Source: a virus
Lineage: Duplodnaviria; Heunggongvirae; Uroviricota; Caudoviricetes
Length of the DNA stretch: 64,000 nucleotides
Virus record (IMG/VR): IMGVR_UViG_3300008107_000010
Reading direction: 5' to 3' (one strand)
Shown here: piece after piece, positions 1-64,000 of the stretch
Layout: the number at the start of each line of letters is the position of its first letter
Numbering within the stretch: position 1 is the first letter of the stretch
Notes under the pieces: model-generated
What the model saw: only the letters and a program-made list of their open reading frames with translations
Told to the model about the DNA's origin: nothing
Databases searched by the model: none
Translations under genes and position numbers: made by a program

Positions 1-177
1 TAATAGAGCATGTTTAGTAAAAGAAGCTCCGTGCCGATCTGGATTTTTTATAGCTCGTTGAATAAAACTATAAACAATATCAAACGCATCTGGATAATCT
101 GGAAATTGTTGTTCAATACCTAAGATATATTTGATCGGCAACTTGTCTTCATCTATTTTATAGACATTTGGTTGCAT
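1..177 (-). CDS. Hypothetical protein, runs off the window edge
   Basis: Manually translated: ATG at 177, 2 nt after the uvsX stop, open to position 1 (MQPNVYKIDEDKLPIKYILGIEQQFPDYPDAF...). Not in the ORF track. Confidence 0.7.
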   Translation of the reverse strand, partial: MQPNVYKIDEDKLPIKYILGIEQQFPDYPDAFDIVYSFIQRAIKNPDRHGASFTKHALL

Positions 178-178
178 A

Positions 179-1300
179 TTAATCTTCTGAATCTATTACA
201 TCATCGATGTCAAATCCTGCGTCATCTCCGGCTGTATTATAATTAAATAATGGTTGGATATGTTTTTCAATTCTTTCTAATACCTGCTGATTAAATACTT
301 TTTCGGTAAAGAAATCTTTGTTTGCAACTACTTCGTCCAAGTGCTCGCAAATCCAGGTCTTAGCGGTATCTTTCTTAATTTTTTCTTTGGTTTTAGGATC
401 GATAATTCCTCTCGTTACTCCACAAATGTCCCAAGTAGCGTATTGCTCTAGTCCAACAAATTTATTCATTCCTTTAGTAAAATCTAAATGGAATTTAATT
501 GCAGTTGGTTTGGCAAAACGATTCTTAGCAGGTTTAGCAGTTACGATAATACCAACTTTTTCTGCTCCATCTTTTAATTGTGCCTTATTTAACATAAGTA
601 CAATTGATGCTGCATATTCAGGTCCAGTTCCACCACCCGCAATCTGCTGTGGTATAAAGGATTGTGATTGATATGTGTGATTAGTAAATAAGAACGGAAT
701 CTTTAAGTCAGCCAGTGGTGTCATAATGATACGGAAGATTGATTTTAGAACCTTTGATCTAGTCATATCTGCTTTATCTGATCCGGCTGCAGCATCTTCG
801 ATTTCTTTTTGAGTAGCTAAGTTACCAGCAGAATCTAAGACAATCATAATTTTTGGAATTTCTGCTCCGCCTCTTTTAGCCTCTTGCATTTTCTTAGTAA
901 TTGAAGTTACCGAAGTTCTAAACTCTTGTACCGTATTAACAGGTTGATAACTAACTTTAGTCGTATCAATGTTAAATTTCTTCATTAGATCTTTATCAAC
1001 TGCAGCTTCAGAATCATAATAGATCACGCTATAACCCATGTTGATTGCTTCTCGTACAGTATTCAACATTAAGAATGTTTTACCGGTTCCTGAAGGACCA
1101 GCTACTGAACAAGATCGGTTATTCGGCCATCCACCAAAAAGGCTACCAGAAACACATGCATTTAAATGATAGTTTCCTGTGTCTAGCCATTCAGTTACTT
1201 CAGAGAAATCTGAAGTTTCCATAATGGATCCTAGCGGATTTAATTCTGATAATTCAGCGTTGATATCGTCAAACGTGAATGATGTTATTTTTTTAGCCAT
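179..1300 (-). CDS. uvsX: RecA/UvsX-like recombinase
   Basis: LDTGNYHLNACVSGSLFGG, Walker A GPSGTGKT, YYDSE, Walker B IVLDSAGNL, FTNHTY, AKNRF. Start placed at MAKK (1300), which overlaps the upstream stop; the track start at 1351 lies deep in the upstream ORF. Confidence 0.92.
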   Translation of the reverse strand: MAKKITSFTFDDINAELSELNPLGSIMETSDFSEVTEWLDTGNYHLNACVSGSLFGGWPNNRSCSVAGPSGTGKTFLMLNTVREAINMGYSVIYYDSEAAVDKDLMKKFNIDTTKVSYQPVNTVQEFRTSVTSITKKMQEAKRGGAEIPKIMIVLDSAGNLATQKEIEDAAAGSDKADMTRSKVLKSIFRIIMTPLADLKIPFLFTNHTYQSQSFIPQQIAGGGTGPEYAASIVLMLNKAQLKDGAEKVGIIVTAKPAKNRFAKPTAIKFHLDFTKGMNKFVGLEQYATWDICGVTRGIIDPKTKEKIKKDTAKTWICEHLDEVVANKDFFTEKVFNQQVLERIEKHIQPLFNYNTAGDDAGFDIDDVIDSED

Positions 1301-1511
1301 TGTTTTCTGTATTTTTTGTAATATTTTGTTCAAGATTGTCAAAGAGTTCATGCTCTTTTTCTCTAAGTTCAGATATTTCTTTTATTGCTTCAGATAATTC
1401 TTGTTTAAGAATTTCCATGCGAATTTTTAATGAACCTACTCTAGAATACAAATCTTTATACTTTTGTATAATTTCAATTTGTTCTGGACTTAGTTGTGAT
1501 ATATCAAGCAT
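1293..1511 (-). CDS. Small coiled-coil hypothetical protein
   Basis: 72 aa, heptad-like E/K/L/I pattern, overlaps both neighbours in operon fashion. Confidence 0.7.
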   Translation of the reverse strand: MLDISQLSPEQIEIIQKYKDLYSRVGSLKIRMEILKQELSEAIKEISELREKEHELFDNLEQNITKNTENNG

Positions 1512-1659
1512 CTTTTTCTTTTTTGTTTTCTTTTTCAGAATTTATTTTTGCATTTTCAATTTGGAATATAAATTTACGGACGGCCTTGCCTAGTTCCATA
1601 TCATTTGGTTGATTTTTAACCATTGCTTCCAAAATCTGCATTACTGTTAAATGTTCCAT
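1504..1659 (-). CDS. Small hypothetical protein (51 aa), absent from the ORF track
   Basis: Manual translation MEHLTVMQILEAMVKNQPNDMELGKAVRKFIFQIENAKINSEKENKKEKDA*; fills the gap between the polB C-half stop (1661) and the next ATG (1511). Confidence 0.7.
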   Translation of the reverse strand: MEHLTVMQILEAMVKNQPNDMELGKAVRKFIFQIENAKINSEKENKKEKDA

Positions 1660-1660
1660 A

Positions 1661-2857
1661 TTAAAATAATGATGTTGAATAAATTAAGTTACGATTTAAT
1701 GTTTGAAGACCGATAGAATCTAATACTCGATTTAACGGATCAATCATACTTTTTTCAAATTGCACTTCATAATCGATTGGAGGAGCAATTTCATAAGGAT
1801 GGTCTCCTGGGAAATATGCAAACATTTCACAATTTTTATGGTTACAATGATACAATTTAAGTTTTTCACCGTTACCAATTAACTTATACTTATTCTTGTA
1901 TTTTTGATTATTGTTTAGTAGATAATTATAGAATCCAGCAGCTTTTACATTTGGTGGACATTTAGAACCATATTGAAATTCGATATGGTCATCTACAATA
2001 TATTTCTCAATGTTATTAGTCCTTTTATTAAAAGAAATATCGTCAATGTCGGCCATTTTAAATTCTTTCTTAGTTTTCTTTAGAAAGTTAACAATTTTTG
2101 TTAGTGTTTCTGTTGTTGGCTTTTCTGTAAAAAGAATTTGTAATGCTTCAGTTAATTTTTTACGAATAAAAGTTGGTGTTGAAGATTGAATCGAATCAAA
2201 TCCGATAACTTTTACCTTTTTCAAAGAAGGATATCGCTCATGTGTTTTTAGCTTATCTTCCCATGCAATATCTTGAATATACTTTTTCTTAGCCATCCAA
2301 ATGCCTGAATACGCTATTGATTCAAGTTCAAACTGTAAGAAGCTTTCAGTGTTTTTAGAAGATGCATATTTATCTAATGCTTTAACAATATAATCTCTAA
2401 TTCGTAAATCATAAATTGTTAAAATAAAAGTTGCGATGTCCATCTTTTCACCAAGCCATTCAATAGAATCATACATTTCTTCAAATTGAACATAATTTGA
2501 ATCAGTATCAATATAAATTACAGCTTCTTTATAAATATTATTTTTTACTTTAATATTTAATTTCTTATGAACTTCCGTATCTTTAATAAAGAATTCTTGG
2601 AAATATTTGTTTAGAATTTTAGCCGAATATAAAATTGCATTTTGGCCTTGTAGTGTAATAGATTCTGCAATATCGATGTTGAAAAAGTGAAACCACTTGT
2701 TACCAAAGGCTCCATAGATCGAGTTTAGAGTTACTTTAACTGCTTGTTCATACGCGGTAAACTTGGCCGACTCATTGCTAAAATGAGTGGCCAAGATTTC
2801 TAACTCGTTTCTAGTAAGTTGATCTTCAGGTTTATTTAGTAGTTCCTCAATTGTCAT
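1661..2857 (-). CDS. polB: Family B DNA polymerase, C-terminal subunit (split gp43-like)
   Basis: Motif B KVTLNSIYG, motif C YIDTDS, KKKY, KVKVIGFD, KAAGFYN; lacks the exonuclease domain and motif A; ends TSLF. Confidence 0.93.
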   Translation of the reverse strand: MTIEELLNKPEDQLTRNELEILATHFSNESAKFTAYEQAVKVTLNSIYGAFGNKWFHFFNIDIAESITLQGQNAILYSAKILNKYFQEFFIKDTEVHKKLNIKVKNNIYKEAVIYIDTDSNYVQFEEMYDSIEWLGEKMDIATFILTIYDLRIRDYIVKALDKYASSKNTESFLQFELESIAYSGIWMAKKKYIQDIAWEDKLKTHERYPSLKKVKVIGFDSIQSSTPTFIRKKLTEALQILFTEKPTTETLTKIVNFLKKTKKEFKMADIDDISFNKRTNNIEKYIVDDHIEFQYGSKCPPNVKAAGFYNYLLNNNQKYKNKYKLIGNGEKLKLYHCNHKNCEMFAYFPGDHPYEIAPPIDYEVQFEKSMIDPLNRVLDSIGLQTLNRNLIYSTSLF

Positions 2858-3609
2858 TAATCAGCGGTTTGGCAAGTTGCAATAGTTAATAGAGTGGCAG
2901 ATTCAGTTGAACGAAGTACTACACGGTTTCCAAATACATAAGCTTTATAATCTTCTTTATCCAAGAGATTTAAGTACTTTTTGTAAACTGTAACACTTCC
3001 AGCTTCACCTTCATAATCAACACTTACTAATTTGTTGTATGATTTACCGCTCATTTTAACACCGCCATCGCCAGCTGTAATTGTGAACGTTTCATCTTTA
3101 TCAAGATTGAACAATGATTTAATACGTCCTGCTTCTACATTGCTTAATTCGAATACAAAATCAGAACCTTCTACATTAAAGATAGATTGTAATTGAGCAT
3201 CTGTAAGGTCTTTGTAACCCAATGATGGCTCTGAACAAGATAAGGTAATTTCCAAATCTTCATTAAAGATTTTAAAGCTAGATGCTACTAAATCTTCTTC
3301 ATTTTCAACAAATTCAATTTCGCCTTGAATTGTTTGGTAGTCGAATTGTTTGAAAGCTTCAATTAATTTAGAAGCATCAAAAAATGCAACTTTCATTTCT
3401 TTTTCTGGCGTAGCCTCTGTGATTGTGAAAATTTCACTTGCTGGAAATGCGTTATGTTTAACAGCATCTCTCTGCGGAAGATACGCGGAAGATACAACCT
3501 GGAGGTTATCTCCTTTAATTTTGAAATAGATGAACGAATCAATCAATTTCAACCTGTTTACAAAACCAATAAAATTGGCTTGATCTACTTTGTCAATTTT
3601 TAATTTCAT
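2857..3609 (-). CDS. Probable sliding clamp (gp45/PCNA-like)
   Basis: 250 aa acidic protein with a two-fold repeated beta/alpha pattern, coupled by a TAATG overlap to the polB C-half. Assignment rests on size and context only. Confidence 0.55.
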   Translation of the reverse strand: MKLKIDKVDQANFIGFVNRLKLIDSFIYFKIKGDNLQVVSSAYLPQRDAVKHNAFPASEIFTITEATPEKEMKVAFFDASKLIEAFKQFDYQTIQGEIEFVENEEDLVASSFKIFNEDLEITLSCSEPSLGYKDLTDAQLQSIFNVEGSDFVFELSNVEAGRIKSLFNLDKDETFTITAGDGGVKMSGKSYNKLVSVDYEGEAGSVTVYKKYLNLLDKEDYKAYVFGNRVVLRSTESATLLTIATCQTAD

Positions 3610-3645
3610 GTGATTTAAACTTTTAGAAACATTTGTTATTGATAA

Positions 3646-3673
3646 TTATATTCATAATGTACCTTTTGTTTCA
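3646..3673 (-). promoter_or_regulatory. Putative phage promoter TGAAAC-N15-AATATAA
   Basis: One of five minus-strand copies with an exact 15-nt spacer; lies upstream of the clamp/polB-C genes. Confidence 0.6.
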
Positions 3674-3676
3674 CAT

Positions 3677-3707
3677 AAAAAAGGGCAGGAGTAGCGAATT
3701 CCTGCCC
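3677..3707 (-). terminator. Intrinsic terminator after nrdA
   Basis: GGGCAGGA-N9-TCCTGCCC 8-bp stem followed by TTTTTT on the minus strand. Confidence 0.85.
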
Positions 3708-3767
3708 AGTATCCGTGAACTAGTCCCGGTCCTAAGAGTGGTCTTCAAACCACACCTTAAAAATTAT

Positions 3768-5582
3768 TTATCCATCACAACTTAAACAATCAACCATTGC
3801 TCTTTGTGCAATATCTCCTCTAAGTACTGATTCTGATCTCATATAATAAAGAGTTTTGATACCTTGATTATAGGCTTCTAAATGTACTTGATTGATAAAT
3901 TTAGGTTCTGCTTCATTTGGAAATGCTAAGTTTAAAGAAACTGCCTGGTCAACGTATTGTTGTCTAACTCCAGCCTGTTTAACTAATTCCATTTGATTAA
4001 TTTCTTTGAAAGTTCTATAAGCATCTTTCATTGGAATAAATTCATCTTTATGAACATTTTCTAATTCATTCATTTTATCTTTATGGATTGGGCGGCCTGC
4101 TTTTTCATCTAATTTTTCACCAACACGAACAAAATATTCATCCATCCAATCTAAACCTTGAACTGATCCGCCATCGGCTAAAATTTGATCCCAAGTTTCT
4201 TTGTTATTCTTTTTGATAAAAGATAAAGCTTTTTCTAAGGTTGGATTTTTACGAATAAAAGTTCCTTTAGCTGTTTGTTCGGTAAATACGTTTGCTGCCC
4301 AAGGTTCTACTCCAGCCGAAACATTACCAGATAATTTAGAGTTAGAAACTGTTGGAGCAATTGCACGTAAATGTGTGTTTCTCATTCCAGTTCCAACGCA
4401 CCATAAGGGTTCTCCAAATTCTGTTGCCATATCTCTACTTGCTCTTTCAGACTCTATTTTGATTTGACTAAAAATCTTACGAGTTTCAAATTGCGCAATA
4501 AGCGAATCAAATGGAATATTTCTGTCTTGTAGATAAGTGTGCCATCCTAAAACTCCAAGTCCTAATGCTCTACCTTTTTCAGCTGAACGAACTGAGTTTT
4601 CAAATCCTCTCATGTATTTTGCTCGACTAATAAATTCAGAAAGAACACCATCTAGAAAATATGTTGACGTATATACTAAATCAGTATCTTTCCATTCATC
4701 ATATTTTGCAAGGTTTAATGAGCTTAAACAACAAACAAATGAGTGATTCTCATCAGTGTGTAAAGTAATTTCTGAACAAATGTTGGTCATATAAACTTTT
4801 AAACCATTTTGTTTGTATGCTTCAGGGTTTGCTCTATTAACATTTCCTTTGTACATAATATATGGCTCTCCAGTTGCTTTACGTTTTCTAAGAACCGCAG
4901 CCCAGCGTTTTCTTGACTCTTTGTCTCCAGCTTCTAATTTAGCCATAAAACTATCAGAAACCACAGCACATTGGTGCATATTTAAGGATTGACGATTAAC
5001 ATCTCCCTTTGGTTCTCTAATTTCTAACCATTCCCAAAAATCACCATGTTCAATATCAATGTTAACTGATGCTGCTCCTCTTCTAACAGACCCTTGGTTG
5101 GTTGCTAAAATAGTAGAATCATAAATCTTAATAAATGGAACTACTCCATCTGATGTACCATTTTGAGAAATGCTAGAACCTGCTGGACGAATTTGATTTA
5201 CTCCAATTCCAACTCCACCTCCATGTTTTGCAAGTAGCATCATCTCTAAATTCTTAGAACCAATATCTTGAATTGAGTCGGCTACATCAATTCCAAAACA
5301 TGAAATTGGCAATCCTCTTTCTGTACCAGTATTTGATAAAACTGGAGTAGCTAAGTTTAACCAACCTTTCCAAATATAATCGAAGAATTTGCTTGCCAAT
5401 TCTGGCTTTCCTAATCTTTTTGCAACGCTAGTTGAAACTCTCCAATAAGCATCTTTAGGTGTTTCACCCTTTAACAAATATCCTTTTGATATTGTTTTAA
5501 CATAAATTTCTGTATTACCCCAAACTGGGAAATCTACTCCTAGTTCCCAGTTCAGTTGTTCTCCGTGATTAATTTGATCCAT
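3768..5582 (-). CDS. nrdA: Class Ia ribonucleotide reductase alpha subunit
   Basis: ATPVLSN, PISCF, GGGVG, RRGA, TNICSEI (catalytic N-x-C-x-E), CCLSSLNL, GLGVLG, IAPTVSNS, KTLYYMR, C-terminal CLSC; no N-terminal ATP cone. Confidence 0.97.
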   Translation of the reverse strand: MDQINHGEQLNWELGVDFPVWGNTEIYVKTISKGYLLKGETPKDAYWRVSTSVAKRLGKPELASKFFDYIWKGWLNLATPVLSNTGTERGLPISCFGIDVADSIQDIGSKNLEMMLLAKHGGGVGIGVNQIRPAGSSISQNGTSDGVVPFIKIYDSTILATNQGSVRRGAASVNIDIEHGDFWEWLEIREPKGDVNRQSLNMHQCAVVSDSFMAKLEAGDKESRKRWAAVLRKRKATGEPYIMYKGNVNRANPEAYKQNGLKVYMTNICSEITLHTDENHSFVCCLSSLNLAKYDEWKDTDLVYTSTYFLDGVLSEFISRAKYMRGFENSVRSAEKGRALGLGVLGWHTYLQDRNIPFDSLIAQFETRKIFSQIKIESERASRDMATEFGEPLWCVGTGMRNTHLRAIAPTVSNSKLSGNVSAGVEPWAANVFTEQTAKGTFIRKNPTLEKALSFIKKNNKETWDQILADGGSVQGLDWMDEYFVRVGEKLDEKAGRPIHKDKMNELENVHKDEFIPMKDAYRTFKEINQMELVKQAGVRQQYVDQAVSLNLAFPNEAEPKFINQVHLEAYNQGIKTLYYMRSESVLRGDIAQRAMVDCLSCDG

Positions 5583-5612
5583 GTAAAATATAATTGTATT
5601 GTTTATTTATTC

Positions 5613-6629
5613 TTATGAAAACATGTCATCCGCGTCCCAATTCTCATCTTCTCCTGCCTTTGAGTAGTCAGTTGGTCGAATTGCAAAAAAGTCAGTGTGT
5701 GTATGCCCTCCAGTTAAGTGATAGAACCAATCTAATTGACTAGCCATTGCTTCGCTATAATGGAAAATGCTTTCATATCCTAATTCATTAAGTTTTTCGT
5801 TTGCCCTTTTCTTAATAAATTCTTTAAGGTCTGCTGCTTGCATGTTTTCAAGGTCTCCCATTTCAAACATTTTATCAATGAATTGGAATTCCATTTCAAC
5901 CATTAATTTTGCAGCTTCTTCTACTTGAGATTGAACTGCACCTTTTAGTTCAGGATATTCTTCGCACATGTGTCGAAATAACTGACAGCCCATTTTTGAG
6001 TGTAATGATTCATCTCTAACTGACCATTTCATTTGCTGACCAATACCTTTAAGTAGGTTGCGCATCTGGAATGAATATAAAACTGCAAATGATGAATATA
6101 GTGAAACGCCTTCAGCAAAAGCAGAGAAGATCGCAAGTGATCTGGCTACTTCCTTTCTAGCAGAAGAATCGTGTTGTAAATCTAAATGATTATAATCATT
6201 ACTAGTTTCTAATAAGAATTCAAACTTTTGAGAAATTGATGGTTCTTTAAGAAATGCAGCAAAATCTTCTAATCCTAAAGTTTCATTTAAATATGAGTAA
6301 GCAACAGCATGTACTGTTTCATTCGAACCAAAAGCCATCGCCATTTGTCTAATCTCATGTTTTGGAAACCATTTAGTAACCATGCCAGTCCAATAATCTG
6401 AAACTGCACATTCAGTTTGTGCAAATCCTAATAATATATTACCAACAAGATTCTTTTCAGATGGTGTTAAGTTTTCATTCCAATCTTTAAGATCGCCTTG
6501 CATTGAAATTTCAGTATGTAACCAATGAGCTTGCATTACTGGAAGCCATCCTTCAGTATAGTACATTGGATATTCAAAGGGTTTATACTCTACGCGTTCA
6601 ACAAATAATGATGATTTTGAATTTTCCAT
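5613..6629 (-). CDS. nrdB: Class Ia ribonucleotide reductase beta subunit
   Basis: KPFEYP, HWLHTE, FAQTE, ETVHAVAY, AEGVSLYSSF, WSVRDESLH di-iron ligands, HTDFF tail. Confidence 0.96.
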   Translation of the reverse strand: MENSKSSLFVERVEYKPFEYPMYYTEGWLPVMQAHWLHTEISMQGDLKDWNENLTPSEKNLVGNILLGFAQTECAVSDYWTGMVTKWFPKHEIRQMAMAFGSNETVHAVAYSYLNETLGLEDFAAFLKEPSISQKFEFLLETSNDYNHLDLQHDSSARKEVARSLAIFSAFAEGVSLYSSFAVLYSFQMRNLLKGIGQQMKWSVRDESLHSKMGCQLFRHMCEEYPELKGAVQSQVEEAAKLMVEMEFQFIDKMFEMGDLENMQAADLKEFIKKRANEKLNELGYESIFHYSEAMASQLDWFYHLTGGHTHTDFFAIRPTDYSKAGEDENWDADDMFS

Positions 6630-6661
6630 TTTTTTAATTTTTTTTGCTTTTAATTTAGACT

Positions 6662-6690
6662 AAAATGGCCTAGATAGTTATTCCAGGCCA
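6662..6690 (-). terminator. Terminator-like hairpin between polB-N and nrdB
   Basis: TGGCCTGGA-N7-TCTAGGCCA (one G-U pair) followed by TTTT on the minus strand. Confidence 0.55.
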
Positions 6691-6747
6691 AGTGTTGTAG
6701 GGATTTCTTTATATATTAAAGTCATCTTCCTAGACTCATACCGGGAA

Positions 6748-8157
6748 TTAATCTTTTTTCTTAGCTAATAACTTTTTATAGTAATCTGCTTTTTCGTATA
6801 ACTGGTATGATGTTGATTTGTATTGTTTACGTTTTGAATATAAATCAGAAAGAATCATTTTTAACATTGAATCTTCTTTATTATAAACAACACCATTCTC
6901 GCAAACAATAACATTTTTATCTTTTCGACGCTCTTCAATTTTCGAAGCAGGTACCTTTTCAATAAAGGCATCTGGAGAAATATTAAACTGTCGCATGATT
7001 GATGGATATAGAGATGCAAAGTCAAATGCACTTACTCCAGCATAGAAACCAACTTTAGGTTCTTTAACAAAAGCTCCGGCATATTGTGTTTCTTTTTTAC
7101 CATCTTCACGTTGTTCTGAACCGATTCTAAATCCAGATTCTGCCATCTTACGAGCAATTAATGCTTCAGTTACAGCAACTGGAGAAGCAGCTTTATAAAT
7201 TGGCATTCTAGTAATATTAGCAAGAGTTAAAAGTACTTCCATTGATTTTAACTTTTTATCAATATAATATACTAGAACGGAGTCAACTACGTTATAATAA
7301 ACATACTTTTTAAAATCGTCTCGATATAAATCTTGTAAGCCTCCATTGTATTTAATTTTATTTAAATTTAATACTTGGCCAGAAACATAATCAAGTGAAT
7401 TTGATTCTTTAACTTTTACAGATTTATCATACTTATCATAAAGTTGCATGTAGTCAAGAATACCCATGTGTAATGGTCTTGAATCGGTTGGATCAACTGC
7501 TTTTGTAATTGCAGATTCAGCAATGTCAATTTGTAAATGCTTACAACGATTTACAATATATTGCCAGTCATAATTAATAAAATTCCAGCCGGTCATCATT
7601 GGAAACTTAGGCATAAATTTATACAAAAATGTATAAACCATGTCATACTCGGTTTTAAACTTAATATATTGAAAAGTCCAATCAGTGTCTAATGATTTAA
7701 AATATTCATTAGTATCTTTTTCAATTTGAGCGATTTGTTCTGAACTTAAATCTTCTAAACCTAATACGATTGCCTTTTTATTTGGAGTAATAATTGAAAA
7801 AGTAAGGATTCTTGATTTTGCTTCTTCAGCTCTTGGAAAACCGTCAACAATCTCAGTTTCAATGTCGACAAAATAAGTTTTTGGCATATTGTATGCGTAA
7901 ATTTCTTCTTTGTCTTTTTCAGAAAGACTGTCCATGAAATATACTAGCGAAAACTTATTAAACTGACGGGACGGCTGCAACTTAATTGCTCTGCCGTCCC
8001 AGTTTTTAAATTTTTGGCTTGCTTCGCGCTCTTTTTGGTCACAAACAAACCAGTTTTGATACTGATTAATTGGGTATCTCTTAAATGCAACTTCACCTTC
8101 TTTATTGTAAAAAGAGATCATTACCTCTTTATCTCTTTGCTCAATATCTAATAACAT
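6748..8157 (-). CDS. polB: Family B DNA polymerase, N-terminal subunit (3'-5' exonuclease plus motif A)
   Basis: ExoI FVDIETE, ExoII TGWNFINYDWQYI, ExoIII YYNVVDSVL, motif A FDFASLYPSIM; ends after the first fingers helix (LYSKRKQYK). Confidence 0.93.
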   Translation of the reverse strand: MLLDIEQRDKEVMISFYNKEGEVAFKRYPINQYQNWFVCDQKEREASQKFKNWDGRAIKLQPSRQFNKFSLVYFMDSLSEKDKEEIYAYNMPKTYFVDIETEIVDGFPRAEEAKSRILTFSIITPNKKAIVLGLEDLSSEQIAQIEKDTNEYFKSLDTDWTFQYIKFKTEYDMVYTFLYKFMPKFPMMTGWNFINYDWQYIVNRCKHLQIDIAESAITKAVDPTDSRPLHMGILDYMQLYDKYDKSVKVKESNSLDYVSGQVLNLNKIKYNGGLQDLYRDDFKKYVYYNVVDSVLVYYIDKKLKSMEVLLTLANITRMPIYKAASPVAVTEALIARKMAESGFRIGSEQREDGKKETQYAGAFVKEPKVGFYAGVSAFDFASLYPSIMRQFNISPDAFIEKVPASKIEERRKDKNVIVCENGVVYNKEDSMLKMILSDLYSKRKQYKSTSYQLYEKADYYKKLLAKKKD

Positions 8158-8624
8158 TAATATCCTCGTTTTTGGCGTTGCTTATTCTCTTCTGCTTTTG
8201 CAAAGTAGTAATTGTATGCTGTTTTTGCATCTAATCCAATAGATGCTGCATAATTTATAAAGAAGTGTAGAATATCTACCCATTCCATATAAAGCTCTTT
8301 GCGATCGTTTTCTGAAAGATCGGAAATTTTCAGGTTTTCATACTTTGTATGAGCTGTTTTCCAATACTTCCATACTGCATTACCATCTCCATCTTTAATG
8401 CCACCAAGTGCATCGGTCATTTCATGAATTTCATCAAGCACTGCGTGAGTGTTAACATGCCAGAAATTCATAATATCTCTGATTGTCATGTTATCAAAAT
8501 CAAAGCCATAAGTTTTTTCTTGCATTTCTTTTTGGTGGTTCATTATATCCGCCAAGTGTGTTGTAGATTTATCATAGAAGTCATTTACTTCTAAATCTTT
8601 ACATTCATTATCAATATTTGCCAT
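8157..8624 (-). CDS. All-alpha dNTP pyrophosphatase (dimeric dUTPase / T4 gp56 dCTPase-like)
   Basis: DEIHEMTDA, WKYWK, EWVDILHF, Y..K..EN..RQ.RGY signature of this family. Confidence 0.85.
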   Translation of the reverse strand: MANIDNECKDLEVNDFYDKSTTHLADIMNHQKEMQEKTYGFDFDNMTIRDIMNFWHVNTHAVLDEIHEMTDALGGIKDGDGNAVWKYWKTAHTKYENLKISDLSENDRKELYMEWVDILHFFINYAASIGLDAKTAYNYYFAKAEENKQRQKRGY

Positions 8625-8640
8625 ATACTATTTTATAGTT

Positions 8641-9069
8641 TTATTTATTATTGTTTACGAATTTAATATAATCGTGAATATAATTTCTGATTCTTTCAGA
8701 TCCGACAGGATTCATTGAATGTACATGAAATTCTGGAAATTTTAACTTATTGTCAATACAATACTCTACCAAAAATTTAGCACAGTCCAAACCTGTTTTT
8801 TCTTCAAATTCTTGCGGATAATCAGCGCCATCTCCACACATTGCTGGAGAATAATGTTCATCTGCTAAATCATGGTCAAAAGATACTAATTCAGGAACTC
8901 CATTAGTTACAATCCATTTTACGAATTGATTGTAATCTTTAACAATATCCCACTGTTTTTGGGTATAATCAGCAGCCGCAAGTCCAATACGAGCAGGCAT
9001 ATATGCAATACAATCGTATGGATGCCTAAAATCGTCTAAGAATAAATTTTTGATATTACTTGCTTTCAT
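8641..9069 (-). CDS. Cyclic-phosphate-processing receiver-like domain protein
   Basis: LFLDDFRHP, VSFDHDL, TGLDCAKFL, HSMNPVG motifs. Start moved to MKAS (9069), just after the promoter at 9075-9102. Confidence 0.7.
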   Translation of the reverse strand: MKASNIKNLFLDDFRHPYDCIAYMPARIGLAAADYTQKQWDIVKDYNQFVKWIVTNGVPELVSFDHDLADEHYSPAMCGDGADYPQEFEEKTGLDCAKFLVEYCIDNKLKFPEFHVHSMNPVGSERIRNYIHDYIKFVNNNK

Positions 9070-9074
9070 AATAG

Positions 9075-9102
9075 TTATATTAGAAAAGCGCGTTTTGTTC
9101 AA
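9075..9102 (-). promoter_or_regulatory. Putative phage promoter TTGAAC-N15-AATATAA
   Basis: Variant of the repeated motif, 5 nt before the ATG at 9069. Confidence 0.5.
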
Positions 9103-10129
9103 AATTATTATTAAAAAAGTACTCCATAACTGAATCATCGGTTCTGGCTACTTTTCGACGGCTAATTAAATGCGGATTGTTTCTTAGTCGGTAATAAACT
9201 CCATACTGACAAAGACCAACTTCGCAGCCATAAGTTTTAAGATCGTTTTGTTCTTCTTGGAAAATTTTCTTACCATCAACGTAAACATTATGCGTGGATT
9301 CATGTAATGGAATGTCTCCAATTAGATCTTTGTAGTTTTCTCGGAACCAAATAACTCTATCGCCATAAGGAATATCACATCCTTCGCCAAACATAAGATC
9401 TAATGTATATCTAGCACCAGGACCAGGAACACAGAATCTTTCGTCATGGTTAATTGGAATTCTTGGATTTACAGAATTAGACGTTGAACAGTGATATCCG
9501 TAGTATTGTCCCACACCTTCAAGCGAGGAGATAATATCATACATCTCACTTAAAGATTTTACTTGGGCCATTCTACCTGTGATTCCTCGAGGTATAAAAG
9601 ATGCTACCCATAATAGAATATTGATTTTATGAGCATCTCTTGGTTGATTTCTTAACTGAGCAACATAATTATTCGCAGCACCAAAAAGACTTGTACGTAA
9701 TTCCGTACTTCCATAGATTGGTAAACCTAAAGAAACGGCATCTTCTAAATTTTTACGGATTTTATCTTCATATTCTCTATCAACTAAAAGTCTTTCAAAA
9801 TCAACTAAAGCTGTTTTAGGATTCGGGTCTCTTGTTAATACTTGGTGAATTCCACGAGCTCCATAGAAGTGAGAAATAATTGTGTTGCAAATAATATTAT
9901 CCATTGAGATTGGAGCATACACGATGTTCTCCATGATATATCTCATACGATCGTCTAGAGTAATTTGAGGATGGAAATATTCAACTGTTTCTCCAAGAGC
10001 ATCGTCTCCACCACTGTCGTAACTTTCAAGAACACCCATATTATAGAGTGCTCTTTCATTTACTTTATTAAAGAATCGTCCAACGTCTTTTACAACGTCC
10101 ATATTGACTTGTTCAATTATATTACTCAT
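9080..10129 (-). CDS. aGPT-Pplase1 / amino-acid:DNA-transferase-like DNA-modifying enzyme (HhH-glycosylase-like fold)
   Basis: Helix-hairpin-helix-like LEGVGQYYGY, FCVPGPGARYTL, late EVGLCQYGVY motif matching this family's E..LCE..KY pattern; divergent. Confidence 0.65.
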   Translation of the reverse strand: MSNIIEQVNMDVVKDVGRFFNKVNERALYNMGVLESYDSGGDDALGETVEYFHPQITLDDRMRYIMENIVYAPISMDNIICNTIISHFYGARGIHQVLTRDPNPKTALVDFERLLVDREYEDKIRKNLEDAVSLGLPIYGSTELRTSLFGAANNYVAQLRNQPRDAHKINILLWVASFIPRGITGRMAQVKSLSEMYDIISSLEGVGQYYGYHCSTSNSVNPRIPINHDERFCVPGPGARYTLDLMFGEGCDIPYGDRVIWFRENYKDLIGDIPLHESTHNVYVDGKKIFQEEQNDLKTYGCEVGLCQYGVYYRLRNNPHLISRRKVARTDDSVMEYFFNNNFEQNALF

Positions 10130-10138
10130 AATATTATT

Positions 10139-10810
10139 TTATTTTTTAAACCAACAATCATATCCAGCAGTTTTATTAAAAACTGTAAATGCATGTACAT
10201 GATTATGGTTTGGATATAATTCAACCAATCTTTCAATTGCAGGTTCAGCAAATCGTTTTACTTTACCCATATGAAGTTCAACAAATAAAACTTCTGGATG
10301 ATAGGCTTCAACAGCTTGTAAAATTTCGTATTCAGCTCCTTCAATATCGATTTTAATAATGTCTGGTCTATATTTGTCTAATAACTCCTGAATATTAAAA
10401 TTGTTTACTTCATCATAATCTGAAAATTGACTACGTTTCATAATTGAAGTAGAACAATGCGCTTGTTTACTTTTACCTTTATAGATTCTAAGAGTTGGGC
10501 ATGTTTGTCCAGAAACTGCACCGTGTATGATGTTTGCCTTTGGCTCATTTCTAAAACTATTCATCATTTTTTCATAGTTTCTAGAATCGCATTCAACCGT
10601 ATAAACAGCTTGAGCTCCACCATCAATTGCAATCTTTGTAAACCCTCCAATATTACCACCTAAATCTAAACATACTTTACCAGTATAATCAATTTCTGGT
10701 TTTATGTAATGTATAATGCAATCGGTAATCATGTTATTATCGACGCGTTCAGTTGCATTTAGGTACCTAAGGTAATGTTTCTTTAATCCTTTTTGGAAAT
10801 CATTTAACAT
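10139..10810 (-). CDS. FkbM-family SAM-dependent methyltransferase
   Basis: VCLDLGGNIGGF, VYTVE, IIKIDIEGAEYEIL. Confidence 0.85.
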   Translation of the reverse strand: MLNDFQKGLKKHYLRYLNATERVDNNMITDCIIHYIKPEIDYTGKVCLDLGGNIGGFTKIAIDGGAQAVYTVECDSRNYEKMMNSFRNEPKANIIHGAVSGQTCPTLRIYKGKSKQAHCSTSIMKRSQFSDYDEVNNFNIQELLDKYRPDIIKIDIEGAEYEILQAVEAYHPEVLFVELHMGKVKRFAEPAIERLVELYPNHNHVHAFTVFNKTAGYDCWFKK

Positions 10811-10818
10811 ATTTTATA

Positions 10819-11187
10819 TTATTTTTCTACTAAATTTGATACAATATGGACTATGTCAAGATCTGGATGTTCTTGTTTAATCACAGCAATTTGAACTTCA
10901 TCATCATCGAAAAAACGCTCAACAATAATTCCCTGTTCTGCCAATTCTCTAATTGTTTTTGCTTTATGTTTTCCAGAGAATACTCTAGCTTCAACACTAT
11001 GATTTCCTCTTTCAGCCAATGTCATTTGATTAAAATATACATTGGTTGAGATTCCCATTTCAGATAGTTTTTCAAAAACATAGGGTGCTTCTTCTTGACA
11101 ACGACCAGTAATAATAACATCGTCACTATATCTAGGACAAACACCAATTGATACTACACCATCAAAATCGTATGCAAATATTTTCAT
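10819..11187 (-). CDS. Small HAD-superfamily phosphatase
   Basis: Motif I YDFDGV, motif II IITGR, conserved K (HKAKTI), motif IV FFDDD. Start at MKIF; the longer track start lies inside the terminator hairpin. Confidence 0.8.
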   Translation of the reverse strand: MKIFAYDFDGVVSIGVCPRYSDDVIITGRCQEEAPYVFEKLSEMGISTNVYFNQMTLAERGNHSVEARVFSGKHKAKTIRELAEQGIIVERFFDDDEVQIAVIKQEHPDLDIVHIVSNLVEK

Positions 11188-11200
11188 TTCTTTCTTTTTT

Positions 11201-11231
11201 AAAAAAAGATGGAGAGCAAAACTCTCCATCT
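11201..11231 (-). terminator. Intrinsic terminator after ino1
   Basis: Perfect 10-bp stem AGATGGAGAG-TTTTG-CTCTCCATCT followed by a T-run on the minus strand. Confidence 0.85.
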
Positions 11232-11242
11232 ATTTGGATTAA

Positions 11243-12421
11243 TTAAGCCTTAACTTGTTTCTCTGTAACTTTAGTAAGTTTACGATTTGCTAAAGCTTCG
11301 CATTCTTGAACAGCGTCAACAAACATCATTTGTTGAGGCGGTGTCTTTTGAGTAAATGCAGATGGTCCACGAAGAGCACCAACAATTCCCATTTCTCTTG
11401 CAACTCTAACATAACGTAGAGCGTCAATTACAACTCCTGCGGAGTTTGGACTATCTTGTACAGATAGTTGAGCATCAAAAATAACCGGTGCTCCACCAAA
11501 TCCTTCAAGTTCTAAACGGAAGTTTGCAACTTTATTATCTCCATAGTAAGAGATATATTCAGAAGGACCAGCATGTAAGAATGAACCTTCGGTTGAGATT
11601 CCACGAATATCATTCTGAGCACGAATTACATTCTCTTTAGAAATCTTTTTAGATTTCAAACGAGATTTATCTTCCATATTCAAGAAGTCAGTATTACCAC
11701 CAACATTACGTTGAATATGTGCTCTTACTACGTGGCCTCTTTCGAATGCAAGTTCTTGTAACATTTGAGACAAGATAGATGCACCAAATTGAGAACGCAT
11801 ATCATCACCGATCAATGGAATTCCTGCGTCGATAAAACGTTTCTCCCATGCTGGATCAGATGCAATAAATACTGGAATACAGTTAACAAAAGAGATTCCA
11901 GTTTCTAGACAAATTTCTGCCCAAAATTCTGTTGCTGCTTGAGAACCTACTGGTAAGTAGTTAATCAATACCTCAACTTCATGTTCTTTTAATTGAGAGA
12001 TGATTTTGTCTTTCCACTGTCTGTCTTTTTTATCAGTCCATTCAGTACGATTAGTTTCAGTTGAATTTCTCAACTCTTCAGAAACCAAGAAACGATTTGT
12101 TTCTGGATATGCATCCATTAACAATGCGTAACCATCAATAACTGGTGCTTCATATACTGGAGCAGTAGAATCGATAGTTGGAACAATGTCCCATGCAGAG
12201 TTTGGACGCTGCTTCAATGCAACACCTAATGGTTGATTTACTTTACGTTCATCAATATCAAAAGCACAAACGAATTCAATATCTTTTGCACCATATCCAC
12301 CAATGTCGCTACGCATCATACCGTCGATGTTTGCTTCATTTTCGGTGTAGAATTGTACTCCTTCTACTAGAGACTTGGCACAATTTCCTGTACCAATAAT
12401 TGCAACTTTAATTTTACTCAT
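11243..12421 (-). CDS. ino1: Myo-inositol-1-phosphate (inositol-3-phosphate) synthase, bacterial type
   Basis: IIGTGNCAKSLVEG, AFDID..KV, NYLPVGS, NCIPVFIA, GDDMRSQFGA, NVGGNTDFLNM, RLKSKKISK, DSPNSAGVVIDA; all core motifs are intact. Confidence 0.96.
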   Translation of the reverse strand: MSKIKVAIIGTGNCAKSLVEGVQFYTENEANIDGMMRSDIGGYGAKDIEFVCAFDIDERKVNQPLGVALKQRPNSAWDIVPTIDSTAPVYEAPVIDGYALLMDAYPETNRFLVSEELRNSTETNRTEWTDKKDRQWKDKIISQLKEHEVEVLINYLPVGSQAATEFWAEICLETGISFVNCIPVFIASDPAWEKRFIDAGIPLIGDDMRSQFGASILSQMLQELAFERGHVVRAHIQRNVGGNTDFLNMEDKSRLKSKKISKENVIRAQNDIRGISTEGSFLHAGPSEYISYYGDNKVANFRLELEGFGGAPVIFDAQLSVQDSPNSAGVVIDALRYVRVAREMGIVGALRGPSAFTQKTPPQQMMFVDAVQECEALANRKLTKVTEKQVKA

Positions 12422-12444
12422 GATTTTTAGTAATTTGTTTTAAG

Positions 12445-12472
12445 TTATACTTATAATTTATAAAAGGTTTCA
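12445..12472 (-). promoter_or_regulatory. Putative phage promoter TGAAAC-N15-AGTATAA
   Basis: Copy of the repeated motif directly upstream of ino1. Confidence 0.55.
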
Positions 12473-13519
12473 AAATAGGCTAGTAACTTTTGGTTTAAGT
12501 TCTGGATTCTTTTTTCCGGTTTCAAAGTCATATTGATAATATTTCCTTGAAAGGTGCACCGATCCGGGTTTTTCCATATACATATCCGCATAGTCTTTAG
12601 GGCTAAGTTGATACCATTCGATTGGCCATTCGATTAATTCGTATCCGGCCTCACTTAGATATATACTCAGCTTTTGATTAAAAATTCGACAAATTTCTAA
12701 TCTTTTTTCTAAAGATCCATAAAAAGGTGTTCCTTTGTAGAATCCAGTTTTTGGAATTCTGCGTTCTTCATGATCGATTGGTAATAATTTGACTACACTA
12801 ATCTTTGGAATGTTTAAAGATTTTAAATGTTCAACATAATTCTTAACCAAATCTTCAGTTGCTTTAACCGGATCTGGTTGTCGGCATAAATGGTGTCGAA
12901 TATCAATATTACCAAAATACGTAATTAGGTGTTTAGTTCCTTCTGGAATATAGGTTGTCATACCTTCTTTAATAACTCCAAATAATGTTTTACCATCATT
13001 TCGACTGATATTTGAGCCTGGTACATAAACTGAAACCGAATGGCTATCACCTAACACAAATATATCAGACTTTAGAGTTGTATCTATTGTCTGAGTTTCT
13101 ACTGATTTTGTACTTAAAGTTTCAACATCAAGATTTTTCCAAATCTCAGTACATGCATTCATTCTGCTTTTAGCAAATGCTCCAATGTCTGGCATTTGTC
13201 TATTTAGACAATACACAGATCCTTTAAAATCTATTAGCCTTTGCATTCTAATTGCAGTTTCATCATTAGCACCGCCAAATAAATTGTAACTTCCTTGAAA
13301 TTCCATTGGTAAAGCTACTAACCAAACGTCATAGTTATGAACATTTGCATCTTTGGTTAAAACGGTAGCATCAATACCTAGACTCTTTAATTGTGACATT
13401 AATAAATATGTCCATGCTGATTTATGAGATTCTGGTTTTGAACTATAAGTAGTAACCACATCATCTATTGCAACTTTTTTACCAAGTAAAGAATCTTTTA
13501 TATCGTAGATGCTTATCAT
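12470..13519 (-). CDS. Two-domain protein: beta-glucosyltransferase-like N domain plus SGNH-like C domain
   Basis: N-half KVAI..YLL..LKSLG..V.NYD..YNLFGG..FKGSVYCL resembles the T4 BGT acceptor domain as recalled; C-half has LGDSHS, FGNIDIRHH and SVH; ends TSLF. Confidence 0.5.
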   Translation of the reverse strand: MISIYDIKDSLLGKKVAIDDVVTTYSSKPESHKSAWTYLLMSQLKSLGIDATVLTKDANVHNYDVWLVALPMEFQGSYNLFGGANDETAIRMQRLIDFKGSVYCLNRQMPDIGAFAKSRMNACTEIWKNLDVETLSTKSVETQTIDTTLKSDIFVLGDSHSVSVYVPGSNISRNDGKTLFGVIKEGMTTYIPEGTKHLITYFGNIDIRHHLCRQPDPVKATEDLVKNYVEHLKSLNIPKISVVKLLPIDHEERRIPKTGFYKGTPFYGSLEKRLEICRIFNQKLSIYLSEAGYELIEWPIEWYQLSPKDYADMYMEKPGSVHLSRKYYQYDFETGKKNPELKPKVTSLF

Positions 13520-13860
13520 TTTAAAAGCTTTTTAATAAGAGATGGTAAATATGTAAATGAAATAATAATGCCAAAACTAAACATTATTACGGCTAACTCT
13601 TTAGTCTGAGCATTAAATTGTTCATGCGACATCCATAGAGTGTTTGCTGTTAACCAACAAAGTATTGATATATTTTCCATCTTTTCGAAAAATCTATCAC
13701 TCCATTTAATTAATAGAACCGAGATTATGATTGTTGGAATTGCAAGTGTTAAACTTAAAACACCAAATCCCATCATCCACGCTAAATCTTTAAGAATCCA
13801 CATTGGAAAATGGATCACTTCTAAAACGTCTTTACTTCTTTGTTCCTTCGTTCTTTTCAT
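13516..13860 (-). CDS. Small integral membrane protein
   Basis: About four hydrophobic segments; H..MWILKDLAW and ENISILCWLTANTLWM resemble a bacterial membrane family; ATGA overlap with the downstream gene. Confidence 0.7.
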   Translation of the reverse strand: MKRTKEQRSKDVLEVIHFPMWILKDLAWMMGFGVLSLTLAIPTIIISVLLIKWSDRFFEKMENISILCWLTANTLWMSHEQFNAQTKELAVIMFSFGIIISFTYLPSLIKKLLK

Positions 13861-14113
13861 TAATATAATTTTCTAAACCTTGAATATACGCAACTGCATC
13901 AAGCAAATTATCTCGTTTGTGATTATAACTTTCACGCGAGAATTTAAGCGCTACTAGCGCCATAAACATTTCACGACCCGTAACATTAAGTCCGGTCATA
14001 CCATTAAAAATCATTGCTGCTCGATCCATGCCTTCTGAAAATGGACCATATTGGCGATCTGCTTCTTCTGAACGATTGTTGACAATCTTGTCTGCTTCTT
14101 CTAAAATACTCAT
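13832..14113 (-). CDS. DUF6378-like small helical protein (possible nucleotide pyrophosphohydrolase)
   Basis: ILEEA..IV..R...YG, MVALKFSR, HKRDNLLDAVAY. Confidence 0.7.
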   Translation of the reverse strand: MSILEEADKIVNNRSEEADRQYGPFSEGMDRAAMIFNGMTGLNVTGREMFMALVALKFSRESYNHKRDNLLDAVAYIQGLENYINEKNEGTKK

Positions 14114-14130
14114 ATTTGCTGCTTTAGAAC

Positions 14131-14158
14131 TTATATCTAAAACTACAAAAAAGTTTCG
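14131..14158 (-). promoter_or_regulatory. Putative phage promoter CGAAAC-N15-GATATAA
   Basis: Copy of the repeated motif at the head of the modification cluster. Confidence 0.55.
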
Positions 14159-14164
14159 AAAAAA

Positions 14165-14470
14165 TTATAGAGTTTGTAAACTAATTGATTCTAAATCCAT
14201 TGAATCAATTTCATCTAAGAGACTAGTGATTAGAGATGTCTCTTTAATTTTAAGTAATAAAAATAATTGCGAAGATACTAATTGTAGAACTGCATCATTT
14301 TCGTCTTTTCCGGTCATAATTGATGCAAACATGAAATTATTTACTAGAGCTTTGCAAGTTCTTAATTGCTTTAAAGTCTGGCATGAATCGATTGATTTAA
14401 TAATCTTTTCGATTGCCATAACTTCCCAATTTTTACCTCGGTTAGATCCTAATAAAAGTAATTCCATCAT
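14165..14470 (-). CDS. Hypothetical protein
   Basis: 101 aa ORF filling the gap; alternative start at 14419. Confidence 0.6.
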   Translation of the reverse strand: MMELLLLGSNRGKNWEVMAIEKIIKSIDSCQTLKQLRTCKALVNNFMFASIMTGKDENDAVLQLVSSQLFLLLKIKETSLITSLLDEIDSMDLESISLQTL

Positions 14471-14484
14471 AATATTTTATAGAT

Positions 14485-14940
14485 TTACTTTTGTTTGTTT
14501 AATTTTTCAAAAACAAACTGCTCGAATGTTTTTACCGGTTTTTCATTCTTTTCGGCTTCAGCCTCTCTTTTCTTACGCTTTTTCTTCTCTTCTTCGTATT
14601 CATCTTCTGCCCAACCTGCTCCCTTTGGAACATCTCCAGATCCATTTGCGCCAGTTCCTAAGTTTGGTAATTTAACTGCCCCCATACCAGCTCCTGGCAT
14701 GAATACGCTTTGAGGTCCTCCAATATTAGTAGCAAAACCTAGTGCTTCTTTAACTTTTTCTGGAAGATCCTCATGTGGCGTTGATGCAAAGTCTTTAAGT
14801 TGTTTCAATGTCATTCCATTGATTAAATCTTTAACTTTGTCTTGGTATTCTTTTGAAACATCAGAGATTAGCATATGACCGGCTTTAACAGCATACGCTA
14901 CTCCCATTAGTCTTTGTTGTGTTTTACTTGTGCTCGGCAT
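14485..14940 (-). CDS. Hypothetical protein with DUF3008-like N-terminus; probable virion protein
   Basis: MPSTSKTQQRLMGVAYAVKAG start; C-terminal VKTFEQFVFE motif. Confidence 0.65.
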   Translation of the reverse strand: MPSTSKTQQRLMGVAYAVKAGHMLISDVSKEYQDKVKDLINGMTLKQLKDFASTPHEDLPEKVKEALGFATNIGGPQSVFMPGAGMGAVKLPNLGTGANGSGDVPKGAGWAEDEYEEEKKKRKKREAEAEKNEKPVKTFEQFVFEKLNKQK

Positions 14941-14945
14941 AAAAA

Positions 14946-15491
14946 TTATTTAGCATCTATTGATAAGAAAACGCTGTTTCTAATTTCAATATTATTATAA
15001 CCAACTTGCTCGTCCTGATCACCGACGATTGTAGTAGCTGATACGAAGAGTGCAGTGTTTGTCATTCCACCAAGCTTACGATCAAATTTGCTAGCGTCAA
15101 CATCATCAGCAAAACCAATATTAATTACAAAATCACTTTTTAAACTAACAAAAAGTTCTGTACCTGTTGGTGTATTTAATCTATTAACAACATCAGCAAT
15201 CCATTGTGAATTTGATAAAGTTGCTGTAATATAAACTATAGCTTCTTTATCTTTTACAACTTTCATTACTTCTTGTTCAATGATTTTAGAACCATCGCGA
15301 TCTGCCCAGTATGACCAAATTTCATTTAGTTCAGCTAAAGTTGCATCAGCATCACCTTCATATTTAATCTTTTCTACTTCTTTCTTAAAGGCAAATAGAA
15401 CTTTTCCAATAATACCTTTAGCTCCGTAGATTCCAGTTAACTGGTATGCTTTTTCAGCAATAAAGTTTTCGTATAGCTTAATGTGTTTCAT
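14946..15491 (-). CDS. Probable head-internal protein
   Basis: N-terminus MKHIKLYENFIAE resembles the T4 capsid targeting sequence MKTYQEFIAE. Confidence 0.6.
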   Translation of the reverse strand: MKHIKLYENFIAEKAYQLTGIYGAKGIIGKVLFAFKKEVEKIKYEGDADATLAELNEIWSYWADRDGSKIIEQEVMKVVKDKEAIVYITATLSNSQWIADVVNRLNTPTGTELFVSLKSDFVINIGFADDVDASKFDRKLGGMTNTALFVSATTIVGDQDEQVGYNNIEIRNSVFLSIDAK

Positions 15492-15497
15492 ATCTTA

Positions 15498-16343
15498 TTA
15501 ATATTCGTTGGCACGACACCATTCAACGGCATCTTTAACTGTTTTTAGTTCTTGGTCATATCCACTTAAATCGTAAATTCCGAGAATAGTTTTGCCATCG
15601 TCATTTAAATAGAATGAAAATTGCTCTAGTTCTCCATCATGTCTAGGTGATTGCGCTTCTAATCCATTTTCAAATTTCACAACATGTGGAAACTCTTCAT
15701 CTGCATCATATCCCCAAGATAATGATTCTACGTTTTTAGCCTTAGATAATTCTTTAAACAATTTTACTAAAATTGCTGGTTTTTCTGGCTTAGAAGCTTC
15801 ATTAATAAAGTTTTCATTAGCAAAATCTGGTTTAACAATAACCCAATATGGGCCTCTGCTAGTACCAACAATTCTATTTTGATCAGTATCTAATGCTCCC
15901 ATTTTCACATCACCAATAACAGATTCTTTATTGTCTTTGATCCATTTTGAGCATGATGTTCCATTTTGAAATTCAATAACTGGATTTCCGTCAACAGTAA
16001 CATCAAGTACTTTATATTGTTTCCTAGCTTCATTAACTTTTGACTCATCCAAACCCGCTAAACCCAAATCACGTTCCAAGTCTTTTGAAGTATAATCAAA
16101 TGTAGATATAACTTCGTCTGCCGTTAAATCTTTCATTTCACCCCATGCTAAAATATAATCAAGCATTTTTTTAGCAGAAAACTCACGCGATTTAAATTTT
16201 CTGTAGCCAGCATACACCCATTTAATTTCTTCAGAAGTTTCTTCTGCAAATTCTTTTAATTTCTTAATGTCAGATGAAGAATAATATCCCTCATTAACTT
16301 TAGCTTCAAGAATGAAACTTTCAAATAGTTTTACGTATTTCAT
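15498..16343 (-). CDS. Probable head-internal protein
   Basis: Starts MKYVKLFESFILE; internal VNEG, VNEA and INEA sites. Start at 16343 avoids overlap with the upstream stop. Confidence 0.6.
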   Translation of the reverse strand: MKYVKLFESFILEAKVNEGYYSSSDIKKLKEFAEETSEEIKWVYAGYRKFKSREFSAKKMLDYILAWGEMKDLTADEVISTFDYTSKDLERDLGLAGLDESKVNEARKQYKVLDVTVDGNPVIEFQNGTSCSKWIKDNKESVIGDVKMGALDTDQNRIVGTSRGPYWVIVKPDFANENFINEASKPEKPAILVKLFKELSKAKNVESLSWGYDADEEFPHVVKFENGLEAQSPRHDGELEQFSFYLNDDGKTILGIYDLSGYDQELKTVKDAVEWCRANEY

Positions 16344-16345
16344 AT

Positions 16346-17674
16346 TTACCAAGCGTAATTTAAGTTGTCAATTTTCTTAATGTAATCTTGAAGATTTTTA
16401 GCATGTTGTTTCATACTACCTTCATAGTAAGATCCGGTATAACCAGCTGCTTTTTCTCTCTCTGCGTTAGTAACATCGCCACAATATCTGCCATACTCAT
16501 CTAGAATGTTTCTCATTAAGTTTGCAGCATCACTCATTCTAACTTCTCTTCCTTTTGGATCTGTTCCGATAATAGGTTCATCATATCTTCCCTTTAAACC
16601 TCTAGCTAAACCATCTTTGATTTGATCTGCGATAGTTTCAATTGCTTTAGATACAAGAGAATCTAATGGTAATTCAGCAGCTTTAGTAGCTAAAATTTCA
16701 TTATATCTTTTCAAGTTTTCAGCTTTGAAATCTTTGTCATTTTGGAATGCGATTGCTCCTTTTTTTGCAGCTGCTCTTTCGGATTGTATAGCTGCTGTAG
16801 AATATCTTGCTCTAAGAATTTCTAGGTCTAGACAATATGCTCTATCTGCAAGCTCAACAACTTGTTTTAAGCTTGAAATTCTAGAACCGTATGCAGAACT
16901 AGCAGAAGATTTTGCAATACCCGCTGAATCATCTCTTTTGGTTGTCTTTAAAATTCTATTGTTATTTCTGGCGCTATATCTACTTTGCCATTCAACATTC
17001 ATCCATTCATTTTGACCATCAGTGATAGCTAATAAACAGTTTGCTGGAATCGTTCTAGTTGACCAATCGTCTTGAGAATATGGATTCTCTTTTTCATTAG
17101 TTGTAAAATAGAAATATACAGCGCTTGCTCTTTTTTCTTTTTTAGCAGTTTCTGGATCCATTTCAATAATATCAATATCTTGAACTTTATCAAGTGCAAT
17201 TTTAGACATTGCATAGAATGCTTTTGGAAGATCTTTTGGCATTTTTGCGGCACCAAGTAAAATACTAGCAAGTTTTGCTGATGCAAATGCTTCATTTATA
17301 GTACCTTCATTTAAGTTCTCAACAAATTCTGAGAATGATTCAACTAATCTTTTCATTTCGAAACGAGGTTTATTTTGATTTTCTTTTTCTTGTTTAATCT
17401 GGTTATAAATTTTAAGACCATCTTTGCTTAAAGATATACCATCTTCGGAAACGTTGAAAAATCCAGCGTTTCTCTTTAGCCATCTTTTTTGGTCTTCTGA
17501 AACTTTAGAAAGAATAGCATTGAAATCTTCTTTAGAAATCTTACCATCTTTTACAGCTTCAATTACAGTATTTCGAATAGTAGCATGTTTTCCAACTGTC
17601 TTAGCTGGATGATTCTCAGTATACTGTCTTTTAATAGTAATTCTGGATTCATTTAAAAACTCTTCAAAATTCAT
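16346..17674 (-). CDS. Probable head-internal protein with two targeting-like motifs
   Basis: MNFEEFLNE at the start and a second MKRLVESFSEFVENLNE at codon 17356. Confidence 0.6.
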   Translation of the reverse strand: MNFEEFLNESRITIKRQYTENHPAKTVGKHATIRNTVIEAVKDGKISKEDFNAILSKVSEDQKRWLKRNAGFFNVSEDGISLSKDGLKIYNQIKQEKENQNKPRFEMKRLVESFSEFVENLNEGTINEAFASAKLASILLGAAKMPKDLPKAFYAMSKIALDKVQDIDIIEMDPETAKKEKRASAVYFYFTTNEKENPYSQDDWSTRTIPANCLLAITDGQNEWMNVEWQSRYSARNNNRILKTTKRDDSAGIAKSSASSAYGSRISSLKQVVELADRAYCLDLEILRARYSTAAIQSERAAAKKGAIAFQNDKDFKAENLKRYNEILATKAAELPLDSLVSKAIETIADQIKDGLARGLKGRYDEPIIGTDPKGREVRMSDAANLMRNILDEYGRYCGDVTNAEREKAAGYTGSYYEGSMKQHAKNLQDYIKKIDNLNYAW

Positions 17675-17706
17675 AATCTTTAGTATTTTTTATAAACTAT
17701 ATATCA

Positions 17707-19152
17707 TTATTTCATTTTGAAACCTAGCTTACCATTACCTGGGTTGGTTGATGATACGTTCGGTGCTTCGAATGAAAGTTTTGCATTAGCATCGCTAAAT
17801 CCTTTTAAATAAAAATGAATCTGGTCTCTTTTAAGATCCACATCCATATATAATTGTTTAACATCTAATTTAGCAACGATGGTTCTTAGTGTGTTAATAT
17901 AAGTATCTCCAGCACCAAGTTTACCATTTAAAACATCAATAAGTTCTAAGCTTAATGAGTAACTAAATAAGCCAATATACTTTTTACCTTTATCTAGTTT
18001 GTCCCATTGAACTTTGTCAAATTTGTCAACTCCTCTACCAGAGGATTTAACCAATGGTTGAACGTAAGTTGTAAAGAATTCTTCTCTACCAAGCTCAGTC
18101 ATTTTAGCTTGTATAAAACTTTCTAGAGATTTTTCATCTAATGGAACATTTCCAATCAATCCCTTTAACACAGAAATTGATGGCGTATTCATAAATTCAG
18201 CGCCTTTAATATAACCATCGATTACTGAATTGTTTTCTATAATTTTAAATAAATCATACAACTGAACTTCTGAAGTTTCAGTAAAATTTTCAGCTTTTAG
18301 ATTTTTAATAATATTTGATAGGGTTGGGGCTGCTCCAGATTTATATTTTGAAGATATACCATATCCATCAATATAAAAATCTACTAGTGGATTATTTCCA
18401 GAAGGAAATGATATTCCATGTTGAGTTGTTACCATATTTAATAGTAATGCAGCTCCTAGAACTTCACCAAAATCTTTACCGATTGTGTTTAGATCTGTTA
18501 CACCAAGAGCATCAATTGCTTCTCTAACATTTTCATCATATCCGATAGTTTCAGAAAACGCTGAAATTGATAATGGATCTTTAAAATATGTTGAAGGTTT
18601 ATGCATTGATATTAAATCATAAAGTTCGATTAAAAAACTTTGCATAAAGAGATTAGAGCTATACTTACTGTTAATTGCGCTTTTAACACTGTTTGATAAA
18701 ACTGTAGAATTCATATCAGTGTCTTGTGGTAAATTAAGAGAAGTTGGAGTAAGTTCTTTAGATTTAATAGATCCTCTTGGTGGATTATTATCAACAAATT
18801 TAATAACATCTCCGATTGAAACTTTTAAATCTTTTACATCTTCACCGAATGTTACGATGAAAGTTGTAAATTTACCTGAATTAGAACCATTTGAATATTC
18901 TCCAGGTCCAGCAGTTACGATATCGAATTTTGATGCTCCTAATTTATTAAGAGCATCACTGATTGATTTTAGTGCGCTTTTAGAATCTCCACCTAAATCA
19001 AATCTTAAATCTTTTCCACCATTCTTTGTATTAATTCTACCGGGTCCTAATAATTTCTGCATTGCCGGAAGTACTGTTCCTTCAATCGATCTTGCTGCTT
19101 CATTTAATGCAAGTTGAAATCTTGCTCTAATATCTCCGTAAGTTTGTCCCAT
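17707..19152 (-). CDS. Hypothetical protein with possible PD-(D/E)xK nuclease-like domain
   Basis: DFGEVLG...NPLVDFYIDGYGISSKYK fits an E...D...(S)xK restriction-endonuclease-like pattern. Confidence 0.45.
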   Translation of the reverse strand: MGQTYGDIRARFQLALNEAARSIEGTVLPAMQKLLGPGRINTKNGGKDLRFDLGGDSKSALKSISDALNKLGASKFDIVTAGPGEYSNGSNSGKFTTFIVTFGEDVKDLKVSIGDVIKFVDNNPPRGSIKSKELTPTSLNLPQDTDMNSTVLSNSVKSAINSKYSSNLFMQSFLIELYDLISMHKPSTYFKDPLSISAFSETIGYDENVREAIDALGVTDLNTIGKDFGEVLGAALLLNMVTTQHGISFPSGNNPLVDFYIDGYGISSKYKSGAAPTLSNIIKNLKAENFTETSEVQLYDLFKIIENNSVIDGYIKGAEFMNTPSISVLKGLIGNVPLDEKSLESFIQAKMTELGREEFFTTYVQPLVKSSGRGVDKFDKVQWDKLDKGKKYIGLFSYSLSLELIDVLNGKLGAGDTYINTLRTIVAKLDVKQLYMDVDLKRDQIHFYLKGFSDANAKLSFEAPNVSSTNPGNGKLGFKMK

Positions 19153-21008
19153 TATATCTTATTTATAAATTGTTCAAATGTTAAAATATCTTCTTCAACT
19201 TGAATAGATTCCATAGCTGCAAAAGAAGCATCTAATTTCTCTTTTAAATCATTAAACATTCCGTGTAGAGAACGTGGAGTCATTTTATTAAACTCTTTTA
19301 CATTACCATCGCTAAGTGCTTGTCTAACTTTGGTAGCTGAAATATCATCGTCTCCTCTTTGGATTTCATATAAGCCAAATTCAGGAAGTACTCCAAGTTC
19401 TTGACGATATTTATCATTGTTAACCATATATCCATAAGCTTTCATACGGTCAGTTCCAGTGCCCCATAAAACAGGCTCATAATTAGGTCTAAGTTCATTA
19501 AACATAACATCGATTGCAGCAGAAGGAACAACAATAACTTCTTTTAAGAATCTGTATTCGCTCTGTACATTATTAAACATTTGAATTTGAGTTTCTACAT
19601 CATAAGGTCTTTTAATAGCATCCTCTTTCTTAGCAGTTTTTGCCTTAACTAAGAATACAATAACTGGATATCCATTTTGCTTATTAAGTGTTTCTAATAC
19701 TTTAACGTGACCTAGTGTAAATGGTTGAAATCTACCAACAAAAATATTTACTTTTTCGCGACCTTGTTCTGGATAATCGATCTTTAATGCTTCAGTAATT
19801 TTTTGGCTATTTGCAACTTTATGATGCATTATAAAATTATGAAAGTCGAATACTGCATTTTCTTCAGTTGGTTCAACATAGATCTTTTGTTCAATTTTAT
19901 CCACGATTTCATTAATTTGATTTAAAACCAACCCTGAAATAATAGTTGATTCCTTGGTTCTTTTCTTTCTAAAACTACCTAAAACTATTTTATACAATTC
20001 AGCAAGAACTGGATTTGAAATATAATCTAGCGTAGTTTCATTTTTAATATATGTTGTATTCAACTTAAATGACTCAATTGTTGCAAAATTAGCAGAATCA
20101 AAATTAGCACCAACATATTTAAATGCATTCTTAGAAAGATATTGATTGTAAATTGCTGAAGTTAACTCAATATATCGTAAATCCGGGTTTGTTTCGGTTA
20201 ATTCAATTTCGTCTAAATTAAAACTATTCATATATTCTAATAAATCAACGATGGTGATCTGGTACATATGAGAAGACTCTCTATCGTCATTTGATTCATT
20301 AAGTCTATCGAATGATTCTAATTTATAGGATTTTACTTTAGTTCCATCAATAAAAGAAACTATTAAACCATCAATTTCTTTATCTAAATTTTCATTTAAT
20401 GTACTTTTAGTTAAAGATTGATTAAAAATATGATACGCTTCTCTTGTAAACGTATCTTTATTATATCGCTTATTAAATTCGCCTTCATTCATTGAAAGTA
20501 ATTTAATTAAACGATCTTTTTGTTCTGTGTGTAATATACCTTCAAAAATAACGGGTGGCTTTTGTACACCAAACATTCCTGCCCATTTATTAAGAATAGC
20601 AGTATCATTAATAACTTTTCTAGGTTTTCTATTCTCACCTAAAACTTGAATGTGTGTTAATATTAAATAGTTTGTGGGTAAAGTATCATATTGATATGGA
20701 GAAGCTTCGACATCTGGAAGATATTCAAATCCAAATTTCCAATCAATTGGCATATTTTGCTTAACTTCAGGTGAAATTGATTGAAAATATTTAATGGCAG
20801 TTTCATATAAAGAAACCATGGTTCTATCGATTGGAGAAAGCTCTTCACTTGATCCGTTTTTATAGAACTCAAATCCATTTAAACTTCTTCTAACATATAA
20901 AGAAGGGGCTGCGATCTTTTCAGAGACAACAATTTTATCATTCAACATTGAGTTGAATTCATTAATATTTACCGATTGGTATAGATCTCTTAATTTTTGT
21001 AATGCCAT
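19152..21008 (-). CDS. Fusion of a degenerate RNA-ligase-like domain and a HIGH-type nucleotidyltransferase
   Basis: C-half IFVGRFQPFTLGH...ISATKVR (cytidylyltransferase-like); N-half SEKIAA, FGFEY, PPVIFEG, IDGLIV resembles ligase motifs with KxDG altered. Confidence 0.65.
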   Translation of the reverse strand: MALQKLRDLYQSVNINEFNSMLNDKIVVSEKIAAPSLYVRRSLNGFEFYKNGSSEELSPIDRTMVSLYETAIKYFQSISPEVKQNMPIDWKFGFEYLPDVEASPYQYDTLPTNYLILTHIQVLGENRKPRKVINDTAILNKWAGMFGVQKPPVIFEGILHTEQKDRLIKLLSMNEGEFNKRYNKDTFTREAYHIFNQSLTKSTLNENLDKEIDGLIVSFIDGTKVKSYKLESFDRLNESNDDRESSHMYQITIVDLLEYMNSFNLDEIELTETNPDLRYIELTSAIYNQYLSKNAFKYVGANFDSANFATIESFKLNTTYIKNETTLDYISNPVLAELYKIVLGSFRKKRTKESTIISGLVLNQINEIVDKIEQKIYVEPTEENAVFDFHNFIMHHKVANSQKITEALKIDYPEQGREKVNIFVGRFQPFTLGHVKVLETLNKQNGYPVIVFLVKAKTAKKEDAIKRPYDVETQIQMFNNVQSEYRFLKEVIVVPSAAIDVMFNELRPNYEPVLWGTGTDRMKAYGYMVNNDKYRQELGVLPEFGLYEIQRGDDDISATKVRQALSDGNVKEFNKMTPRSLHGMFNDLKEKLDASFAAMESIQVEEDILTFEQFINKI

Positions 21009-21009
21009 T

Positions 21010-22290
21010 TTATCTTCCGTATTTAATAATACCCATTAGCTGATTTATTGCAGCAAATGTACCAGTTAATTTATATAGTTTTCCTTTATATTTAAATACC
21101 AAACCTTCTGATGGAACAATTGATTCGATGCCTCCAATTCTTTCTAAACGAGCTAATTCAGCTTCTACTTTAGAAATTTGAGAAAGGTCACCATTTTTTT
21201 TAATTTTATCAGCTTCAGTTTTAATTTGATTATGAAGTCTCTGCATTTCTTGGTCTGGATTTGCCGCTAATAAGTTTGAAACGTTCTTTAAAACAACAGA
21301 TCCTAATTCAAGGAAAATGTTTTCAAACGGCATGATGTTCTCTTTATACTTCTTTTTAGCATCAGTTTTTTCGAACTCTTGTAGTTTTTTATATTCACTA
21401 GCTCCAATTTGTTTACTAACATCGCGCATATTGAGAGTTTTCTTGTCATCAAATGCCCAACGTTTAACCAAACCTTCTTTAGTAATGTCATCTAAAGTTG
21501 GAAATGTTGAAGCAATTAATTCTCTCCACCACATTTCATGATACTTAGAAACCTCATCAGTATCTGCCAAACTATATCTTTTTTGAAGATCTTCAATTTG
21601 CTTCATGAAATAAGACTTTTTCTCTTCAAAATTAACATTTTTACCAATTTGCAAATCTTGCGGAGGAATAATTTGAAATGTTTTTTGAACATCTGCTGTA
21701 ACTTTATTAAGAGCTGCTTGAACTTTTCTAGCAACACTAGAATCAGATCCAATTTGATTACCATTACCATCAGTATGGACAATTCCATGGAATTGAATTA
21801 CATCGCGATCATAATTAATTACATTTGAGTTACCTGAATAAATTAACTCCATATTCATAAATGAAGTTCCATTATTAAAGTCCTCTAAATCAGCACCCTT
21901 TAATGAACCAAGTGCACTTGCTAGGTCTGATGCGGCATAAGTGAATGTATCTCTTACTCCAGCTGAAGGGTGATCCTTAAACATATCTGTGATTCCCTTT
22001 AAATCAATTGGATTCGCCATTTGACCTTTATTTCTAGCAAACAAAACTCTACCATCTTTTACCGTAACGAATAGATTCTGTCCATCTGTTTTTTCAGTCG
22101 GTGCCTCTTCAAAACTTAAATTACCTTGAAGCGCAGAATCAACTAAATGGCGTAAATCGCCAAATGTTAAATCATGATCGTCAAAAGGATGCATCATATG
22201 CCCGGCTGCACCACCTTCCATTACTAATTCTGGATATTTGCTATTCCATTGTTCTAGTAAAAAGCTGTTAAATGTATGTAGTTTTTTCAT
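21010..22290 (-). CDS. RNA-ligase/ATP-grasp-like protein (DUF6267-like)
   Basis: EGGAAGHMMHPFD, TEKTDGQNLF (KxDG), NMELIY, EGLVF, YKLTG.F; N-terminal MKKLHTFNSFLLE. Confidence 0.65.
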   Translation of the reverse strand: MKKLHTFNSFLLEQWNSKYPELVMEGGAAGHMMHPFDDHDLTFGDLRHLVDSALQGNLSFEEAPTEKTDGQNLFVTVKDGRVLFARNKGQMANPIDLKGITDMFKDHPSAGVRDTFTYAASDLASALGSLKGADLEDFNNGTSFMNMELIYSGNSNVINYDRDVIQFHGIVHTDGNGNQIGSDSSVARKVQAALNKVTADVQKTFQIIPPQDLQIGKNVNFEEKKSYFMKQIEDLQKRYSLADTDEVSKYHEMWWRELIASTFPTLDDITKEGLVKRWAFDDKKTLNMRDVSKQIGASEYKKLQEFEKTDAKKKYKENIMPFENIFLELGSVVLKNVSNLLAANPDQEMQRLHNQIKTEADKIKKNGDLSQISKVEAELARLERIGGIESIVPSEGLVFKYKGKLYKLTGTFAAINQLMGIIKYGR

Positions 22291-22294
22291 AATC

Positions 22295-22326
22295 AAAAAA
22301 GACCTGAGTGTTCTATACTCAGGTCT
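22295..22326 (-). terminator. Intrinsic terminator after the 930-aa gene
   Basis: Perfect 10-bp stem AGACCTGAGT-N7-ACTCAGGTCT followed by TTTTT. Confidence 0.8.
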
Positions 22327-22344
22327 AATATTTATCTTTTTAAA

Positions 22345-25137
22345 TTATACCATTTCCTGATTAATCATTGCGTGGCAAACGTTTACTGAGATCCATTTAG
22401 CTTTATCAAAAAATTCTTTTGCTAATTTTTTAATTTTAGGCTCTTGGTTAGAAGGTAATTTATTCTCTTCGTCAGCGGCTTCTTCATCCCATGATTTAAC
22501 TGCAATTTTCCAAATTGTATCAAAATCACGACTTTTTTCATAATATTTTGAATTTCCTTGTCTGTCTATATGATCGTGATAATCTGCCCAATACTTTACA
22601 TCGATTCCTTCATTAGAAACTGATTCTCCAAGAGAACTTGTTAGAGTTCCAACGCATGCACCATAATCATCTCCACATTTCTTAAGAATACCATCTACAA
22701 CTTCTTGAGCTTTTTCAGCATCAAATTCTTCACCAAATGCTTTTTGTAAAACATTAAATGCGTATTCTTTAAATTCATCATCTGTTTGAATTTCTTCTTC
22801 AGAAATCAATGATTCATTTTTGCTAAACTTTTTAATGGCTTTATCCATTTCGTCATCAGTCATAACATGAACCATTCCGCCTACTTTTTTAGATACTTTA
22901 GTCGCTGACATAATATCATCGTATTTCATAGCATCAGCTGGATTTGTAGAAAAATCGCTACCAGTGTACCATTTATTACCACTTAAAACATGCCAATGTT
23001 TACCTTCAGTAACAACTGATTCAGCAGCCATACCATAACAGTCTGTAAATTCATCAATATCTAAACCGTAATGGTCAACAACTTCCATGATTTCATCTGG
23101 AAAATCCATTTCGTCATTTCTCATTGATTTTCTAAGACCAGTTACTTTATCATAATTATCATATACGAATGAAGCAACATCCATACATTCTGGATTATCT
23201 CCTAATTGAGAAATAATCCAATCTAAACCTTTAGCTTTTGCTTCATTAACTTCTGCTGATTCTTTAATACCAAGCTCTTTTAAAGATTTAACTTGCTCGC
23301 CTTTATCTTCTCCAGTTTCTTCGTCAGCATACCATAAAAGTCCTGCTTTAATTAATCTTCCATAGATTTCAGATGCAACTAACTCAAATGGAAAAGAGTC
23401 TGATGAATTTTCCCATGTTGTAGCTACGTAATCTGGATCAATCCAACCGATACCTCTTTTAATAGATTTCTCCATATCGGCATAGTCCATTTCAAATTGC
23501 TTTACAGCACCTTCATTAACTTCTAAAGATTCGTTTTTCTTTACATAATCTTGAAGATCTTTTACTTCGTCTTTTAATTCTTTTGGTATATTATTTGTGA
23601 ATGTATTCCAATTAAAACTTGCTTTAACAATCATAAACAAAGGTAAGCCAGAATTTCTTTTACCGAATTCAGATCTTTCAATCCAATCTAAATAATATTC
23701 AGCTAGTTCTTTTGACATTTTAATACCTTCGGCTCTTGAAGTATTTCCTTTAATAATATCGTTAAGTAATCTCTTAGCCATGCCATGTGAACCTTCGTTG
23801 ACTTCAACTGATTCCATTTTAGCATTTGCAATTACTTCTGCGATAGTTTCTAATAAATCTTCAGTTTTCTTTCTAACTGAAAGCAAATCCATGTCGACTA
23901 ATTTATTAAGAACTTTATGTGCAATAATTCTGCCACCTTTAATAGAAACTACTCCTTCAGTAATTTTAGATTCTTCTACTTTATAAGTTTTACCTTGAAA
24001 TTCGAATTCGTCTTTACCTTCTTCTTTTGCCTTTCTAACCGCATCTCCAAAAGCATTTCCCTCTTCAAGTTCCTCGGCTTCTTCTACTTTATAAGTTTTA
24101 CCTTGAAATTCGAATTCGTCTTTACCTTCTTCTTTTGCCTTTCTAACCGCATCTCCAAAAGCATTTCCTTCTTGAACTTCTTCATCATCTTCATTAACGG
24201 TCTTAGCACCATGTACTTTGTATGTTTTTCCGTTAAATTCAAAAGTTTTTTGACCTTTATTTCTTGCGGCAAAAAGAGCTCCAGTAAATGCATTTCCTTC
24301 AGAAACTGCTAATTCAAGATCTTTATCTTTACCAGCAACTGCATCGTTTAATTCAGCTTCTAAAGCTTTTTTCTTAGCAGTCATTGCTTTTAATTCATCT
24401 AATAAAGCTGCTTTAGCATCGCCTTCGGCTGCTTTCCATTCTTGAGCTTTAGCTGCCATTTCAGCAGTAATTTTGCTCCAATCATTTTGAATTTTATTAA
24501 TTGAACGAGCTTCAAAAATATATGCTTCTTCGATGAATTCTTCTAGACCACTATCTTTTCCCCAGAAATCTTGAATCATTTTTTCAAGATCCTTCTTTTT
24601 ACCAACATATTCAACTTCTGGATAGTTGGCTGCAGGACCATTCATATTTACGATTTTCCACTTAATACCCTTTTTCTTACAAAAATCAACTAGACCTTTT
24701 TCATTAGGCTCAATAGCATCTAGAGTAACTGTAGCTTCATATAAATCTGCTTGAACTTCTTCAGCATCATCAGCATCTTCTTTTTCAGGCTCTCCTAAAT
24801 CTTTGATTTTACCTTCGATTTCTTCAGCGCGGTCTTCTTCAACTTTTTTAAGAACATCTTCAACTGCATCTTTTTCTTTACCCATCGCCATAATTTCTTT
24901 TTCGATTTCTTCAGCGCGGTCTTCATTAAAAATTTTTGCAACTAGTGCTCTTTTCTTTTCTTCGTCAAGTTCTGACATGTCTGAAATTTCTAACTCATCT
25001 AAGATAGCTGAAATTTTCTCAAGAGATTTAACTCTTTTACTTTTATTATCTTGTTCAGTCTTTACAGCATCCTGCTGTTTTTTCATTTCTGAAAAAGATT
25101 TAAATGATGAAATTCTGTTTAGTTCCATTTTATTCAT
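22345..25137 (-). CDS. Large acidic, repeat-containing probable head polyprotein
   Basis: 930 aa, very E/K-rich, about 20 x-x-E-(A/G/S) sites, internal repeats, late-type promoter motif upstream. Confidence 0.6.
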   Translation of the reverse strand: MNKMELNRISSFKSFSEMKKQQDAVKTEQDNKSKRVKSLEKISAILDELEISDMSELDEEKKRALVAKIFNEDRAEEIEKEIMAMGKEKDAVEDVLKKVEEDRAEEIEGKIKDLGEPEKEDADDAEEVQADLYEATVTLDAIEPNEKGLVDFCKKKGIKWKIVNMNGPAANYPEVEYVGKKKDLEKMIQDFWGKDSGLEEFIEEAYIFEARSINKIQNDWSKITAEMAAKAQEWKAAEGDAKAALLDELKAMTAKKKALEAELNDAVAGKDKDLELAVSEGNAFTGALFAARNKGQKTFEFNGKTYKVHGAKTVNEDDEEVQEGNAFGDAVRKAKEEGKDEFEFQGKTYKVEEAEELEEGNAFGDAVRKAKEEGKDEFEFQGKTYKVEESKITEGVVSIKGGRIIAHKVLNKLVDMDLLSVRKKTEDLLETIAEVIANAKMESVEVNEGSHGMAKRLLNDIIKGNTSRAEGIKMSKELAEYYLDWIERSEFGKRNSGLPLFMIVKASFNWNTFTNNIPKELKDEVKDLQDYVKKNESLEVNEGAVKQFEMDYADMEKSIKRGIGWIDPDYVATTWENSSDSFPFELVASEIYGRLIKAGLLWYADEETGEDKGEQVKSLKELGIKESAEVNEAKAKGLDWIISQLGDNPECMDVASFVYDNYDKVTGLRKSMRNDEMDFPDEIMEVVDHYGLDIDEFTDCYGMAAESVVTEGKHWHVLSGNKWYTGSDFSTNPADAMKYDDIMSATKVSKKVGGMVHVMTDDEMDKAIKKFSKNESLISEEEIQTDDEFKEYAFNVLQKAFGEEFDAEKAQEVVDGILKKCGDDYGACVGTLTSSLGESVSNEGIDVKYWADYHDHIDRQGNSKYYEKSRDFDTIWKIAVKSWDEEAADEENKLPSNQEPKIKKLAKEFFDKAKWISVNVCHAMINQEMV
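23971..24168. repeat. Exact 90-nt direct repeat, two copies, period 108 nt, in frame
   Basis: 23971-24060 equals 24079-24168; encodes GNAFGDAVRKAKEEGKDEFEFQGKTYKVEE. Confidence 0.95.
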
Positions 25138-25186
25138 ATTTTTTTAATCTTATCTTATATATTCATTTGAATTTACTAAAGTTTAC

Positions 25187-26695
25187 TTATGCCGAACCGT
25201 CAAATGTAACCTTCTTAACGTCGAATTTAAATTTTTCTTGATTATAGATTCTTTGTCGTTCTTGTCCATGCCTATAAAGATAGCAATCCCAATCAGCCGT
25301 TGACAAATTATCAACAAAATCTACAATTATTACTTCTTTTTTTGACTCGTGCTGTCTAAGTCCTCGACCAATTGATTGTCTAATGATAACTTCTGATTTA
25401 AATGATTCCGTGAAGAAGACGCTGTGAATCTTTTTAATCGAGATTCCCGTTGAAAAAGTTCCGTAAGATGCAACAATGACAACTTCGTCCCCGTGTTCCA
25501 TCTTCTTTTTATACTCTTCTCTAATATCTGAATCTGTTCCACCGTCAACATAGAAAACCTTTTTTTGACTTCTTTGGCGTAATGCATCGTATAACCTTTT
25601 ACCATGCTCGATTCGGTGAAAAAGAACCAAAGAATTCCTTGGTACTCTGGAAATAACGTTGACAATGAAGTCAAGACGTGCATCATTGTTGATGATGTAG
25701 TTTTGCTCGAGTTGGAAGACATCTTTATTTTCGTATCTGTTCTGAGCAAGTTCTTGGAAAGCTTTCTTTGTTGCTTCTGGTGCATAATCCATTTCTATTA
25801 CTTTTACACGACACTGTGCAATGTGGCCTTCTTGCTGTAAATATGCTGCTTTTACTTCAGTAATTACAGGACCTGTTTGAGACATCAGTGTTAGCTTATC
25901 TATTGATCCATCCTTTGGAATTGTTCCGGATAGACCAAATCGATAGTGTGCATTTCTGCATTTTGCTAAAATATCTTTAATTGATTGTGATTTGGCTTTG
26001 TGTGTTTCATCGACGATTACACAATCAAATTCATCGAAGTATTCTTTCTCTTTTTTAATTAGGGATTGATATGTACCAATAACCACATTTGCATTCGGTT
26101 TAACCTTTTGACCAGAGTAGATTTGTTGAATTCTAATCTTAACTTGGTTTTTCCAATTATAGTCAATAAAGTCCTCACTTGCCTGAACGACAAGAGAAAC
26201 ATTTGGTACGATAAAAAGAATTTTTTGTGCTTTTTGTTTTTCTAGCATATAGGCAACTGTCATAAAGGAAATCATTGTCTTTCCAGCTGATGTTGCTAAT
26301 TCTGCTAAGCATCTTTTAAATTTAAGAATATTAAAAGCTGCATCAATTTGATAATCATGCGGTGTTAATTTATAGCCATTGAAAAAATCATATGCCCATT
26401 TTTCAAATCCTTCTGCTGTGATATTTCGATCAAATATGCGAGTAATTCCATTAATTTTTAAATCAAAGTTGTATTCTTTGCAAACCTCCATGACATATTT
26501 CCATAGACCTGCAGGAATCCATTTATTATCTTTAATGTATGAAATGTACCCGTCCCAAACACCCCTTTTGACTAGAGGATTAAACCTCCAGCCATCAATT
26601 CGCTTGGTGAGACTTAAATTTAATTGTTCGAGTTCAAGTTCATCAGCTTCATCAATTCGTAAAAACCTATTATCATCTGTTAGTGTAATTACCAA
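25187..26695 (-). CDS. uvsW: UvsW-like SF2 DNA helicase
   Basis: PHDYQ, LATSAGKT, IVPNVSLV.Q, VDETH, GLSGT, YGTFSTGISIK, QSIGRGLR. Confidence 0.95.
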   Translation of the reverse strand: MVITLTDDNRFLRIDEADELELEQLNLSLTKRIDGWRFNPLVKRGVWDGYISYIKDNKWIPAGLWKYVMEVCKEYNFDLKINGITRIFDRNITAEGFEKWAYDFFNGYKLTPHDYQIDAAFNILKFKRCLAELATSAGKTMISFMTVAYMLEKQKAQKILFIVPNVSLVVQASEDFIDYNWKNQVKIRIQQIYSGQKVKPNANVVIGTYQSLIKKEKEYFDEFDCVIVDETHKAKSQSIKDILAKCRNAHYRFGLSGTIPKDGSIDKLTLMSQTGPVITEVKAAYLQQEGHIAQCRVKVIEMDYAPEATKKAFQELAQNRYENKDVFQLEQNYIINNDARLDFIVNVISRVPRNSLVLFHRIEHGKRLYDALRQRSQKKVFYVDGGTDSDIREEYKKKMEHGDEVVIVASYGTFSTGISIKKIHSVFFTESFKSEVIIRQSIGRGLRQHESKKEVIIVDFVDNLSTADWDCYLYRHGQERQRIYNQEKFKFDVKKVTFDGSA

Positions 26696-26712
26696 AACTC
26701 ATCTTTGTATTT

Positions 26713-27147
26713 TTAAAGTTGCTTCATATCAATTCGATTCTTAATTGCAAATCCAATATTATCAAGCGTTTTAACAGAATTTGTAAAGAAATCTTTTTGA
26801 TTCTCTAACAATTCTAGTATTTGATAGTCCTCAGATAAATCAGCCTCAATAAATCTTACGCGCTGTCCATCTGAAAGTTTATAATCATAGTTGTAATAAC
26901 CAATCCAAGCGGTCTTATATTCTCTATCTAGTTTTGCTTTTTGTGCTCTGATCTTAGAGCTAATAGATGCCATCATATCAACTAAAATTTGTCGATAGCT
27001 AAGAGTATATGAAGATGTTTCGGGAAGATTAACTCCAGCCTTTAATTCATCTGCAACTTCTCTGATTTTCTTAGTCCATTCAGCTCTTTGAGCTGCTAAA
27101 TACTCATCTAGTTGCTGTATTTTATTTGGTTTAGTTTCAACTTCCAT
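26713..27147 (-). CDS. uvsY: UvsY-like recombination mediator
   Basis: 144 aa helical protein immediately upstream of uvsW (T4 synteny); YY..DYKL...FIEAD and FAIKNRID patterns. Confidence 0.6.
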   Translation of the reverse strand: MEVETKPNKIQQLDEYLAAQRAEWTKKIREVADELKAGVNLPETSSYTLSYRQILVDMMASISSKIRAQKAKLDREYKTAWIGYYNYDYKLSDGQRVRFIEADLSEDYQILELLENQKDFFTNSVKTLDNIGFAIKNRIDMKQL

Positions 27148-27158
27148 TATTAATTATT

Positions 27159-27356
27159 TTAAAATAAGCTATTGCTGTTTTTATCGGGTTTTATATAAAT
27201 ACTGGTTTTCACCTTTTGTTTAAATTTAGGTTTAATTTCAGTACTTATTTTAGTTCCTTCATATTCATATTTTGATGCCTCAAAATCAACAAGAGTTTTT
27301 AAACCCTTAAACTGATCTTTTTGTCTTTCAAAATCTTCAAATTCGTTATCGATCAT
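27159..27356 (-). CDS. Small hypothetical protein ending in SLF
   Basis: Likely start MIDNEF at 27356 (the track start 27389 overlaps the primase); ends NSNSLF. Confidence 0.6.
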   Translation of the reverse strand: MIDNEFEDFERQKDQFKGLKTLVDFEASKYEYEGTKISTEIKPKFKQKVKTSIYIKPDKNSNSLF

Positions 27357-27372
27357 TTCGATAAAGCTATTT

Positions 27373-28452
27373 TTATAGATAGTATGCATCTAACATCGAG
27401 TTACTAAAGTAATTGTTTATTTTAGAGAGACAGTCACTTTTGTTTCGATATGCAGCAATTACTAAATCATTTAAATCTTTTATTTCTTCATTATATGTAT
27501 TCATTTTAGTTTCTTTAAGAAATTTGGTCCACAAGAAGATTGATTTACCAGCTTTTAGCTTTTCAAGCATCTTTGTTTTACCAGCTTTATCATTATCAAA
27601 CATATAACGAATTGTTGGAACCTCATCAAGTTCCGTTGTATCGCGTCCTACCGAAGAAAGAGCAATTGAATTACTCATAAACATTCGGTCAAGTGGACCT
27701 TCAAAAATAGTTACGGGTCGAGTAAAATCAGTTTGCGTGATTCCAAATAGGGTTGATATTTTACTAATGGCAATCTTTTCTTCTGGAGTAACTTCAATTG
27801 GTCGCTCCATCCATTCTAAGATTTTATCAAGATCGTATGTTAGGTATTTTGAATTGCTTGTTTTAACAAGAGCTCTTGATTGCATACCAATTACCTTATT
27901 TCCTGGAGCCAAATTTAAAACATAGATACGTTTATCTCTTGGGGAAAAAAGGAAGTTTTCTAATTTGTTTGATAGTAACCTTTTTCTAAGATAGAGCCAA
28001 GGAGCATCACCGACATCGATTTTAACCATCTTTAACGTAGAACATAATTCATCTACGGTTGGAGCCAACTGAAACATTTTTTCAAACATTCCATATTGCA
28101 AAACTTCAACATGATTTGTTTCGCTCTTATTCTCTTTGATCCATTCAATAACCTGAATTGAATCTTCAGTGTTGTCGAATCTTATTTCATGATCCTTTAA
28201 GAAACTATATACGTCAGAATGCTCTCCACAGTTGAAACAATGATACTGTAGAGTGTCCCAGTAGATATTACCACGTTTCTTTTTATCGTCAGAATGCGAA
28301 TCACCACAATAAGGACATGCCAGAGTTATTCGCCCTGGCATTTCCTTTATCATGGTCTTATTTAAGTTTGCGTGCTCTTTTTGTAGAACTTTCTTAACTA
28401 AGACTTTGATTTTTAACTTTAATTCTTCTGATATTTTAGAGGTCGAGGTCAT
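27373..28452 (-). CDS. DNA primase (gp61-like)
   Basis: Zn ribbon CPYCGDS...YHCFNCG; TOPRIM IFEGPLD and YMFDND. Confidence 0.92.
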   Translation of the reverse strand: MTSTSKISEELKLKIKVLVKKVLQKEHANLNKTMIKEMPGRITLACPYCGDSHSDDKKKRGNIYWDTLQYHCFNCGEHSDVYSFLKDHEIRFDNTEDSIQVIEWIKENKSETNHVEVLQYGMFEKMFQLAPTVDELCSTLKMVKIDVGDAPWLYLRKRLLSNKLENFLFSPRDKRIYVLNLAPGNKVIGMQSRALVKTSNSKYLTYDLDKILEWMERPIEVTPEEKIAISKISTLFGITQTDFTRPVTIFEGPLDRMFMSNSIALSSVGRDTTELDEVPTIRYMFDNDKAGKTKMLEKLKAGKSIFLWTKFLKETKMNTYNEEIKDLNDLVIAAYRNKSDCLSKINNYFSNSMLDAYYL

Positions 28453-29374
28453 TCAAGAACGAATCTAAATCATCAGAACTATCTACTGAACTTGATTCAA
28501 CTGGAGCAGCTTCAGCTTTTTTCGGAGCTGGAGATGTTGGAGTATCGAAATCGAAATCGTTTGATTCTTCAACTTTTGGAGCTGCTTTAGCTTTTGGTTT
28601 TGATACAATCTCATCCATTGCAGAACCTGGGTTCAAATATTGGCGAAGAATGCTATTTACGAAATCGCGAGTTTCTTCATCCCATGCTTTGTACTCATAA
28701 GGTTCCAATGATGGAGCTGCATCTAATTCAGTTTTGATTTTGGTCATGAACTCTTGGGTCTTTTCTGCAGTTTCACCATCAACAACAACTGCTGATTTGC
28801 TTGCTGAGAATTTAGACTTATCATAGTTGTTATAATCTCCTTGACGAGTAATAATCAACTCAAAGTTCTTACCATTAAATAGATCGAAAATTTGCGTAGG
28901 TTCACCGAATGCAGGTTTCAATTCTTCATCGATTTTCTCTTTGATTTTGTAACCAAACTTGAAAATCTTGTATTGTCCTTCGAATTCAGGATGCTGAGGA
29001 TCTTTGATAATTTTTACCAAAGCATAATACTGTTCGCGTCTTTTTAATTTATCAGCGATCTTGCGATCTACTGCTGATTCAGACTTACGAAGTTTAAAGA
29101 ATGCATCTGCAATTGGGCACTTTTCTCCAACTGAAGAAGGAGAGTCAATAAGTTTACCTTCACCGGCTGCATCTGTCAACCAATGTACGTACTTTTTAAC
29201 TAGTGAGTTGCGGGGATTCTTTGGATTAGGAACAAATCGGATTAGAGCTTTGTAAGTTCCGTCTTTACCTTCATCAGCGGTAGGTTTGTAAATGTCATTT
29301 GTTGATGAAGAGCTCTGTGTTTCATGAGTATCGACTGCGTCAACGCTCAGATTAAAAATGTCAAATTCTGCCAT
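28436..29374 (-). CDS. Single-stranded DNA-binding protein (gp32-like)
   Basis: YKALIRFVP, CPIAD, KRREQYY...KIIKDP, KIFKFG.KI, G.NF.L, NYDKSKF, acidic tail DDLDSFLNDLDL. Confidence 0.9.
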   Translation of the reverse strand: MAEFDIFNLSVDAVDTHETQSSSSTNDIYKPTADEGKDGTYKALIRFVPNPKNPRNSLVKKYVHWLTDAAGEGKLIDSPSSVGEKCPIADAFFKLRKSESAVDRKIADKLKRREQYYALVKIIKDPQHPEFEGQYKIFKFGYKIKEKIDEELKPAFGEPTQIFDLFNGKNFELIITRQGDYNNYDKSKFSASKSAVVVDGETAEKTQEFMTKIKTELDAAPSLEPYEYKAWDEETRDFVNSILRQYLNPGSAMDEIVSKPKAKAAPKVEESNDFDFDTPTSPAPKKAEAAPVESSSVDSSDDLDSFLNDLDL

Positions 29375-29454
29375 GTCTTTAATACTTTAATTTTCTTTAA
29401 ATTTGTTAATACGTTAAAATCTTTAGGTACCTTAAATCTTTAAAACGATAATGT

Positions 29455-29482
29455 TTATATAGTGTAATTTGATAATGTTTCA
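29455..29482 (-). promoter_or_regulatory. Putative phage promoter TGAAAC-N15-TATATAA for gp32
   Basis: Copy of the repeated motif about 80 nt upstream of the gp32 ATG. Confidence 0.6.
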
Positions 29483-29523
29483 CAGCGTCCTGTAATATTA
29501 TCAGCTTACATACTATATATCTC

Positions 29524-29563
29524 ACTTTACACATTGTAAGCTCCGGACTTTACACATTGTAAG
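29524..29563. repeat. Tandem 17-nt repeat ACTTTACACATTGTAAG x2, each with a TTACA-N3-TGTAA palindrome
   Basis: Copies at 29524-29540 and 29547-29563 (period 23), followed by T-tracts. Confidence 0.9.
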
Positions 29564-29608
29564 ATCCTAAAACTTTTTTCACTTTTTTAAAACTTTTTTT
29601 TAAATTTG

Positions 29609-29637
29609 TGAAACAAACCCGTGCAGCGTGAATATAA
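29609..29637 (+). promoter_or_regulatory. Putative promoter TGAAAC-N16-AATATAA on the plus strand
   Basis: Only plus-strand copy of the motif noticed; no credible plus-strand ORF follows. Confidence 0.45.
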
Positions 29638-29666
29638 GTTATGGTTTTGAGGTGAAGATAAGGTTC

Positions 29667-30311
29667 TTAGAGCGCTTCCAATGAGCTTAGGTAATTAGCT
29701 AGGAAGTAAGCGTCCACCAAATCATCAAGCGGCTTCGGGACCGACTTCCCAATTTCAAGGGTCTGTAGATACTGAAAGAACTCCAGGTCGGACAAATTTT
29801 GGTCTTGTAAACGGTTTTCGACAAAAACGTCCCACAATTCCCTTTTCCCCATATTTCCCTTTCCAGCATGCTTCTTAATTGTCGATGGTGCAACTGTAAG
29901 AATATTACTAATATTATCAAATGAATTTATTATCTTATACTTAAAAATAGCGGCGGCAGCAGCCATATCAATAAGATTATTTGTTCCACCATTTGAACCG
30001 TAAGAAACACCCTCAAACCCAAAAATACAAGGACCTTCGTTAATTTTTGTTTTGATTAACTCAATCATTGAATCCGCCATATTAATAAAGCGATTGATTT
30101 TTAAAAGTTCTTGAGATGAAAAATCTTTAGATGTCTGATAGACCGGCTGATTTACAAGAACTACATTCGGTAATTGTGAAATATGGGATTGCATAGCTTG
30201 GTCTGCTTTTGTACCGGTACCAGGCTTTAAAAAAGAAATAAAGCTGAGTTTATCATTAAGTACTACAACTCCGGGAGAGTTAAGTGAAAAGTCAATTCCT
30301 ATAAAATTCAT
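29667..30311 (-). CDS. RuvC-like Holliday junction resolvase / RNase H-fold nuclease
   Basis: FIGIDFSLNSPG, GFEGVSYG, PSTIKKHAGKGNMGK, DDLVDAY. Confidence 0.8.
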   Translation of the reverse strand: MNFIGIDFSLNSPGVVVLNDKLSFISFLKPGTGTKADQAMQSHISQLPNVVLVNQPVYQTSKDFSSQELLKINRFINMADSMIELIKTKINEGPCIFGFEGVSYGSNGGTNNLIDMAAAAAIFKYKIINSFDNISNILTVAPSTIKKHAGKGNMGKRELWDVFVENRLQDQNLSDLEFFQYLQTLEIGKSVPKPLDDLVDAYFLANYLSSLEAL

Positions 30312-30680
30312 TTAGATTCTTTTACCAAGAGCAGCACCTAACGCAGCACCAACTAATCTTGAGGTTAATAAATCATACATTAATCCAGATTGGATTCCTA
30401 ATACTTTACAAACAGTTTTACCAATTGAAGAACCAAGTGCAAAACCAGTTAGACCGCCAATAATAGATCCTAATAAACCTTCATTGGTTAGTTCCTCGTT
30501 GAATCTTTCAAAATCATAAGATCCATCTTCATTTTTATATGAAGCAACAAATTGTTCTAGAGCAGTTTCTACTTTAGCTTCTAATTCAGGAGTCCATTCT
30601 GAAACAAGTGACTCTTGTAGGAGTTGAATATCTTGTTCTGTTACTTGCTGTTCTGATAAATATTGTTCAAATGTTTTCAT
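30312..30680 (-). CDS. Probable head-packaged protein with glycine-zipper hydrophobic C-terminus
   Basis: MKTFEQYLSE start; GLLGSIIGGLTGFALGSSIG and LVGAALGAALG segments. Confidence 0.65.
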   Translation of the reverse strand: MKTFEQYLSEQQVTEQDIQLLQESLVSEWTPELEAKVETALEQFVASYKNEDGSYDFERFNEELTNEGLLGSIIGGLTGFALGSSIGKTVCKVLGIQSGLMYDLLTSRLVGAALGAALGKRI

Positions 30681-30690
30681 ATAGTATATA

Positions 30691-31242
30691 TTAGTCTATT
30701 TCTAGCACCAAAGAGTACTGATTATAATTAAAAGAAACTGAAAATGTGTTAAATTCAGCAACGTTTTGACTCATATTTAAATCAATTTCCGAGATTGACT
30801 TCATGATTGGTTGATGAAATCTTGCTGAAATAACATGAATACCTTCCGCATCCATAATTTGAAGTTTTAAATCTTCGGCATATTCTTCTTTCTTTGCCCA
30901 ACTATAATAATATAGAAGAGTATCATTCATTATCCAATAATTAATAAATCCGTCAAGAAGTTGCATCGTTACTGTAAATTCTCTCTCAACTAAGTTTTGA
31001 ATTGGCATAGCTCCTCTATGATAATTAATAGTACCATCGTTATTCTGTTGAGTTACTGGGTCGAAACTAATTCCAGGCAAATTAATACCTTGAATACTAT
31101 AATTAATAAAATCTATTGGCTCAGTAAGTATGTTCCCAGGCATTCTGTTCAAATATTTTTTATATTTGTCAGCAACTTCCTTGGGAATAAAGTTTCTAGG
31201 AAACTTAAAGTTGTATAGATTATTTCTACTATTTAAAATCAT
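30691..31242 (-). CDS. Tail tube / tail completion-like protein (gp19/gp3 family)
   Basis: IQGINLPGISF, EFTVTMQL, KLQIMD, FSVSFNY pattern; about 180 aa. Confidence 0.65.
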   Translation of the reverse strand: MILNSRNNLYNFKFPRNFIPKEVADKYKKYLNRMPGNILTEPIDFINYSIQGINLPGISFDPVTQQNNDGTINYHRGAMPIQNLVEREFTVTMQLLDGFINYWIMNDTLLYYYSWAKKEEYAEDLKLQIMDAEGIHVISARFHQPIMKSISEIDLNMSQNVAEFNTFSVSFNYNQYSLVLEID

Positions 31243-33326
31243 TAGATGATATTTACATTTCCATGGTATAGCAATGAGCTAGTACCACCGTTTATGATGT
31301 TAATATAAAATTTATCAGCATTTAAGTTAGCATCAGATTCATCAAATCTAGCCGCAGTAGATTTTGTTATTTTAAATAAAATTTCACCAACGCCCAAGTC
31401 AATATCTGGGAAAGAAGGATCATGATTAATAGTTGCTAAAATATTACCGCTCTTAAGAATTAGTTCAATATTTTCAGCATTTACTAAACTTACAGACTTT
31501 GTTGAATCTCCATCTTTTTGTGCAACTTTAAATTTAACAAAGTTATCTGAAACTTTTGATAGAGTAATAGTAGCCTCTCCATCAGAAAAATACTGAATGT
31601 TCGCTAACTGATTAATAGTTACACCATCTAATGTTACTAGGCTACTTCCTGCTAAAATATTAGTTGTATCTACCGCAACTGGAACGTATTTAGTTTCTCC
31701 AACACTTGGTCTAATTGAGTTAACAAAGTTTGTTAAACTTCTATTTGAACTTGTATCAGCCAAAGTATTGTAAATCTTATTTATAGCATTAGAACCTAAA
31801 TTTACTTGTGATAATCTCTTACCATATTTAGAAGTATTTCTATAAAATAAAGTAGATTTCTTTACAATTTGAGTATTATCAGTTTCATTATAAATACGAA
31901 GTACATAATTAATAAAGAATCCTGCCGCAACGTTAGAGTTTTTAATAATAGGTCTAAATAGTATAGGCTGGTCATATTCTTCAGTTTGAACAAATGTTGT
32001 ATTAAAAGTAGAAATACTACTTAATCCAAGTACTTCTCTAATTTCAACATCATGGAACACAGTAATATCATCGCCTGTTGTAGATTGTCTAGTTAAAATA
32101 TAATCTTCAAATTCATTTTGGCTACCGTCTTTAGTACCATATAATTTAAAATAATCTCCATCAGTTGCCTCTTCGATAACTCCAACAATATCTTGGAATT
32201 CATCTTCTTGCGGAACGGTAAATGTTTTTCCTTCTGAAACATCAGCATACTCTATTCCAGCAACTTCAAGTATTCTATCAATTAGTTTAAAATTAATAGT
32301 ATAACCAGCAGATCCATCAAGACATGCATATCCTCCAGTTTGATGATTTGCAAAGAATACATCTTGGAAATCTTGGTTTAAATTGTTGTCATACATGTGA
32401 GGTAATGCAGGAACCTTAATCTCAATGAATTTAGAGTATGCAGTACCATTAAGTACAAATGGATTTGGATTTTGAATTTCAAAATTACTTGAATTTTTAT
32501 AAACCAAAGAAGTAAAATAGTTATAGACCCCAGATATTCTAGGTACTTTAACTTGAAATAAGAATCCATCATATCCTCTACCAGCAAAACTAAATCCAGT
32601 TCTTAAATGCAATCTAATAGTATCATACCAAATTCGGTTACTATTATTTGCTAAAGTTTCTGGAAGAAAATTCTGAACTGTTGTTCCACTCCATGAAGGA
32701 GATTGTAGATAATCTAATGAATTATTTAAGAGTGCAAATCTAGTTCCATCAACATCATGTTGTACAGCATAATATCTACCAATTTCTCCAGCTGCTGTTT
32801 TAATAGTATTTCCAGTTTCTGCGTCTGGAATAGAAAATAAAGAACTTGCTTTATCTCTAACTATAATTCTTCCAGATTGGTAAACTTTATCAGGATTTAG
32901 TGTAGTATCAGTGTATTCGTAATTATAAGAACCATTTGTGTTAGGTGTATATGTTAAAATACCAGTTATGTTTGAATATGAAGTAGATCCTCCACCGTTA
33001 ATACTAAAATTAGAAGGATCGTTTAAATTATTTAAATCAAACTTATAAGTTTTACCATTTTGTAATTGTAGTTCTCTAGATGCAAAGTTATTTACAACAA
33101 TGTAAATCCCATCCGTATCAACTGAAAATTCAACAACATCGTTACCTAATTCATGTACTAAGTATCTTGTTTTTGTTGAATCAGAGGCATCGGTATCTAA
33201 AAATTTTACATGACTACCATTATTATCGGTCTCTATCAGAACCTCAGATAAGCTAGTTTGGTCATGATAGATAAATTCCATCACGATATCCTGATCTAGT
33301 CCTATAAATTTAGATGATCTTGCCAT
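31242..33326 (-). CDS. Structural protein (beta-rich), function unknown
   Basis: 694 aa ORF within the tail module. Confidence 0.55.
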   Translation of the reverse strand: MARSSKFIGLDQDIVMEFIYHDQTSLSEVLIETDNNGSHVKFLDTDASDSTKTRYLVHELGNDVVEFSVDTDGIYIVVNNFASRELQLQNGKTYKFDLNNLNDPSNFSINGGGSTSYSNITGILTYTPNTNGSYNYEYTDTTLNPDKVYQSGRIIVRDKASSLFSIPDAETGNTIKTAAGEIGRYYAVQHDVDGTRFALLNNSLDYLQSPSWSGTTVQNFLPETLANNSNRIWYDTIRLHLRTGFSFAGRGYDGFLFQVKVPRISGVYNYFTSLVYKNSSNFEIQNPNPFVLNGTAYSKFIEIKVPALPHMYDNNLNQDFQDVFFANHQTGGYACLDGSAGYTINFKLIDRILEVAGIEYADVSEGKTFTVPQEDEFQDIVGVIEEATDGDYFKLYGTKDGSQNEFEDYILTRQSTTGDDITVFHDVEIREVLGLSSISTFNTTFVQTEEYDQPILFRPIIKNSNVAAGFFINYVLRIYNETDNTQIVKKSTLFYRNTSKYGKRLSQVNLGSNAINKIYNTLADTSSNRSLTNFVNSIRPSVGETKYVPVAVDTTNILAGSSLVTLDGVTINQLANIQYFSDGEATITLSKVSDNFVKFKVAQKDGDSTKSVSLVNAENIELILKSGNILATINHDPSFPDIDLGVGEILFKITKSTAARFDESDANLNADKFYINIINGGTSSLLYHGNVNII

Positions 33327-33343
33327 TTGTTATTTTAATAATT

Positions 33344-34147
33344 TTAGAATCTTAACCATTTAGGGCTCCAAAATAGTCCAATACTTAAATTTGGACCAGT
33401 TTGAATTTGTTGACCATTAACTAGAGAGAATCCATATCCGATTCCCGCACCAATTGACCAACCTGCCTTCTTTTCTGGTTTATTTAACTTATTATTTATC
33501 AAGTTTATATTTTCAATCTCTCCGAAAGTAATTCCTGGATAGTCAGTTGCAATTCTAACTTGCTTATATCCATCTTTCTCATCGGTCATTGCATATAACT
33601 TAATGGTTTGTTCAATTTTGAATTCTCCTGGAGATGCTGTAAATTTATTTGAATTGTAAGCAACATCAACAGATCCTGAAAACTTTCTTGTATTTCCTTT
33701 CCCAAAATCATCAAATTTAGAGAATGCAACGTTTGCTGTAGAATCAGAACTTTGTGTTACTGTAGATTCTCCACCTTTAACTTCGGATAGAACTGCAATT
33801 TCAGTTTTCATCAAAGAGTTTACATCTTTTAGATTTTTAATATCTCCAAGAGCCTCTTTGTATTCTTCAACTAATTCTGAATTATTATCTTTTAGTTCAT
33901 CGATAGTATATTCAAAACTTCTTTTTGAAGCAACTAAGCCTCCGTTTTCTTTAATAAGAACTCTAACACTATCTTGCTCTGCTAAAAGATTGTTCATTGC
34001 TCTTTTAGCCTCTTTTTTAGCCATTTCTTTTTCGTCTTTCAATTGTTGAATTGAATTACATTGTTTTAGGAATAGCAATACAACAATAGCTCCAACTATA
34101 AAAGTTAGAACGCTCTTGTTGATACTAGGTAATTTAGGAATTATCAT
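33344..34147 (-). CDS. Membrane-anchored coiled-coil protein, possible spanin-like lysis protein
   Basis: N-terminal hydrophobic helix followed by QC, central coiled coil, C-terminal amphipathic beta strands ending in F. Confidence 0.45.
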   Translation of the reverse strand: MIIPKLPSINKSVLTFIVGAIVVLLFLKQCNSIQQLKDEKEMAKKEAKRAMNNLLAEQDSVRVLIKENGGLVASKRSFEYTIDELKDNNSELVEEYKEALGDIKNLKDVNSLMKTEIAVLSEVKGGESTVTQSSDSTANVAFSKFDDFGKGNTRKFSGSVDVAYNSNKFTASPGEFKIEQTIKLYAMTDEKDGYKQVRIATDYPGITFGEIENINLINNKLNKPEKKAGWSIGAGIGYGFSLVNGQQIQTGPNLSIGLFWSPKWLRF

Positions 34148-34170
34148 AATTTATATTTAAAATTTATTTA

Positions 34171-36495
34171 TTAGTAAGATGAACCTCCAGAACCTCCAGA
34201 ACCTCCTCCGCCATAACCATAACTTATGCTACAATCTCCTCCACCATCTATAACATCATAAGAGTAATCTGAACTTGCACAAGAAACAGACATTCTAGTT
34301 AATAATCCATTCGAAATAACAAAAGACCATGATTTAAAACAAGGGTTTAAAGAAACATAACCGCTTCCATATGTTCCATCGGTGCACCAGTTAATTGGAG
34401 CGTCACTACCCTGTGCTGCTCCCGAGGCAACAACTCTAGCAGTTGAACTAGTTGACATTGTTGATAATGACGAAACAGTTGACCAAAAATATACAGCGTT
34501 CATATCCGGTGTTACTGTAGAATTACACGCATTATATTGAGCAGTTAAATTATAAGAACCAATACCGGCGCTCGTTATTAATTGATCGTATGAAACATTA
34601 TACCAACTTCCAGGGGCATTAGTAACTCCTGACATATTATACATTGAACTAAATGTACCGTTGTTATAATATCTATAAGACCATCCTGATCCGCTATTCC
34701 ATGCATACCATCCTGAACTAGCTCCACTAGTTAAGTTACTATTACTGTAAAGGTTTGTAGTAGTATTAAAATTTGAATTAGATGGAATATAGACAGTTTG
34801 ATCAGTCCATGCTGAAGAACTACTACCTTGGAATCCACTTAATGATCTTTTAACAGATATTCCAGTGCCAGTTACATTTTGCACCGCATCTCCTATTAGA
34901 TAAAGCCAAGTATATAAATTATTAGTTGTTGGAAAACTACTATCCGTTAAAGTTAAAACTAATTGACCGGATTGATTAATTGACGCTGATGTCTGTGTCA
35001 CAGAAGCATCATAAGCTCCCCATCCTCCTTGAGCATTAGTCCATGGCACGTTTTGTGTACGTAATGCAACATTTGTTGTATTATTAAATTGATAGCCTGA
35101 AGATGGAGTAAGTGTATATGTTATTGTAACACCACTTGCTCCGGGAGCTGCACTAGTTGTAAATGTTCCACTTCCACTAATAGTGTAATTAACACTAGAA
35201 TCTAAACTAGAAGCTGTCTTTGATCTTAAAGCTAGAAATGAATTAGTAACTCCAGCTACTCCACTATCTTGCCAGTACCACCCATCCTCTCCTAAATAAA
35301 CAACAAACACCAAATGTACTAAGTCATAGGGTGTTGAATTAAGTGCTCCCGTTGGATAGATCGTCTGAGTTGTATTTGTTATTGTGTCGTCAAACGCGTA
35401 TCCTGTTGTATAATCAGCAGTAAACTCAACGTTTGCTCCGCCTACAATTGCATATTTTGAATTTGTTACAGACGCAGCACCCTGCCCGGTTCCAGAAACA
35501 GCATCAATTGTATAATCAAATGAGCTTAGATCTGGGACTTGTATAGATGAACCTTGTCCGTTTGTCCAGTTTTTACCATTACACAAATACCATCCTTTGT
35601 AATCTCCTTTGCCGCGACCATGTCTAACTTTTAAAACTTGTCCAGATCCACCTGACCAAGTTTCAGCATCTTTATAAAAATTATTAGTATCATCAAATAT
35701 ACTAGTTAATATAGGAACAATTGTGCCAACGGGAACAACACCACCAATTTCATTTACTGATTTCCATGTTGTAGTACCTTGAATATCTGTTGCTACCAAT
35801 ATTTTTCCATCTGCTGGACTTCCACTATTAATCTTTACAGTATTTTGAAAAGTAGTTGCTTGAGAAAAAGCAGAGTTAACATTAACATTAAAACCGCTAT
35901 TTAATATTTCAACAAAATTATTAGTACCATCTGAAAACTCAAACCCATCAGCAAAAAATTGCCATTGAGTTGGATTTGCATTTGAAGTGTTTGCAAAACC
36001 CATTTCAAATTTAGTAGTTGTTCCGTCTTGAAATAATTTAAAACCAATTTTATTATTATCTGAAGTAGTTACACTATCATCAGTTAATAATAAATTATAT
36101 CCATATATTGCCTTTCTATTAATAAGAACAGAAGTTTCATCAAATACTGTGTCATATAAAGGATCTAACTTATCAATACCGAACATTACTGTCGGAGGAT
36201 TAATTTCATTACCGTGTATTGGAACTAGAGTCTTGTTGCTTGCATTTATGTTAGCATTAATTTTCCAATAATTAGCAGCCGCAGCACCTTGAGGTCCTTG
36301 ATTTCCTTGAGGTCCTATAACACCTTGATTTCCTTGTGGTCCAGTTAAACCATCTAAACCCTGCGGTCCAGTTGCGCCTTGTGCTCCGCTTGGACCACCT
36401 CCATTTGCAACAATCTGATCAAAGTTATAATTTATTGTATCTAACTTTTGATTATCAGTTTGAGCGGATAATATAGGTTTTAAATTTAGTGACAT
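34171..36495 (-). CDS. Tail fibre-like protein with collagen repeat and tail-collar-like domain
   Basis: INYNFDQI, a (G-x-y) collagen run GPSGAQGATGPQG..., VPVGTIVP...GWYLCNG...VPDL; S/T/G/N-rich C-half. Confidence 0.8.
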   Translation of the reverse strand: MSLNLKPILSAQTDNQKLDTINYNFDQIVANGGGPSGAQGATGPQGLDGLTGPQGNQGVIGPQGNQGPQGAAAANYWKINANINASNKTLVPIHGNEINPPTVMFGIDKLDPLYDTVFDETSVLINRKAIYGYNLLLTDDSVTTSDNNKIGFKLFQDGTTTKFEMGFANTSNANPTQWQFFADGFEFSDGTNNFVEILNSGFNVNVNSAFSQATTFQNTVKINSGSPADGKILVATDIQGTTTWKSVNEIGGVVPVGTIVPILTSIFDDTNNFYKDAETWSGGSGQVLKVRHGRGKGDYKGWYLCNGKNWTNGQGSSIQVPDLSSFDYTIDAVSGTGQGAASVTNSKYAIVGGANVEFTADYTTGYAFDDTITNTTQTIYPTGALNSTPYDLVHLVFVVYLGEDGWYWQDSGVAGVTNSFLALRSKTASSLDSSVNYTISGSGTFTTSAAPGASGVTITYTLTPSSGYQFNNTTNVALRTQNVPWTNAQGGWGAYDASVTQTSASINQSGQLVLTLTDSSFPTTNNLYTWLYLIGDAVQNVTGTGISVKRSLSGFQGSSSSAWTDQTVYIPSNSNFNTTTNLYSNSNLTSGASSGWYAWNSGSGWSYRYYNNGTFSSMYNMSGVTNAPGSWYNVSYDQLITSAGIGSYNLTAQYNACNSTVTPDMNAVYFWSTVSSLSTMSTSSTARVVASGAAQGSDAPINWCTDGTYGSGYVSLNPCFKSWSFVISNGLLTRMSVSCASSDYSYDVIDGGGDCSISYGYGGGGSGGSGGSSY

Positions 36496-36528
36496 TATGG
36501 TCTAAATATTTTTATCTTTATATTTATC

Positions 36529-37155
36529 TTAGATTATTTTGTTGCTTTCTTCTGTTAAAGCCGAATAATCACCGTCTATTATTTGTTGTGCAGTCAAGTA
36601 TCGATTCTTTACTCGATTCGAGTTCTCTCTTTTAAACCATTTTTTATCGTTAATAGATTTTACTACAATATCTTTAAGCTTACGTTTAATCAAGTATTCT
36701 CCATATTGATTCTCTTCAGTTCTTAAATCATCGAGCCATACAACTTCTCCATTAATTATTTTCTTAACAAAACCAATTTTAATATGATCAGAATCTAAAT
36801 CTAATTCTAAATAATTATCTTTGTTAATATCTATGTCTAGCGTTTTATAAGTTGGAATTGAAGACCAATTTACATCAATCAATAAATTATTATCATCTCC
36901 AATTTTTTGAATAATTAAAAAATCATTCTCTATTTCATTAGGATCTGGTACACTATTAGAAGAAATATTAATATCCAAATCCCACGTGTGATAAAGATTT
37001 TTATACATTACTCCGCCATATATTGTAAATTCGTATTTGTTTAAAATATTGGTTTTGCTTAAAATTTGATTAAAGAATGATAATATTGATCTTATGTTAG
37101 GTCTATTCCAATGCTTGGTGGTTTCAAATTTTCCGGCTTTGTAAAAGAATTCCAT
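36529..37155 (-). CDS. Putative Pol-beta-superfamily nucleotidyltransferase
   Basis: IYGGVMY...WDLDINI matches hG[GS]x(9-13)Dh[DE]h; later LLIDVNW supplies a third acidic residue. Confidence 0.55.
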   Translation of the reverse strand: MEFFYKAGKFETTKHWNRPNIRSILSFFNQILSKTNILNKYEFTIYGGVMYKNLYHTWDLDINISSNSVPDPNEIENDFLIIQKIGDDNNLLIDVNWSSIPTYKTLDIDINKDNYLELDLDSDHIKIGFVKKIINGEVVWLDDLRTEENQYGEYLIKRKLKDIVVKSINDKKWFKRENSNRVKNRYLTAQQIIDGDYSALTEESNKII

Positions 37156-37157
37156 AT

Positions 37158-39857
37158 CTATACGTTTTGAAGCTGCTCTTTATTATGTGTTACTATTCCA
37201 TTTGCAACAAATAAATCATTATCTTCAACATCCACTCTATAAACAATAAAGCTACCTGACATTTTAATAATGTTAAAGATTTGAATTTCATTACCATCTT
37301 TATCTAATAAAAAGTCTCCTTCAGTTAGTTTATAGGTTTGACCAACTTTCCATAGACCTTCATGTTTATATAAATGTAGGTGATCTTCTGATGCAAATAG
37401 TTTACCGTCATTGATCGAATAAACAGTATTTATATTAACTGATGCAATAGATTTAACAACAACAGTGTCTTTTGAAATATCTGCTGTCTTAGAACTCCAT
37501 TCATAAACCGAAGGATAATCTTTAATCGGCATACCTTCGAATTTTAAACTATATAAGACGTCATTAATTTTTAAATCTTGTATAAATTTATTAGAACCAT
37601 CGGCCATCAATATTTTAGTTCCATATAATAAACATGGTCCAGTATTTCCTGTGCCTGGCCCTGATGAAAAACAAGATACTACGGATCCTAATGCTCCTGT
37701 AAATGAATTAGTTCCTTGTCTAGAATTAGTTCCGTTTATATCACTATAATATCTTCCTGATTGAGCAAATGTTAATGGAGATTCTCCATCTGAACTAGTA
37801 GATTCAAACATCGTAGATATTGTGGTAAATGAAAGAAATCCAGAGCTAGAACTCTGATAATATCCTTCAGTAAAATAATTACCATTACATGCACCAGAAG
37901 CATTATTGTCCCAAGATAGTCCAGATAAATATCTAACATAATCTAATGTAGGAGCAGCTCCTTCAAATGATGTTCCATCCCAATATCTTCTAACACCAGA
38001 ATCTCTATACCATCCAGCCGAAGCAAATGTAGTTCCAGTTGAATTTGTATAAATTGCACTACTATTACTTAATGAAGTACCATTAACATAGTAAGTTGAT
38101 TTTGATAATCCAGAAAAAGATCCATTTAAAGAACTACTATTTACCGCAATATTGTAAGCAAGTTGCAATGAATTATTAGATGGACAAGATTCTCTAGTTG
38201 TAAAGGCTGAACCCGTCCAATATCTTACAATTCCAAATTTTTCATAATACCCACTGGTTGCGTATGCTGTTCCAGTGCTATTATACAATTTATATCCGGT
38301 CGTACTCCAGTTGTTAGTTTCAGTCCAAGACGCAACAAAATCAGTTTTATAAGAGGTTTCAGATGCTTCACATGCTTGTCCTGCTGCATAGAAACCATAT
38401 CCTGCTGTAATATCATTAAGAGATAATGAAGATCCTTCTGTATTCCACTGCATATCATCTTCTCCTAAATAAACAACATATACCAATCCTTTGCCCGGTC
38501 CCATTTTTAATTCTAAACCGCTATTAACAAGATCACCCGTGTACGGATTTAATAAATTTGCATCTCCACTATAAAATTCATTTACGCCGTCAACATAAGA
38601 TTCTAAAACATCAGTCCCACTTGTACCATTACTAAAAGTATATGCGCTACCTGAAAGAGCAGCAACGAATTTTAAAACAGCGCTAGATAAAAACTGCCTG
38701 TTGTTTGTTGTTTGTAAAAGTTGAGCAATTTGATTTGCTTGTCCCAGACCTGGTGAAAATGGATAATCAACTGTTAAATCAAAACTACATAAATTTGGAA
38801 CATCATAAGATAAGGCTCCTTTATACCAAGTTCTACCATGACATAAATACCAACCTTTAAATTTACCTTTTCCTTTTCCATAAGTAAACGTAAACGTTGG
38901 AACAGTGCCTCCGCTACCAGTAACGGCAGCTTGTTGCGATATTGTTAATGTTCCGGAAACAGAAGTATCTACTAAATCAAAATTTTGTGTGTTAAATTCA
39001 GCATCAATTGCAATAATCGATCCAATTGGAAAACCACCAATAATATCTTTAGGATCTCCCCATCTAACTCGACCAACATTGCTTGAATCGGTGTATGCTA
39101 CATATCCTGGATTCGGAGAATCATTTTGAAATCTATTAACGCCATTTAAAGATACTCCTGAATTAAATATTGAAGTTCTATTAACAGTCACTCCATTTGA
39201 ATCTAACTTAAACATTGGAGTATCGTTGACATTTCTTGTTTTAAATAAAACTTCTGAACCAATTGCATTAGATGTTTTTAGAATAAATTCCTTAGCATTA
39301 TTAATATGTTCAAAGCCAAATTCAAATTTAGAATGACTAGTATCGTAAAATAACTTACCAAAAACCTGTTTTCTAGAAGATAAGTCTGTATTAGATCCAT
39401 CTATTTCTGAAGAAATAAAAACAAAGTTATTTTGTAATGCATCATTAGTATGAAACGTTTTTACTGAAGTTGTATTTCCAGCAGTGCTAACTAAACTATA
39501 ACCGGTTGCAGTATTATCTAATCCTAAAATGATGTTACTTGGATTATCAACAGATTGAGGTATTTTTAAAGTAATATTATTAGTACCGATATTTGCTAAC
39601 CAATTAGTTTCTCCTAAAGGACCTTGAGTTCCTTGAATTCCTTTTGGACCTTGTCTGCCAATAGGACCCTGATTTCCAGTTACACCATCCGGACCAATAC
39701 CACCAGCCCATCCTTGAGGACCTAATGGACCTCCTCCTATTGTTTCAATCTGATCAAAATTCCAATTTAATTTTTCAATCTTTTTTGAAGACCACCAAGT
39801 GTTTGGATTATTTGGATCCAGATCCGATCTGAATATTTCTTTAATATCTAACGGCAT
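37158..39857 (-). CDS. Tail fibre-like protein with collagen repeat, collar domain and C-terminal Hint domain
   Basis: LNWNFDQI, collagen run, FPIGSIIA...GWYLCHG...VPNL, repeated GWYR..GVRRYW modules, Hint domain at the end. Confidence 0.82.
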   Translation of the reverse strand: MPLDIKEIFRSDLDPNNPNTWWSSKKIEKLNWNFDQIETIGGGPLGPQGWAGGIGPDGVTGNQGPIGRQGPKGIQGTQGPLGETNWLANIGTNNITLKIPQSVDNPSNIILGLDNTATGYSLVSTAGNTTSVKTFHTNDALQNNFVFISSEIDGSNTDLSSRKQVFGKLFYDTSHSKFEFGFEHINNAKEFILKTSNAIGSEVLFKTRNVNDTPMFKLDSNGVTVNRTSIFNSGVSLNGVNRFQNDSPNPGYVAYTDSSNVGRVRWGDPKDIIGGFPIGSIIAIDAEFNTQNFDLVDTSVSGTLTISQQAAVTGSGGTVPTFTFTYGKGKGKFKGWYLCHGRTWYKGALSYDVPNLCSFDLTVDYPFSPGLGQANQIAQLLQTTNNRQFLSSAVLKFVAALSGSAYTFSNGTSGTDVLESYVDGVNEFYSGDANLLNPYTGDLVNSGLELKMGPGKGLVYVVYLGEDDMQWNTEGSSLSLNDITAGYGFYAAGQACEASETSYKTDFVASWTETNNWSTTGYKLYNSTGTAYATSGYYEKFGIVRYWTGSAFTTRESCPSNNSLQLAYNIAVNSSSLNGSFSGLSKSTYYVNGTSLSNSSAIYTNSTGTTFASAGWYRDSGVRRYWDGTSFEGAAPTLDYVRYLSGLSWDNNASGACNGNYFTEGYYQSSSSGFLSFTTISTMFESTSSDGESPLTFAQSGRYYSDINGTNSRQGTNSFTGALGSVVSCFSSGPGTGNTGPCLLYGTKILMADGSNKFIQDLKINDVLYSLKFEGMPIKDYPSVYEWSSKTADISKDTVVVKSIASVNINTVYSINDGKLFASEDHLHLYKHEGLWKVGQTYKLTEGDFLLDKDGNEIQIFNIIKMSGSFIVYRVDVEDNDLFVANGIVTHNKEQLQNV
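37182..37634 (-). other. Hint (intein-like) autoprocessing domain, 151 aa
   Basis: Block A CLLYGTKILMADG; blocks F/G VYRVDVEDNDLFVANGIVTHN; followed only by KEQLQNV. Confidence 0.9.
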
Positions 39858-39861
39858 CTAT

Positions 39862-42800
39862 TTAAGCAAATATTTTGATAGCTGGTATAAAATTGTAACG
39901 ATATCCCGGCCTTTTATTATATATTAATCTAAATCCAAGTCGATCTTCGGTAAAAGTCTTATATGTAAAGTTAGACTGTTTAACAAAAATAGATTGATCT
40001 ATTTCAGAAACATCCGATATTGAAGTAAATCCAGTCTGAATATCTTTGCCTTCTCTAGCATACAGATCAACTGAACCAATAATAAATCTAGGAACAATAT
40101 TCAATTCAACATATCTAGATAAGTCATCCTCTATTGTTGTAATATCACCATAAGACTTAGATGGGTCGACATATTTATTAAACTTAGATTTAACACCATT
40201 TTCAATAAGTTCGTCTAGTACGGCATATTTTAAATAAACATCAATATAAACTTTTTCTTCATTTTCAAAGAATCCAATTGAAGAATCTTTAGATGCTTTA
40301 ATAGCAAAAGAATCTAATTCATCTAATGAGTTAACTTGAACAACATTAAACCTAGATAATGTGTATTCATCAGAAACTTTCATAACAGTAGAAGCCATAA
40401 ATGAACTTTTTTCTGAAGGATTTATAGTACCAAATGCGGTCTCATACTTACTATTTAATAAAGATTTTATATAGTAATCATCCTCATATTTAGATTTTAA
40501 AATATTTAAATTTCTTTTGTCAATAGCAATTTCACCAATTTTTGGATATATTGGTAATTTATCAGAAGTTACTGAAAGTTTTAATACTGCATCCGCAGAT
40601 TCTGTATTAACTTTATGATAATAATAATTTGGAATATATCCAATTGTATTAGCTCCTGTTAAAGAATACGCAGTTCCAAAAACAACTCCAATATTATTAT
40701 ATTTGTTGTATAGTATTGACTGTTTAGTTTTAATAGGTTGACCGGAATTATTTAAATCATAGTACATATTAGAAGGATAAATCTCTTCAAAGAAAAGAAC
40801 ATCATTGAATTTAGGTAAATAATCACCATTCATTCGTTTCATTGCAATGAAATACTCATCACTTCTTTTTATAATATTTTTACCAATTTCTTCTGCTGTA
40901 ACTTTATATGATTTTGGTTTATTGCTATCAACTTCAGTAGAAAGAGATGATAATTTTATAAACTCAATACCATCTTCAACTTCTAAAACATATTCATTGT
41001 TAGTCACTGTACCGTCATCTTTTATAGTAGTATAAGTTACTTGAGATGGATTATTATTTAAAAGATCTGAAAATCTTTTAGCATTCAATGATTCAAAAAC
41101 TTCGATCATTACACCAATTCCACCCTTATAGTATTTGTAAGATAATGATTGTTCTAATGTAGAAGAAATAGAACCAACTGTTAACCATTGATTTCCAGCT
41201 TCCAAATCACCATTTACTCCATCCCAATCTCTAGGCCATCCTTTTACAATAATAGCATCATCACCCACAACTCGATCTACTTTTAAAACCTTAGTAGAAT
41301 TACCAACGTTAACAATTAAATAAGAATATTGACCGTCAACTTGATTTAATTGCGTTAAGAATCTTGGAGATTTACCATTAGCACCAACAATACCTTTAAG
41401 ATAAGTTAATCCAGAATTTTGACCTCCAAAATTTAACCAATTTGCTCCATTCAAATCTAGACCTCCATCAATAATTGTATCAACTGGAAGACCATTACTT
41501 ACACTTAGTGCATTTTCAATTTCATAAAATACTTTTCTAGGAAAAGACCTAACTAAATTATTTTGAAGAACTAAATTAACATAAATGCATATAAATTTAA
41601 ATTTATCATTCTTAATAACTTCAATAGTTTTCGTAGTACTATCAGTATCGTTGTTTGAAACTGATACGTTAACAACAAATCCAAATTTATAACCATTAAC
41701 CTCTCCAGTTTGTATGAATTCCTTAGGAGTTGACAAACTAGTTTCTTTTCTATTTTTAAAATTATATCTTAATCCTCTAAATAAAGTAGAAGGATATTGA
41801 CTTGCATTTCCATTAGAAAATCTAGAATATCTAACCTCTCTCTTGTTTTTAACGTACGTTGACGTAGGAACACCATTCGAATCTATATTTCTATTAATAA
41901 TATCTCCTATTACAAAATCTAGTAATGGATCAATTGGACTACCGATTGTTGATAGTTTATTAGATCCAGCTGCAGAAGAAGCAATAGCATTAAAGATAAC
42001 TGGATTTGATCCAGCTCTAATAATCTGTGTATTTGCGGGTATTGAAAGAGCGACGCTAGAAATCGGACCATTAAATGTGTATATTGTTTGAGTCACGTTT
42101 CCTGGAAGACTAACTTTAGTAATATCTTGTAAAATAATAAAATCACTAAGAAGACCGTTCCATATCATATACTTATCAAAATAATTATATGATGTTGATT
42201 TTAAATCAGCAACTGAGAGATTACGTCCAATACCAAGATCTATATAGCTTTTATTTTTATAAAGATTGTCAATATTTGCCTGTAAAAATAAAGGCATTTT
42301 ATTAATATGGAAATGTTCCATATTAAGTAGATCGGATCTTCTAGTATCACCACTTAAGCTAGGTGATAGATTATTAGTTCCAAATGATTCATTAACAGAT
42401 AAGTGGTATGGCTTCATCCTAGCATTAAATCCGTCCTTAAATACAAACTTATTAATGCTTGGGACAACTCTACTTAAAATAGCAGTATCTTTAATTTCAT
42501 TTTCATTTAATCTGTTATATTCAGAAGAAACAGTTTCTCCAAAAATTTCAACAGCGCCATCTTCATCTAAACCTACAACAGAAGCCTGTTTATTAATAAC
42601 CTCTTCTTTGGTTATAGGAACTAAGTTAGAATAGTATTTACTTGGTTCGATTAAGAAATCTGGACCACAGCTTAAATCATATTTATTGTATTGTCTAGAA
42701 GTTAATGATGTTTCTAAAGCTAATTCATTTAATTCAGAATTTGAAGTATCGTAGAAATCAAAATCAAAATCTTTAATATCTAATATTTGAAATCTACCAT

Positions 42801-44658
42801 ATTTTGTTTTATATGATCGGTATACATTTAAATTCTTGGTCTTTGGTAGTTGTATTTCTTTATCAAAGACAATTCTCCAATATCCAACTTTAATAGGATC
42901 TTCTATAATTTGTTTAACTTTAACAAATCTATCTCCAATAGCAGATCTAACCAAATCTCCAACCTGGATATTTCCTTTATTTTCAGATTTAATAATAACA
43001 GCCTGATCTTTAATTGATCCACCAACCGGATAGTAAATATCCCAATTTGAAATTATTCCATTCGTTAAATTGGTTGGGGTCTCTAAATATCCAGTATGTA
43101 CATTAATAAAATCAATAATATTTGCAGTTCTAATACCAAACAAAGTCATTTTTCTATTAGATCCAACTCCATAATCTTCTATAACAATCGAAGTTCCGCT
43201 ATATGTTACTTTAAATCCATACTCAGATTGCAATAAACAACCAGCTAAAGATCTTGCTATTTGCTCTAAAGTTCCATTAATAGAGAATTTGTTTGATGTA
43301 AATGTTCCGGCCGCAAGGCTATTTTCAGCAGCTATAACAAATGGTGTAATATTAAAAGAATTAGCAGACAATTCAGAAAAAGGAACAATAAATATTTTAT
43401 CACCATTTAACGGAGCCTGTACAATTTCTATCTTTAGAAAATCTTTTAGATTAATTGAAAAATCTTCTAGTTGAATTGTATCAACTAAAATGTTTCCAAG
43501 GAATTCAGACTCGGGTTGCTTATTTAAAGAAACCGGTAAAAAATCATTTTCTGTAAAAAGTTCATTATTTCTAATGTGATAAAAGTCACCATCCTTAGAT
43601 TGAATCCAATTTAAAGATGGAATTCTTAATTCAGAAAACTTAGGAAGCATATCATTATTAGTTAATGTTGTTCCAGTTAAATTAAAATAGGTACGTTCTG
43701 AATCTTTAGTAACAAATACACCTTCTTTATTTTCGTTGTTAATAATTCTATCAACATCAAATTCACCTTCTTCGTGTGGAATTACATAAACTCCAAAGTA
43801 TCTGTAAATATCGTAATTATCGGCATAAGTATCATCAAATAAGAATTCTAAGTTAATTAAATTTGCGCAAGCAACCTCATTTCTTTTAAATCCATTTGAA
43901 AATAACTCATTATTAAAAATTTCTAAGTTATCATATTGAATAAAATCTTCATGTAAACTTTCTTTCTTTTCAACAAAACCTCCTTTTACAACATCAATAC
44001 CTCTAAATACTGTAAATTGGCCAGATCCGAAGTTTTGCGAAATTGGAGAAACCGGAAATCTTTGATCAGATATATGATTTCTTAAATATCTACCTATTCC
44101 AGATTTTTCAGTTAAATCAAAAGATTTTACAATTGTTGCATTCTTTAATAGTTCTAAAACTCTAGAGTTTTGACCAGCTATAGAATCTCCAAAATTAGAA
44201 GAATACGTTGTTCCTTTAATTCTATAAATTACAAACTGGGAAGGAAGTTTTCTGTCTAACCAAAGTGGAGCAAAGAATTTATATTGTTCTTTGTATATTT
44301 TATTTTGAATAAAAGAGGCACCATAGCTATATTGCATTTCATATTGATTAGAATAATCAGTATATACGGTGTAGTCAGATGCTGTTCTAGCAGGCCTGTA
44401 TTTAATATCGTTTGGTAAATTACCAAAGAATTTAGCAATGTCGTAAGAATACGACCCAGTTTCTGAGTTGATAGGATATTTGCGATATGTGCTCTTCGCA
44501 AGTTCTTGGTCTGCAATAAATGCATCCATAAAGATATTACCAGAGCTATCAACAACTAATTTAGCATTAGTTGAAAGAGCTGGGTTTGTTCTTAGTAGAC
44601 CAAATGAAAAATCATCAACGTTATTATTAACGTGATCTAAGTTTAGTTGAATTGCCAT
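39862..44658 (-). CDS. Very large structural protein (baseplate/tail-associated)
   Basis: 1598 aa uninterrupted ORF in the tail module; no recognised motif. Confidence 0.55.
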   Translation of the reverse strand: MAIQLNLDHVNNNVDDFSFGLLRTNPALSTNAKLVVDSSGNIFMDAFIADQELAKSTYRKYPINSETGSYSYDIAKFFGNLPNDIKYRPARTASDYTVYTDYSNQYEMQYSYGASFIQNKIYKEQYKFFAPLWLDRKLPSQFVIYRIKGTTYSSNFGDSIAGQNSRVLELLKNATIVKSFDLTEKSGIGRYLRNHISDQRFPVSPISQNFGSGQFTVFRGIDVVKGGFVEKKESLHEDFIQYDNLEIFNNELFSNGFKRNEVACANLINLEFLFDDTYADNYDIYRYFGVYVIPHEEGEFDVDRIINNENKEGVFVTKDSERTYFNLTGTTLTNNDMLPKFSELRIPSLNWIQSKDGDFYHIRNNELFTENDFLPVSLNKQPESEFLGNILVDTIQLEDFSINLKDFLKIEIVQAPLNGDKIFIVPFSELSANSFNITPFVIAAENSLAAGTFTSNKFSINGTLEQIARSLAGCLLQSEYGFKVTYSGTSIVIEDYGVGSNRKMTLFGIRTANIIDFINVHTGYLETPTNLTNGIISNWDIYYPVGGSIKDQAVIIKSENKGNIQVGDLVRSAIGDRFVKVKQIIEDPIKVGYWRIVFDKEIQLPKTKNLNVYRSYKTKYGRFQILDIKDFDFDFYDTSNSELNELALETSLTSRQYNKYDLSCGPDFLIEPSKYYSNLVPITKEEVINKQASVVGLDEDGAVEIFGETVSSEYNRLNENEIKDTAILSRVVPSINKFVFKDGFNARMKPYHLSVNESFGTNNLSPSLSGDTRRSDLLNMEHFHINKMPLFLQANIDNLYKNKSYIDLGIGRNLSVADLKSTSYNYFDKYMIWNGLLSDFIILQDITKVSLPGNVTQTIYTFNGPISSVALSIPANTQIIRAGSNPVIFNAIASSAAGSNKLSTIGSPIDPLLDFVIGDIINRNIDSNGVPTSTYVKNKREVRYSRFSNGNASQYPSTLFRGLRYNFKNRKETSLSTPKEFIQTGEVNGYKFGFVVNVSVSNNDTDSTTKTIEVIKNDKFKFICIYVNLVLQNNLVRSFPRKVFYEIENALSVSNGLPVDTIIDGGLDLNGANWLNFGGQNSGLTYLKGIVGANGKSPRFLTQLNQVDGQYSYLIVNVGNSTKVLKVDRVVGDDAIIVKGWPRDWDGVNGDLEAGNQWLTVGSISSTLEQSLSYKYYKGGIGVMIEVFESLNAKRFSDLLNNNPSQVTYTTIKDDGTVTNNEYVLEVEDGIEFIKLSSLSTEVDSNKPKSYKVTAEEIGKNIIKRSDEYFIAMKRMNGDYLPKFNDVLFFEEIYPSNMYYDLNNSGQPIKTKQSILYNKYNNIGVVFGTAYSLTGANTIGYIPNYYYHKVNTESADAVLKLSVTSDKLPIYPKIGEIAIDKRNLNILKSKYEDDYYIKSLLNSKYETAFGTINPSEKSSFMASTVMKVSDEYTLSRFNVVQVNSLDELDSFAIKASKDSSIGFFENEEKVYIDVYLKYAVLDELIENGVKSKFNKYVDPSKSYGDITTIEDDLSRYVELNIVPRFIIGSVDLYAREGKDIQTGFTSISDVSEIDQSIFVKQSNFTYKTFTEDRLGFRLIYNKRPGYRYNFIPAIKIFA

Positions 44659-44660
44659 TG

Positions 44661-44714
44661 ATTAAGCCTTCTTTTTATTCTAAGTTATATATTCGAATTT
44701 AAAGAAGGCTTAAT
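44661..44714 (-). promoter_or_regulatory. 14-bp perfect inverted repeat with a late-type promoter motif in its loop, abutting an ATG
   Basis: ATTAAGCCTTCTTT (44661-44674) pairs with AAAGAAGGCTTAAT (44701-44714); the loop holds AATATATA (44686-44693); ATG at 44658. Confidence 0.7.
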
Positions 44715-44722
44715 CGGCCAGT

Positions 44723-47700
44723 TTATTGTTGTATGTAGAATGTATATTCTGAAGGTTGTGATAGATCGTCTCTTAGTAACCATCTCTTATATGAACCACC
44801 ACCAGCTCCACCACTATTAAAATTAGTTAGCATCGATTTTGTAATATTTGTTACTGAAGAACCTTCTGCCTTATATTTAGCATAAACTTCAACATCAAAT
44901 TGGAATTCATTCTTTTCAGCATCAACAACATCAATGCCAATCTTTTTGCTGTACGTTAAGTTTGTTAAAGTATTTGTTATGATACCACCTACACGTCCAG
45001 TAGAATTAGCATCTCCATAATAATCGGTCATTCTATATTGGAAAATCATATCAATTGATAGAGATTTTGATGATCCACTTTCAACTCTAGATTTACCAAA
45101 TTTATTCTTAGCATCAACTAATAATGAATTTTTTTCTAAAGGAGCAAGGAATAAGAATGATCCGCAGGTTCTACCACCTAGTAAATATACGTCATTTGTA
45201 TCAAAAGACATTTTTAAAGATCTTTTAACAACTGTTCCGGCGTTATTGGTCCATTCTGCTACTCTATATGGAGATTGTTTTAATCCAGAATCCATGTTAA
45301 CTCTTCTAGTTGCAGTTTTTGGCATTCCAATAACTCCAGCAGATTGAAGATCTGTTATAGACATTACATTTGCTAAAACAGTTTGGTTAATTAATGGATG
45401 TGATTTATGTAAAAATATACCATTATCATACTGACTAGAAGTTGGAGTATTTACTCCCGCATCTAATGCCGTTGTATTCGGTGTAAGTGATGTATAAGAA
45501 CCTGCCCAAATAAAGTCATTTGCATTAGTTGTTGTTGCAAATGGAGCATTTGTTGAGTTGTTATAATTTCTGTTATTGTTAATCGTCGGTGTATTACCAG
45601 CACCGTAGTTGATAGTATACGTTAATCCATATTCATAATCATCAATACCGCTACCATCAAAGGCAGATGCATCAATTACACTGCTAGAATATAATTCATC
45701 ATCATTTGCAATGTTTTTATATCTTGAATAAACATATTGACCTTTCATCTGTGAAGATTGGAAAGGAATCTGGCCGTACCAAGGAGTTGAAGAATTTGTA
45801 CTTGGAGTATTTTGATATTGAATTGGTACCCAATCATATCTACCTTCGTTAGTATAATAAGTATCGGATGCTATTTTTGAATCAATAGTTCCAGTTCCTA
45901 AACCAAACTCAGTGTTTGTTGTTGAAACATGCGCTGGTGTTTCAAAATCTCCAACTAATCTTGAAACTAATTCAAGTGTTGTTGCTTTTGAATTTGCTAA
46001 TTTTAATTTAAATATTTTAGTAATGATGGCTCCTTTCTTGGTTCCAGATAGAGCATTAACTTCGTCAGAATAATATCCAGCAAATAATTTTACTGTGGTA
46101 TTATTAGCAACGTTTGTAATATTACCATCTTCATCTTCAATGTAAACTTGAAGTTCTCCAAGAGTACCATCAATTTTAGCGCGAAGTCTTTCGATTTCAG
46201 ACTGCATTTCCTGTAATTTCTCAAAAACAGAAACTGGATTCTGCTCAGCGGTTAAAAATCCAGAAGCAATAGTTTGGGCAGTATGTGCATAATATTTTTC
46301 ATTAGAGTTAAATGAATCTGAAACGTGTGAATATACTCCAGATGCATTTAAGTCATCATTAATTCTAACTCTAATAGATTCTAATCCATTTTCATTAACA
46401 ATATCGGATAGATTTTCAACTGGGATTTCTCCTTCTGGGAATTCTATCTTAGCAATATCTGACCAGTCTGATTCGATCGGAGTTGATGGAAAACCAGCTT
46501 CAGAAACCGATTTAATCATAACTTCAACAACTTCACCCGGTTGAATTGCAATATCTAATGAATTGAAATTAATTTCTTGTGAATCTTCTTCGTTTTCAAC
46601 TTTCCAATAATACTTACCAGTAGTTTCATCTTTTAGTCTTTTTCTAACCGGCCCAGGTACTTCAACCCAGTTTGAGAATGCTGCGGTTTTTGCAGTTGTT
46701 CCATCTTGGAATGCAATTTGCTCAATTTGAGAAGTAGAACCATTTGTTGATAAGTATCTATAACGAATCTTAAATTGTACAACTTCTTGTGGAATTGAAT
46801 CGTTTACAGATTTAGGTTCTGGAATTGACCAGAATCCTCTAATTCTATATTTAGGAGAAACATTAGTTAAATTGCTAGAAGCTGCCAATGTAGATATTTC
46901 ACTAACAATAGAAGAATATGCATCAGATTCAGCTTTTCTAGATGCTAATAAAGAGTTTAACTGAGTTTTATCCTTGTCAGCCTCGACTTTAGAAGCATAT
47001 TTTTTAGTATTAACTAAGCTTCTTGATGAACCAATTGAACCATCAAGCTTTTTAATATTTTGTTCAACAGTAGCTTTTTCAGCTTTTAATTTAATAATTT
47101 TATTAGTTGCGTCATTGTCTGTCAAATGTTTATTAATTTGAACAACTTTAAAATTATTAGTATCTAGTGATGGTTTGTCTGGAACAATACCAACTGCCGC
47201 TGGTGGAATTGAATCAACCTTTAAGCTTTTAATAAATTGCCCAAAATCAGCAACCTCTTTTTTATAATAATCAGCAAGAGTAGAAGTACTTCCATCCTGC
47301 ATTTGAATAGTTAACTCATTTGAATAAAATCCAGCTCCTGGAGAAAAAACTTCAGCTTGAACTTTAGATTCAGCATCAACCGATTTTACAAATAAAACTT
47401 GTCTCTCGTCAAAAGAAACGCTAATTTCAAGAGCAACATCAGTGTCAACATCTTTGTAAATTGAAAGCTGTGATGCTCCAACTCTAACTGGTTCAAAACC
47501 TTCAAGCAATGAAAGTTCAACTTGAAGAGTATCAGTATTAATAGAACTAACAATATATCTTGTTGAAAACTTACCGCTATTAATAACAACCGAATCACCA
47601 ACCTTAAGTGTTTCGGTTTCTTTTAATGATTTAGCAGAGTCTGAATATGTTAACTTATTTAAAGTAAAAAGTCTAGCGGTTTTAGTCTGAGATACACCGT

Positions 47701-48385
47701 CGACAATTTTAGTTACTTGCGCATTATCAATTGAAACAACATCAAAGTAACCAAAGTATTGAATAGATCTTACAGGCATATCGATAACCTGAGAATCTAA
47801 GAAATATTTATAGCCGTTATTAGTCAACTCAGTTTTAAAAGTTGAATAATCAATTTCACTATTATTTTTATATAAAGTATCAAATGCCGCTATTGAAGCA
47901 GCATCATCAGATTTAAATACGTATCTTTCAATATACGCTTGTTCTGTATTTGCAGGTATCTGACCACTTAGGTCAAATTTAACTTTTAGTAAAGGATTTA
48001 AAAAGTCTTCAAAAAATTCGTTTGGTCTAGCTTCAAAAACTGTTGGAGCAGAAATTGAAGTAATTGTAGGAGCGGGTCCTTTTAACTTGCTAGTAAAAAC
48101 TTTTCTAAAAGTACCATCTTTTAATCGCACATTTGACGATGCATCATTTGCACCGGTCAAACTCTCAACATTGTTACTTAATCTTTCTAATTCTCTTTTC
48201 AAATAACCAAACGATGGAACTTGTACTGTTTTAATATTTCCAGCACTAGGATCGAATAGATCAATCGTTACGGTTTCTTTATCCGTAGTAATAGCTTCAT
48301 TTGTTTTCTCAAATGTAGCAAGAGAATTGTTATACAATTCAATAAACTGTTCTAGAAGTTTTGATATCGAGTTATTTGCGCTCAT
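44723..48385 (-). CDS. Large structural protein with coiled-coil segments
   Basis: 1220 aa; two coiled-coil stretches and FN3-like segments (VQFKIRYRY, VEVMIKSVSEAG..SDWS). Confidence 0.55.
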   Translation of the reverse strand: MSANNSISKLLEQFIELYNNSLATFEKTNEAITTDKETVTIDLFDPSAGNIKTVQVPSFGYLKRELERLSNNVESLTGANDASSNVRLKDGTFRKVFTSKLKGPAPTITSISAPTVFEARPNEFFEDFLNPLLKVKFDLSGQIPANTEQAYIERYVFKSDDAASIAAFDTLYKNNSEIDYSTFKTELTNNGYKYFLDSQVIDMPVRSIQYFGYFDVVSIDNAQVTKIVDGVSQTKTARLFTLNKLTYSDSAKSLKETETLKVGDSVVINSGKFSTRYIVSSINTDTLQVELSLLEGFEPVRVGASQLSIYKDVDTDVALEISVSFDERQVLFVKSVDAESKVQAEVFSPGAGFYSNELTIQMQDGSTSTLADYYKKEVADFGQFIKSLKVDSIPPAAVGIVPDKPSLDTNNFKVVQINKHLTDNDATNKIIKLKAEKATVEQNIKKLDGSIGSSRSLVNTKKYASKVEADKDKTQLNSLLASRKAESDAYSSIVSEISTLAASSNLTNVSPKYRIRGFWSIPEPKSVNDSIPQEVVQFKIRYRYLSTNGSTSQIEQIAFQDGTTAKTAAFSNWVEVPGPVRKRLKDETTGKYYWKVENEEDSQEINFNSLDIAIQPGEVVEVMIKSVSEAGFPSTPIESDWSDIAKIEFPEGEIPVENLSDIVNENGLESIRVRINDDLNASGVYSHVSDSFNSNEKYYAHTAQTIASGFLTAEQNPVSVFEKLQEMQSEIERLRAKIDGTLGELQVYIEDEDGNITNVANNTTVKLFAGYYSDEVNALSGTKKGAIITKIFKLKLANSKATTLELVSRLVGDFETPAHVSTTNTEFGLGTGTIDSKIASDTYYTNEGRYDWVPIQYQNTPSTNSSTPWYGQIPFQSSQMKGQYVYSRYKNIANDDELYSSSVIDASAFDGSGIDDYEYGLTYTINYGAGNTPTINNNRNYNNSTNAPFATTTNANDFIWAGSYTSLTPNTTALDAGVNTPTSSQYDNGIFLHKSHPLINQTVLANVMSITDLQSAGVIGMPKTATRRVNMDSGLKQSPYRVAEWTNNAGTVVKRSLKMSFDTNDVYLLGGRTCGSFLFLAPLEKNSLLVDAKNKFGKSRVESGSSKSLSIDMIFQYRMTDYYGDANSTGRVGGIITNTLTNLTYSKKIGIDVVDAEKNEFQFDVEVYAKYKAEGSSVTNITKSMLTNFNSGGAGGGSYKRWLLRDDLSQPSEYTFYIQQ

Positions 48386-48386
48386 T

Positions 48387-50342
48387 TTATCTTAAGATGT
48401 CAATTTCAAATGACTTATTTGTTTCATCAACACAGATAAGTTCAATGTATGGTTTATTACTAATTAGATCAGATTCATATACTTGACCGATTACTTTCCA
48501 ACCATTAACACCGTTTTTATCAGTGATGAATTTAATTTTTTGACCAGCTAAAAGTAAGTTAGTTTTAAAGTTAAACTTTAATACTTGACCAACTTTCCAC
48601 TTTGTGATAGAATCATCTATGTATATATTAAGATCTGAAGTTAGAGTGCTGGTATTATCAACCCATAAATTAATACGGTTTGTATAATTTTTATACCTTA
48701 ACCAGATTGCAGTTGACGAAGCTTGAGAAGCGATAAACTTATTGGTTAATTGTATTTTTGAACCAACCGACCAGTTTGCGCTTGAAGCATTACTTATATC
48801 AAAATTATAGGCATCGATCAATTCGTAACCATGTACCTTATTTTTAATAGTAATAAATCCAGGAACTGATTTATCAAGTTCAGTACCTACGCCCTGTTTA
48901 ATAACATCTATATTGTATTGAACTTCGCTAGGAACCGTTCCATCTAATAATTGATTAATTCTCTTATTTGTGCTTTGAATTAATTGCAATAAAGAAGAAG
49001 AGTTCGAATAGTTTAGTTTAGCATCTTCAATTGCAGTTTCAAGATTTTGAATTTTATTTGCAAAATCCCCAACTTGAGTTGATGTTAGTAGTAAATTTTC
49101 TAATTCAACAACCTTAGCAGCAATTGTATCGTATCTGTTACTTGCAGATAAAAGTAGTTTCGTAGCTTGATCTAAAGCAGCTGTAGTATCTAAGAAAATA
49201 TCCATTGAGAATGTTGAAAAACTATCAATATTCTTTTCAACACCAACATTATCAAGAGATGAATTAAACTTAACGTTTAATTTTAAAGCAAATGAATTAC
49301 CATTTAAACCGGTAACATCATTTGGTTTGTATTTTGTTAAAGAAGGAATATACCAACCATTTTGGTTTGGATCCTCTTTAAAATTATCAAGAATCAAAAC
49401 ACCATATAAGTTAGTTGACTTATTGGCCGTTGTTGACTTTGAGTAAATATCATAATAAACTAAGATAGCATTAAAACTAAAATCACCACCTAATTTAGCA
49501 TAATCAAATAAAGAATTTAATTCAGGATTACCAATAACTTTAGCATATTTAGCAGCATCAAATTCAATACCAAATGATGGCTCAACATTTGGATCAAAAT
49601 TAATTTCGCCTTGATTTGAATCTGCTAATGCTTCAACATTTAAATTAGCATCTGGATGATTTTGGCCAGCTCTACCTTCTATATAAGTACCGGGATTGTA
49701 TATTACAGAAGTTGTATTCCATACTCCAGATTTAAATAAAATTTCTGGTGTATAACCAACTACCGAAGGAACATTGATGAAAACTTCATTATAAGTATTT
49801 CCTTGATAGTTTTTATCATTAGAAACATCGATGTTCCCAATATATTTTATAACTTTTGAATATTCAGTTCCTATTCCAGTAGATTCATCATGCTCTAGAA
49901 ATCTAGAATAGCCAGAAGAAACTTCTTGTGAAGTTCCAGCTTGCCATCTAATACCGCCAATTTCATATAACCATTTAAAGAATATTTGCTCAGCATCAGA
50001 TTTAAAAATAGTAGGATCAAAATCATCGTCTGTTAAAATTAATTGCTCAAAGTTTAAAGCGTAATTTTGAAAAGTTTGAGCAAAGTGAACGTTTGCATTG
50101 TCAACTGATGTGTCATCATATCCCGCACCGGAAGCATCAAATAGATTACCAAACTGTACATAATTGTTGGTAGATCCTAATGCTGGAGTTGCAACTTGAG
50201 GTAATTGAGCCAGTGCAAACTTTGAAAACTCAAAATTAATGTCCGGGTTATAATACGCTCTAGTTAAATCTCTAGCAGCAGATGCAAAGGCATATAATGT
50301 GCCTCCTTGTTCTTGCGGTATTCTTACTAATGGTGTAGCCAT
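48387..50342 (-). CDS. Structural protein, unknown function
   Basis: 651 aa with a central coiled coil; tail module context. Confidence 0.55.
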   Translation of the reverse strand: MATPLVRIPQEQGGTLYAFASAARDLTRAYYNPDINFEFSKFALAQLPQVATPALGSTNNYVQFGNLFDASGAGYDDTSVDNANVHFAQTFQNYALNFEQLILTDDDFDPTIFKSDAEQIFFKWLYEIGGIRWQAGTSQEVSSGYSRFLEHDESTGIGTEYSKVIKYIGNIDVSNDKNYQGNTYNEVFINVPSVVGYTPEILFKSGVWNTTSVIYNPGTYIEGRAGQNHPDANLNVEALADSNQGEINFDPNVEPSFGIEFDAAKYAKVIGNPELNSLFDYAKLGGDFSFNAILVYYDIYSKSTTANKSTNLYGVLILDNFKEDPNQNGWYIPSLTKYKPNDVTGLNGNSFALKLNVKFNSSLDNVGVEKNIDSFSTFSMDIFLDTTAALDQATKLLLSASNRYDTIAAKVVELENLLLTSTQVGDFANKIQNLETAIEDAKLNYSNSSSLLQLIQSTNKRINQLLDGTVPSEVQYNIDVIKQGVGTELDKSVPGFITIKNKVHGYELIDAYNFDISNASSANWSVGSKIQLTNKFIASQASSTAIWLRYKNYTNRINLWVDNTSTLTSDLNIYIDDSITKWKVGQVLKFNFKTNLLLAGQKIKFITDKNGVNGWKVIGQVYESDLISNKPYIELICVDETNKSFEIDILR

Positions 50343-50360
50343 TTAGATTATATTGTTTTA

Positions 50361-50921
50361 TTAGAATGTTACGCCGTATGAAGAGATAACATACCATTTA
50401 GTCCCTACATAACGTAACGTTAAAGTACCTTTATTACCAATTGAAATCGAAGAAGGACCAGAAACGTTGGTTACCGCGATTGCAATTGAACCACCATCAG
50501 CAATTAGAGTAATTTGTTGACCGTTTGCACCAGCATTTAATACTAATGGAACCGTAACTCCCGAAGAGCTAATTGTCGCAACGTCAAGAACATAAGTTGA
50601 AGACGCAAAGTTACCCGCTGTCGGCAGAGTTGTTACACCAGTAGTAACAGAGAAAATCATATCTTGCGCTACAGTAAGTGTTTCATTAATAGTTGTAGGA
50701 ACTGTTGCAGTAATGCTTGAAGGCCCAGCTATTAATTTACCATTTGCAATATTTAGAGATCCGAATTTTGCTAAACCTGATAATTCAATAGTTTCATTAA
50801 GAATGTCAAGTAATGCAGCGATATCCGCAAGCTCTTGGTTAATTGCAGCAAAATTATCATTTAGAGTTACTCTTGATGACGATACGCTGTCCGTACCTAG
50901 AATTTGTGTGATGTTTGCCAT
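50361..50921 (-). CDS. Short fibre/baseplate-associated protein
   Basis: SRVTLNDNFAAIN N-terminus of the type seen in fibre-like proteins; beta-rich C-half. Confidence 0.5.
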   Translation of the reverse strand: MANITQILGTDSVSSSRVTLNDNFAAINQELADIAALLDILNETIELSGLAKFGSLNIANGKLIAGPSSITATVPTTINETLTVAQDMIFSVTTGVTTLPTAGNFASSTYVLDVATISSSGVTVPLVLNAGANGQQITLIADGGSIAIAVTNVSGPSSISIGNKGTLTLRYVGTKWYVISSYGVTF

Positions 50922-50978
50922 TTTAGTTTATTTTTATGTTTTTATGTATCATCAGTCTATATATCAGTATAACCGAGG

Positions 50979-53831
50979 TTAGGCCTCGGTATATTGGTAG
51001 TTAGGTCTTTTTTTCGGTCTAGCCTTTTGAGGAACTGTAACAGAAACCATATTTCTAGAAACTGTGTTAGTGTTTCCATTGCAATCGGTTAAGGTTAATT
51101 CAATAGTATAATCTCCTCTTTTTGTAAAAAGATAGGTTAACCATTGTTCATCATAGTATATATTTTCGCCAGTATTATTGTTCGTAATTTTCCATTCTTG
51201 GTCAATTATACCGGGCATATTAGTTTTATCATAAGAAAACGTAACATGTTGCAGCAATGATATGTTTGCATGGTCATTGAATAGAATGATATCGTTATAT
51301 TTAGGATTGTAAGATTTATAGTTTATTTTTCCTAAAACCGATCCATTATTTGGATTTGAAAAGTTAACATTAACAAAATCATACGATGAAGAATATTCTT
51401 TACCCACTGCCAATATAAAATAACAAGCATCTTCAGTTCCATTGTTATCTGCATCAACTAAAACTGCGTTATATGTAAATTTACTTAAACCCGGATGTTG
51501 TACCGGATCTAAAGCATTTAATTCATTTTGAATATTAATATATGCTTGAAGACTAGAATTATTAACAGGATATGTTGATTGAATTGTATAAGAATCTACA
51601 ACATTTTGACCATTATAATTTCTATAAGTTAGATTTAAAGTTCCACCACTAAGATAAGGCCCACCAGCCTGATCTATTTCAAGTTTAAAAGAAGCAGTCA
51701 AATCAGGTCCTACTCTAGTCGAATCCCATGTAATTCCATATCCATCATCCCATGTTGCCTGCTTTAAATTACTCCAAAAGAATGGACCAGTTGTTTCTGA
51801 AAATCCAGTAGAAGAATTAGCATCTACATATCTTGAAACTGTTGAGAAGTTAACTCCTTTTGAAGTATCATGCGGATAATTAGCTCTATCTAAAGTTAAA
51901 TACCAGCTTGCAACCATTTCATCCATGATATTATAACTATTCTGTGGTTGTTCAAAATAACCGCCAGAAAGATCCCATGTTGAGTCATCTAGATTCCATT
52001 GATCTAATTCAGGTTTAAATGAATAAAAACCGTATACCTCAACGGCTTTATTATAAACTTTAATATCATTTTTTCTACGATATGATCTGGCATTATATAA
52101 GTCATATAAACTTAAAACAACTTCATAATTTCCAGCTTTTGGTAAAACCAACAATAAATTTTTGTTATTATCGATTGTGTCTCTTAATCTAAATTCATAA
52201 CCATTTGGTCCTGTAATATACCATTCTGCTTCGTATACATCTTTTTTCCATAAGGTATTCCATGTGTATAGTGTTGAAGCAATTTGAGTATAATCATTTG
52301 CAGCTGAATCAACATCATTCCACGTGAAATCACAACTATTCCAACTATCGGTTAAAGAAGTACATTCTAAAATAATAGGACATCCAATTGGAACCGGACT
52401 TAATGTTGTAAATGTGTTTAATTCTTGATTATAATAATTAGTATAAAAATCTTTGACCTTTTGTATCTCAGTCGCCTCATTTGCGATTGGCCATATATTA
52501 TTAAATCCACCGTTTTGAACGGTATTTGCAATAACTTGGCTAACTAATCTTAAATCTTCAATATAAAGTCTGCTTCTATTTGGAACTATTTGAAAATCAA
52601 CTTCGGTTCCAGAACTTTGAACTTGTATAACCTGTTGGTCGTTCCATACGTTTTGTGTAAATTGCGTAAAGAAATCGCCTTCACCGGTAATATCAACAAT
52701 TTTTGCCTGTAATGGCAGATAATCTTTTTGTAGCCTTCTTTTAAGACCATATAATTTAATAAGAATTTCTTCAGGTGTAAAGTCAAAAGACTCTTTAACT
52801 GTTGGAATATCCCACTCATCAACATTACCATTTGGTTCATTAATTTTATAAACCAATGAGAATCTAGATGTTTTCTTAAGATTTGAATTTGGTAATTCAA
52901 CAGAACTATTTTTTGTAGCTAAATAACCAGCCTTGCCGGTATCTGGGACTGCAATTGCAGTTAGTTTACCAAAGTTTTCAGCCTGTTCATTAATATTAAG
53001 CCAATATTCTTTTAATTTAACATTGTCATATCCAAAAAACTTAATAGCGTTAACAATCGCCTTGTAAGTTCCAACAAATGGTTTAATATTATGAGCCTCA
53101 AGAAGTAATTCTTTTCTCTTTTGATTTAATAACTGATAGTCAACTTTAAATTCATTAACATCACTAGTTTTAAAAATCAAAAAGTCTTCTTCATTAAGTG
53201 ACATTCCTAAATTAGATAAAAGAGTAACTAATCTTTCATCTTCACCGACAGTTTCCCCATATATTTTAATCGATGCGATCTGATGAGTTTTATTACCATT
53301 ATTATCATACTCATAAATATTTAAAAGCTTGATATGGATTTTTTCTTCATCAGATTTTAAAGCTAATTTACAATGAACAGCTTCATTTGAAACTAAATTG
53401 TTTATTGTTTTAAATTCACCGCCCTGATTAGATTGTCCGACTGTTGTGTTATAGTTTTGATAAGCCCATAAACCCATTGAAGTTGAAGAGCTTAAGATAT
53501 TTTCAACTTGGGTAATGGTCTCTTCAATTTGATAATAACCATTGTTTGAAACTACATTGTAAATGAACACATCACCCTGGTAGTCCTCATTATCCTCTAT
53601 TTCAAATAGAAATTTAGTTGAAGATCCTTCTGCGATTGGGCGAACATATTCAAATCCACCTAAATTCTTATGTACTTCTTCAAGAATAAAAAGATTTATT
53701 GTTTCATATAGACCCACAGAAACCTTTGGAACGAAAATAATTCCATCCCATAATTCGGCATCAGCGTCATAATTGAAGTTAAGTTCTCCAGAAGTGCCAT
53801 TAAAAAATCTAAGATTTGCGTATTTAGACAT
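50979..53831 (-). CDS. Baseplate wedge-like protein with C-terminal PKD/Ig-like domain
   Basis: KPFVGTYKAIVNAIKFFG wedge-type motif; YLFTKRGDYTIELTLTD.NGN PKD motif. Confidence 0.6.
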   Translation of the reverse strand: MSKYANLRFFNGTSGELNFNYDADAELWDGIIFVPKVSVGLYETINLFILEEVHKNLGGFEYVRPIAEGSSTKFLFEIEDNEDYQGDVFIYNVVSNNGYYQIEETITQVENILSSSTSMGLWAYQNYNTTVGQSNQGGEFKTINNLVSNEAVHCKLALKSDEEKIHIKLLNIYEYDNNGNKTHQIASIKIYGETVGEDERLVTLLSNLGMSLNEEDFLIFKTSDVNEFKVDYQLLNQKRKELLLEAHNIKPFVGTYKAIVNAIKFFGYDNVKLKEYWLNINEQAENFGKLTAIAVPDTGKAGYLATKNSSVELPNSNLKKTSRFSLVYKINEPNGNVDEWDIPTVKESFDFTPEEILIKLYGLKRRLQKDYLPLQAKIVDITGEGDFFTQFTQNVWNDQQVIQVQSSGTEVDFQIVPNRSRLYIEDLRLVSQVIANTVQNGGFNNIWPIANEATEIQKVKDFYTNYYNQELNTFTTLSPVPIGCPIILECTSLTDSWNSCDFTWNDVDSAANDYTQIASTLYTWNTLWKKDVYEAEWYITGPNGYEFRLRDTIDNNKNLLLVLPKAGNYEVVLSLYDLYNARSYRRKNDIKVYNKAVEVYGFYSFKPELDQWNLDDSTWDLSGGYFEQPQNSYNIMDEMVASWYLTLDRANYPHDTSKGVNFSTVSRYVDANSSTGFSETTGPFFWSNLKQATWDDGYGITWDSTRVGPDLTASFKLEIDQAGGPYLSGGTLNLTYRNYNGQNVVDSYTIQSTYPVNNSSLQAYINIQNELNALDPVQHPGLSKFTYNAVLVDADNNGTEDACYFILAVGKEYSSSYDFVNVNFSNPNNGSVLGKINYKSYNPKYNDIILFNDHANISLLQHVTFSYDKTNMPGIIDQEWKITNNNTGENIYYDEQWLTYLFTKRGDYTIELTLTDCNGNTNTVSRNMVSVTVPQKARPKKRPNYQYTEA

Positions 53832-54113
53832 TTATCGTACTTTAGTATAGTTTTTAGGAACTGTAAAGTCCTTATAGATTTTTAAATGCGTTGCAGCATC
53901 AATATATTTAACAAGGACATCCTGTATTAAAATAATAAAATCACTTAAGTATGCGTTTCTTAAAAGAGCATTTGAAAGTGATTTAGTCAAAACTGAATTT
54001 CTAAAATTATGACCTAGATTTTTTCGATCATCCGCCAATTGATTCTGAAAATCATATAAACTTTCATAACCAGCCGAGAATAATCCATCAAATAAATTTT
54101 GATTTTCAGCCAT
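53832..54113 (-). CDS. Small baseplate-associated protein
   Basis: 93 aa, tightly coupled between baseplate genes. Confidence 0.55.
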   Translation of the reverse strand: MAENQNLFDGLFSAGYESLYDFQNQLADDRKNLGHNFRNSVLTKSLSNALLRNAYLSDFIILIQDVLVKYIDAATHLKIYKDFTVPKNYTKVR

Positions 54114-55930
54114 TAGATTTTCTTTCTATTTTGTGTTTGAATCATTGAATAGATTGTGCTTGAAACAGCAGGCTCATCAAAATATACCGATAAAGCAGCC
54201 ATTTCTCCAGCCTTAGCATCGTCCGATACCATGACATTATCTCGATCGTACCAACCTCCTCTGAAAATTGCAACCTCTTCTTTACCAAGAATAATATCAC
54301 CAAATGAATCTAGTCCTATTACACTTTCTGGTAATGCCGCACCTGGTTCGAAATTAACTTGAGTTTCAGTTACAGTCTTTTTAAAGAATACAAATTTCTG
54401 TTTACCATTACCAATTGTTTCCAAAGTAGGAGTTGAAGGAGTTACTGTTACAGTTTTTGAAATATAATAACCATTCTTTCTTGCAGTTTCTTCAGTTTCA
54501 GATACAAATCTAATGTTAACAGAATCGATACCGTCGATAGCTTCAATTACGGCAATTAAATCTGATTTTGGTAAACGATCTCTCCTAGTAATATTCATTA
54601 AATATTCTGATACCTTTGATCGAACTTCAGTATATAAATTTTGTTTAGAATATCCTTCAAAGTATCTAACTTTAATGTCCATTCTATAATATTTAGCAAT
54701 TGGATCTACTATTTTTACTTCAGTTGTAACCATTTGCTGTCCAGAGTTTTCTAAAACTCCTAATATTCCGTTTTTCTCATCAGTTGAAAAGAAGAATTCA
54801 TTAATATCTAAGCTAAAATAATCTTTATTTTTAGCTAACTTCTTTTTAATGTTCGGCAACATAAATAAATAGATAACATTATCATCATCAATATATCCAT
54901 CATCAGTTGTATTATAGGCATCAAGGTATGAAAATAATCCGTATCTTGATAAGAAATATTCATAATTTTCAGGTGTTGCTAGAACAAACGATTTTGATGC
55001 GAGCGGAGCAATCATTTTAGTCATTTTTAAATCTTCAGGATCTGAAGCCATTTTAGGAGCCTGCAAGCATTCTAATTCTAATATCTTATTTAAATCATAA
55101 GTTGTACCCATAGAATCAGCACCTTCGGTAATAAATTTAAACGTAATATCTTTAGCATCATTTAAATTACCAGCTGCACCAGCATGAATAATATACTCAA
55201 CCATTATTGAGCTTCCTTGTTCTGGAATCATACCAAAACTATCATTTCCAAAGTAAATATCTAATCCACCACTAATTCCAGTTTTAATTAAATAACCCTT
55301 GGTTGTTGGTAACATATCGTAAATGCTATCATATTTAGTCCAAAGCTCTCCATTTACCGAAACTCTAGTGTTAAAATGATCAGTATATCCTTTAACAGCA
55401 ATGTTAAAAGACTGTAAAGGTTCTCCAGTTCCAGTTAAGGTTTGTGATTCGTGAGAACCTTGAATTACTGGAATTGTAATGTATGCATAGTTAGATTTTT
55501 CTAATCTAAATTGATCTGTATTAGTTCTTAAAAGATATTCTAATCCATTTGAATTAGATTTAATAATTGCGTTTGATGGAATATTAATACCGTCACCGGC
55601 AATTTCACTAGTCGAAGAAGTATTAAGTCTAACTCTAATTTCACCAATTGCAGCTGTTCCTCTAAAAGCATCATGCCCTGCAATTCTTGCAAGGCCATAA
55701 ACTGATTCCGGTTGTTGAGCTGTTAAAATGTTTTGCTCAACTGTCGCATCTTCAATGTAGAAGAAAATAAGTTCTGATATTTCAGTTATTACTTTAATAA
55801 TTTGAAAAAACGGAGAAGCAGGTGTAAATACCTCATTTATTCTTCCATATAAACGAGACATATAAATCTTAGTGTCTGCTAAGAGTTGATTTGCCTGAAT
55901 TCTAGTTTTTTGTAAAAATGTCATTGCCAT
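54113..55930 (-). CDS. Baseplate wedge protein (gp6/baseplate J-like)
   Basis: ATVEQNILTAQQPESV..LA, IYFGNDSFGMIP, V.YI...G..GN, VLATPENYEY; located next to gp25. Confidence 0.8.
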   Translation of the reverse strand: MAMTFLQKTRIQANQLLADTKIYMSRLYGRINEVFTPASPFFQIIKVITEISELIFFYIEDATVEQNILTAQQPESVYGLARIAGHDAFRGTAAIGEIRVRLNTSSTSEIAGDGINIPSNAIIKSNSNGLEYLLRTNTDQFRLEKSNYAYITIPVIQGSHESQTLTGTGEPLQSFNIAVKGYTDHFNTRVSVNGELWTKYDSIYDMLPTTKGYLIKTGISGGLDIYFGNDSFGMIPEQGSSIMVEYIIHAGAAGNLNDAKDITFKFITEGADSMGTTYDLNKILELECLQAPKMASDPEDLKMTKMIAPLASKSFVLATPENYEYFLSRYGLFSYLDAYNTTDDGYIDDDNVIYLFMLPNIKKKLAKNKDYFSLDINEFFFSTDEKNGILGVLENSGQQMVTTEVKIVDPIAKYYRMDIKVRYFEGYSKQNLYTEVRSKVSEYLMNITRRDRLPKSDLIAVIEAIDGIDSVNIRFVSETEETARKNGYYISKTVTVTPSTPTLETIGNGKQKFVFFKKTVTETQVNFEPGAALPESVIGLDSFGDIILGKEEVAIFRGGWYDRDNVMVSDDAKAGEMAALSVYFDEPAVSSTIYSMIQTQNRKKI

Positions 55931-55937
55931 CTTAATA

Positions 55938-55945
55938 TATTTATA
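55938..55945 (-). promoter_or_regulatory. T4-type late promoter TATAAATA (exact match)
   Basis: Exact T4 late consensus 7 nt before the gp6-like ATG; at least 13 related RATAWATA copies precede other genes. Confidence 0.6.
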
Positions 55946-56300
55946 TTACAACCTGTACCGTTTCTTGGCCGCCATCAATATTGATATTAATAAAAATAGC
56001 ATCTCTGTCCGGAGAAGAAGTATCAAATTCAACATCAACAGTAACATTCATTTCTTGAGCAAGAGGAACATATCTAAATAATTGTTCTTCGATCTCATTC
56101 TTAATTTGAGTGTCATTGTAGCTAAATGAATATACTAAATCTTCTAAATTACAACCAAGACCAGGCTCACCCATTATCTCTCCTCTTCTCGTAAATAATA
56201 TCACATCAAGATGGGCCAACAAAGTTGCAATTCTAGTATCTGATTGAACTTTGTTTGGATCATAGTTTGGATCGCCATTTGTCTTAATATACAATTCCAT
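55941..56300 (-). CDS. gp25-like baseplate wedge protein
   Basis: ILFTRRGEIMGEPGLGCNLEDLVY; IEEQLFRYVP. Confidence 0.85.
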   Translation of the reverse strand: MELYIKTNGDPNYDPNKVQSDTRIATLLAHLDVILFTRRGEIMGEPGLGCNLEDLVYSFSYNDTQIKNEIEEQLFRYVPLAQEMNVTVDVEFDTSSPDRDAIFININIDGGQETVQVVI

Positions 56301-56319
56301 TTAGTATCTATCAATATTT

Positions 56320-57153
56320 TTATGAATGCATCATCCAATCAGTTCCTTCGTCCGATTTGATTTCTTCTATAACTGCTTCTAATTCACTTTCTCCAAGAGA
56401 CTGAATAGTATCAGCATTAATTGAAATATTACCAGGGAGATTAAACCCAAAAATACTCATTTTATTTCCTAATGCAATTTTAATTTTTGCAGCACAATAT
56501 CTAAAGAATGCTTCATCTTCAAAAAGAGCGCATTGTGGAATTGTTTCATAAATTTCCAATACAACATCTTTCTTAGGAACCTCTCCTGTGAAACGAATCT
56601 CATGTGTTAATTGATTATAGTGGAAACTAATTGGATTATCTACAATTTGTCTAACCATATCAAAATACATTTCATTGATAACATAATATTGTAGATTTTC
56701 GGCACCTGCCACAGTTCCTGTACCACCATATAAACCTCCGTATAACATTCTTTCAATTGCAAAGTCTCCAGTTGTAAAAGTTACTGAAGTTCCTGCTCCA
56801 TATCTTGAACCTACCGGCCAAACACCAAATACCGAATAAACCTCTCCTCCACCTGAGGTTAAATCCTCTTTAGGTAAAGTAAAAGATCTTGTTCTTTTAA
56901 AATATTCAGTTTCAAACATTTCTTTTGGAATACCAATAAAGCTTTCTTTCATTGAATACTCATAGTTTTTATGAAACCATTTTTTAGCTCTTTGTATAAT
57001 ATTCTGAACTTCCTTTTTTGGAAGATTCATTGGAATCATACAAGATCCAGTAATATCATCAGCAAGTTGGTTTACAAAGTCATTATAACAAGTATTAGCC
57101 CATGATGGTGGGGTTGTTAAATTACCTTCGGTACCTTCATAAATATCGCTCAT
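56320..57153 (-). CDS. Neck protein (gp13-like)
   Basis: IIQRAKKWFHKNYEYS; FFRYCAAKIKIALG.K...F..NLPGNISINAD.I...G..EL..V.EEI. Confidence 0.75.
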   Translation of the reverse strand: MSDIYEGTEGNLTTPPSWANTCYNDFVNQLADDITGSCMIPMNLPKKEVQNIIQRAKKWFHKNYEYSMKESFIGIPKEMFETEYFKRTRSFTLPKEDLTSGGGEVYSVFGVWPVGSRYGAGTSVTFTTGDFAIERMLYGGLYGGTGTVAGAENLQYYVINEMYFDMVRQIVDNPISFHYNQLTHEIRFTGEVPKKDVVLEIYETIPQCALFEDEAFFRYCAAKIKIALGNKMSIFGFNLPGNISINADTIQSLGESELEAVIEEIKSDEGTDWMMHS

Positions 57154-57160
57154 ACCTTAA

Positions 57161-58453
57161 TTATATTTTTGTTGAATTTACTATTTCAGTATCTTTAAAA
57201 ACAGCATCCTTAGTGTATTTACCTTCTCTAAAAATACCGTTAAACATTTTTCCAGAGAAAACACCATCAATGCCATACACATAACAGTTATTTGTAACGC
57301 AGCTTCCATTAACATAAGAAGATCCGATTTTAGATCCTGTAATTTGAGATCCTTGATAGAAATTACACATTTTTAAATCCGAAGATTTAACATCGCATTT
57401 AAAAATATCGCACTGCGTTAATTCTCCCATAATATCGCACTTAATAAATTCATAATTCATTAAACCGAAACAATATGGTAATTCACCTCCTTCAACCTGG
57501 ACTCTTCCAGAATCAGAATCATAGTTAATATTACCCTTTGTTAATTGACCATTAGTGAATAAGTCAATCACTCTGTCTTTGATTTGAGGCCAGTAAATAT
57601 CAATAATCTTAGGATCTTTATTTAAATCAACCATTAAATGCACATCCTTCCAGCCTTTGTTAATATTCTTCCAATCAACTCTAGCATCAATAATTCTCTT
57701 ATTTAGATTTAAAATCTTTTTAAGCTCTAATTTATTATTAGGACTAAATCCATCGCTTGACGCTGTTTTCCAAAGTTGTAACAAGAAAGAATCTAAAAGA
57801 TTTAAAATTTTAGACTGTTTTTTGTGCCAGTTTTCGCCTCCTAAATATCTAAACTCTAGGTAATTCTTTCTTAATTTTTCAAAGTTTACTCCATAGTATT
57901 TAGATTGAGGGAAAATGAAGTTAGTTTGGTTAATATGATTTCCATCGTATATGTAAGTTTCATTTTTTGGTAAAATAAACTTAATTGATTTTGCATAAGC
58001 AGAATCTTTTCTTTCTGGAAAGGCTTTCCAAACCTGCTCTTCGTTAAAATCTAGAATAAATTTAAGAGGACTCATTCTAGAAATTAAGTATTTGTTTCCA
58101 ATTAATTTAGGGTCAAAACTTAAATTTAAATGGATCGAAGATCTATTTGTGGTATAACCATTTTTAGCGATCCAATCGCATACTTTAATAATTACCATTC
58201 TACCCTCAGAATATGGTAAAGCGCCGGTGACTAATTCCATTAGTCCGGCGCCACCACTCATATCGGGTTCTATTTTAAATTCGTTTTTAGTTGGAGAAAA
58301 TTCACTGTGGTGCTTTTTCTCAATTCGAATCTTTTTACCTAAAACTTCAGCTAATTGCTTTGCTGTTTCTTCAAGGCTAACGTTTGCATAGAATTCGAAT
58401 TCAACTCCTACTAGACCATTTTGAAGGATCTCAGAATCTTTTAAGTTAATCAT
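57161..58453 (-). CDS. Putative amidoligase (COOH-NH2 ligase type 2) with C-terminal beta-helix-like repeats
   Basis: VGVEFEF, KIEPDMS, ELVTG, SSIHLNLS, KYYGVN, LEFRYLGG. Confidence 0.75.
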   Translation of the reverse strand: MINLKDSEILQNGLVGVEFEFYANVSLEETAKQLAEVLGKKIRIEKKHHSEFSPTKNEFKIEPDMSGGAGLMELVTGALPYSEGRMVIIKVCDWIAKNGYTTNRSSIHLNLSFDPKLIGNKYLISRMSPLKFILDFNEEQVWKAFPERKDSAYAKSIKFILPKNETYIYDGNHINQTNFIFPQSKYYGVNFEKLRKNYLEFRYLGGENWHKKQSKILNLLDSFLLQLWKTASSDGFSPNNKLELKKILNLNKRIIDARVDWKNINKGWKDVHLMVDLNKDPKIIDIYWPQIKDRVIDLFTNGQLTKGNINYDSDSGRVQVEGGELPYCFGLMNYEFIKCDIMGELTQCDIFKCDVKSSDLKMCNFYQGSQITGSKIGSSYVNGSCVTNNCYVYGIDGVFSGKMFNGIFREGKYTKDAVFKDTEIVNSTKI

Positions 58454-58500
58454 TTACCGGTTTTATATAGTTATGTTCACTATATATATCCAGTTCAGAA

Positions 58501-59703
58501 TTAAACTAACTTTAAGAAAACCTTTCTAGTTTCTTCTTCGATTCTACTAATAATCACTGTAATTGGATCCCCTTTCTTAATAGTAGTAGTATCTACTCCA
58601 TTTAATTCACTAGTGTGCAACAGTCCAGTGATACCATCCTCGATTTCAATAAATAAACCATAATCTTTAATCGATCTAACGGTTCCTTGAACTTCAGACG
58701 GAACATTGTATCTTTTTGATGCGCCATTCCATGGATTAACTTTGGAATCTAATTTTTGTGTTAGCGTGATTTTAGTATTTGATATAATATCTTTAACTAA
58801 AAACTTGATTGGTGTACCCGGCTCTAACGTATGTTTTGCATACATTTCAGCGGTTTCTCCTGATAAATCATTAATGTGTATCATACCAGTTAAACACCCG
58901 GCAAATTCAACGAATACACCATATTTGGTAGATCCTGTAACATGACCTTCTTGTTCAACTTCGATATTATTTCTAAGATCTTCGATTGCATTCGGAATTA
59001 ATGCTTGTAGGTATTTTCTATGAGATACTACAACAGTTCCTTTTTCATGTGAATATGATACAGGAACAACATATAAATCAGTTCCAATAATAGATTCAAA
59101 ATTTGCTAATTTATTAATACCAGCTAAAGAACCTGGCATGAAACATTCAATACCTTGAACTAATACCATATAACCGCCACCTGGGATCATTTGATTAACT
59201 CGGCCCGGGTATGCTGTATTTTCTTCTTTAGCAGCTTCTAATAACTCATTAAAGATAGCTTGTTTAGTTCCTTCTGTTACTGAACCAACTACAAATCCTC
59301 TTTCACGGTGTGTTGCGATAACTTTTACACTTAATTCACGATCTTTAACGATCATTTCTCTAAATGATGGAGCCTCTTTTTCAATGTCAATATAGATAAA
59401 TTCTCTATATCCGACATCAATTGTTGCCCATTTACCATCATTTGCCCAGATTTTACCGGTCAATTTGTCGCCGACATTAATGTCTGGAACCATTGTTGTA
59501 AATGACCCAGCATATAAATCATAAAGTTGTTGTGCGTTTTTAGATTGAGAGAAAACCTTAACTCCCTTTGCAACTTTTACATGTGGGTTGCCTTTTCTTA
59601 GTCTCGATGGACAATCTTCGGCATGCGCGTCCCAATCAAAATCAGGATCTCCGGCTACTTGTAAGGTTTTTGTTGTTTTTTGTTTTACTAATTCTTCTAG
59701 CAT
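58501..59703 (-). CDS. rpsA: Ribosomal protein S1 homologue (about four S1 domains)
   Basis: S1 repeats: GGYMVLVQGIECFMPGS, GHVTGSTKYGVFVEF..LTGMIHINDL, GTVRSIKDYGLFIEIEDGITGLLHTSEL; N-terminal FDWDA. Confidence 0.85.
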   Translation of the reverse strand: MLEELVKQKTTKTLQVAGDPDFDWDAHAEDCPSRLRKGNPHVKVAKGVKVFSQSKNAQQLYDLYAGSFTTMVPDINVGDKLTGKIWANDGKWATIDVGYREFIYIDIEKEAPSFREMIVKDRELSVKVIATHRERGFVVGSVTEGTKQAIFNELLEAAKEENTAYPGRVNQMIPGGGYMVLVQGIECFMPGSLAGINKLANFESIIGTDLYVVPVSYSHEKGTVVVSHRKYLQALIPNAIEDLRNNIEVEQEGHVTGSTKYGVFVEFAGCLTGMIHINDLSGETAEMYAKHTLEPGTPIKFLVKDIISNTKITLTQKLDSKVNPWNGASKRYNVPSEVQGTVRSIKDYGLFIEIEDGITGLLHTSELNGVDTTTIKKGDPITVIISRIEEETRKVFLKLV

Positions 59704-59747
59704 TGTTTTTAAAATTAAAAGTGAATTATACGTTATATATTAGATTT

Positions 59748-61535
59748 TTAAAAAGCTGTTGGGACAAAGCCAATCATCGGAATCGGTGAAGGCGCTGCCG
59801 CTATTTGTCCAACATAAATAAATTTAAGTTCCATTATATGTTTAGCACATGCAACTGCAACAGCAGATGCAACAGCCTTAGTTATTGGTTGTGTTAATGG
59901 TTCAAGTTGAGCTAACTTTCCAGTATTCCAAGCTCTTCTAAGATTTGCTGATAATGATTTTTGACTTCCATAATACAATGGAATAAATGTACCTGGAGTT
60001 GGAATATTACAAGGGGGGACGGGTGGCGCTGAATTAAATGGAGCTGCGGTAGTACTCATCCAATATGCAATAATAGCTTTAGCCATAGTTTCATAAGGAT
60101 CTTTTTCAGATTCTGGATCTGCATCTTTTTTTTCAGTTATTGCCAACTCATCAATCCATTGTTTCTTTAATGCATGATATTTTTTTCTATCCTCATCATA
60201 TAACTTTCTCTTTGCATCGATTCTTTCATTTTCATTAGAATTGTTTGCATTAGAATGTTTTTCAAGACTAATATCATCAATGTTTGCAACATAGCAGAAT
60301 TTACAAATAAAATAATCAGTCATCCAAGTAGGCCAAACTTCAATATCATCTTTATGTTCTAATTGAATAATCTTCTTGTTTAACGGATTTACTAAACCGG
60401 TTTTAAGACCAGTGTTACGCTTAATATAAGCTTCATTAGATTCTTTCTTTATTTTATCGTTAACTGCCTTTAAATAAGCATCTAACTTAATTCCGTCACT
60501 ATAAGTTATTCCATCAATTATGATTTGGTATTGAGGATTTACAGTATTAGGTCCATATCCAGGTTTTGGAGTTCTAAGCCTTTTATCATATAAATTTTTA
60601 TACTTTAATGTAACTTCTCCAGTTACAGTAGTAATATCAACTGCTTTTAGTAAAGCTAAACATTTTTCTGCTACCTTTTTGCCATAAGAAGATTCATATC
60701 CTAATGATAATCTAGTAAGGAACCTGACGAATTTTATATCTTCTGTATTTTGATATAATACTCTTTTTACAAGCAATTCAAATTTTTGATCTTCTGTTAA
60801 ATTTAATTTAGTTTTTTGGGTACCGTTTATAACTTCAGCAGGTTTGGTGTTATCATTTGGAACAACAACATCAACACTTTGATTTAAACTATGTTTAACA
60901 TCTGGAAATCCAGCATCATCAACACCAATAAGAGTATATTTGAATTTTCCTGGAATATCAAATGGAACATACAGATTAGCTATTCCAAATTCATCTGAAA
61001 TAATCTCTAAAGGTTCTCCATTGTTTATAGTATATGTAAATCTATATGGAGCAATTCCATTTTGACCAGTAAAAATTAATATGGTTTGATTCTGTTCGTC
61101 TGGAGTTCCAAATAAACTAGCGCTTGTTAATTCTGGTTTTTCTGGTTCTGGTGGAGGTGGAAAAAATTCATAGAATCTATTGTTTGGAATAGCATCACCC
61201 TTTGATAAAAGCCATTTTTTAAATTCAGCTTCAGCATTATACTTTTTAGGAACCGGTAAACCTTCTAATAAATCACTATAATTAGGATCTGTAATTTTAT
61301 CTTCAAGCGTTGGTGATGCAGATTTAAATAAATCATTAAACGCCTTTTTAAAACCTGCTTCTAAAATTGATTTTTGCCCAGATTTATGTAGATTACCAAA
61401 TGGAGTTTGTGCTGTTTTGACTGCATTGAAATATTCGTTGGCCATAAACGTACCGAAGTCATCGGGTCCTTTAGAAGACCGACTTGCGAGTTTTGATGAT
61501 ACGTTATTTATAAATATTGGCCACTGTGCAGGCAT
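59748..61535 (-). CDS. Structural/hypothetical protein with internal Ig-like segment
   Basis: 595 aa; G.APYRFTYTING Ig-like segment; Pro-rich C-terminus. Confidence 0.5.
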   Translation of the reverse strand: MPAQWPIFINNVSSKLASRSSKGPDDFGTFMANEYFNAVKTAQTPFGNLHKSGQKSILEAGFKKAFNDLFKSASPTLEDKITDPNYSDLLEGLPVPKKYNAEAEFKKWLLSKGDAIPNNRFYEFFPPPPEPEKPELTSASLFGTPDEQNQTILIFTGQNGIAPYRFTYTINNGEPLEIISDEFGIANLYVPFDIPGKFKYTLIGVDDAGFPDVKHSLNQSVDVVVPNDNTKPAEVINGTQKTKLNLTEDQKFELLVKRVLYQNTEDIKFVRFLTRLSLGYESSYGKKVAEKCLALLKAVDITTVTGEVTLKYKNLYDKRLRTPKPGYGPNTVNPQYQIIIDGITYSDGIKLDAYLKAVNDKIKKESNEAYIKRNTGLKTGLVNPLNKKIIQLEHKDDIEVWPTWMTDYFICKFCYVANIDDISLEKHSNANNSNENERIDAKRKLYDEDRKKYHALKKQWIDELAITEKKDADPESEKDPYETMAKAIIAYWMSTTAAPFNSAPPVPPCNIPTPGTFIPLYYGSQKSLSANLRRAWNTGKLAQLEPLTQPITKAVASAVAVACAKHIMELKFIYVGQIAAAPSPIPMIGFVPTAF

Positions 61536-61571
61536 GATTCTATATTTTTATAAGATATTTATCCTTATTTA

Positions 61572-62300
61572 TTATTTACCCTTTTGCTGATACGTTTTAT
61601 GCTTACCCTTCAGACTAGATATTGTTGCTGGAGTCGGAGGAGATGGAGGACCAGATGGACCGGTCGGAGTTGGGTGAATATGCTTTTGATAATCATCTAA
61701 TAATTGATTTAACCATTTTTCAAGAGAAACACCACGAACTGCTGGTTCTGCTTCATCTTCAGAAGCTTCACCAGTATTAGATAAAAATATATTACCAGAA
61801 TCTAAAAAGATTTTGGCATCAGTACTAATTTTAATAATATTCTTTTCATCGATTTGAATTAGGGGTCTCTCCTTAGCACCCTTTCCTCTTGTGATAATTA
61901 TACCATCTTTTGGAGAATGATAAATCCTGATGTTACGGATTTCATCATACACTAATGAAATTGTCTGTTGCGCTTCGTCTTCTGATAGCGCGTCTAAGAC
62001 CTCGGATTTTAAAGCTTTGCGTTGATTAACTTGGAAAAAATACTCAGGGTGGTACATGTTACCATTATCAAATCGAACTGATACGATATCGTCAACGTTA
62101 GGAACACTATGTGCTCCTACATTATTTCTATTTCCATTAGCAGCCCATGGAATATCTTCGGGAGGTACAGTGTCGAACTTTCCAAACACCATAACTTTAC
62201 ATCTACCATTTTTTAATGGATCTTTATTATCTAAGACTTTTCCAAGCCAATGGGTGTCTCTGATATTATCGCTTCCTCCTATTTCGTCGACTGTTGTCAT
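61572..62300 (-). CDS. Baseplate hub / spike protein (gp5/VgrG OB-fold), no lysozyme domain
   Basis: WLGKVLDNKDPLKNGRCKV.VFG, IPWA, PNVDDIVSVRFDNGN; C-terminal HIH metal-binding tip motif. Confidence 0.82.
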   Translation of the reverse strand: MTTVDEIGGSDNIRDTHWLGKVLDNKDPLKNGRCKVMVFGKFDTVPPEDIPWAANGNRNNVGAHSVPNVDDIVSVRFDNGNMYHPEYFFQVNQRKALKSEVLDALSEDEAQQTISLVYDEIRNIRIYHSPKDGIIITRGKGAKERPLIQIDEKNIIKISTDAKIFLDSGNIFLSNTGEASEDEAEPAVRGVSLEKWLNQLLDDYQKHIHPTPTGPSGPPSPPTPATISSLKGKHKTYQQKGK

Positions 62301-63613
62301 TATCTTCCTTTAAAATCGTTATATACATTACCCATACTAATTAAAGCATCTCTATTTGCCTTATCAAGAACATCAACTATTGGAGTTCCATCTAAAAAGT
62401 GTACATTTTTTCCAACCACACTTTCAACACCGGCACTTATGCCTTTTATGTCAGTTGCAGCATCAATACCTCTCATGATTTTGCCATAAACATTTTCTAG
62501 AGTAGGTAATCTGCGCATAATTAATCTTGTTGCTTCAATCTGTGCTTCTTCTGCTTTCATTCTAGCCATTCTTGCTAAATCATCTTTAGACCTATCACCA
62601 TAATCTTTAAGCTGCTTTACTGCTTTATTCTTAAGATTTTTCATCTTACCACCAACTTGCTGCTTAAATGAAAGCTTTTTAGTTTGTCCTGGATCGGTTG
62701 CTCCAGAGTTAGCAGCTTCTAGTTTTGCAATTTTACCAGCAGTTTCTTCGTCTAATCCAGCATTTGGATCTAATGTTGATGGATCTACTTGAGCTTTTGT
62801 ATTTTCCATGTCAGTTACAGGAGCTATAGTATCAGGTTTTTCAGAAACTAAATTAATTCCAGTCTCATTATTCATGCCAGCAATAACTAATCCATTTAAT
62901 GCTCTTGCATCTACTCTGTAAACGCGATCATAATTTATAATAATCTCATTTGCTGCCATTTCTGGGGCCGAAGCACTTAAATCAGCAAGAGGTTTATTAC
63001 CGCTTGTCATATCAAATTCACAATATCTAAGTTCAAACATAAAGAAAGGTCTAGATCCTTCACCTGCAATTACTTCATTTGGAGAATTATCATAAATCGA
63101 TCTAACATCAGCAACATAGATATACATTGTAAACTTTCTAAGATTTGGAGGTAGAATATATCTCCAATTCTTCTCGTCCCAAATAGCCTTTCTATATAAC
63201 TGCATTAAACCTGCAATATTCATATTAATTGTTTCTAAACAACCAATAGTTAATTTAGCTTCACTTCCACCAAAATATGGATTTTCAGGATTAAACTGTA
63301 CTAATCTATCAACACCACCTAAACTTTGCCAATGCCAAGGCATTTCGCTATTGATTTTATATAGCGCATTTTTAAATGCCTTTAAAGAATCTAATTTATG
63401 TTGATACTTTTTAGAATCACCATCAACTAGATGTTTTTGAATAAATCTTTCAGCTTCACCATTAAATAAGGGTGAATCGAGTTGCATGTCAAAAAGCAGA
63501 GTAAAAGACAAGTACGTTGGATCTTGATAACTATCAAATCCAACATTATTGATGTCTCCTTTTTTAAGGACTCCACCTTTTCTAAATGATTCTAAATTTA
63601 AGAAATGCGACAT
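62300..63613 (-). CDS. Tail-tube-fold baseplate protein (gp48/gp54-like), tentative
   Basis: DPTYLSF, WHWQSLGG, LTIGCLETI, RKFTMYIY, FELRYCEFD; adjacent to the gp5-like gene. Confidence 0.45.
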   Translation of the reverse strand: MSHFLNLESFRKGGVLKKGDINNVGFDSYQDPTYLSFTLLFDMQLDSPLFNGEAERFIQKHLVDGDSKKYQHKLDSLKAFKNALYKINSEMPWHWQSLGGVDRLVQFNPENPYFGGSEAKLTIGCLETINMNIAGLMQLYRKAIWDEKNWRYILPPNLRKFTMYIYVADVRSIYDNSPNEVIAGEGSRPFFMFELRYCEFDMTSGNKPLADLSASAPEMAANEIIINYDRVYRVDARALNGLVIAGMNNETGINLVSEKPDTIAPVTDMENTKAQVDPSTLDPNAGLDEETAGKIAKLEAANSGATDPGQTKKLSFKQQVGGKMKNLKNKAVKQLKDYGDRSKDDLARMARMKAEEAQIEATRLIMRRLPTLENVYGKIMRGIDAATDIKGISAGVESVVGKNVHFLDGTPIVDVLDKANRDALISMGNVYNDFKGR

Positions 63614-63632
63614 GAATTATATATTGTTTTTA

Positions 63633-63998
63633 TTAAACCTTATCAACTACTGTAACTTGTCCGGTTTTGGTAAAAGTTTTACCTTCTGCTTTTATCCAAA
63701 CTTCAAGAGTATATGTTCCAGGATCAATTGATCCTACATTTGTAAAATCAACATCCCATGTACCATTCTTCCTTACAATTATACCATCGCCTGATGATAA
63801 TAAAGTTCCATCAATTTCCCCACCAAAATCTTCAACCGATTCAATCGTTTTATTAGCGGTCCATGTGCCTTGAAATTTAGGATACGTATTATTAGATGCA
63901 AAAGCGCTTGTAACATCCTGTGTCGTTGTCTGTACCGGAACGTCTATTTGAATATTTAACTCAACGCTAGGTGCTGGAGCTGGGGCCGGAGCTGGACT
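63633..63998 (-). CDS. 3' end of a gene with a (PA)n linker and Ig-like domain; start lies beyond the window
   Basis: Manual translation SPAPAPAPAPSVELN...NGTWDVDF...IDPGTYTLEV...VDKV*. Confidence 0.75.
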   Translation of the reverse strand, partial: SPAPAPAPAPSVELNIQIDVPVQTTTQDVTSAFASNNTYPKFQGTWTANKTIESVEDFGGEIDGTLLSSGDGIIVRKNGTWDVDFTNVGSIDPGTYTLEVWIKAEGKTFTKTGQVTVVDKV

Positions 63999-64000
63999 AG

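Follow-up and report, generated by a model that had tools for sequence, protein, structure and literature searches.

A conserved terminal Leu-Phe is shared by a split phage polymerase and two putative DNA-hypermodification enzymes and probably serves as a clamp-docking tail

The 64,000-nucleotide stretch of DNA analysed here, from an uncultured T4-like tailed phage (Caudoviricetes) and termed the window, raises the question of why a DNA polymerase, two enzymes of a putative DNA-hypermodification cluster and a small protein should all end in the same residues. The first-pass annotation had claimed four such tails, and all four are present, on the minus strand; [S/A]LF forms the C-terminal end of 4 of the 55 open reading frames (ORFs) called across the whole window (non-overlapping, at least 40 aa):

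1661-2857, minus strand: C-terminal half of a split family B DNA polymerase of the T4 gp43 type (PolB-C; Pfam DNA_pol_B, E 1.9e-17; phrog_1918/262, DNA polymerase), ending ...YSTSLF
9080-10129, minus strand: HMUDK_hel-domain protein of 349 aa, putative DNA base hypermodification (Pfam PF18723, E 1.7e-12, residues 59-316), ending ...EQNALF
12470-13519, minus strand: two-domain SGNH-type enzyme of 349 aa, N-terminal Rossmann-like and C-terminal SGNH/GDSL-type domain (AF2, Foldseek), ending ...KVTSLF
27159-27389, minus strand: conserved 76-aa protein of no assigned family, ending ...NSNSLF

The further claim that no other gene ends in this way is true for this ORF set, none of whose remaining members has an LF end; seven short ORFs, all nested or antisense, do terminate in LF. 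With amino-acid composition as the null, 0.23 LF ends were expected among the 55 ORFs against the four observed (P(>=4)=8e-5) and 0.03 [SA]LF ends (P=3e-8), and correction for any shared dipeptide gave P=0.02. Spurious ORFs of the AT-rich window DNA end in LF in 7 of 370 cases and in [SA]LF in 2 of 370; relative to these rates, P was 0.02 and 2e-4, respectively. Taken on the window alone, the excess is moderate to strong by null (P=8e-5 to 0.02 for LF), and only moderate under the most conservative one. As the tail codons differ among the four genes (Leu TTA/CTT/CTA, Phe TTT/TTC, Ser TCA/AGC) and the DNA downstream of the tails is unlike from one gene to another, the tails are not a repeated DNA element.

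It is conservation that decides whether the tail is real. Leu-Phe-COOH is unchanged in all distinct orthologues of PolB-C (60/60, sharing 63-92% identity), the HMUDK_hel protein (32/32), the SGNH-type enzyme (31/31) and the 76-aa protein (46/46), so that the tails are kept in homologues of all four families. The residues ahead of it, the linkers, are variable, and the Leu and Phe codons have changed synonymously (e.g. TTA/CTA/CTT/CTG). Across 17 window protein families, each with at least 7 distinct orthologues, the last two residues are 100% invariant only in the LF families, compared to 17-83% in the others. The orthologue comparisons, including those with relatives described below, show that the LF motif exists and that purifying selection acts on it in seven families of proteins. 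The LF end could nevertheless be no interaction motif at all, but a compositional accident, as about 2% of spurious ORFs in this AT-rich DNA end in LF, or a degradation or stability signal for a host or phage protease, as hydrophobic C-terminal residues can be degrons. Accident is excluded by the 100% invariance over 169 distinct orthologues in four families together with synonymous codon turnover, while a degron would leave unexplained both the replication-fork membership of the tailed proteins and the clamp-type motifs in other lineages; we regard this explanation as very improbable.

A candidate partner for the tails is encoded beside the polymerase, between its two halves:

2857-3609, minus strand: sliding clamp of 250 aa with a predicted two-domain PCNA/gp45 fold (AF2 model and Foldseek)
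6748-8157, minus strand: N-terminal half of the split PolB, exonuclease and start of the polymerase domain (Pfam DNA_pol_B_exo1, DNA_pol_B)

The clamp gene and two ribonucleotide reductase (RNR) genes sit between the PolB halves; the clamp stop and the PolB-C start overlap in TAATG, and the two genes are coupled. PolB-C ends ...NRNLIYSTSLF (tail codons 1664-1672, stop 1661-1663), and a homologue from the 462-kb phage LR756500, at 48% identity, has the end ...NLIYSSSLF. The C-terminus of the N-terminal half is not conserved, the commonest final two residues occurring in just 17% of orthologues. The 250-aa protein, put forward earlier as a clamp candidate, has no match in Pfam or PHROG. Its AF2 model (pLDDT 96.6, pTM 0.91) shows the PCNA/gp45-type fold of a sliding clamp: the best Foldseek matches in the PDB are all PCNA (E 5e-13), those in BFVD comprise proteins of Tenacibaculum phages (TMq 0.84-0.88) as well as phage proteins annotated as sliding clamps, and an Atlas model gave TM 0.74-0.83 to clusters of gp45 and of PCNA. 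Sulfolobus PCNA1 came up (E 0.006) when PDB sequences were searched with a profile, and a gp44-type clamp loader was found in a relative (Gp44_lid, phrog_168).

Flap endonucleases and RNase HII are classic clamp clients. In the 234-kb relative G002, LF ends 7 of 338 ORFs versus 1.3 expected (P=4e-4). Besides PolB-C and the two modification enzymes, these encode a 5'-3' exonuclease/flap endonuclease (FEN; Pfam 5_3_exonuc_N, phmmer match to T4 rnh), an RNase HII, a protein of 147 aa and the small subunit of RNR. Orthologues of the FEN, RNase HII and 147-aa proteins in four further relatives have an xLF end in every case. In many relatives the small subunit of RNR has a DLF end, and in this phage it has a DDMFS end; its tail is expected to have the large subunit as binding partner, and not all LF ends are therefore clamp tails. 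In Tenacibaculum phage pT24, PolB-C ends differently (...QVTKSIFKKKKL) despite a structurally similar clamp at the same position, which argues that the clamp-tail code is lineage-specific.

The two tailed modification enzymes flank a gene for an enzyme of inositol metabolism that itself lacks an LF tail:

11243-12421, minus strand: myo-inositol-1-phosphate synthase (ino1; Pfam Inos-1-P_synth, E 3e-22)

An FkbM-type methyltransferase gene also belongs to the cluster. The HMUDK_hel protein (...NNNFEQNALF) had been labelled AADT-like, a label it does not bear out: Pfam assigns it to HMUDK_hel with no aGPT-Pplase/AADT family match, and neither it nor any of 120 homologues has a Walker A/P-loop. 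A 29% identical, paralogue-like protein in G002 ends ...SSCLF. For the SGNH-type enzyme, previously described as a BGT/SGNH hybrid, the SGNH half of that description is clear, with Foldseek matches to GDSL/SGNH esterases and acyltransferases (probability 1.0) and an invariant GDSH...H; the likeness of its N-domain to that of T4 beta-glucosyltransferase (beta-GT) is weak (hhalign probability 37%). A disordered basic linker runs into ...KVTSLF, and pLDDT, 93.8 overall, drops to 66 in the last block, so the tail is predicted to be a flexible appendage. All 31 distinct orthologues end in [SG]LF, with positions -10 to -4 variable. The SGNH-type enzyme and HMUDK_hel protein are fused in phrog_17781, and their genes adjoin ino1 also in unrelated PolA-type phages. 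From family and context, both tailed enzymes would act on DNA.

The 76-aa gene lies directly downstream of that for a gp61-type primase, with an SSB gene also adjacent. Its product, which matches nothing in Pfam, PHROG or NCBIfam, has an acidic helix at its N-terminus, a PKFKKK..SVYIK stretch of basic character and a linker that is variable and rich in N and K; across orthologues at 32-57% identity, only six columns of the family are invariant, L75 and F76 among them. The suggestion that it is a gp33-like co-activator is not supported, with no match to Pfam PF16805 at E<=1 and an hhalign probability of 0.14% against T4 gp33. The neighbourhood of primase and SSB genes would suit docking of xLF on another replisome hub, such as a gp32-type SSB, helicase/primase or the polymerase itself, with no clamp involved. 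C-terminal tails do organise further hubs, e.g. through SSB-tip-binding pockets, and in PolA-type phages the primase-helicase and small proteins have a further kind of tail, D[LM]PF, in common. However, the clamp is the common partner of polymerase, FEN and RNase HII in the three domains of life and T4, a terminal aliphatic-aromatic pair is a clamp-pocket signature, and the clamp was the only candidate pocket protein found, making another hub a distinctly improbable receptor.

Which clamp is bound is a separate matter. The bacterial beta-clamp motif is QL[S/D]LF, with E. coli Pol II (C-terminal QLGLF) as an example; clients of PCNA, among them FEN1, RNase H2 and DNMT1, the last a eukaryotic DNA-modifying enzyme, use the PIP box. 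The xLF tail fully fits neither PIP Qxx[LIM]xx[FY][FY] nor the T4 LDFL consensus; its last three residues, plus QNALF of the HMUDK_hel protein, where Gln occupies position -5 in 18 of 22 distinct tails, fit the end of the bacterial motif, so that both modification enzymes, and perhaps the other proteins, might dock by their tails on the host beta clamp (DnaN), the enzymes then working wherever host clamps load on phage DNA. PolA-type phages with the same cluster carry fuller beta-type motifs: their SGNH homologue ends Q[HQK][ST]LF (e.g. QQSLF) and their HMUDK_hel homologue QLGLFD, QTDIFDCLT or QVSMFDIIDELI, and the loci read from these phages, about 20 kb each, contain no phage clamp gene. Qxx[LIMV]F occurs within the last 14 residues of 7 of 54 non-LF homologues, versus a background of 1.1% per 14-residue window. 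These sequences support the recurrence of clamp-type tails on both modification enzymes in unrelated phage backbones, and the cluster has therefore moved between phages with such tails kept. Against a host receptor in this lineage, polymerase, FEN and RNase HII of phage origin carry the same tail, the phage encodes a clamp that is co-translated with the tailed polymerase, a loader is present in a relative, and the beta motif's Gln and its Leu at -4 are both missing from the polymerase, SGNH-type and 76-aa tails. A complex prediction of the phage clamp with the full-length HMUDK_hel protein also beat its controls, weakly (0.45; best of three controls 0.00), with at least 42% of contacts agreeing between runs and partner pLDDT at least 84. 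In the benchmark of this score, 58 of 80 solved complexes and 2 of 110 mismatched pairs reached the mark, those doing so at 0.60 or below being just 7 of the 80 solved complexes and both passing mismatches. The model lends weak support to docking of the HMUDK_hel protein on the phage clamp, and we consider a host receptor unlikely. That this sole structural test is weak, its contacts unreported, was counted against clamp docking.

The replisome is of the T4 type. Similar to T4 and RB69, where unrelated proteins, including the polymerase and a small one of roughly 100 aa, use one short hydrophobic C-terminal peptide for a trimeric phage clamp of two-domain subunits (gp45), the tail bearers here include a polymerase and a small protein. 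T4 tails are recorded as ...SLDFLFG (gp43), ...SLDFLYEAND (gp55) and ...TLDFLL (gp33), whereas here x-L-F stands at the very carboxyl end without the LDFL core, the clamp has diverged too far for Pfam gp45 models to match it, the polymerase is split around the clamp gene, and the clients include FEN, RNase HII and two hypermodification enzymes; a tail-bearing gp55 or gp33 homologue was looked for and none was found. As with the beta-clamp motif and PIP box, a terminal aliphatic-aromatic peptide on a flexible linker is used by polymerase, flap endonuclease and RNase HII, and both enzymes' homologues in PolA-type phages have near-canonical beta-type motifs. Unlike in those systems, no more than the final two or three residues are fixed, Gln is missing from three of the four window tails, and the receptor would be a PCNA-like clamp of the phage rather than DnaN or cellular PCNA.

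A precedent for clamp-tethered modification is the binding of T4 alpha-glucosyltransferase to gp45: according to the available text of PMC13216743 (citing Sommer et al., 2004), the enzyme co-purifies with gp45, a contact put forward as a way of modifying the DNA while it is being replicated; beta-GT is not a binder of gp45. That contact, likewise of a post-replication phage DNA-modifying enzyme with the phage clamp, was found biochemically, with no shared docking motif noted in the same text; here a motif in common with the polymerase is what predicts tethering, and the tail is on both enzymes of a thymidine-hypermodification-type cluster (HMUDK_hel, SGNH-type, ino1). The 9080-10129 protein shares with the 5-hmdU DNA kinase and AADT pathways (Lee et al., 2018, PMC5889632; Lee et al., 2021, PMC8989533) the kinase helical domain and a modification-type cluster; it differs in lacking a P-loop kinase motif and an aGPT-Pplase/AADT match, and in having ino1, an FkbM-type methyltransferase and an SGNH-type enzyme as partners. 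Lee et al. (2021) make no mention of a clamp, the replisome or the replication fork.

Because of the conserved tails, the clamp fold, the FEN and RNase HII tails and the recurrence in unrelated phages, the best reading is that the modification enzymes ride a clamp. This part of the first-pass proposal stands; the phage clamp, weakly backed by the complex score, is the likelier receptor compared with the host's. We think it probable that xLF-COOH is a clamp-docking tail tethering the hypermodification enzymes to the replisome, the clamp presumably being the phage's own, and a counterpart in function of the T4 [S/T]LDFL[F/Y/L] tails, the PIP box and bacterial QL[S/D]LF. A gp44-type loader would place the trimeric PCNA/gp45-type clamp, co-translated with the tail-bearing polymerase half, on DNA; the Leu-Phe of each client would enter a hydrophobic pocket on the clamp face, and the ring would be shared as a tool belt. 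Its clients would be the polymerase, the flap endonuclease and RNase HII of Okazaki fragment processing, two small proteins and, unusually, the HMUDK_hel-domain protein and SGNH-type enzyme of the ino1 hypermodification cluster. The tether would let both modification enzymes work on fresh duplex DNA just behind the fork, and hypermodification in this phage would then be co-replicative.

The phage genome has a G+C content of 32%, and every gene in 1-64000 lies on the minus strand. The left 30 kb constitute a T4-type replication module, and a hypermodification-type cluster occupies 8.1-21 kb.

Replication and hypermodification genes of the window
179-1351, minus strand, UvsX-like recombinase
1661-2857, minus strand, PolB-C, the C-terminal half of a family B DNA polymerase
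6748-8157, minus strand, N-terminal half of the family B DNA polymerase
within the left 30 kb, minus strand, UvsW-type helicase, gp61-type primase and gp32-type SSB
8.1-21 kb, minus strand, hypermodification-type cluster: HMUDK_hel protein, FkbM-type methyltransferase, myo-inositol-1-phosphate synthase (ino1), 349-aa protein and cytidylyltransferase-like protein

The polymerase gene is split into halves that lie about 3.9 kb apart (window 1661-8157), and between them are found the genes for the large and small subunits of a class I ribonucleotide reductase (RNR) and for a 250-aa sliding clamp (2857-3609). The nearest database relatives of the polymerase come from uncultured huge phages and T4-like cyanophages, and IMG/VR contains more than 100 related contigs, the longest of which reach 234 kb.

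A first-pass annotation of the sequence had proposed that four proteins end in a shared [S/A]LF motif and that two of them, the putative modification enzymes, ride the phage clamp. These tails are present as claimed, at the ends of PolB-C, the HMUDK_hel protein (9080-10129), the 349-aa SGNH-type enzyme (12470-13519) and a 76-aa ORF (27159-27389), which make up 4 of the 55 non-overlapping ORFs; the remaining LF-ending ORFs of the window are all short, nested or antisense. The P-value of the excess over chance ranges from 3e-8 to 0.02 with the choice of null: 8e-5 for LF and 3e-8 for [SA]LF given amino-acid composition, 0.02 for LF when any shared C-terminal dipeptide is counted, and 0.02 for LF and 2e-4 for [SA]LF given the rate of such ends in spurious ORFs of this AT-rich DNA. 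Since the significance of LF depends on the null, the window by itself is suggestive, not conclusive. A repeated DNA element at gene ends was ruled out as the source of the motif: the four tails differ in their codons and the DNA downstream of them is unrelated, so they are not copies of one element.

We then compared the tails with those of orthologues, for which every ORF of 121 related loci was assigned to the window proteins by BLASTP. The sequence xLF-COOH (any residue followed by Leu-Phe at the carboxyl end) terminates all distinct sequences of PolB-C (60/60), the HMUDK_hel protein (32/32), the SGNH-type enzyme (31/31) and the 76-aa ORF (46/46, at 32-57% identity), and the tails noted at first reading are therefore conserved in homologues. 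Among the 17 families with at least seven distinct orthologues each, the last two residues are 100% kept only in PolB-C, the HMUDK_hel protein and the SGNH-type enzyme, while their conservation in the other families ranges from 17% to 83%. The residues preceding the tail vary, most strongly in the SGNH-type enzyme, and positions -10 to -4 are variable in this enzyme and in the 76-aa protein. Position -3 is S, A, T, Q, G or P in the PolB-C, HMUDK_hel and SGNH-type families, with C, E, K and R occurring additionally in other tailed families; because this position varies, the constrained unit is Leu-Phe-COOH. Moreover, the Leu and Phe codons of the tail show synonymous changes among orthologues, indicating that selection acts on the protein. 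The motif extends to distant relatives: the 29%-identical HMUDK_hel protein of the 234-kb relative phage genome G002 ends in CLF, and ...NLIYSSSLF is the end of the 48%-identical polymerase half encoded by the 462-kb phage LR756500. That xLF-COOH is a functional tail, shared and under selection, is nearly certain.

The first-pass annotation was also right in its choice of clamp candidate, as the 2857-3609 protein has a PCNA-type fold by predicted structure. Searches with its sequence against Pfam, PHROGs, NCBIfam and PDB sequences (phmmer), and by tblastn, were empty or nearly so, and a library-wide HMMER search returned 161 homologues, all of them devoid of matches to clamp families. The Pfam models DNA_PPF/gp45-slide_C and PCNA_N/C matched neither the protein nor 102 homologues, and PF02916 (DNA_PPF) was not found in five relatives; T4 gp45 matches both gp45 models. 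A profile search gave a weak match to Sulfolobus PCNA1 (E 0.006). An AlphaFold2 model built from the homologue alignment (pLDDT 96.6, pTM 0.91) had only PCNA chains as its top Foldseek matches in the PDB (E 5e-13, probability 1.0), and its matches in BFVD were Tenacibaculum phage proteins (TMq 0.84-0.88), annotated phage sliding clamps and viral PCNAs; an ESM Atlas model points the same way, with TM 0.74-0.83 to gp45 and PCNA clusters. The predicted structure comprises two topologically identical beta-alpha-beta-beta-beta domains, as is typical of PCNA/gp45-type clamps, which have about 230-260 aa. The clamp was identified by structure alone, and its family is missed by current sequence models.

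The stop codon of the clamp gene overlaps the start codon of PolB-C (TAATG), and LR756500 and Tenacibaculum phage pT24 share this gene order, with the clamp gene directly before PolB-C. G002 encodes a gp44-type clamp loader (Gp44_lid; phrog_168, E 3e-74), a gene that lies outside the window. A 369-aa ORF upstream of this loader was considered as a DnaN-like clamp, found no support and was dropped once the 250-aa protein had been resolved. In pT24, a cultured phage which has the same clamp and PolB-C arrangement, the polymerase has a different tail, ...QVTKSIFKKKKL, and no shared tail code was found in 150 of its 235 kb. A 299-aa clamp-fold protein of this phage (L278:41591-42490, record 141591-142490) itself ends in ...ENPLF, and the pT24 clamp may bear a self-binding or loader-binding tail.

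The nearest record, G001, does not contain the region, and a genome-wide survey of tails was run on the whole of G002, where LF ends 7 of the 338 ORFs compared with 1.3 expected (P = 4e-4).

LF-ended ORFs of G002
PolB-C and both modification enzymes
410-aa 5'-3' exonuclease, directly after the clamp loader gene (Pfam 5_3_exonuc_N; phmmer match to T4 RNase H)
210-aa RNase HII
147-aa protein of no known family (L133:11756-12199)
RNR small subunit

Orthologues of the exonuclease, RNase HII and the 147-aa protein in four further relatives (56-97% identity) are all xLF-ended. The sliding clamp is the common partner of polymerase, flap endonuclease (FEN) and RNase HII in cellular life and in T4. The RNR small subunit (window 5613-6629) has an acidic tail that ends in ...DADDMFS in the window and in DLF or ELF in most relatives; it is likely a non-clamp exception whose tail, by analogy with other class I reductases, probably binds the large subunit. 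An LF end alone is therefore no proof of a clamp client.

As in clamp-binding peptides, a short hydrophobic terminal motif is carried on a flexible, poorly conserved linker (in the AlphaFold2 model of the SGNH-type enzyme the tail has a pLDDT of 66 vs >90 for the body), and the conserved motif is common to the polymerase, FEN and RNase HII of one genome. It does not follow a published consensus (PIP Qxx[LIM]xx[FY][FY], T4 [ST]LDFL[FYL] or beta QL[SD]LF): the PIP and T4 cores are found in none of the four window tails, and the beta motif fits only the last three tail residues, to which the HMUDK_hel protein adds a Gln at -5. One complex was predicted, in three runs and with three controls, from the clamp, the full-length HMUDK_hel protein and their respective alignments. 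The score was 0.45 in all three runs vs 0.00 for the best control, with at least 42% of contacts agreeing and a partner pLDDT of at least 84. In calibration, 58 of the 80 solved complexes and 2 of the 110 mismatched pairs came up to the mark set for the tool; those that did so at scores of 0.60 or below were only 7 of the 80 solved complexes and both passing mismatches. The prediction is graded as weak support for the proposed association with 2857-3609, and as the output comes without a contact list, contact with the clamp is unassignable to the tail. Overall, xLF-COOH is likely a clamp-binding peptide and, at a somewhat lower confidence, likely one that binds the phage's own clamp and so would tether both modification enzymes to the fork.

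What these two enzymes are was reconsidered from their domains. The 9080-10129 protein matches PF18723 (5-hmdU DNA kinase helical domain) over residues 59-316 (E 1.7e-12, 47.8 bits vs a cut-off of 25), and a homologue carries the name "putative DNA base hypermodification protein" in one source. The "AADT-like" label initially attached to it is abandoned, as it has no Pfam match to the aGPT-Pplase/AADT families. Identity as a 5-hmdU DNA kinase (5-HMUDK) is likewise not supported: the helical domain is present, but a P-loop kinase domain with a Walker A motif was not found. Since the protein and each of 120 homologues lack the Walker A motif ([AG]xxxxGK[ST]), it is not to be called a kinase. Directly after its gene lies that of a protein with a cREC_REC (cyclic-phosphate processing receiver) domain (8641-9138), the true start of which is probably the ATG 13 nt past the HMUDK_hel stop rather than the upstream ATG at 9138.

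The AlphaFold2 model of the 12470-13519 protein (pLDDT 93.8) joins a Rossmann-like N-domain to an SGNH/GDSL domain at the C-terminus, the latter matched by Foldseek to GDSL/SGNH esterases and acyltransferases (probability 1.0, TMt up to 0.59). Residues G157, D158, S159, H160 and H322 are invariant in the family, so that the SGNH fold is accompanied by both the GDS(H) motif and the C-terminal catalytic His. This protein had been described as a BGT/SGNH hybrid, of which the SGNH portion stands; the beta-glucosyltransferase (beta-GT) portion comes down to a weak hhalign alignment of the N-domain with the DNA-binding domain of T4 beta-GT (probability 37%, E 3.5e-4, 61 columns, including NLFGGA vs NFFGGK), and the top 50 Foldseek matches include no beta-GT structure. 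In PHROG 17781, a profile of 795 positions, the first half corresponds to the SGNH-type enzyme and the second to the HMUDK_hel protein, so some phages have the two as one fused protein. Given this fusion, they very probably act together, and from family, fusion, context and tail we infer that both would act on DNA.

We extended the tail survey to distant relatives, using the 120 best homologues of each modification enzyme. The more distant homologues of both are not LF-ended, and many have another hydrophobic terminal motif. The ino1/HMUDK_hel/SGNH cluster is also present in phages whose polymerase belongs to family A and that encode a primase-helicase (PolA-type phages). Three loci of this kind encode an SGNH-type homologue that ends in QKTLF, QHSLF or QQSLF and an HMUDK_hel homologue that ends in QVSMFDIIDELI, QLGLFD or QTDIFDCLT. 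All these tails come near the bacterial beta-clamp motif QL[S/D]LF; QLGLF is the tail of E. coli Pol II. The receptor of the enzyme tails might, with lower probability, be the host clamp. The pattern Qxx[LIMV]F lies in the last 14 residues of 7 of the 54 non-LF homologues, compared with 1.1% of internal windows, and these are not seven independent events because the homologues bearing it are mutually related. In some lineages the SGNH-type enzyme ends in LF[LF]D[VI]T (IMG/VR records G009 and G010, fragments without polymerase genes). As far as their sequences tell, there are at least two replication backbones, unrelated to each other, on which both enzymes bear clamp-type tails, and this is hard to explain unless clamp docking contributes to their function.

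The same PolA-type genomes with the ino1 cluster have another shared tail code: the ends D[LM]PF, SLPF or ELPF occur on the primase-helicase and on an approximately 96-aa protein, as well as on a 190-aa protein at one locus (L150). These ends resemble the C-terminal tip of bacterial SSB, DDDIPF.

ORFs with D[LM]PF, SLPF or ELPF tails at PolA-type loci
L150:18373-19824
L150:11367-11660
L274:15632-17104
L274:11098-11388
L275:11117-11404

For the 76-aa protein, a word-index homologue search returned two proteins only, and its orthologues were therefore read from DNA loci. The family has only six invariant columns, L75 and F76 among them, and by its sequence conservation the ORF is a real gene. 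Its proposed role as a gp33-like co-activator was not borne out: T4 gp33 matches Pfam PF16805 (Trans_coact) at E 5e-27, while the 76-aa ORF has no match to this model at E<=1 and its family alignment reaches an hhalign probability of 0.14% against gp33. Queries with PF16805 and T4 gp55 found nothing in five relatives, and phmmer and hhalign were likewise empty. The two proteins are alike only in their small size and clamp-type end tail. A conserved acidic helix and a basic PKFKKK..SVYIK stretch in the 76-aa protein suggest a second partner. The 147-aa protein, another candidate clamp-bound regulator, had no match in an ESM Atlas search. It ends in ...KKxIN[RKS]LF in 6/6 genomes (G002 and orthologues L251-L255), and in relatives its gene is downstream of uvsX by a few kb, at a position just beyond the window.

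The tails of T4 gp43 (...SLDFLFG), gp55 (...SLDFLYEAND) and gp33 (...TLDFLL) follow the same logic as those of the window with another motif. To our knowledge, T4 alpha-glucosyltransferase with gp45 is the sole known case of a hypermodification enzyme on a clamp, and a full-text literature search for hypermodification and sliding clamp found nothing closer. According to PMC13216743, which confirms Sommer et al. 2004, this enzyme co-purifies with gp45 and beta-glucosyltransferase does not, which provides a precedent for a DNA-modifying enzyme on a phage clamp. Given the T4 tails and this precedent, the docking principle is already known; new here are the tail motif, a clamp family outside Pfam's clamp models, and the clients. 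The end of T4 a-gt (L242:36624-37826), ...KEQFDIITK, resembles the ...QVSMFDIIDELI tails of some HMUDK_hel homologues, perhaps by chance; T4 beta-GT, the non-binder of gp45, ends in ...FKKAIDL.

We tentatively suggest a broader reading, that phage DNA hypermodification enzymes are general sliding-clamp clients and that the HMUDK_hel and SGNH-type tails are an exchangeable docking code, retuned for each new replisome. The code would read xLF-COOH where the target is the PCNA-like clamp of these T4-like phages, and Qxx[LIM]F where it is the host beta clamp, in PolA-type phages. On this reading the tailed proteins of 76 aa and 147 aa are newly found regulators bound to the clamp, and one or the other may substitute for gp33, coupling late transcription to replication. 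Post-replicative base hypermodification protects phage DNA against restriction and CRISPR. If this broader reading is true, hypermodification would be physically coupled to the fork, leaving no unmodified DNA open to host nucleases. The main paper on thymidine hypermodification pathways (PMC8989533) mentions neither clamp, replisome nor fork and does not address how the enzymes are paced; a docking tail that they share with polymerase, FEN and RNase HII would offer a simple mechanism for co-replicative modification. The shared tail is also independent evidence for DNA as the target of the ino1-linked cluster. Finally, the finding defines a clamp family unrecognized by Pfam, and xLF-COOH provides a sequence rule for listing clamp clients, two new small proteins among them, across an aquatic phage group that is large, widespread and uncultured.

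Follow-up and report, generated by a model that had tools for sequence, protein, structure and literature searches.

What is an inositol-phosphate synthase doing among the DNA-modification genes of a large freshwater T4-like phage? The window analyzed here is a stretch of phage DNA of 64,000 nucleotides, and the cluster in question occupies positions 8157-14113, with all of its named genes on the minus strand. The evidence favors, by a modest margin, a post-replicative 5-hydroxymethylcytosine (5hmC) hypermodification cassette that gives rise to an inositol-bearing base. The support for this reading is comparative genomics, and the chemistry is inferred. An undescribed base is proposed because a cyclitol-phosphate synthase (MIPS) and its HAD partner sit among 5hmC-directed enzymes, and the same kit recurs inside the base-modification clusters of many unrelated phages. 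No paper describing an inositol-bearing base was found in the literature searched, there are no chemical data, and, to our knowledge, no enzyme couples a cyclitol to DNA. If the proposal is true, phage DNA would be shielded from host nucleases. DNA of this phage recurs in many freshwater metagenomes, and its MIPS gene is present in metatranscriptome contigs.

The original prediction placed the cluster at these coordinates, and every gene that it named is found there. Homology searches uphold its MIPS, FkbM methyltransferase, aGPT-Pplase1-like protein, dCTPase-like enzyme, and DUF6378 protein, as well as the N-terminal half of PolB (6748-8157, profile match) directly downstream of the cluster. 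It overlooked a cREC_REC protein (8641-9138, PF20274) and a 114-residue membrane protein (13516-13860). Its description of the cluster as promoter-headed is not confirmed, with sigma-70-like sites showing no excess (30 observed versus 32 expected). Its beta-glucosyltransferase (BGT)-like protein, here prot3, holds in part: the likeness to T4 BGT is confined to the N-terminal domain and the C-terminal half adopts an SGNH fold, such that the protein is a BGT-N/SGNH hybrid and not a glycosyltransferase.

MIPS (11243-12421, 392 residues, PF01658 at 3e-22) is an Ino1-type cyclitol-phosphate synthase by homology, with the HAD protein as its constant partner. Its best solved relative is Mycobacterium tuberculosis Ino1 (1gr0, 9e-80), followed by Ari2 (6k96, 7e-48). 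It scores 287 bits against TIGR03450, under the 638-bit NCBIfam equivalog cut-off, and its product could thus be another cyclitol. The HAD-type phosphatase (10819-11187) is minimal and capless, with 122 residues from the likely start of an open reading frame that reaches 11229. It has no Pfam or PDB match and no library family, and its earlier identification as a HAD phosphatase therefore holds with a qualification, the sole support being four HAD motifs (DxDGV, ITGR, SGxhK, and (E)DD) that are kept across 12 lineages. The HAD gene lies directly downstream of MIPS in 76 of the 80 close loci, the remaining four being contig ends, as well as in phages Mendera, Cr30, and RP13. Given this pairing with a minimal phosphatase, host glucose-6-phosphate should be converted by the phage enzymes into free myo-inositol or a closely related cyclitol.

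The identity of the target base is provided mostly by a syntenic relative, G002, which shares about 75-85% nucleotide identity with the window. Its thymidylate-synthase homologue best matches T4 dCMP hydroxymethylase (gp42; 1b49, 2e-16), carries Asp at the position of ThyA N177, and keeps D169, these being diagnostic residues for this family (PMC13326640). The window itself encodes a T4 gp56-type dCTP pyrophosphatase (8157-8624, MazG/dUTPase_2-like), which matches Tequatrovirus and Aeromonas phage dCTPases in tblastn searches (~40% identity, 1e-16 to 7e-20) and phrog_173 at 2e-12. A gp42-class hydroxymethylase together with a gp56-class dCTPase points to 5hmC and not 5hmU, which settles a choice of pyrimidine that the original prediction had left open while citing both T4 and 5hmdU systems. 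That prediction also noted the absence of a hydroxymethylase and a kinase from the window, which holds; the hydroxymethylase evidence comes from relatives, and no 5-HMUDK-type kinase is found in this lineage. G002 further encodes a full-length T4 BGT homologue between its HAD and FkbM genes (PF09198 above cut-off; 7e-15 against 1bgt over residues 1-323). Constraint within the region is strongest on MIPS, prot7 (the aGPT-Pplase1-like protein), and the dCTPase, which are more conserved against G002 than PolB or RNR. Their amino-acid and nucleotide identities are 98% and 93% for MIPS (98.2% at the protein level, with 71 synonymous versus 7 non-synonymous codon differences), 97% and 90% for prot7 (96.6%), and 97% and 93% for the dCTPase (97.4%).

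MIPS-HAD could instead be an auxiliary metabolic module, serving osmolyte production, inositol lipids, or glucose-6-phosphate diversion, that has lodged in a plastic early-gene region. The same region is also a site of nucleotide and DNA-modification genes. In favor of this reading, MIPS has an AT-rich, promoter-like leader of its own, and directly after its stop codon comes a terminator-like hairpin (11207-11231, an 11-pair stem with five G-C pairs) with a T-run. Three metatranscriptome runs yielded contigs covering the gene, and one RNA-library contig (11256-12416) is almost exactly the MIPS gene. The hairpin and this gene-sized contig are merely suggestive of termination. MIPS appears to be transcribed as a unit by itself, and it moves together with HAD in a self-contained pair, as an auxiliary module would; no DNA-modification gene was detected near MIPS in RP13 and a few contigs.

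This alternative is nonetheless unlikely in view of the linkage across phages. Prot3 precedes MIPS in all 80 close viral contigs, of which 68 have prot7 downstream and most of the rest end first; these loci represent one lineage and are not independent. Among 44 divergent MIPS loci, the neighbor is an amino-acid:DNA transferase (AADT) in 21, prot7 in 13, and FolE/QueC/QueE in 6. About 40 of the 44 lie within ~4 kb of AADT, aGPT-Pplase1, or 7-deazaguanine genes, with HAD along in most. Such genes are rare in phages, and post-replicative thymidine hypermodification is estimated to occur in ~1 phage per 2000 (PMC8989533). Cr30 encodes a PF18724 AADT (1e-52) ~1 kb upstream of MIPS with a single intervening gene, gp122, and a 280-kb phage contig retains only MIPS-HAD-prot7. 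The clade-2 AADT settings carry a P-loop kinase and Tet/JBP: several AADT-class loci have the order AADT-MIPS-HAD-Ploopntkinase3, followed by Tet_JBP in one. Gene order varies among lineages and yet the linkage is kept, and the MIPS tree requires at least 3-5 switches per setting. A failure of ino1 to co-occur with the transferases in related phages would have refuted the original prediction; this comparison was run, and the 80/80, 76/80, and 68/80 linkages do not meet that outcome. The predicted route from glucose-6-phosphate through inositol phosphate to inositol, with or without O-methylation, and onto a hydroxymethylated pyrimidine in DNA is supported in that it is consistent with every comparative test run, although its chemistry remains inferred.

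Prot7 (9080-10129; aGPT-Pplase clade 1, PF18723 at 47.8 bits versus a cut-off of 25) is the cluster's closest relative of amino-acid:DNA transferases and is proposed, by inference, to be the transferase. Its structure model (pLDDT 90.6) has an HhH-glycosylase-like fold, and among solved structures it is closest to PaMx11 gp46, a 5-PmdU glycinyltransferase (8z2n; VIA Z 11.0 over 227 residues). In prot7, E303 and C307 do not vary, and both align to ExxxCQY, a motif of clade-2 AADTs; Cys and Glu are essential in AADTs (PMC8989533). The profile similarity between clades 1 and 2 is statistically weak (E 0.049). Prot3 (12470-13519, 349 residues) is modeled with a pLDDT of 89. Its N-domain matches the BGT family profile (hhalign 93.8%, E 1.7e-7), and its C-domain is an SGNH hydrolase/acyltransferase fold (VIA Z ~11, Foldseek in agreement) with invariant GDSH, GN, and H322. 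In distant contigs, genes for dCMP hydroxymethylase have prot3 homologues as neighbors. Aeromonas phages 44RR and 31, in which gp42 is present and BGT absent, encode prot3 and a prot7 homologue as a single fused protein. The role proposed for prot3, by inference, is binding of 5hmC in DNA together with activation or tailoring of that base, and prot3 may replace a 5hm-kinase.

A reading in which the substrates of prot3 and prot7 are free nucleotides or RNA/tRNA instead of DNA, e.g., in hm-dCMP pool editing or tRNA base modification, draws on the prot7 fold family, which includes the queuine-salvage DUF2419 that acts on a nucleotide, and on the link of cREC domains to RNA repair and NAD systems (PMC7824862). 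It is very unlikely. The nearest fold to prot7 is a DNA-acting transferase with DNA glycosylases next, the prot3 N-domain matches that of T4 BGT, relatives have a homologue of DNA beta-glucosyltransferase inserted within this cassette, and cREC is variable among close loci.

A more serious possibility, though also unlikely, is that 5hmC DNA is modified but the group handled by prot7 and prot3 is not a cyclitol, being instead an amino acid, amine, or acyl group. In that case the product of MIPS-HAD would act indirectly as the precursor of another donor, a cofactor, or a phosphate acceptor, or would be a cyclitol other than myo-inositol. Characterized prot7 relatives transfer amino acids or putrescine (PMC8989533), and MIPS does not reach the equivalog cut-off and has the five-membered cyclitol synthase Ari2 among its relatives. 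Prot3/prot7 homologues occur without MIPS in the Aeromonas phages, in loci L023 and L024, and in Crocinitomix, and hence do not require inositol; one prot3 neighborhood has, as judged by eye, an apparent PLP-type enzyme instead. On the other hand, a donor that is a free amino acid does not call for genes to synthesize it, and yet MIPS-HAD is repeatedly inserted beside a transferase and, in several AADT loci, between transferase and kinase. MIPS is also under stronger constraint than its neighbors, and a Na+/solute symporter adjoins the prot3-prot7 fusion in the MIPS-less Aeromonas phages, which fits polyol or sugar import replacing synthesis.

The remaining genes vary in their constancy. The DUF6378 protein (13832-14113, 93 residues, PF19905 at 9e-10, above cut-off) has its gene ahead of prot3 in 75 of the 80 close loci, and the distant locus L023 shows the same arrangement. 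The predicted membrane protein has no family match, is absent from G002, and is found in just one of 80 related loci; it is an insertion specific to this phage and is probably outside the pathway. FkbM (10139-10810; PF05050 at 1.6e-14 and TIGR01444 at 4.7e-16, both above cut-off) is a SAM methyltransferase that 57 of the 80 close loci encode, with a BGT homologue taking its place in two, and shares only 67% amino-acid identity with its G002 counterpart. It is a variable accessory gene. So is cREC_REC (8641-9069 within a frame extending to 9138, PF20274 at 5.5e-21), a predicted cyclic-phosphate-processing receiver-fold phosphoesterase (PMC7824862) that 7 of the 80 close loci show when the threshold is 1e-5.

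Under the inositol reading, the dCTPase would remove dCTP such that only hm-dCTP is incorporated and, with the gp42-class hydroxymethylase of relatives, cytosine would be replaced by 5hmC during replication. MIPS and HAD would supply the free cyclitol. Prot3, in the position of the 5-hmdU DNA kinase of thymidine systems, would probably convert the hydroxymethyl into a better leaving group (e.g., an ester) or tailor the adduct. This activation step is conjectural, given the lack of a 5-HMUDK-type kinase in the lineage. Addition of the prot7 cysteine at C6 of 5hmC would displace the substituent at C5 and leave an exocyclic methylene, which an inositol hydroxyl may attack to give ether-linked 5-(inosityl-oxymethyl)cytosine. 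FkbM may O-methylate the cyclitol, and the BGT homologue of relatives may add glucose.

Among known systems, the thymidine pathways of ViI, M6, PaMx11, SP10, and PhiW-14 employ a dUMP hydroxymethylase, a 5-hmdU DNA kinase, and an amino-acid:DNA transferase of the aGPT-Pplase2 type (PMC5889632, PMC8989533). The proposed cassette shares with them a hydroxymethylpyrimidine that is installed first and substituted later on the polymer, nucleotide-pool editors within the cluster, and an HhH-glycosylase-like transferase with an essential Cys/Glu pair, prot7 being nearest to PaMx11 gp46 and keeping ExxxCQY. It differs in its base (5hmC instead of 5hmdU), in a clade 1 (PF18723) transferase whose clade has no demonstrated activity, in a BGT-N/SGNH enzyme instead of the P-loop 5-HMUDK, and in the donor-synthesis genes MIPS and HAD, which amino-acid donors do not need. 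Glucosylation of hmC in T4 relies on gp42 dCMP hydroxymethylase, gp56 dCTPase, and alpha- and beta-glucosyltransferases. The cluster likewise has a gp56-type dCTPase and a prot3 N-domain homologous to that of BGT, and close relatives have the gp42-class hydroxymethylase and a true BGT homologue. In contrast, the UDP-glucose-binding half of BGT is replaced in prot3 by the SGNH domain, the window has no glycosyltransferase, and no nucleotide sugar is proposed as the donor.

RB69 and DLP3 carry arabinosylated 5-hydroxycytosine (PMC13326640) and resemble this Straboviridae-type phage in clustering a thymidylate-synthase homologue, dCTPase, transferases, and a donor-synthesis branch that includes a small HAD phosphatase. 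The homologue in relatives of the present phage, however, keeps Asp169, which assigns it to the hydroxymethylase class and not to the 5hoC synthases, and the window has no UDP-sugar pathway or GT-B transferase, the proposed donor being a cyclitol. Ino1 (M. tuberculosis Rv0046c, 1gr0) and the five-membered cyclitol-phosphate synthase Ari2 (6k96) share their fold and family with phage MIPS, all copies of which keep the Lys/Asp-rich motifs. Unlike these enzymes, phage MIPS falls below the mycothiol-Ino1 equivalog cut-off, forms phage clades, and, with its product still inferred, is paired with a 120-residue HAD partner and embedded in DNA-modification clusters.

The nine closely packed genes spanning 14113 to 8157, all on the minus strand, are best read as a post-replicative cassette that attaches inositol to 5hmC in DNA; this reading is favored by a modest margin, and its chemistry is inferred. 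In order of transcription, the genes encode (i) a DUF6378 protein (13832-14113), (ii) a predicted 114-aa membrane protein (13516-13860), (iii) prot3, a two-domain protein of 349 aa (12470-13519), (iv) the Ino1-type inositol-phosphate synthase MIPS (11243-12421), (v) a small HAD-like protein (10819-11187/11229), (vi) an FkbM methyltransferase scoring above cut-off in both Pfam and NCBIfam (10139-10810), (vii) prot7, a PF18723 protein (9080-10129), (viii) a cREC_REC protein (8641-9069/9138), and (ix) a MazG-like pyrophosphatase homologous to gp56-type dCTPases (8157-8624). The N-half of PolB (6748-8157) follows directly. The gene list of the original prediction proved correct in identity and position, with the cREC and membrane proteins omitted; its description of the cluster as promoter-headed is unverified because sigma-70-like sites (30) are no more frequent than in shuffled sequence (32).

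The window as a whole (GC ~32%, nearly every gene on the minus strand) belongs to a T4-like phage, its other genes including UvsX/RecA, UvsW, gp32, structural genes, a split family-B polymerase, nrdA, and nrdB. The C-half of the polymerase lies at 1661-2857, and nrdB, nrdA, and a 250-aa gene separate it from the N-half (window 1661-8157), a layout also found in the syntenic IMG/VR relative G002. The 114-aa membrane protein gene is wedged between those of DUF6378 and prot3, overlaps both, and recurs among 80 relatives in a single near-identical contig. Five kb upstream of the cluster, a 618-aa protein conserved in G002 (19152-21008, minus strand) carries a C-terminal cytidylyltransferase-like HIGH-motif domain (PF01467, 1.4e-7) and could either serve NAD salvage as an NMN adenylyltransferase or activate a donor. 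PADLOC matched none of the cluster proteins, and a DNA-level search of a phage collection returned no relative of the window. The phage is common in freshwater metagenomes, with near-identical DNA in those of at least nine studies. Parts of the window DNA also occur in metatranscriptomes of several studies, and contigs of three RNA libraries span MIPS nearly end to end, DNA carry-over not being excluded.

MIPS covers the whole of PF01658 (profile positions 1-107) at 79.2 bits against a gathering cut-off of 27 and scores 286.9 bits against TIGR03450, the bacterial Ino1 equivalog, which is under the cut-off of 638. It is related to Ino1, with orthologous function not assured. Among solved structures it comes closest to M. 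tuberculosis Ino1 (9e-80), followed by the MIPS-like cyclitol synthase Ari2 (7e-48), and the motifs GxGxC, NYxPVGS, SKxxSKENV, DNK, and DSxNSAG vary little or not at all across six phage lineages. Strong purifying selection is apparent from the comparison with G002, where amino-acid identity is 98.2% and the codon differences are 71 synonymous and 7 non-synonymous. MIPS is an Ino1-type cyclitol-phosphate synthase; its exact product and the conversion of glucose-6-phosphate to an inositol phosphate are inferred, the evidence being only indirect.

MIPS forms a fixed pair with the HAD protein in Stenotrophomonas Mendera-like phages, Caulobacter phage Cr30, and Ralstonia RP13. HAD motifs I-IV (D.DGV, ITGR, SG.hK, feDD) are common to 12 copies from different phage lineages, and superfamily membership rests on these motifs alone since no family in the profile libraries matches. 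A PDB sequence search with the HAD protein, prot3, and prot7 likewise gave nothing useful. An NT5C-type deoxynucleotidase was considered for the HAD protein and rejected, as the scanned HAD copies have no NT5C match; three of the 165-184-aa ORFs downstream are P-loop kinases, and the ORFs behind two NT5C matches remain untraced.

A terminator-like hairpin (11207-11231) lies directly 3′ of MIPS, and an AT-rich leader with TATAAAT (12422-12469) lies 5′ of it. A 1161-nt contig from an RNA library covers 11256-12416, almost exactly the gene, and MIPS may be its own transcription unit. The hairpin and the gene-length RNA contig are what an autonomous metabolic gene would show, and they count against the cassette reading. 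Functional ties between the cyclitol module and DNA modification are supported by constraint, pairing, linkage, and phylogeny. Relative to G002, MIPS, prot7 (96.6% amino-acid identity), and the dCTPase (97.4%) exceed PolB (89%) and RNR (94-96%) in conservation, which is lowest for FkbM (67%) and cREC (76%).

At least 424 IMG/VR contigs encode this type of MIPS, and the 80 closest loci, all of one lineage, were surveyed. Prot3 is directly upstream of MIPS in 80/80, the HAD gene downstream in 76 (the remaining four are contig ends), and prot7 downstream in 68, most of the others ending too early; FkbM is present in 57, BGT (beta-glucosyltransferase) in three, and an adjacent hydroxymethylase in 11. 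Farther afield, a 186-kb contig has the entire cassette at 53-86% identity, a 280-kb contig retains only MIPS-HAD-prot7, and several contigs show the order dCH-MIPS-HAD-prot7-prot3, dCH being the dCMP hydroxymethylase. These surveys, and those of the divergent loci below, used tblastn with in-house queries, and Pfam matches were tallied without being assigned to ORFs.

Distant settings reshuffle the gene order yet keep the link to MIPS. Among 44 loci with divergent MIPS, an AADT (amino-acid:DNA transferase) lies 1.1-4.4 kb upstream in 21, prot7 is present in 13, and FolE/QueC/QueE 7-deazaguanine clusters, as in Mendera, accompany MIPS in six. The commonest Pfam families in 54 ORFs near seven transferase-class loci are AAA_33 (6), ADDT (5), Tet_JBP (5), Ploopntkinase3 (5), and AAA_18 (5). 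Ploopntkinase3 directly follows HAD in three of the seven, giving AADT-MIPS-HAD-kinase, and in one locus (L146) a Tet/JBP dioxygenase comes next. The three settings interleave on a maximum-likelihood tree of MIPS, where well-supported branches force at least 5, 3, and 3 label changes, so the association with modification genes was re-formed repeatedly rather than inherited once. Absence of ino1-transferase co-occurrence in related phages would have refuted the original prediction; when checked, this was clearly not the case. What weighs against a requirement for inositol is the occurrence of prot3 and prot7 without MIPS in several genomes, one of them bacterial and beside an integrase.

Individual loci illustrate these settings. 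The order AADT-MIPS-HAD-Ploopntkinase3 recurs among IMG/VR contigs L113, L114, L127, L132, L146, and L150, and some contigs of this order have a family-A polymerase, which marks a phage type other than that of the window. In Cr30 (L002, 1706-9257), MIPS (gp121) and HAD (gp118) sit in a probable thymine hypermodification cluster, MIPS ~1 kb downstream of a PF18724 AADT (1e-52) with one gene between them, gp122, which has a weak match to TET-associated glycosyltransferases. Besides the AADT, the cluster includes an SNF2 protein, a small protein annotated as a cysteine dioxygenase, and a dATP/dGTP diphosphohydrolase (PF18909); the only thymidylate synthase of Cr30 is a canonical ThyA. In Mendera (L001, 6098-11624), MIPS-HAD lies between FolE and QueC/QueE of a 7-deazaguanine DNA-modification cluster, as it does in L111, L121, L125, L137, L151, and L154, which hints at a decorated deazaguanine.

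The target base is indicated mainly by relatives. G002, a 139 kb IMG/VR contig collinear with the window at ~75-85% nucleotide identity, encodes a thymidylate-synthase homologue whose best match is T4 dCMP hydroxymethylase (1b49, 2e-16) and which has Asp at the ThyA N177 position, denoting cytosine specificity. Production of 5-hydroxy-dCMP, as in RB69, was considered for this homologue and is ruled out because Asp169, the residue diagnostic against 5-hydroxy-dCMP synthase (PMC13326640), is kept. The syntenic relatives G002 and L025 carry a dCMP-specific hydroxymethylase, as do the distant loci L023 and L024. In other relatives its gene is 2-6 kb away from the cluster, and in distant contigs it adjoins prot3 directly. 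The matching part of this phage's own genome falls outside the window. G002 also has a full-length T4 BGT homologue between its HAD and FkbM genes (PF09198 above cut-off; 7e-15 to 1bgt over residues 1-323). The MazG-like protein is ~40% identical to T4-type gp56 dCTPases (tblastn 1e-16 to 7e-20), the matches being annotated dCTPases of Tequatrovirus and Aeromonas phages, with Pfam dUTPase_2 below cut-off.

The partner of AADTs that supplies their phosphorylated substrate is a P-loop 5-hmdU DNA kinase. Scans of five long contigs of the lineage (up to 236 kb) and of the window genes scanned returned no such kinase (Ploopntkinase3/5-HMUDK, PF18751), and the sole AAA_33 match above cut-off in those contigs, an ORF of 140 aa, is remote from the cluster. 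The relatives' hydroxymethylase and BGT together with the gp56-type dCTPase place the cassette in a 5hmC-replacement phage rather than a 5hmdU phage. CheckV rates contigs of 139-236 kb as 46-77% complete, which points to a genome size of nearly 300 kb. The extra DNA of G002 (1-41700, L011-L013) holds genes for three GT2 glycosyltransferases, DUF2827, a collagen-repeat protein, ClpB/ClpP, DnaJ, Hsp20, PhoH, UvdE, RNase HII, a LOG-like protein, a dCMP deaminase, and a 2OG-Fe(II) oxygenase.

Prot7 matches PF18723 (aGPT-Pplase clade 1, since renamed HMUDK_hel), scoring 47.8 bits where the cut-off is 25, and does not match PF18724 (clade 2), which holds the characterized AADTs. Its model (pLDDT 90.6) has an HhH DNA-glycosylase-like fold and is nearest to 8z2n, PaMx11 gp46 (VIA Z 11.0, rmsd 3.8, 227 residues), which is a 5-PmdU glycinyltransferase and thus an AADT; the Foldseek E-value is only 0.12. 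Queuine-salvage DUF2419 and HhH DNA glycosylases rank behind it, and an AlphaFold-SwissProt search with the model returned nothing. E303 and C307 are invariant across 35 homologues, and EVGLCQY of prot7 falls on the clade-2 AADT motif ESIYCQY/ExxxCQY, in which the Cys and Glu are essential for the Michael-addition mechanism (PMC8989533). This profile alignment is statistically weak, the overall hhalign comparison of clades 1 and 2 being not significant (E 0.049). The prot7 homologue on the 280-kb contig (L026, 8001-9584) has a 180-aa C-terminal extension composed of a lysine-rich linker and a small globular domain, and similar extensions occur in several other metagenomic homologues (519-560 aa). 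A bacterial homologue of 52% identity without MIPS (L027, 8001-9032; Crocinitomix algicola) adjoins an HTH protein and a phage integrase, with helicase-nuclease and Schlafen-like genes in the region.

Prot3 matches no profile in the family libraries, PF09198 included. In its model (pLDDT 89), residues ~150-340 adopt an SGNH hydrolase/acyltransferase fold (VIA Z 11.6-9 to many SGNH esterases). Across 39 homologues there is no variation at G157-D158-S159-H160, G203-N204, or H322, which supply the Ser of block I, the Gly-Asn of block III, and the His of block V of SGNH enzymes; the Asp of block V was not identified. The N-domain profile aligns with a BGT family profile built from T4, CC31, AB2I3, and metagenomic copies (hhalign 93.8%, E 1.7e-7), residues 22-113 matching T4 BGT 12-107 with NLFGG on the NFFGG loop; the match is significant only against the family profile, an earlier comparison with a single BGT sequence having been weak (10%). 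The C-terminal UDP-glucose-binding Rossmann domain of BGT is absent. Given the SGNH C-half and the lack of a PF09198 match, prot3 is not a BGT family member, and the predicted likeness to beta-glucosyltransferase held for the N-terminal half only, the UDP-glucose half being replaced.

That prot3 and prot7 work together is concluded from the single 795-aa fusion protein (phrog_17781) that combines them in Aeromonas phages 44RR2.8t and 31; structure-based prediction of their complex scored 0.00, which gives no verdict and is evidence neither way. In 44RR2.8t, the one of the two that was checked, a gp42-class hydroxymethylase is present and BGT absent. The fusion gene there is ORF233c (L004, region 6438-10418), and directly upstream ORF234c encodes a Na+/solute symporter (PF00474, 6e-53). 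Such a symporter would be in keeping with uptake, rather than synthesis as in the window phage, of a polyol or sugar, and 44RR2.8t offers a cultured system in which to seek an unknown 5hmC adduct from an imported solute. Another variant without MIPS, on a 118-kb metagenome contig (L024, 3784-7924), has in order a prot3 homologue, an unassigned 376-aa protein, a 295-aa protein judged by eye to resemble PLP-dependent enzymes, a dUTPase, and a cytosine-type hydroxymethylase.

In the proposed mechanism, homology supports removal of dCTP by the gp56-type enzyme, synthesis of hm-dCMP in relatives, and synthesis and dephosphorylation of a cyclitol phosphate, the product of MIPS not being established. 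The remaining steps are inferred. Cys307 of prot7 would attack C6 of 5hmC, Glu303 would aid departure of the C5 substituent to give an exocyclic methylene, and an inositol hydroxyl would capture the latter, by analogy with ViI gp247, in which capture is by the serine hydroxyl (PMC8989533). C5-methyltransferases can exchange the 5hmC hydroxyl for thiols without phosphorylation, so a kinase is not chemically obligatory. Prot3 stands where the base kinase stands in thymidine clusters, in a lineage without such a kinase. Its BGT-like domain may bind flipped 5hmC, and its SGNH serine may esterify the hydroxymethyl into a better leaving group or else tailor the product. Capless HADs often act on large substrates, and because this HAD is capless, transfer of inositol phosphate could come first, with the phosphate removed once on the DNA. 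O-methylation of the adduct would fall to FkbM, and BGT, where present, would glucosylate leftover 5hmC or the adduct. The variable cREC has no explanation in this scheme, and the inositol adduct itself is an inference without chemical evidence.

A bolder reading, tentative and as a joint claim slightly more apt to fail than to hold, is that phages carry an undescribed class of cyclitol-bearing DNA bases, with myo-inositol, sometimes O-methylated, supplied by a mobile MIPS-HAD pair and ether-linked to the base. Within this claim, the base would be 5hmC here, modified via clade-1 aGPT-Pplase and a kinase-replacing BGT-N/SGNH enzyme; 5hmU in clusters with AADT, P-loop kinase, and Tet/JBP, such as that of Cr30; and possibly 7-deazaguanines in Stenotrophomonas Mendera-like phages. 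If true, an ether-joined cyclitol would introduce a new chemical class among natural DNA bases, bringing with it two enzymes of unknown activity, clade-1 aGPT-Pplase and the BGT-N/SGNH protein, which together may show how a hydroxymethylpyrimidine is activated in the absence of a kinase. It would also matter for how phages evade restriction, CRISPR, and glycosylase defenses and for tools for 5hmC labeling. Direct tests are possible, since the module exists in cultured phages, namely Cr30, the Mendera/Moby/IME-SM1 group, and RP13, alongside Aeromonas phages 44RR and 31, which lack MIPS and have a solute symporter.

A literature search found no paper linking inositol or another cyclitol to a DNA base, and genome announcements merely annotate the synthase. 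Pyrimidine hypermodification of phage DNA is not known to extend beyond sugars from nucleotide sugars, amino acids, and amines. Compared with published systems, the cassette would thus represent post-replicative hypermodification of a hydroxymethylpyrimidine that, on inferred chemistry, draws on a new class of donor and a new enzyme architecture.

Follow-up and report, generated by a model that had tools for sequence, protein, structure and literature searches.

A phage protein family pairing a DNA glucosyltransferase-like acceptor domain with an SGNH domain most likely decorates hydroxymethylcytosine in DNA by a putative chemistry not yet seen on DNA

Main Finding

The P0001 family of phage proteins most likely decorates 5-hydroxymethylcytosine (hmC) in phage DNA by a putative chemistry not yet seen on DNA. 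P0001 itself is encoded by an open ORF (12470..13519, minus strand; 349 aa) in a 64,000-nucleotide stretch of Caudoviricetes DNA, hereafter the window. Its N-terminal domain resembles that of T4 beta-glucosyltransferase (BGT), and its second domain has the SGNH fold. We consider P0001 to be probably a post-replicative base-modifying enzyme of hmC-containing DNA, with a new architecture and putative acyl-transfer chemistry, working with a HMUDK_hel-type partner. Domain homologies, obligate pairing of the two domains, gene fusions, gene linkage, and the phyletic pattern were observed and are presented below.

Domain Architecture of P0001

An earlier note had read the gene as a hybrid in which an SGNH domain replaces the UDP-sugar-binding domain of a BGT-like enzyme; this was borne out by profile, fold, and family-wide evidence. 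Translation confirmed the ORF and all of the quoted motifs: KVAI (residues 15–18), YLL...LKSLG (38–48), NYD..LV (62–68), YNLFGG (78–83), and FKGSVYCL (98–105) in the N-terminal half, and GDSH (157–160), GNID (203–206), and SVH (320–322) in the C-terminal half. The AlphaFold model had a pLDDT of 91.5 and a pTM of 0.89. The protein matched PHROG 13881 (E 4e-58), which is annotated as function unknown; no match was found in Pfam (E up to 0.1) or NCBIfam, and sequence searches of the PDB with P0001 or its separate domains returned nothing relevant.

The core of the N-terminal domain (residues 14–120; 13160..13480, minus strand) was homologous to residues 1–116 of the acceptor domain of T4 BGT according to hhalign, VIA, and BLASTP. 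Comparison of a 150-sequence family alignment with a 42-sequence BGT family alignment by hhalign gave a probability of 97.8% (E 1.2e-12, 101 columns), and the reversed-template control gave 0.3%. The alignment to T4 BGT that had been made by eye reappeared in the same register in BLASTP (P0001 15–105 against residues 2–97 of the protein from NC_000866; E 0.017 in a single comparison), with NLFGG over NFFGG. The structural match of this domain to BGT held in one search and not in the other: an exhaustive VIA search of 48,161 chains placed BGT first (1c3j_A, Z 6.3, rmsd 3.7, 108 aligned) at a Z that is weak and tied with generic flavodoxin-like folds, and T4 alpha-GT at rank 12, but BGT was not among the top 50 Foldseek matches in the PDB, where weak flavodoxin-like, GATase, and TIR matches were returned. 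A BFVD search retrieved family members and, weakly, glycosyltransferase rows. Taken as a whole, the resemblance of P0001 to BGT and to SGNH proteins was far more than expected by chance.

The motif NLFGG (residues 79–83; 13271..13285, minus strand) is, by the alignments and translation, the counterpart of NFFGG in BGT (residues 70–74), which may be the base-flipping loop of the T4 enzyme. N-x-F-G-G was invariant in the BGT family (N70, G73, and G74 in 42/42) and nearly so in the P0001 family (N79 in 144 and G83 in 145 of the 150 representatives). A near-invariant pair, Ser31-His32 (13424..13429, minus strand; 147/150 and 149/150), was specific to the P0001 family and had no BGT counterpart. 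The T-D containing the BGT catalytic base Asp100 was invariant in 42/42 BGT relatives; T99-D100 aligned with a gap in the P0001 family, whose closest position, 106, held D in 51, N in 42, E in 14, and G in 14 of the 150 sequences (N in P0001). Since Asp100 is not conserved at the aligned position, P0001 stands outside the BGT family proper. The BGT model PF09198 was silent in P0001, five related records, and phage 44RR, while the T4 positive control matched.

The SGNH-fold domain (residues 151–340; 12500..13069, minus strand), of the five-stranded alpha/beta/alpha type, was recognized by VIA, which returned some 50 SGNH chains with Z between 9 and 12 (best 11.9, 7tog_A and 4rsh_A; rmsd of about 3 over 145–180 aligned residues), and by Foldseek, with a probability of 1.0 to carbohydrate acetylesterases. 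The SGNH assignment proposed in the earlier note was thereby corroborated at the level of structure. Most characterized structural neighbours were carbohydrate acetylesterases and sialate O-acetylesterases. Against the BGT family, this domain reached an hhalign probability of 1.2%. Pfam Lipase_GDSL (PF00657) appeared only below threshold, in 21/42 members (best E 1.7e-4; P0001 E 0.12).

Relative to the strands of the model, blocks I, II, III, and V of the SGNH fold came in the canonical sequence along the chain. Block I, GDSH (residues 157–160; 13040..13051, minus strand), contains the putative nucleophile Ser159 (149/150); Gly176 of block II was present in 126/150 representatives; block III, GNID (residues 203–206; 12902..12913, minus strand), carries the oxyanion-hole Asn204 (N 125/150, S 20) and is followed by R208-H209-H210; and block V, SVH (residues 320–322; 12554..12562, minus strand), includes His322 (147/150) with the invariant Glu316 close by. 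The Asp of block V (D-x-x-H) was missing, position -3 from His322 being G, Q, K, or R; Glu316 might substitute for it, or a Ser-His dyad may be used. Invariant basic residues (H160, R173, R208, H210, R213, R253, and R273) surrounded the motifs. A conserved loop, RRIPKTG (residues 253–259; 12743..12763, minus strand), was modelled with low confidence (pLDDT <50) and is a possible mobile lid. The invariant Arg and His residues could also mean that the substrate is a phosphorylated small molecule instead of DNA, a point against our main reading.

The missing block V Asp and a structural match to the Oskar OSK domain (5a4a_A, Z 10.0) would suit an SGNH pseudo-enzyme like the OSK domain itself: a protein that binds DNA or serves as a scaffold, bringing the partner to replicating DNA with no catalysis of its own. 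We regard this as very improbable: Ser159, His322, Asp158, His160, and Glu316 were conserved in 147–150 of the 150 representatives, which span <30% identity, a pattern typical of active enzymes.

Family, Fusions, and Partner Proteins

All 131 full-length representatives with the N-terminal domain also had the SGNH domain, and none of the 131 had a sugar-nucleotide domain. The family is large (clustering gave more than 1,100 groups at 90% identity and 233 when the cut-off was 50%) and was found in marine, freshwater, and aquaculture-pathogen phages; the gene was absent from the nearest related record, a 48-kb fragment. We regard the family as undescribed, no description having been met in the literature searched, with Iyer et al. 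2013 outside that search. The same literature contained no case of an SGNH enzyme acting on nucleic-acid bases.

The partner gene in the window (9080..10129, minus strand) encodes a helical protein of the HMUDK_hel family (Pfam PF18723, E 1.7e-12), which is fused to the P0001 family in other phages. HMUDK_hel and aGPT-Pplase were reportedly defined by Iyer and co-workers. Members of the P0001 family were repeatedly fused to two helical partner families. The 795-aa protein of Aeromonas phages 44RR and 31 joins P0001-type and HMUDK_hel-like parts; P0138 is a triple fusion of FkbM, HMUDK_hel-like, and P0001-type parts; and eight further fusions combine a P0001-type part with the class-B neighbour family L004_376 (hhalign probability 100%). 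The latter family was grouped among HMUDK_hel/ADDT clusters by protein-language features, which is a lead only, and had no match in Pfam or PDB. Because hhalign gave no signal between any of the window partner, the class-B partner family, the class-C HhH-GPD protein, and M6 gp51, the kinship of the partner families, like their resemblance to ADDT, is drawn from language-model features only.

P0001 ends in an SLF tail (12473..12481, minus strand) common to the partner protein and the C-terminal half of PolB. Only these three proteins (3/54) ended in LF among the ORFs, and the C-terminus of T4 gp43 reads ...SLDFLFG. Judged by its sequence, the tail is a candidate sliding-clamp tether.

Gene Neighbourhood

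Across 80 viral loci, P0001-type genes were accompanied by DUF6378 in 71, myo-inositol-1-phosphate synthase (MIPS) in 53, a HMUDK_hel-like gene in 44, and a dUTPase_2-like gene in 43. DUF6378, the most constant neighbour (13832..14113, minus strand), had nothing informative in the literature. The MIPS homologue (11243..12421, minus strand), a class-A accessory gene identified by homology, is followed by genes for a small HAD-like protein with a DxD start (10819..11229, minus strand), whose homologue at another locus (L006) matched HAD/acid-phosphatase Pfam families, and for an FkbM-family methyltransferase (10139..10810, minus strand), the family that is fused to the partner and P0001-type parts in P0138. 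A 155-aa dUTPase_2-like protein (8157..8624, minus strand), a candidate dCTPase/dUTPase, was a conserved last member of the clusters in classes A and B. Directly upstream of the P0001 gene lies a small membrane-protein gene restricted to the closest relatives. No acyl donor or acyl-activating gene was evident in the cluster, which counts against our main reading. No kinase-like P-loop was found near the cluster in the window, and scanning the cluster for promoters and terminators gave sites no commoner than in shuffles.

The tailoring genes varied between clusters (MIPS/HAD/FkbM, a PALP-like gene, or none), the P0001-type gene being the constant core. In classes B and C, MIPS was absent and the conserved active site of the family was retained; thus, the immediate co-substrate is probably common to all classes. 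This weighs on a direct group transferase, in which the SGNH-fold domain would bind a phosphorylated or esterified donor (inositol phosphate, sugar phosphate, or acylated cyclitol) and attach the group to hmC in one step. The BGT-like two-lobe layout with a swapped donor lobe, the numerous invariant Arg and His residues that surround the SGNH motifs, the tight MIPS linkage, and the sodium:solute symporter gene linked to the P0001-type gene in 44RR are in its favour. Nevertheless, the active site is the same without MIPS, the HAD-like gene points to free inositol, not inositol phosphate, as the product, and we know of no precedent for the formation of ether or glycosidic bonds by an SGNH fold. 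We consider such a transferase unlikely.

Link to Hydroxymethylcytosine

Relatives of the window carried paralogues of the T4 gp42-type dCMP hydroxymethylase, adjoining the P0001-type gene or elsewhere in the genome, in addition to a canonical ThyA. The paralogues had Cys-Thr, Asp at the base-specificity (N177) position, and a retained D169. No thymidylate-synthase or hydroxymethylase homologue was found in the 64-kb window, a point against our main reading. As the paralogues share both Cys-Thr and the base-specificity Asp with T4 dCMP hydroxymethylase, their sequences indicate that the precursor base is most likely hmC rather than 5-hydroxymethyluracil (5-hmU). 5-hmU as an acceptor, raised by the Pfam name HMUDK_hel, was rejected on the strength of these residues; 5-hydroxycytosine (PMC13326640) was disfavoured because D169 is retained.

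The cultured carriers of the P0001-type gene include Aeromonas phages 44RR, 31, and 25, in which genes 42 and 56 are present and a glucosyltransferase was not known (PMC2993671, 2010). Further carriers occur among Tenacibaculum phages, and Stenotrophomonas IME13 is another. The Pfam families PF18748 (kinase), PF18724 (ADDT), and PF09198 (BGT) were absent from two complete genomes, that of 44RR2.8t.2 and that of a 225-kb relative (100% complete); in the positive controls, M6 matched PF18748 (1.1e-19) and PF18724, and T4 matched PF09198. PF18748 was also absent from five related records, and phmmer searches with the M6 kinase, ADDT, PLP enzyme, and gp55 gave no matches among the window and locus ORFs.

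These absences bear on a tailoring esterase or de-acylase, an option raised in the earlier note and suggested by the acetylesterases among the structural neighbours. Such an enzyme would recognize the modified base and remove or exchange an acyl group on the appended moiety, or would de-protect an acylated precursor. It would need another enzyme to form the first bond to hmC, and none of the BGT, kinase, or ADDT families was present in the complete carrier genomes; moreover, the P0001-type gene is the constant part of clusters whose tailoring genes vary. We give this explanation a small chance.

About as improbable is an enzyme that is not directed at DNA: a cytoplasmic esterase or acyltransferase whose substrate would be some small molecule, a lipid, or a glycan (e.g., inositol lipids or host envelope sugars), its linkage to replication genes being incidental. 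SGNH folds are characteristic of esterases that act on lipids and carbohydrates, MIPS and the methyltransferase could yield a soluble cyclitol, and the small membrane-protein gene lies next to P0001, but that gene is limited to the closest relatives. The specific homology to the acceptor domain of a DNA glucosyltransferase, the independent fusions to two HMUDK_hel/ADDT-like families, the constant linkage to dCTPase-like and hydroxymethylase genes, and the LF tail common to the polymerase also argue against it. The earlier proposal of a DNA-acting enzyme thus gained indirect support, from the BGT acceptor homology, the HMUDK_hel-type fusions, the linkage to dCMP hydroxymethylase and dCTPase-like genes, and the occurrence in hmC phages without glucosyltransferases.

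Proposed Mechanism

For the hmC-modifying enzyme that we favour, we infer a DNA/hmC substrate, acyl chemistry, an order of steps, a donor, and a final adduct as follows. The N-terminal domain, inherited from the acceptor (DNA/hmC-binding) half of a T4-type BGT, would position hmC at the inter-domain cleft. The SGNH domain, with an intact Ser159/His322 pair and oxyanion hole (Gly176, Asn204), would have taken over from the UDP-sugar half and would perform ester (acyl-transfer) chemistry on the 5-CH2OH via a covalent Ser159 intermediate. P0001 would cooperate with the neighbouring HMUDK_hel-type helical protein, holding the slot that the P-loop 5-hmdU DNA kinase occupies beside HMUDK_hel in thymidine-hypermodifying phages.

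In the sub-reading that we favour, to which we assign somewhat less than half of the total probability, the ester serves for activation, as the phosphate does in 5-PmdU, and is a leaving group that a nucleophile later displaces. The nucleophile in this lineage may be myo-inositol or its methyl ether, made by the synthase, the phosphatase, and the FkbM methyltransferase encoded next to P0001. More tentatively, the SGNH acyltransferase would esterify hmC in DNA as a kinase-independent activation, and the HMUDK_hel-type partner would swap the ester for the phage-made cyclitol.

Significance

Phages use DNA hypermodification to overcome restriction and CRISPR defences, and widely used tools have come from it; T4 BGT is in use for hmC mapping. 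To our knowledge, every route that starts from a hydroxymethyl-pyrimidine in DNA has as its first enzyme either a sugar-nucleotide glycosyltransferase or a P-loop kinase. The P0001 family would add a third route, built by domain swapping. That T4-like Aeromonas phages make hm-dCMP without a glucosyltransferase is a gap noted since 2010, for which the family is a concrete candidate. If the ester/cyclitol reading is true, neither acyl-transfer chemistry at a DNA base nor DNA carrying inositol would have a precedent, and the missing hmC-modifying enzyme of phages 44RR, 31, and 25 would be identified. Several carriers are in culture, so the reading is testable.

Comparison with Known Systems

P0001 shares with T4 BGT (CAZy GT63, PF09198, PDB 1c3j and others) a Rossmann-like N-terminal domain over about 100 residues, N-x-F-G-G, and a Y-D strand end, and both families occur in T4-like phages making hm-dCMP. 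In contrast to BGT, P0001 lacks the C-terminal UDP-glucose-binding GT-B Rossmann domain, having the SGNH domain instead, and Asp100 and Glu22 of BGT are not conserved in its family.

With the SGNH/GDSL acyl-transfer enzymes (the peptidoglycan O-acetyltransferases PatB and OatA and carbohydrate acetylesterases; PDB 7tjb, 6vjp, 7tog, 4rsh), the common features are the fold, at Z 9.8–11.9, and the order of blocks I, II, III, and V with Ser, Gly, Asn, and His kept. P0001 differs from them as a cytoplasmic phage protein joined to half of a DNA glucosyltransferase, in lacking the block V Asp, and in having the extra invariant residues H160, R208/H210, R253, R273, and E316.

Thymidine hypermodification (SP10 gp186; M6 gp54 and gp55) uses a 5-hmdU DNA kinase with a helical domain (PMC8989533); in M6, the HMUDK_hel protein gp55 adjoins the kinase gp54. 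In both systems, a catalytic module that acts on a hydroxymethyl-pyrimidine in DNA (as proposed for the P0001 family) is fused to or adjoins a HMUDK_hel protein, and the cluster contains variable tailoring genes. However, the P0001 module is BGT-N/SGNH and not a P-loop kinase, the complete P0001 carrier genomes examined have neither the kinase (PF18748) nor the ADDT transferase (PF18724), and the precursor is most likely hmC, not hmU.

Phages RB69 and DLP3, with arabinosyl-cytosine (PMC6024577, PMC13326640), are likewise T4 relatives that have gene 42 and lack a glucosyltransferase in the 2010 list (PMC2993671), the gap being filled by a different modifying enzyme, as we propose for P0001 carriers. 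Their GT-B arabinosyltransferases act on 5-hydroxycytosine produced by D169N thymidylate-synthase homologues (PMC6024577, PMC13326640), whereas P0001 carriers retain D169 and P0001 has an SGNH domain in place of a GT-B donor domain.

The gene and its surroundings

The gene of interest (12470-13519, minus strand; hereafter the target) was an uninterrupted ORF encoding 349 residues, with codon coordinates checked by translation, and its product contained all the motifs listed in an earlier note, which had described a hybrid of a T4 beta-glucosyltransferase (BGT)-like domain and an SGNH-like domain. The window was AT-rich, with a GC content of about 32%, and nearly all genes were located on the minus strand. 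The target was surrounded by replication and nucleotide-metabolism genes, including those of a split family-B DNA polymerase, ribonucleotide reductase and a UvsX-like recombinase. The polymerase was encoded on the minus strand by an exonuclease/N-terminal gene (1661-2857) and a C-terminal gene (6748-8157); the interval of about 4 kb between them contained the genes of the two ribonucleotide reductase subunits and an unknown ORF of 250 aa. The split arrangement was also present in a related viral locus, L007.

Only three of the 54 minus-strand ORFs of at least 90 residues ended in Leu-Phe: the target, its helical neighbour (9080-10129, minus strand; HMUDK_hel family, PF18723) and the C-terminal half of the polymerase. 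The C-terminus of T4 gp43 reads ...SLDFLFG, and in T4 and RB69 the C-terminal tail of the polymerase binds the sliding clamp. The Leu-Phe tail was specific to certain clades, occurring in 43 of the 150 family representatives and in most partners of class A; it supports, without being decisive, action of the target at replicating DNA.

Between the DUF6378 gene and the target, and overlapping each of them, lay a gene for a predicted membrane protein of 114 aa (13516-13860, minus strand); of the 80 related loci, the nearest relative, L008, was the only one to share it. A strong GC-containing hairpin of 10-11 bp followed by a T-run (11207-11231, minus strand) coincided with the beginning of the HAD-like gene and followed closely on the inositol-phosphate synthase gene; it may terminate or attenuate transcription inside the cluster. 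The listed cREC_REC ORF (8641-9138) overlapped the end of the helical partner gene by 59 bases; because its Pfam match started only at residue 31, translation probably begins at an ATG further inside this ORF.

Domain composition

Pfam, NCBIfam and PDB-sequence searches with the target gave no match. In a single BLASTP comparison with BGT from the T4 genome record, residues 15-105 aligned to BGT 2-97 (E 0.017) with NLFGG above NFFGG, which reproduced in the same register the alignment previously drawn by eye. The target family alignment, of 150 sequences, came from an exhaustive HMM search against 1.84 billion representatives, and a separate search provided 42 sequences of the BGT family. Comparison of the two by hhalign gave a probability of 97.8% (E 1.2e-12, 101 columns, 14-120 versus 1-116), with control values of 0.3% for the reversed template and 1.2% for the C-terminal half against the BGT family.

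With the N-terminal domain folded separately (pLDDT 90.5), T4 BGT (1c3j_A) ranked first of 48,161 PDB representatives (Z 6.3, rmsd 3.7), with 108 residues aligned between positions 14-150 of the model and 1-140 of BGT, and T4 alpha-glucosyltransferase was 12th; however, this Z value was low, level with generic flavodoxin-like folds, and BGT was not among the matches listed by Foldseek. Structure thus serves only as corroboration, and the case rests mainly on the profile comparison. The N-x-F-G-G motif was invariant among BGT relatives and nearly invariant in the target family; the invariant T99-D100 of BGT, including the catalytic D100 (preprint 10.1101/2023.12.21.572611), fell in a gap. Near-invariant Ser31-His32 was a feature of the target family's own.

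The family comprised 1,158 clusters at 90% identity (E < 0.001), every one unnamed, and 233 clusters at 50% identity. All 131 full-length representatives with the N-terminal domain had the SGNH domain and none had a GT-B donor domain.

In the full-length model (pLDDT 91.5, pTM 0.89), residues ~150-340 matched about 50 SGNH/GDSL structures (Z 9-11.9), among them those of carbohydrate acetylesterases, of sialate O-acetylesterase and of two peptidoglycan O-acetyltransferases, PatB and OatA. The four signature residues were conserved in canonical order (Ser159 in 149/150, Gly176 in 126/150, Asn204 in 125/150 with Ser in 20/150, His322 in 147/150). The block V Asp was absent, and Pfam GDSL models gave only sub-threshold matches, in 21 of 42 family members. 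Invariant Glu316, His160, Arg208, His210, Arg253 and Arg273 make the SGNH site unusually charged. Residue 249 (12773-12775), in the P-I-E-x-E-x-R-R motif, was Asp in the target, Glu in 140/150 representatives and Asp in 2/150.

Gene neighbourhoods and fusions

Three arrangements recurred among 80 viral loci; the target and DUF6378 were constant, and the side-group genes varied. Class A (53 loci including the window) contained DUF6378, the target, inositol-1-phosphate synthase, a small HAD-like protein, usually FkbM, an HMUDK_hel-like protein, sometimes cREC, and a dUTPase_2-like protein. Class B (~20 loci) contained DUF6378, the target, a second partner family, a weakly PALP-like protein and a dUTPase_2-like protein, while class C (~6 loci) consisted of an HhH-GPD protein, DUF6378, the target and a thymidylate-synthase paralogue. 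The class-B pair (L004:4803-6817 and ~20 class-B loci), a 376-aa family without annotation and a protein of 295 aa weakly similar to PLP-dependent (PALP) enzymes, resembles the amino-acid:DNA transferase (ADDT) and PLP-decarboxylase pair of phage M6.

Recurrent fusions are the clearest functional evidence for the family. The two-domain module made up residues 1-335 of a protein of 795 residues in Aeromonas phages 44RR2.8t and 31, and the remainder of this protein matched the helical partner of the window. A metagenomic protein of 981 residues joined an FkbM methyltransferase, an HMUDK_hel-like part and the module, all three being neighbouring genes in the window. In eight further proteins, the module was fused to the 376-aa family, the gene immediately downstream in class B (hhalign probability 100%). 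By language-model features this family falls among HMUDK_hel/ADDT/aGPT-Pplase clusters, a lead and not a proof. One fusion, P0215, had a weak sub-threshold match to the MGDG-synthase N-terminal domain in its C-terminal extension (residues 311-375, E 8e-4); profile comparison placed the extension in the 376-aa family instead.

HMUDK_hel and the 5-hmdU DNA kinase form one protein in SP10 (PMC8989533) and adjoin as gp55 and gp54 in phage M6; the module, which adjoins an HMUDK_hel protein in the window and is fused to one in other phages, therefore occupies the position that the kinase has in thymidine-hypermodifying phages.

Probable modified base and proposed mode of action

No thymidylate-synthase or hydroxymethylase paralogue gene was found within the 64-kb window. 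In relatives, such paralogues were encoded either beside the target or at another place in the genome, and a canonical ThyA was present as well; as in T4 gp42, Cys-Thr followed their catalytic Cys, and Asp occupied the base-specificity position. They kept D169, a residue whose replacement by Asn distinguishes 5-hydroxy-dCMP synthases (PMC13326640). Aeromonas phage 44RR2.8t.2 likewise had both a gp42-like paralogue and ThyA. For these reasons, the precursor base is most likely 5-hydroxymethylcytosine (hmC) and not 5-hydroxymethyluracil.

Cultured carriers were T4-like Aeromonas phages, Stenotrophomonas phage IME13 and Tenacibaculum phages. Phages 44RR, 31 and 25 have genes 42 and 56 and lack glucosyltransferase genes (Petrov et al. 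2010, PMC2993671). Pfam models for the 5-hmdU kinase, ADDT and T4 BGT were silent in the complete 44RR2.8t.2 genome and five large relatives (one 100% complete); each of these models did match its positive control, M6 or T4. Judged by gene content, the target and its partner are thus the sole recognisable candidate for hmC modification in the carrier genomes searched. In 44RR2.8t.2, the gene immediately upstream of the 795-aa fusion encoded a sodium:solute symporter (Pfam SSF, E 6e-53; L001:4438-5961), which may take up the precursor of the side group, a compound that class-A phages make themselves.

With moderate confidence, we regard the target as a post-replicative enzyme of hmC-DNA that would work by covalent acyl transfer through Ser159, in a cleft that the BGT-derived domain helps to form, and jointly with the helical partner. 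We infer its substrate, donor and order of steps. Rival readings of the target are a one-step transferase, a tailoring esterase, a non-DNA esterase and a pseudo-enzyme. Within the main reading, the favoured sequence is one in which the hydroxymethyl group would be activated as an ester and then displaced, by a cyclitol in the lineage of the window and perhaps by an amino acid in class B. We favour activation and displacement because the module replaces the kinase beside HMUDK_hel and the variable genes resemble nucleophile suppliers. In the literature searched, no paper tied SGNH domains to DNA base modification.

Compared with the BGT family, the target is missing both Asp100 and the GT-B donor domain; compared with the SGNH family, its block V has no Asp and its matches stay below Pfam thresholds. 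By these defining features it is a member of neither family, although its proposed action would combine those of BGT and an SGNH acyltransferase.
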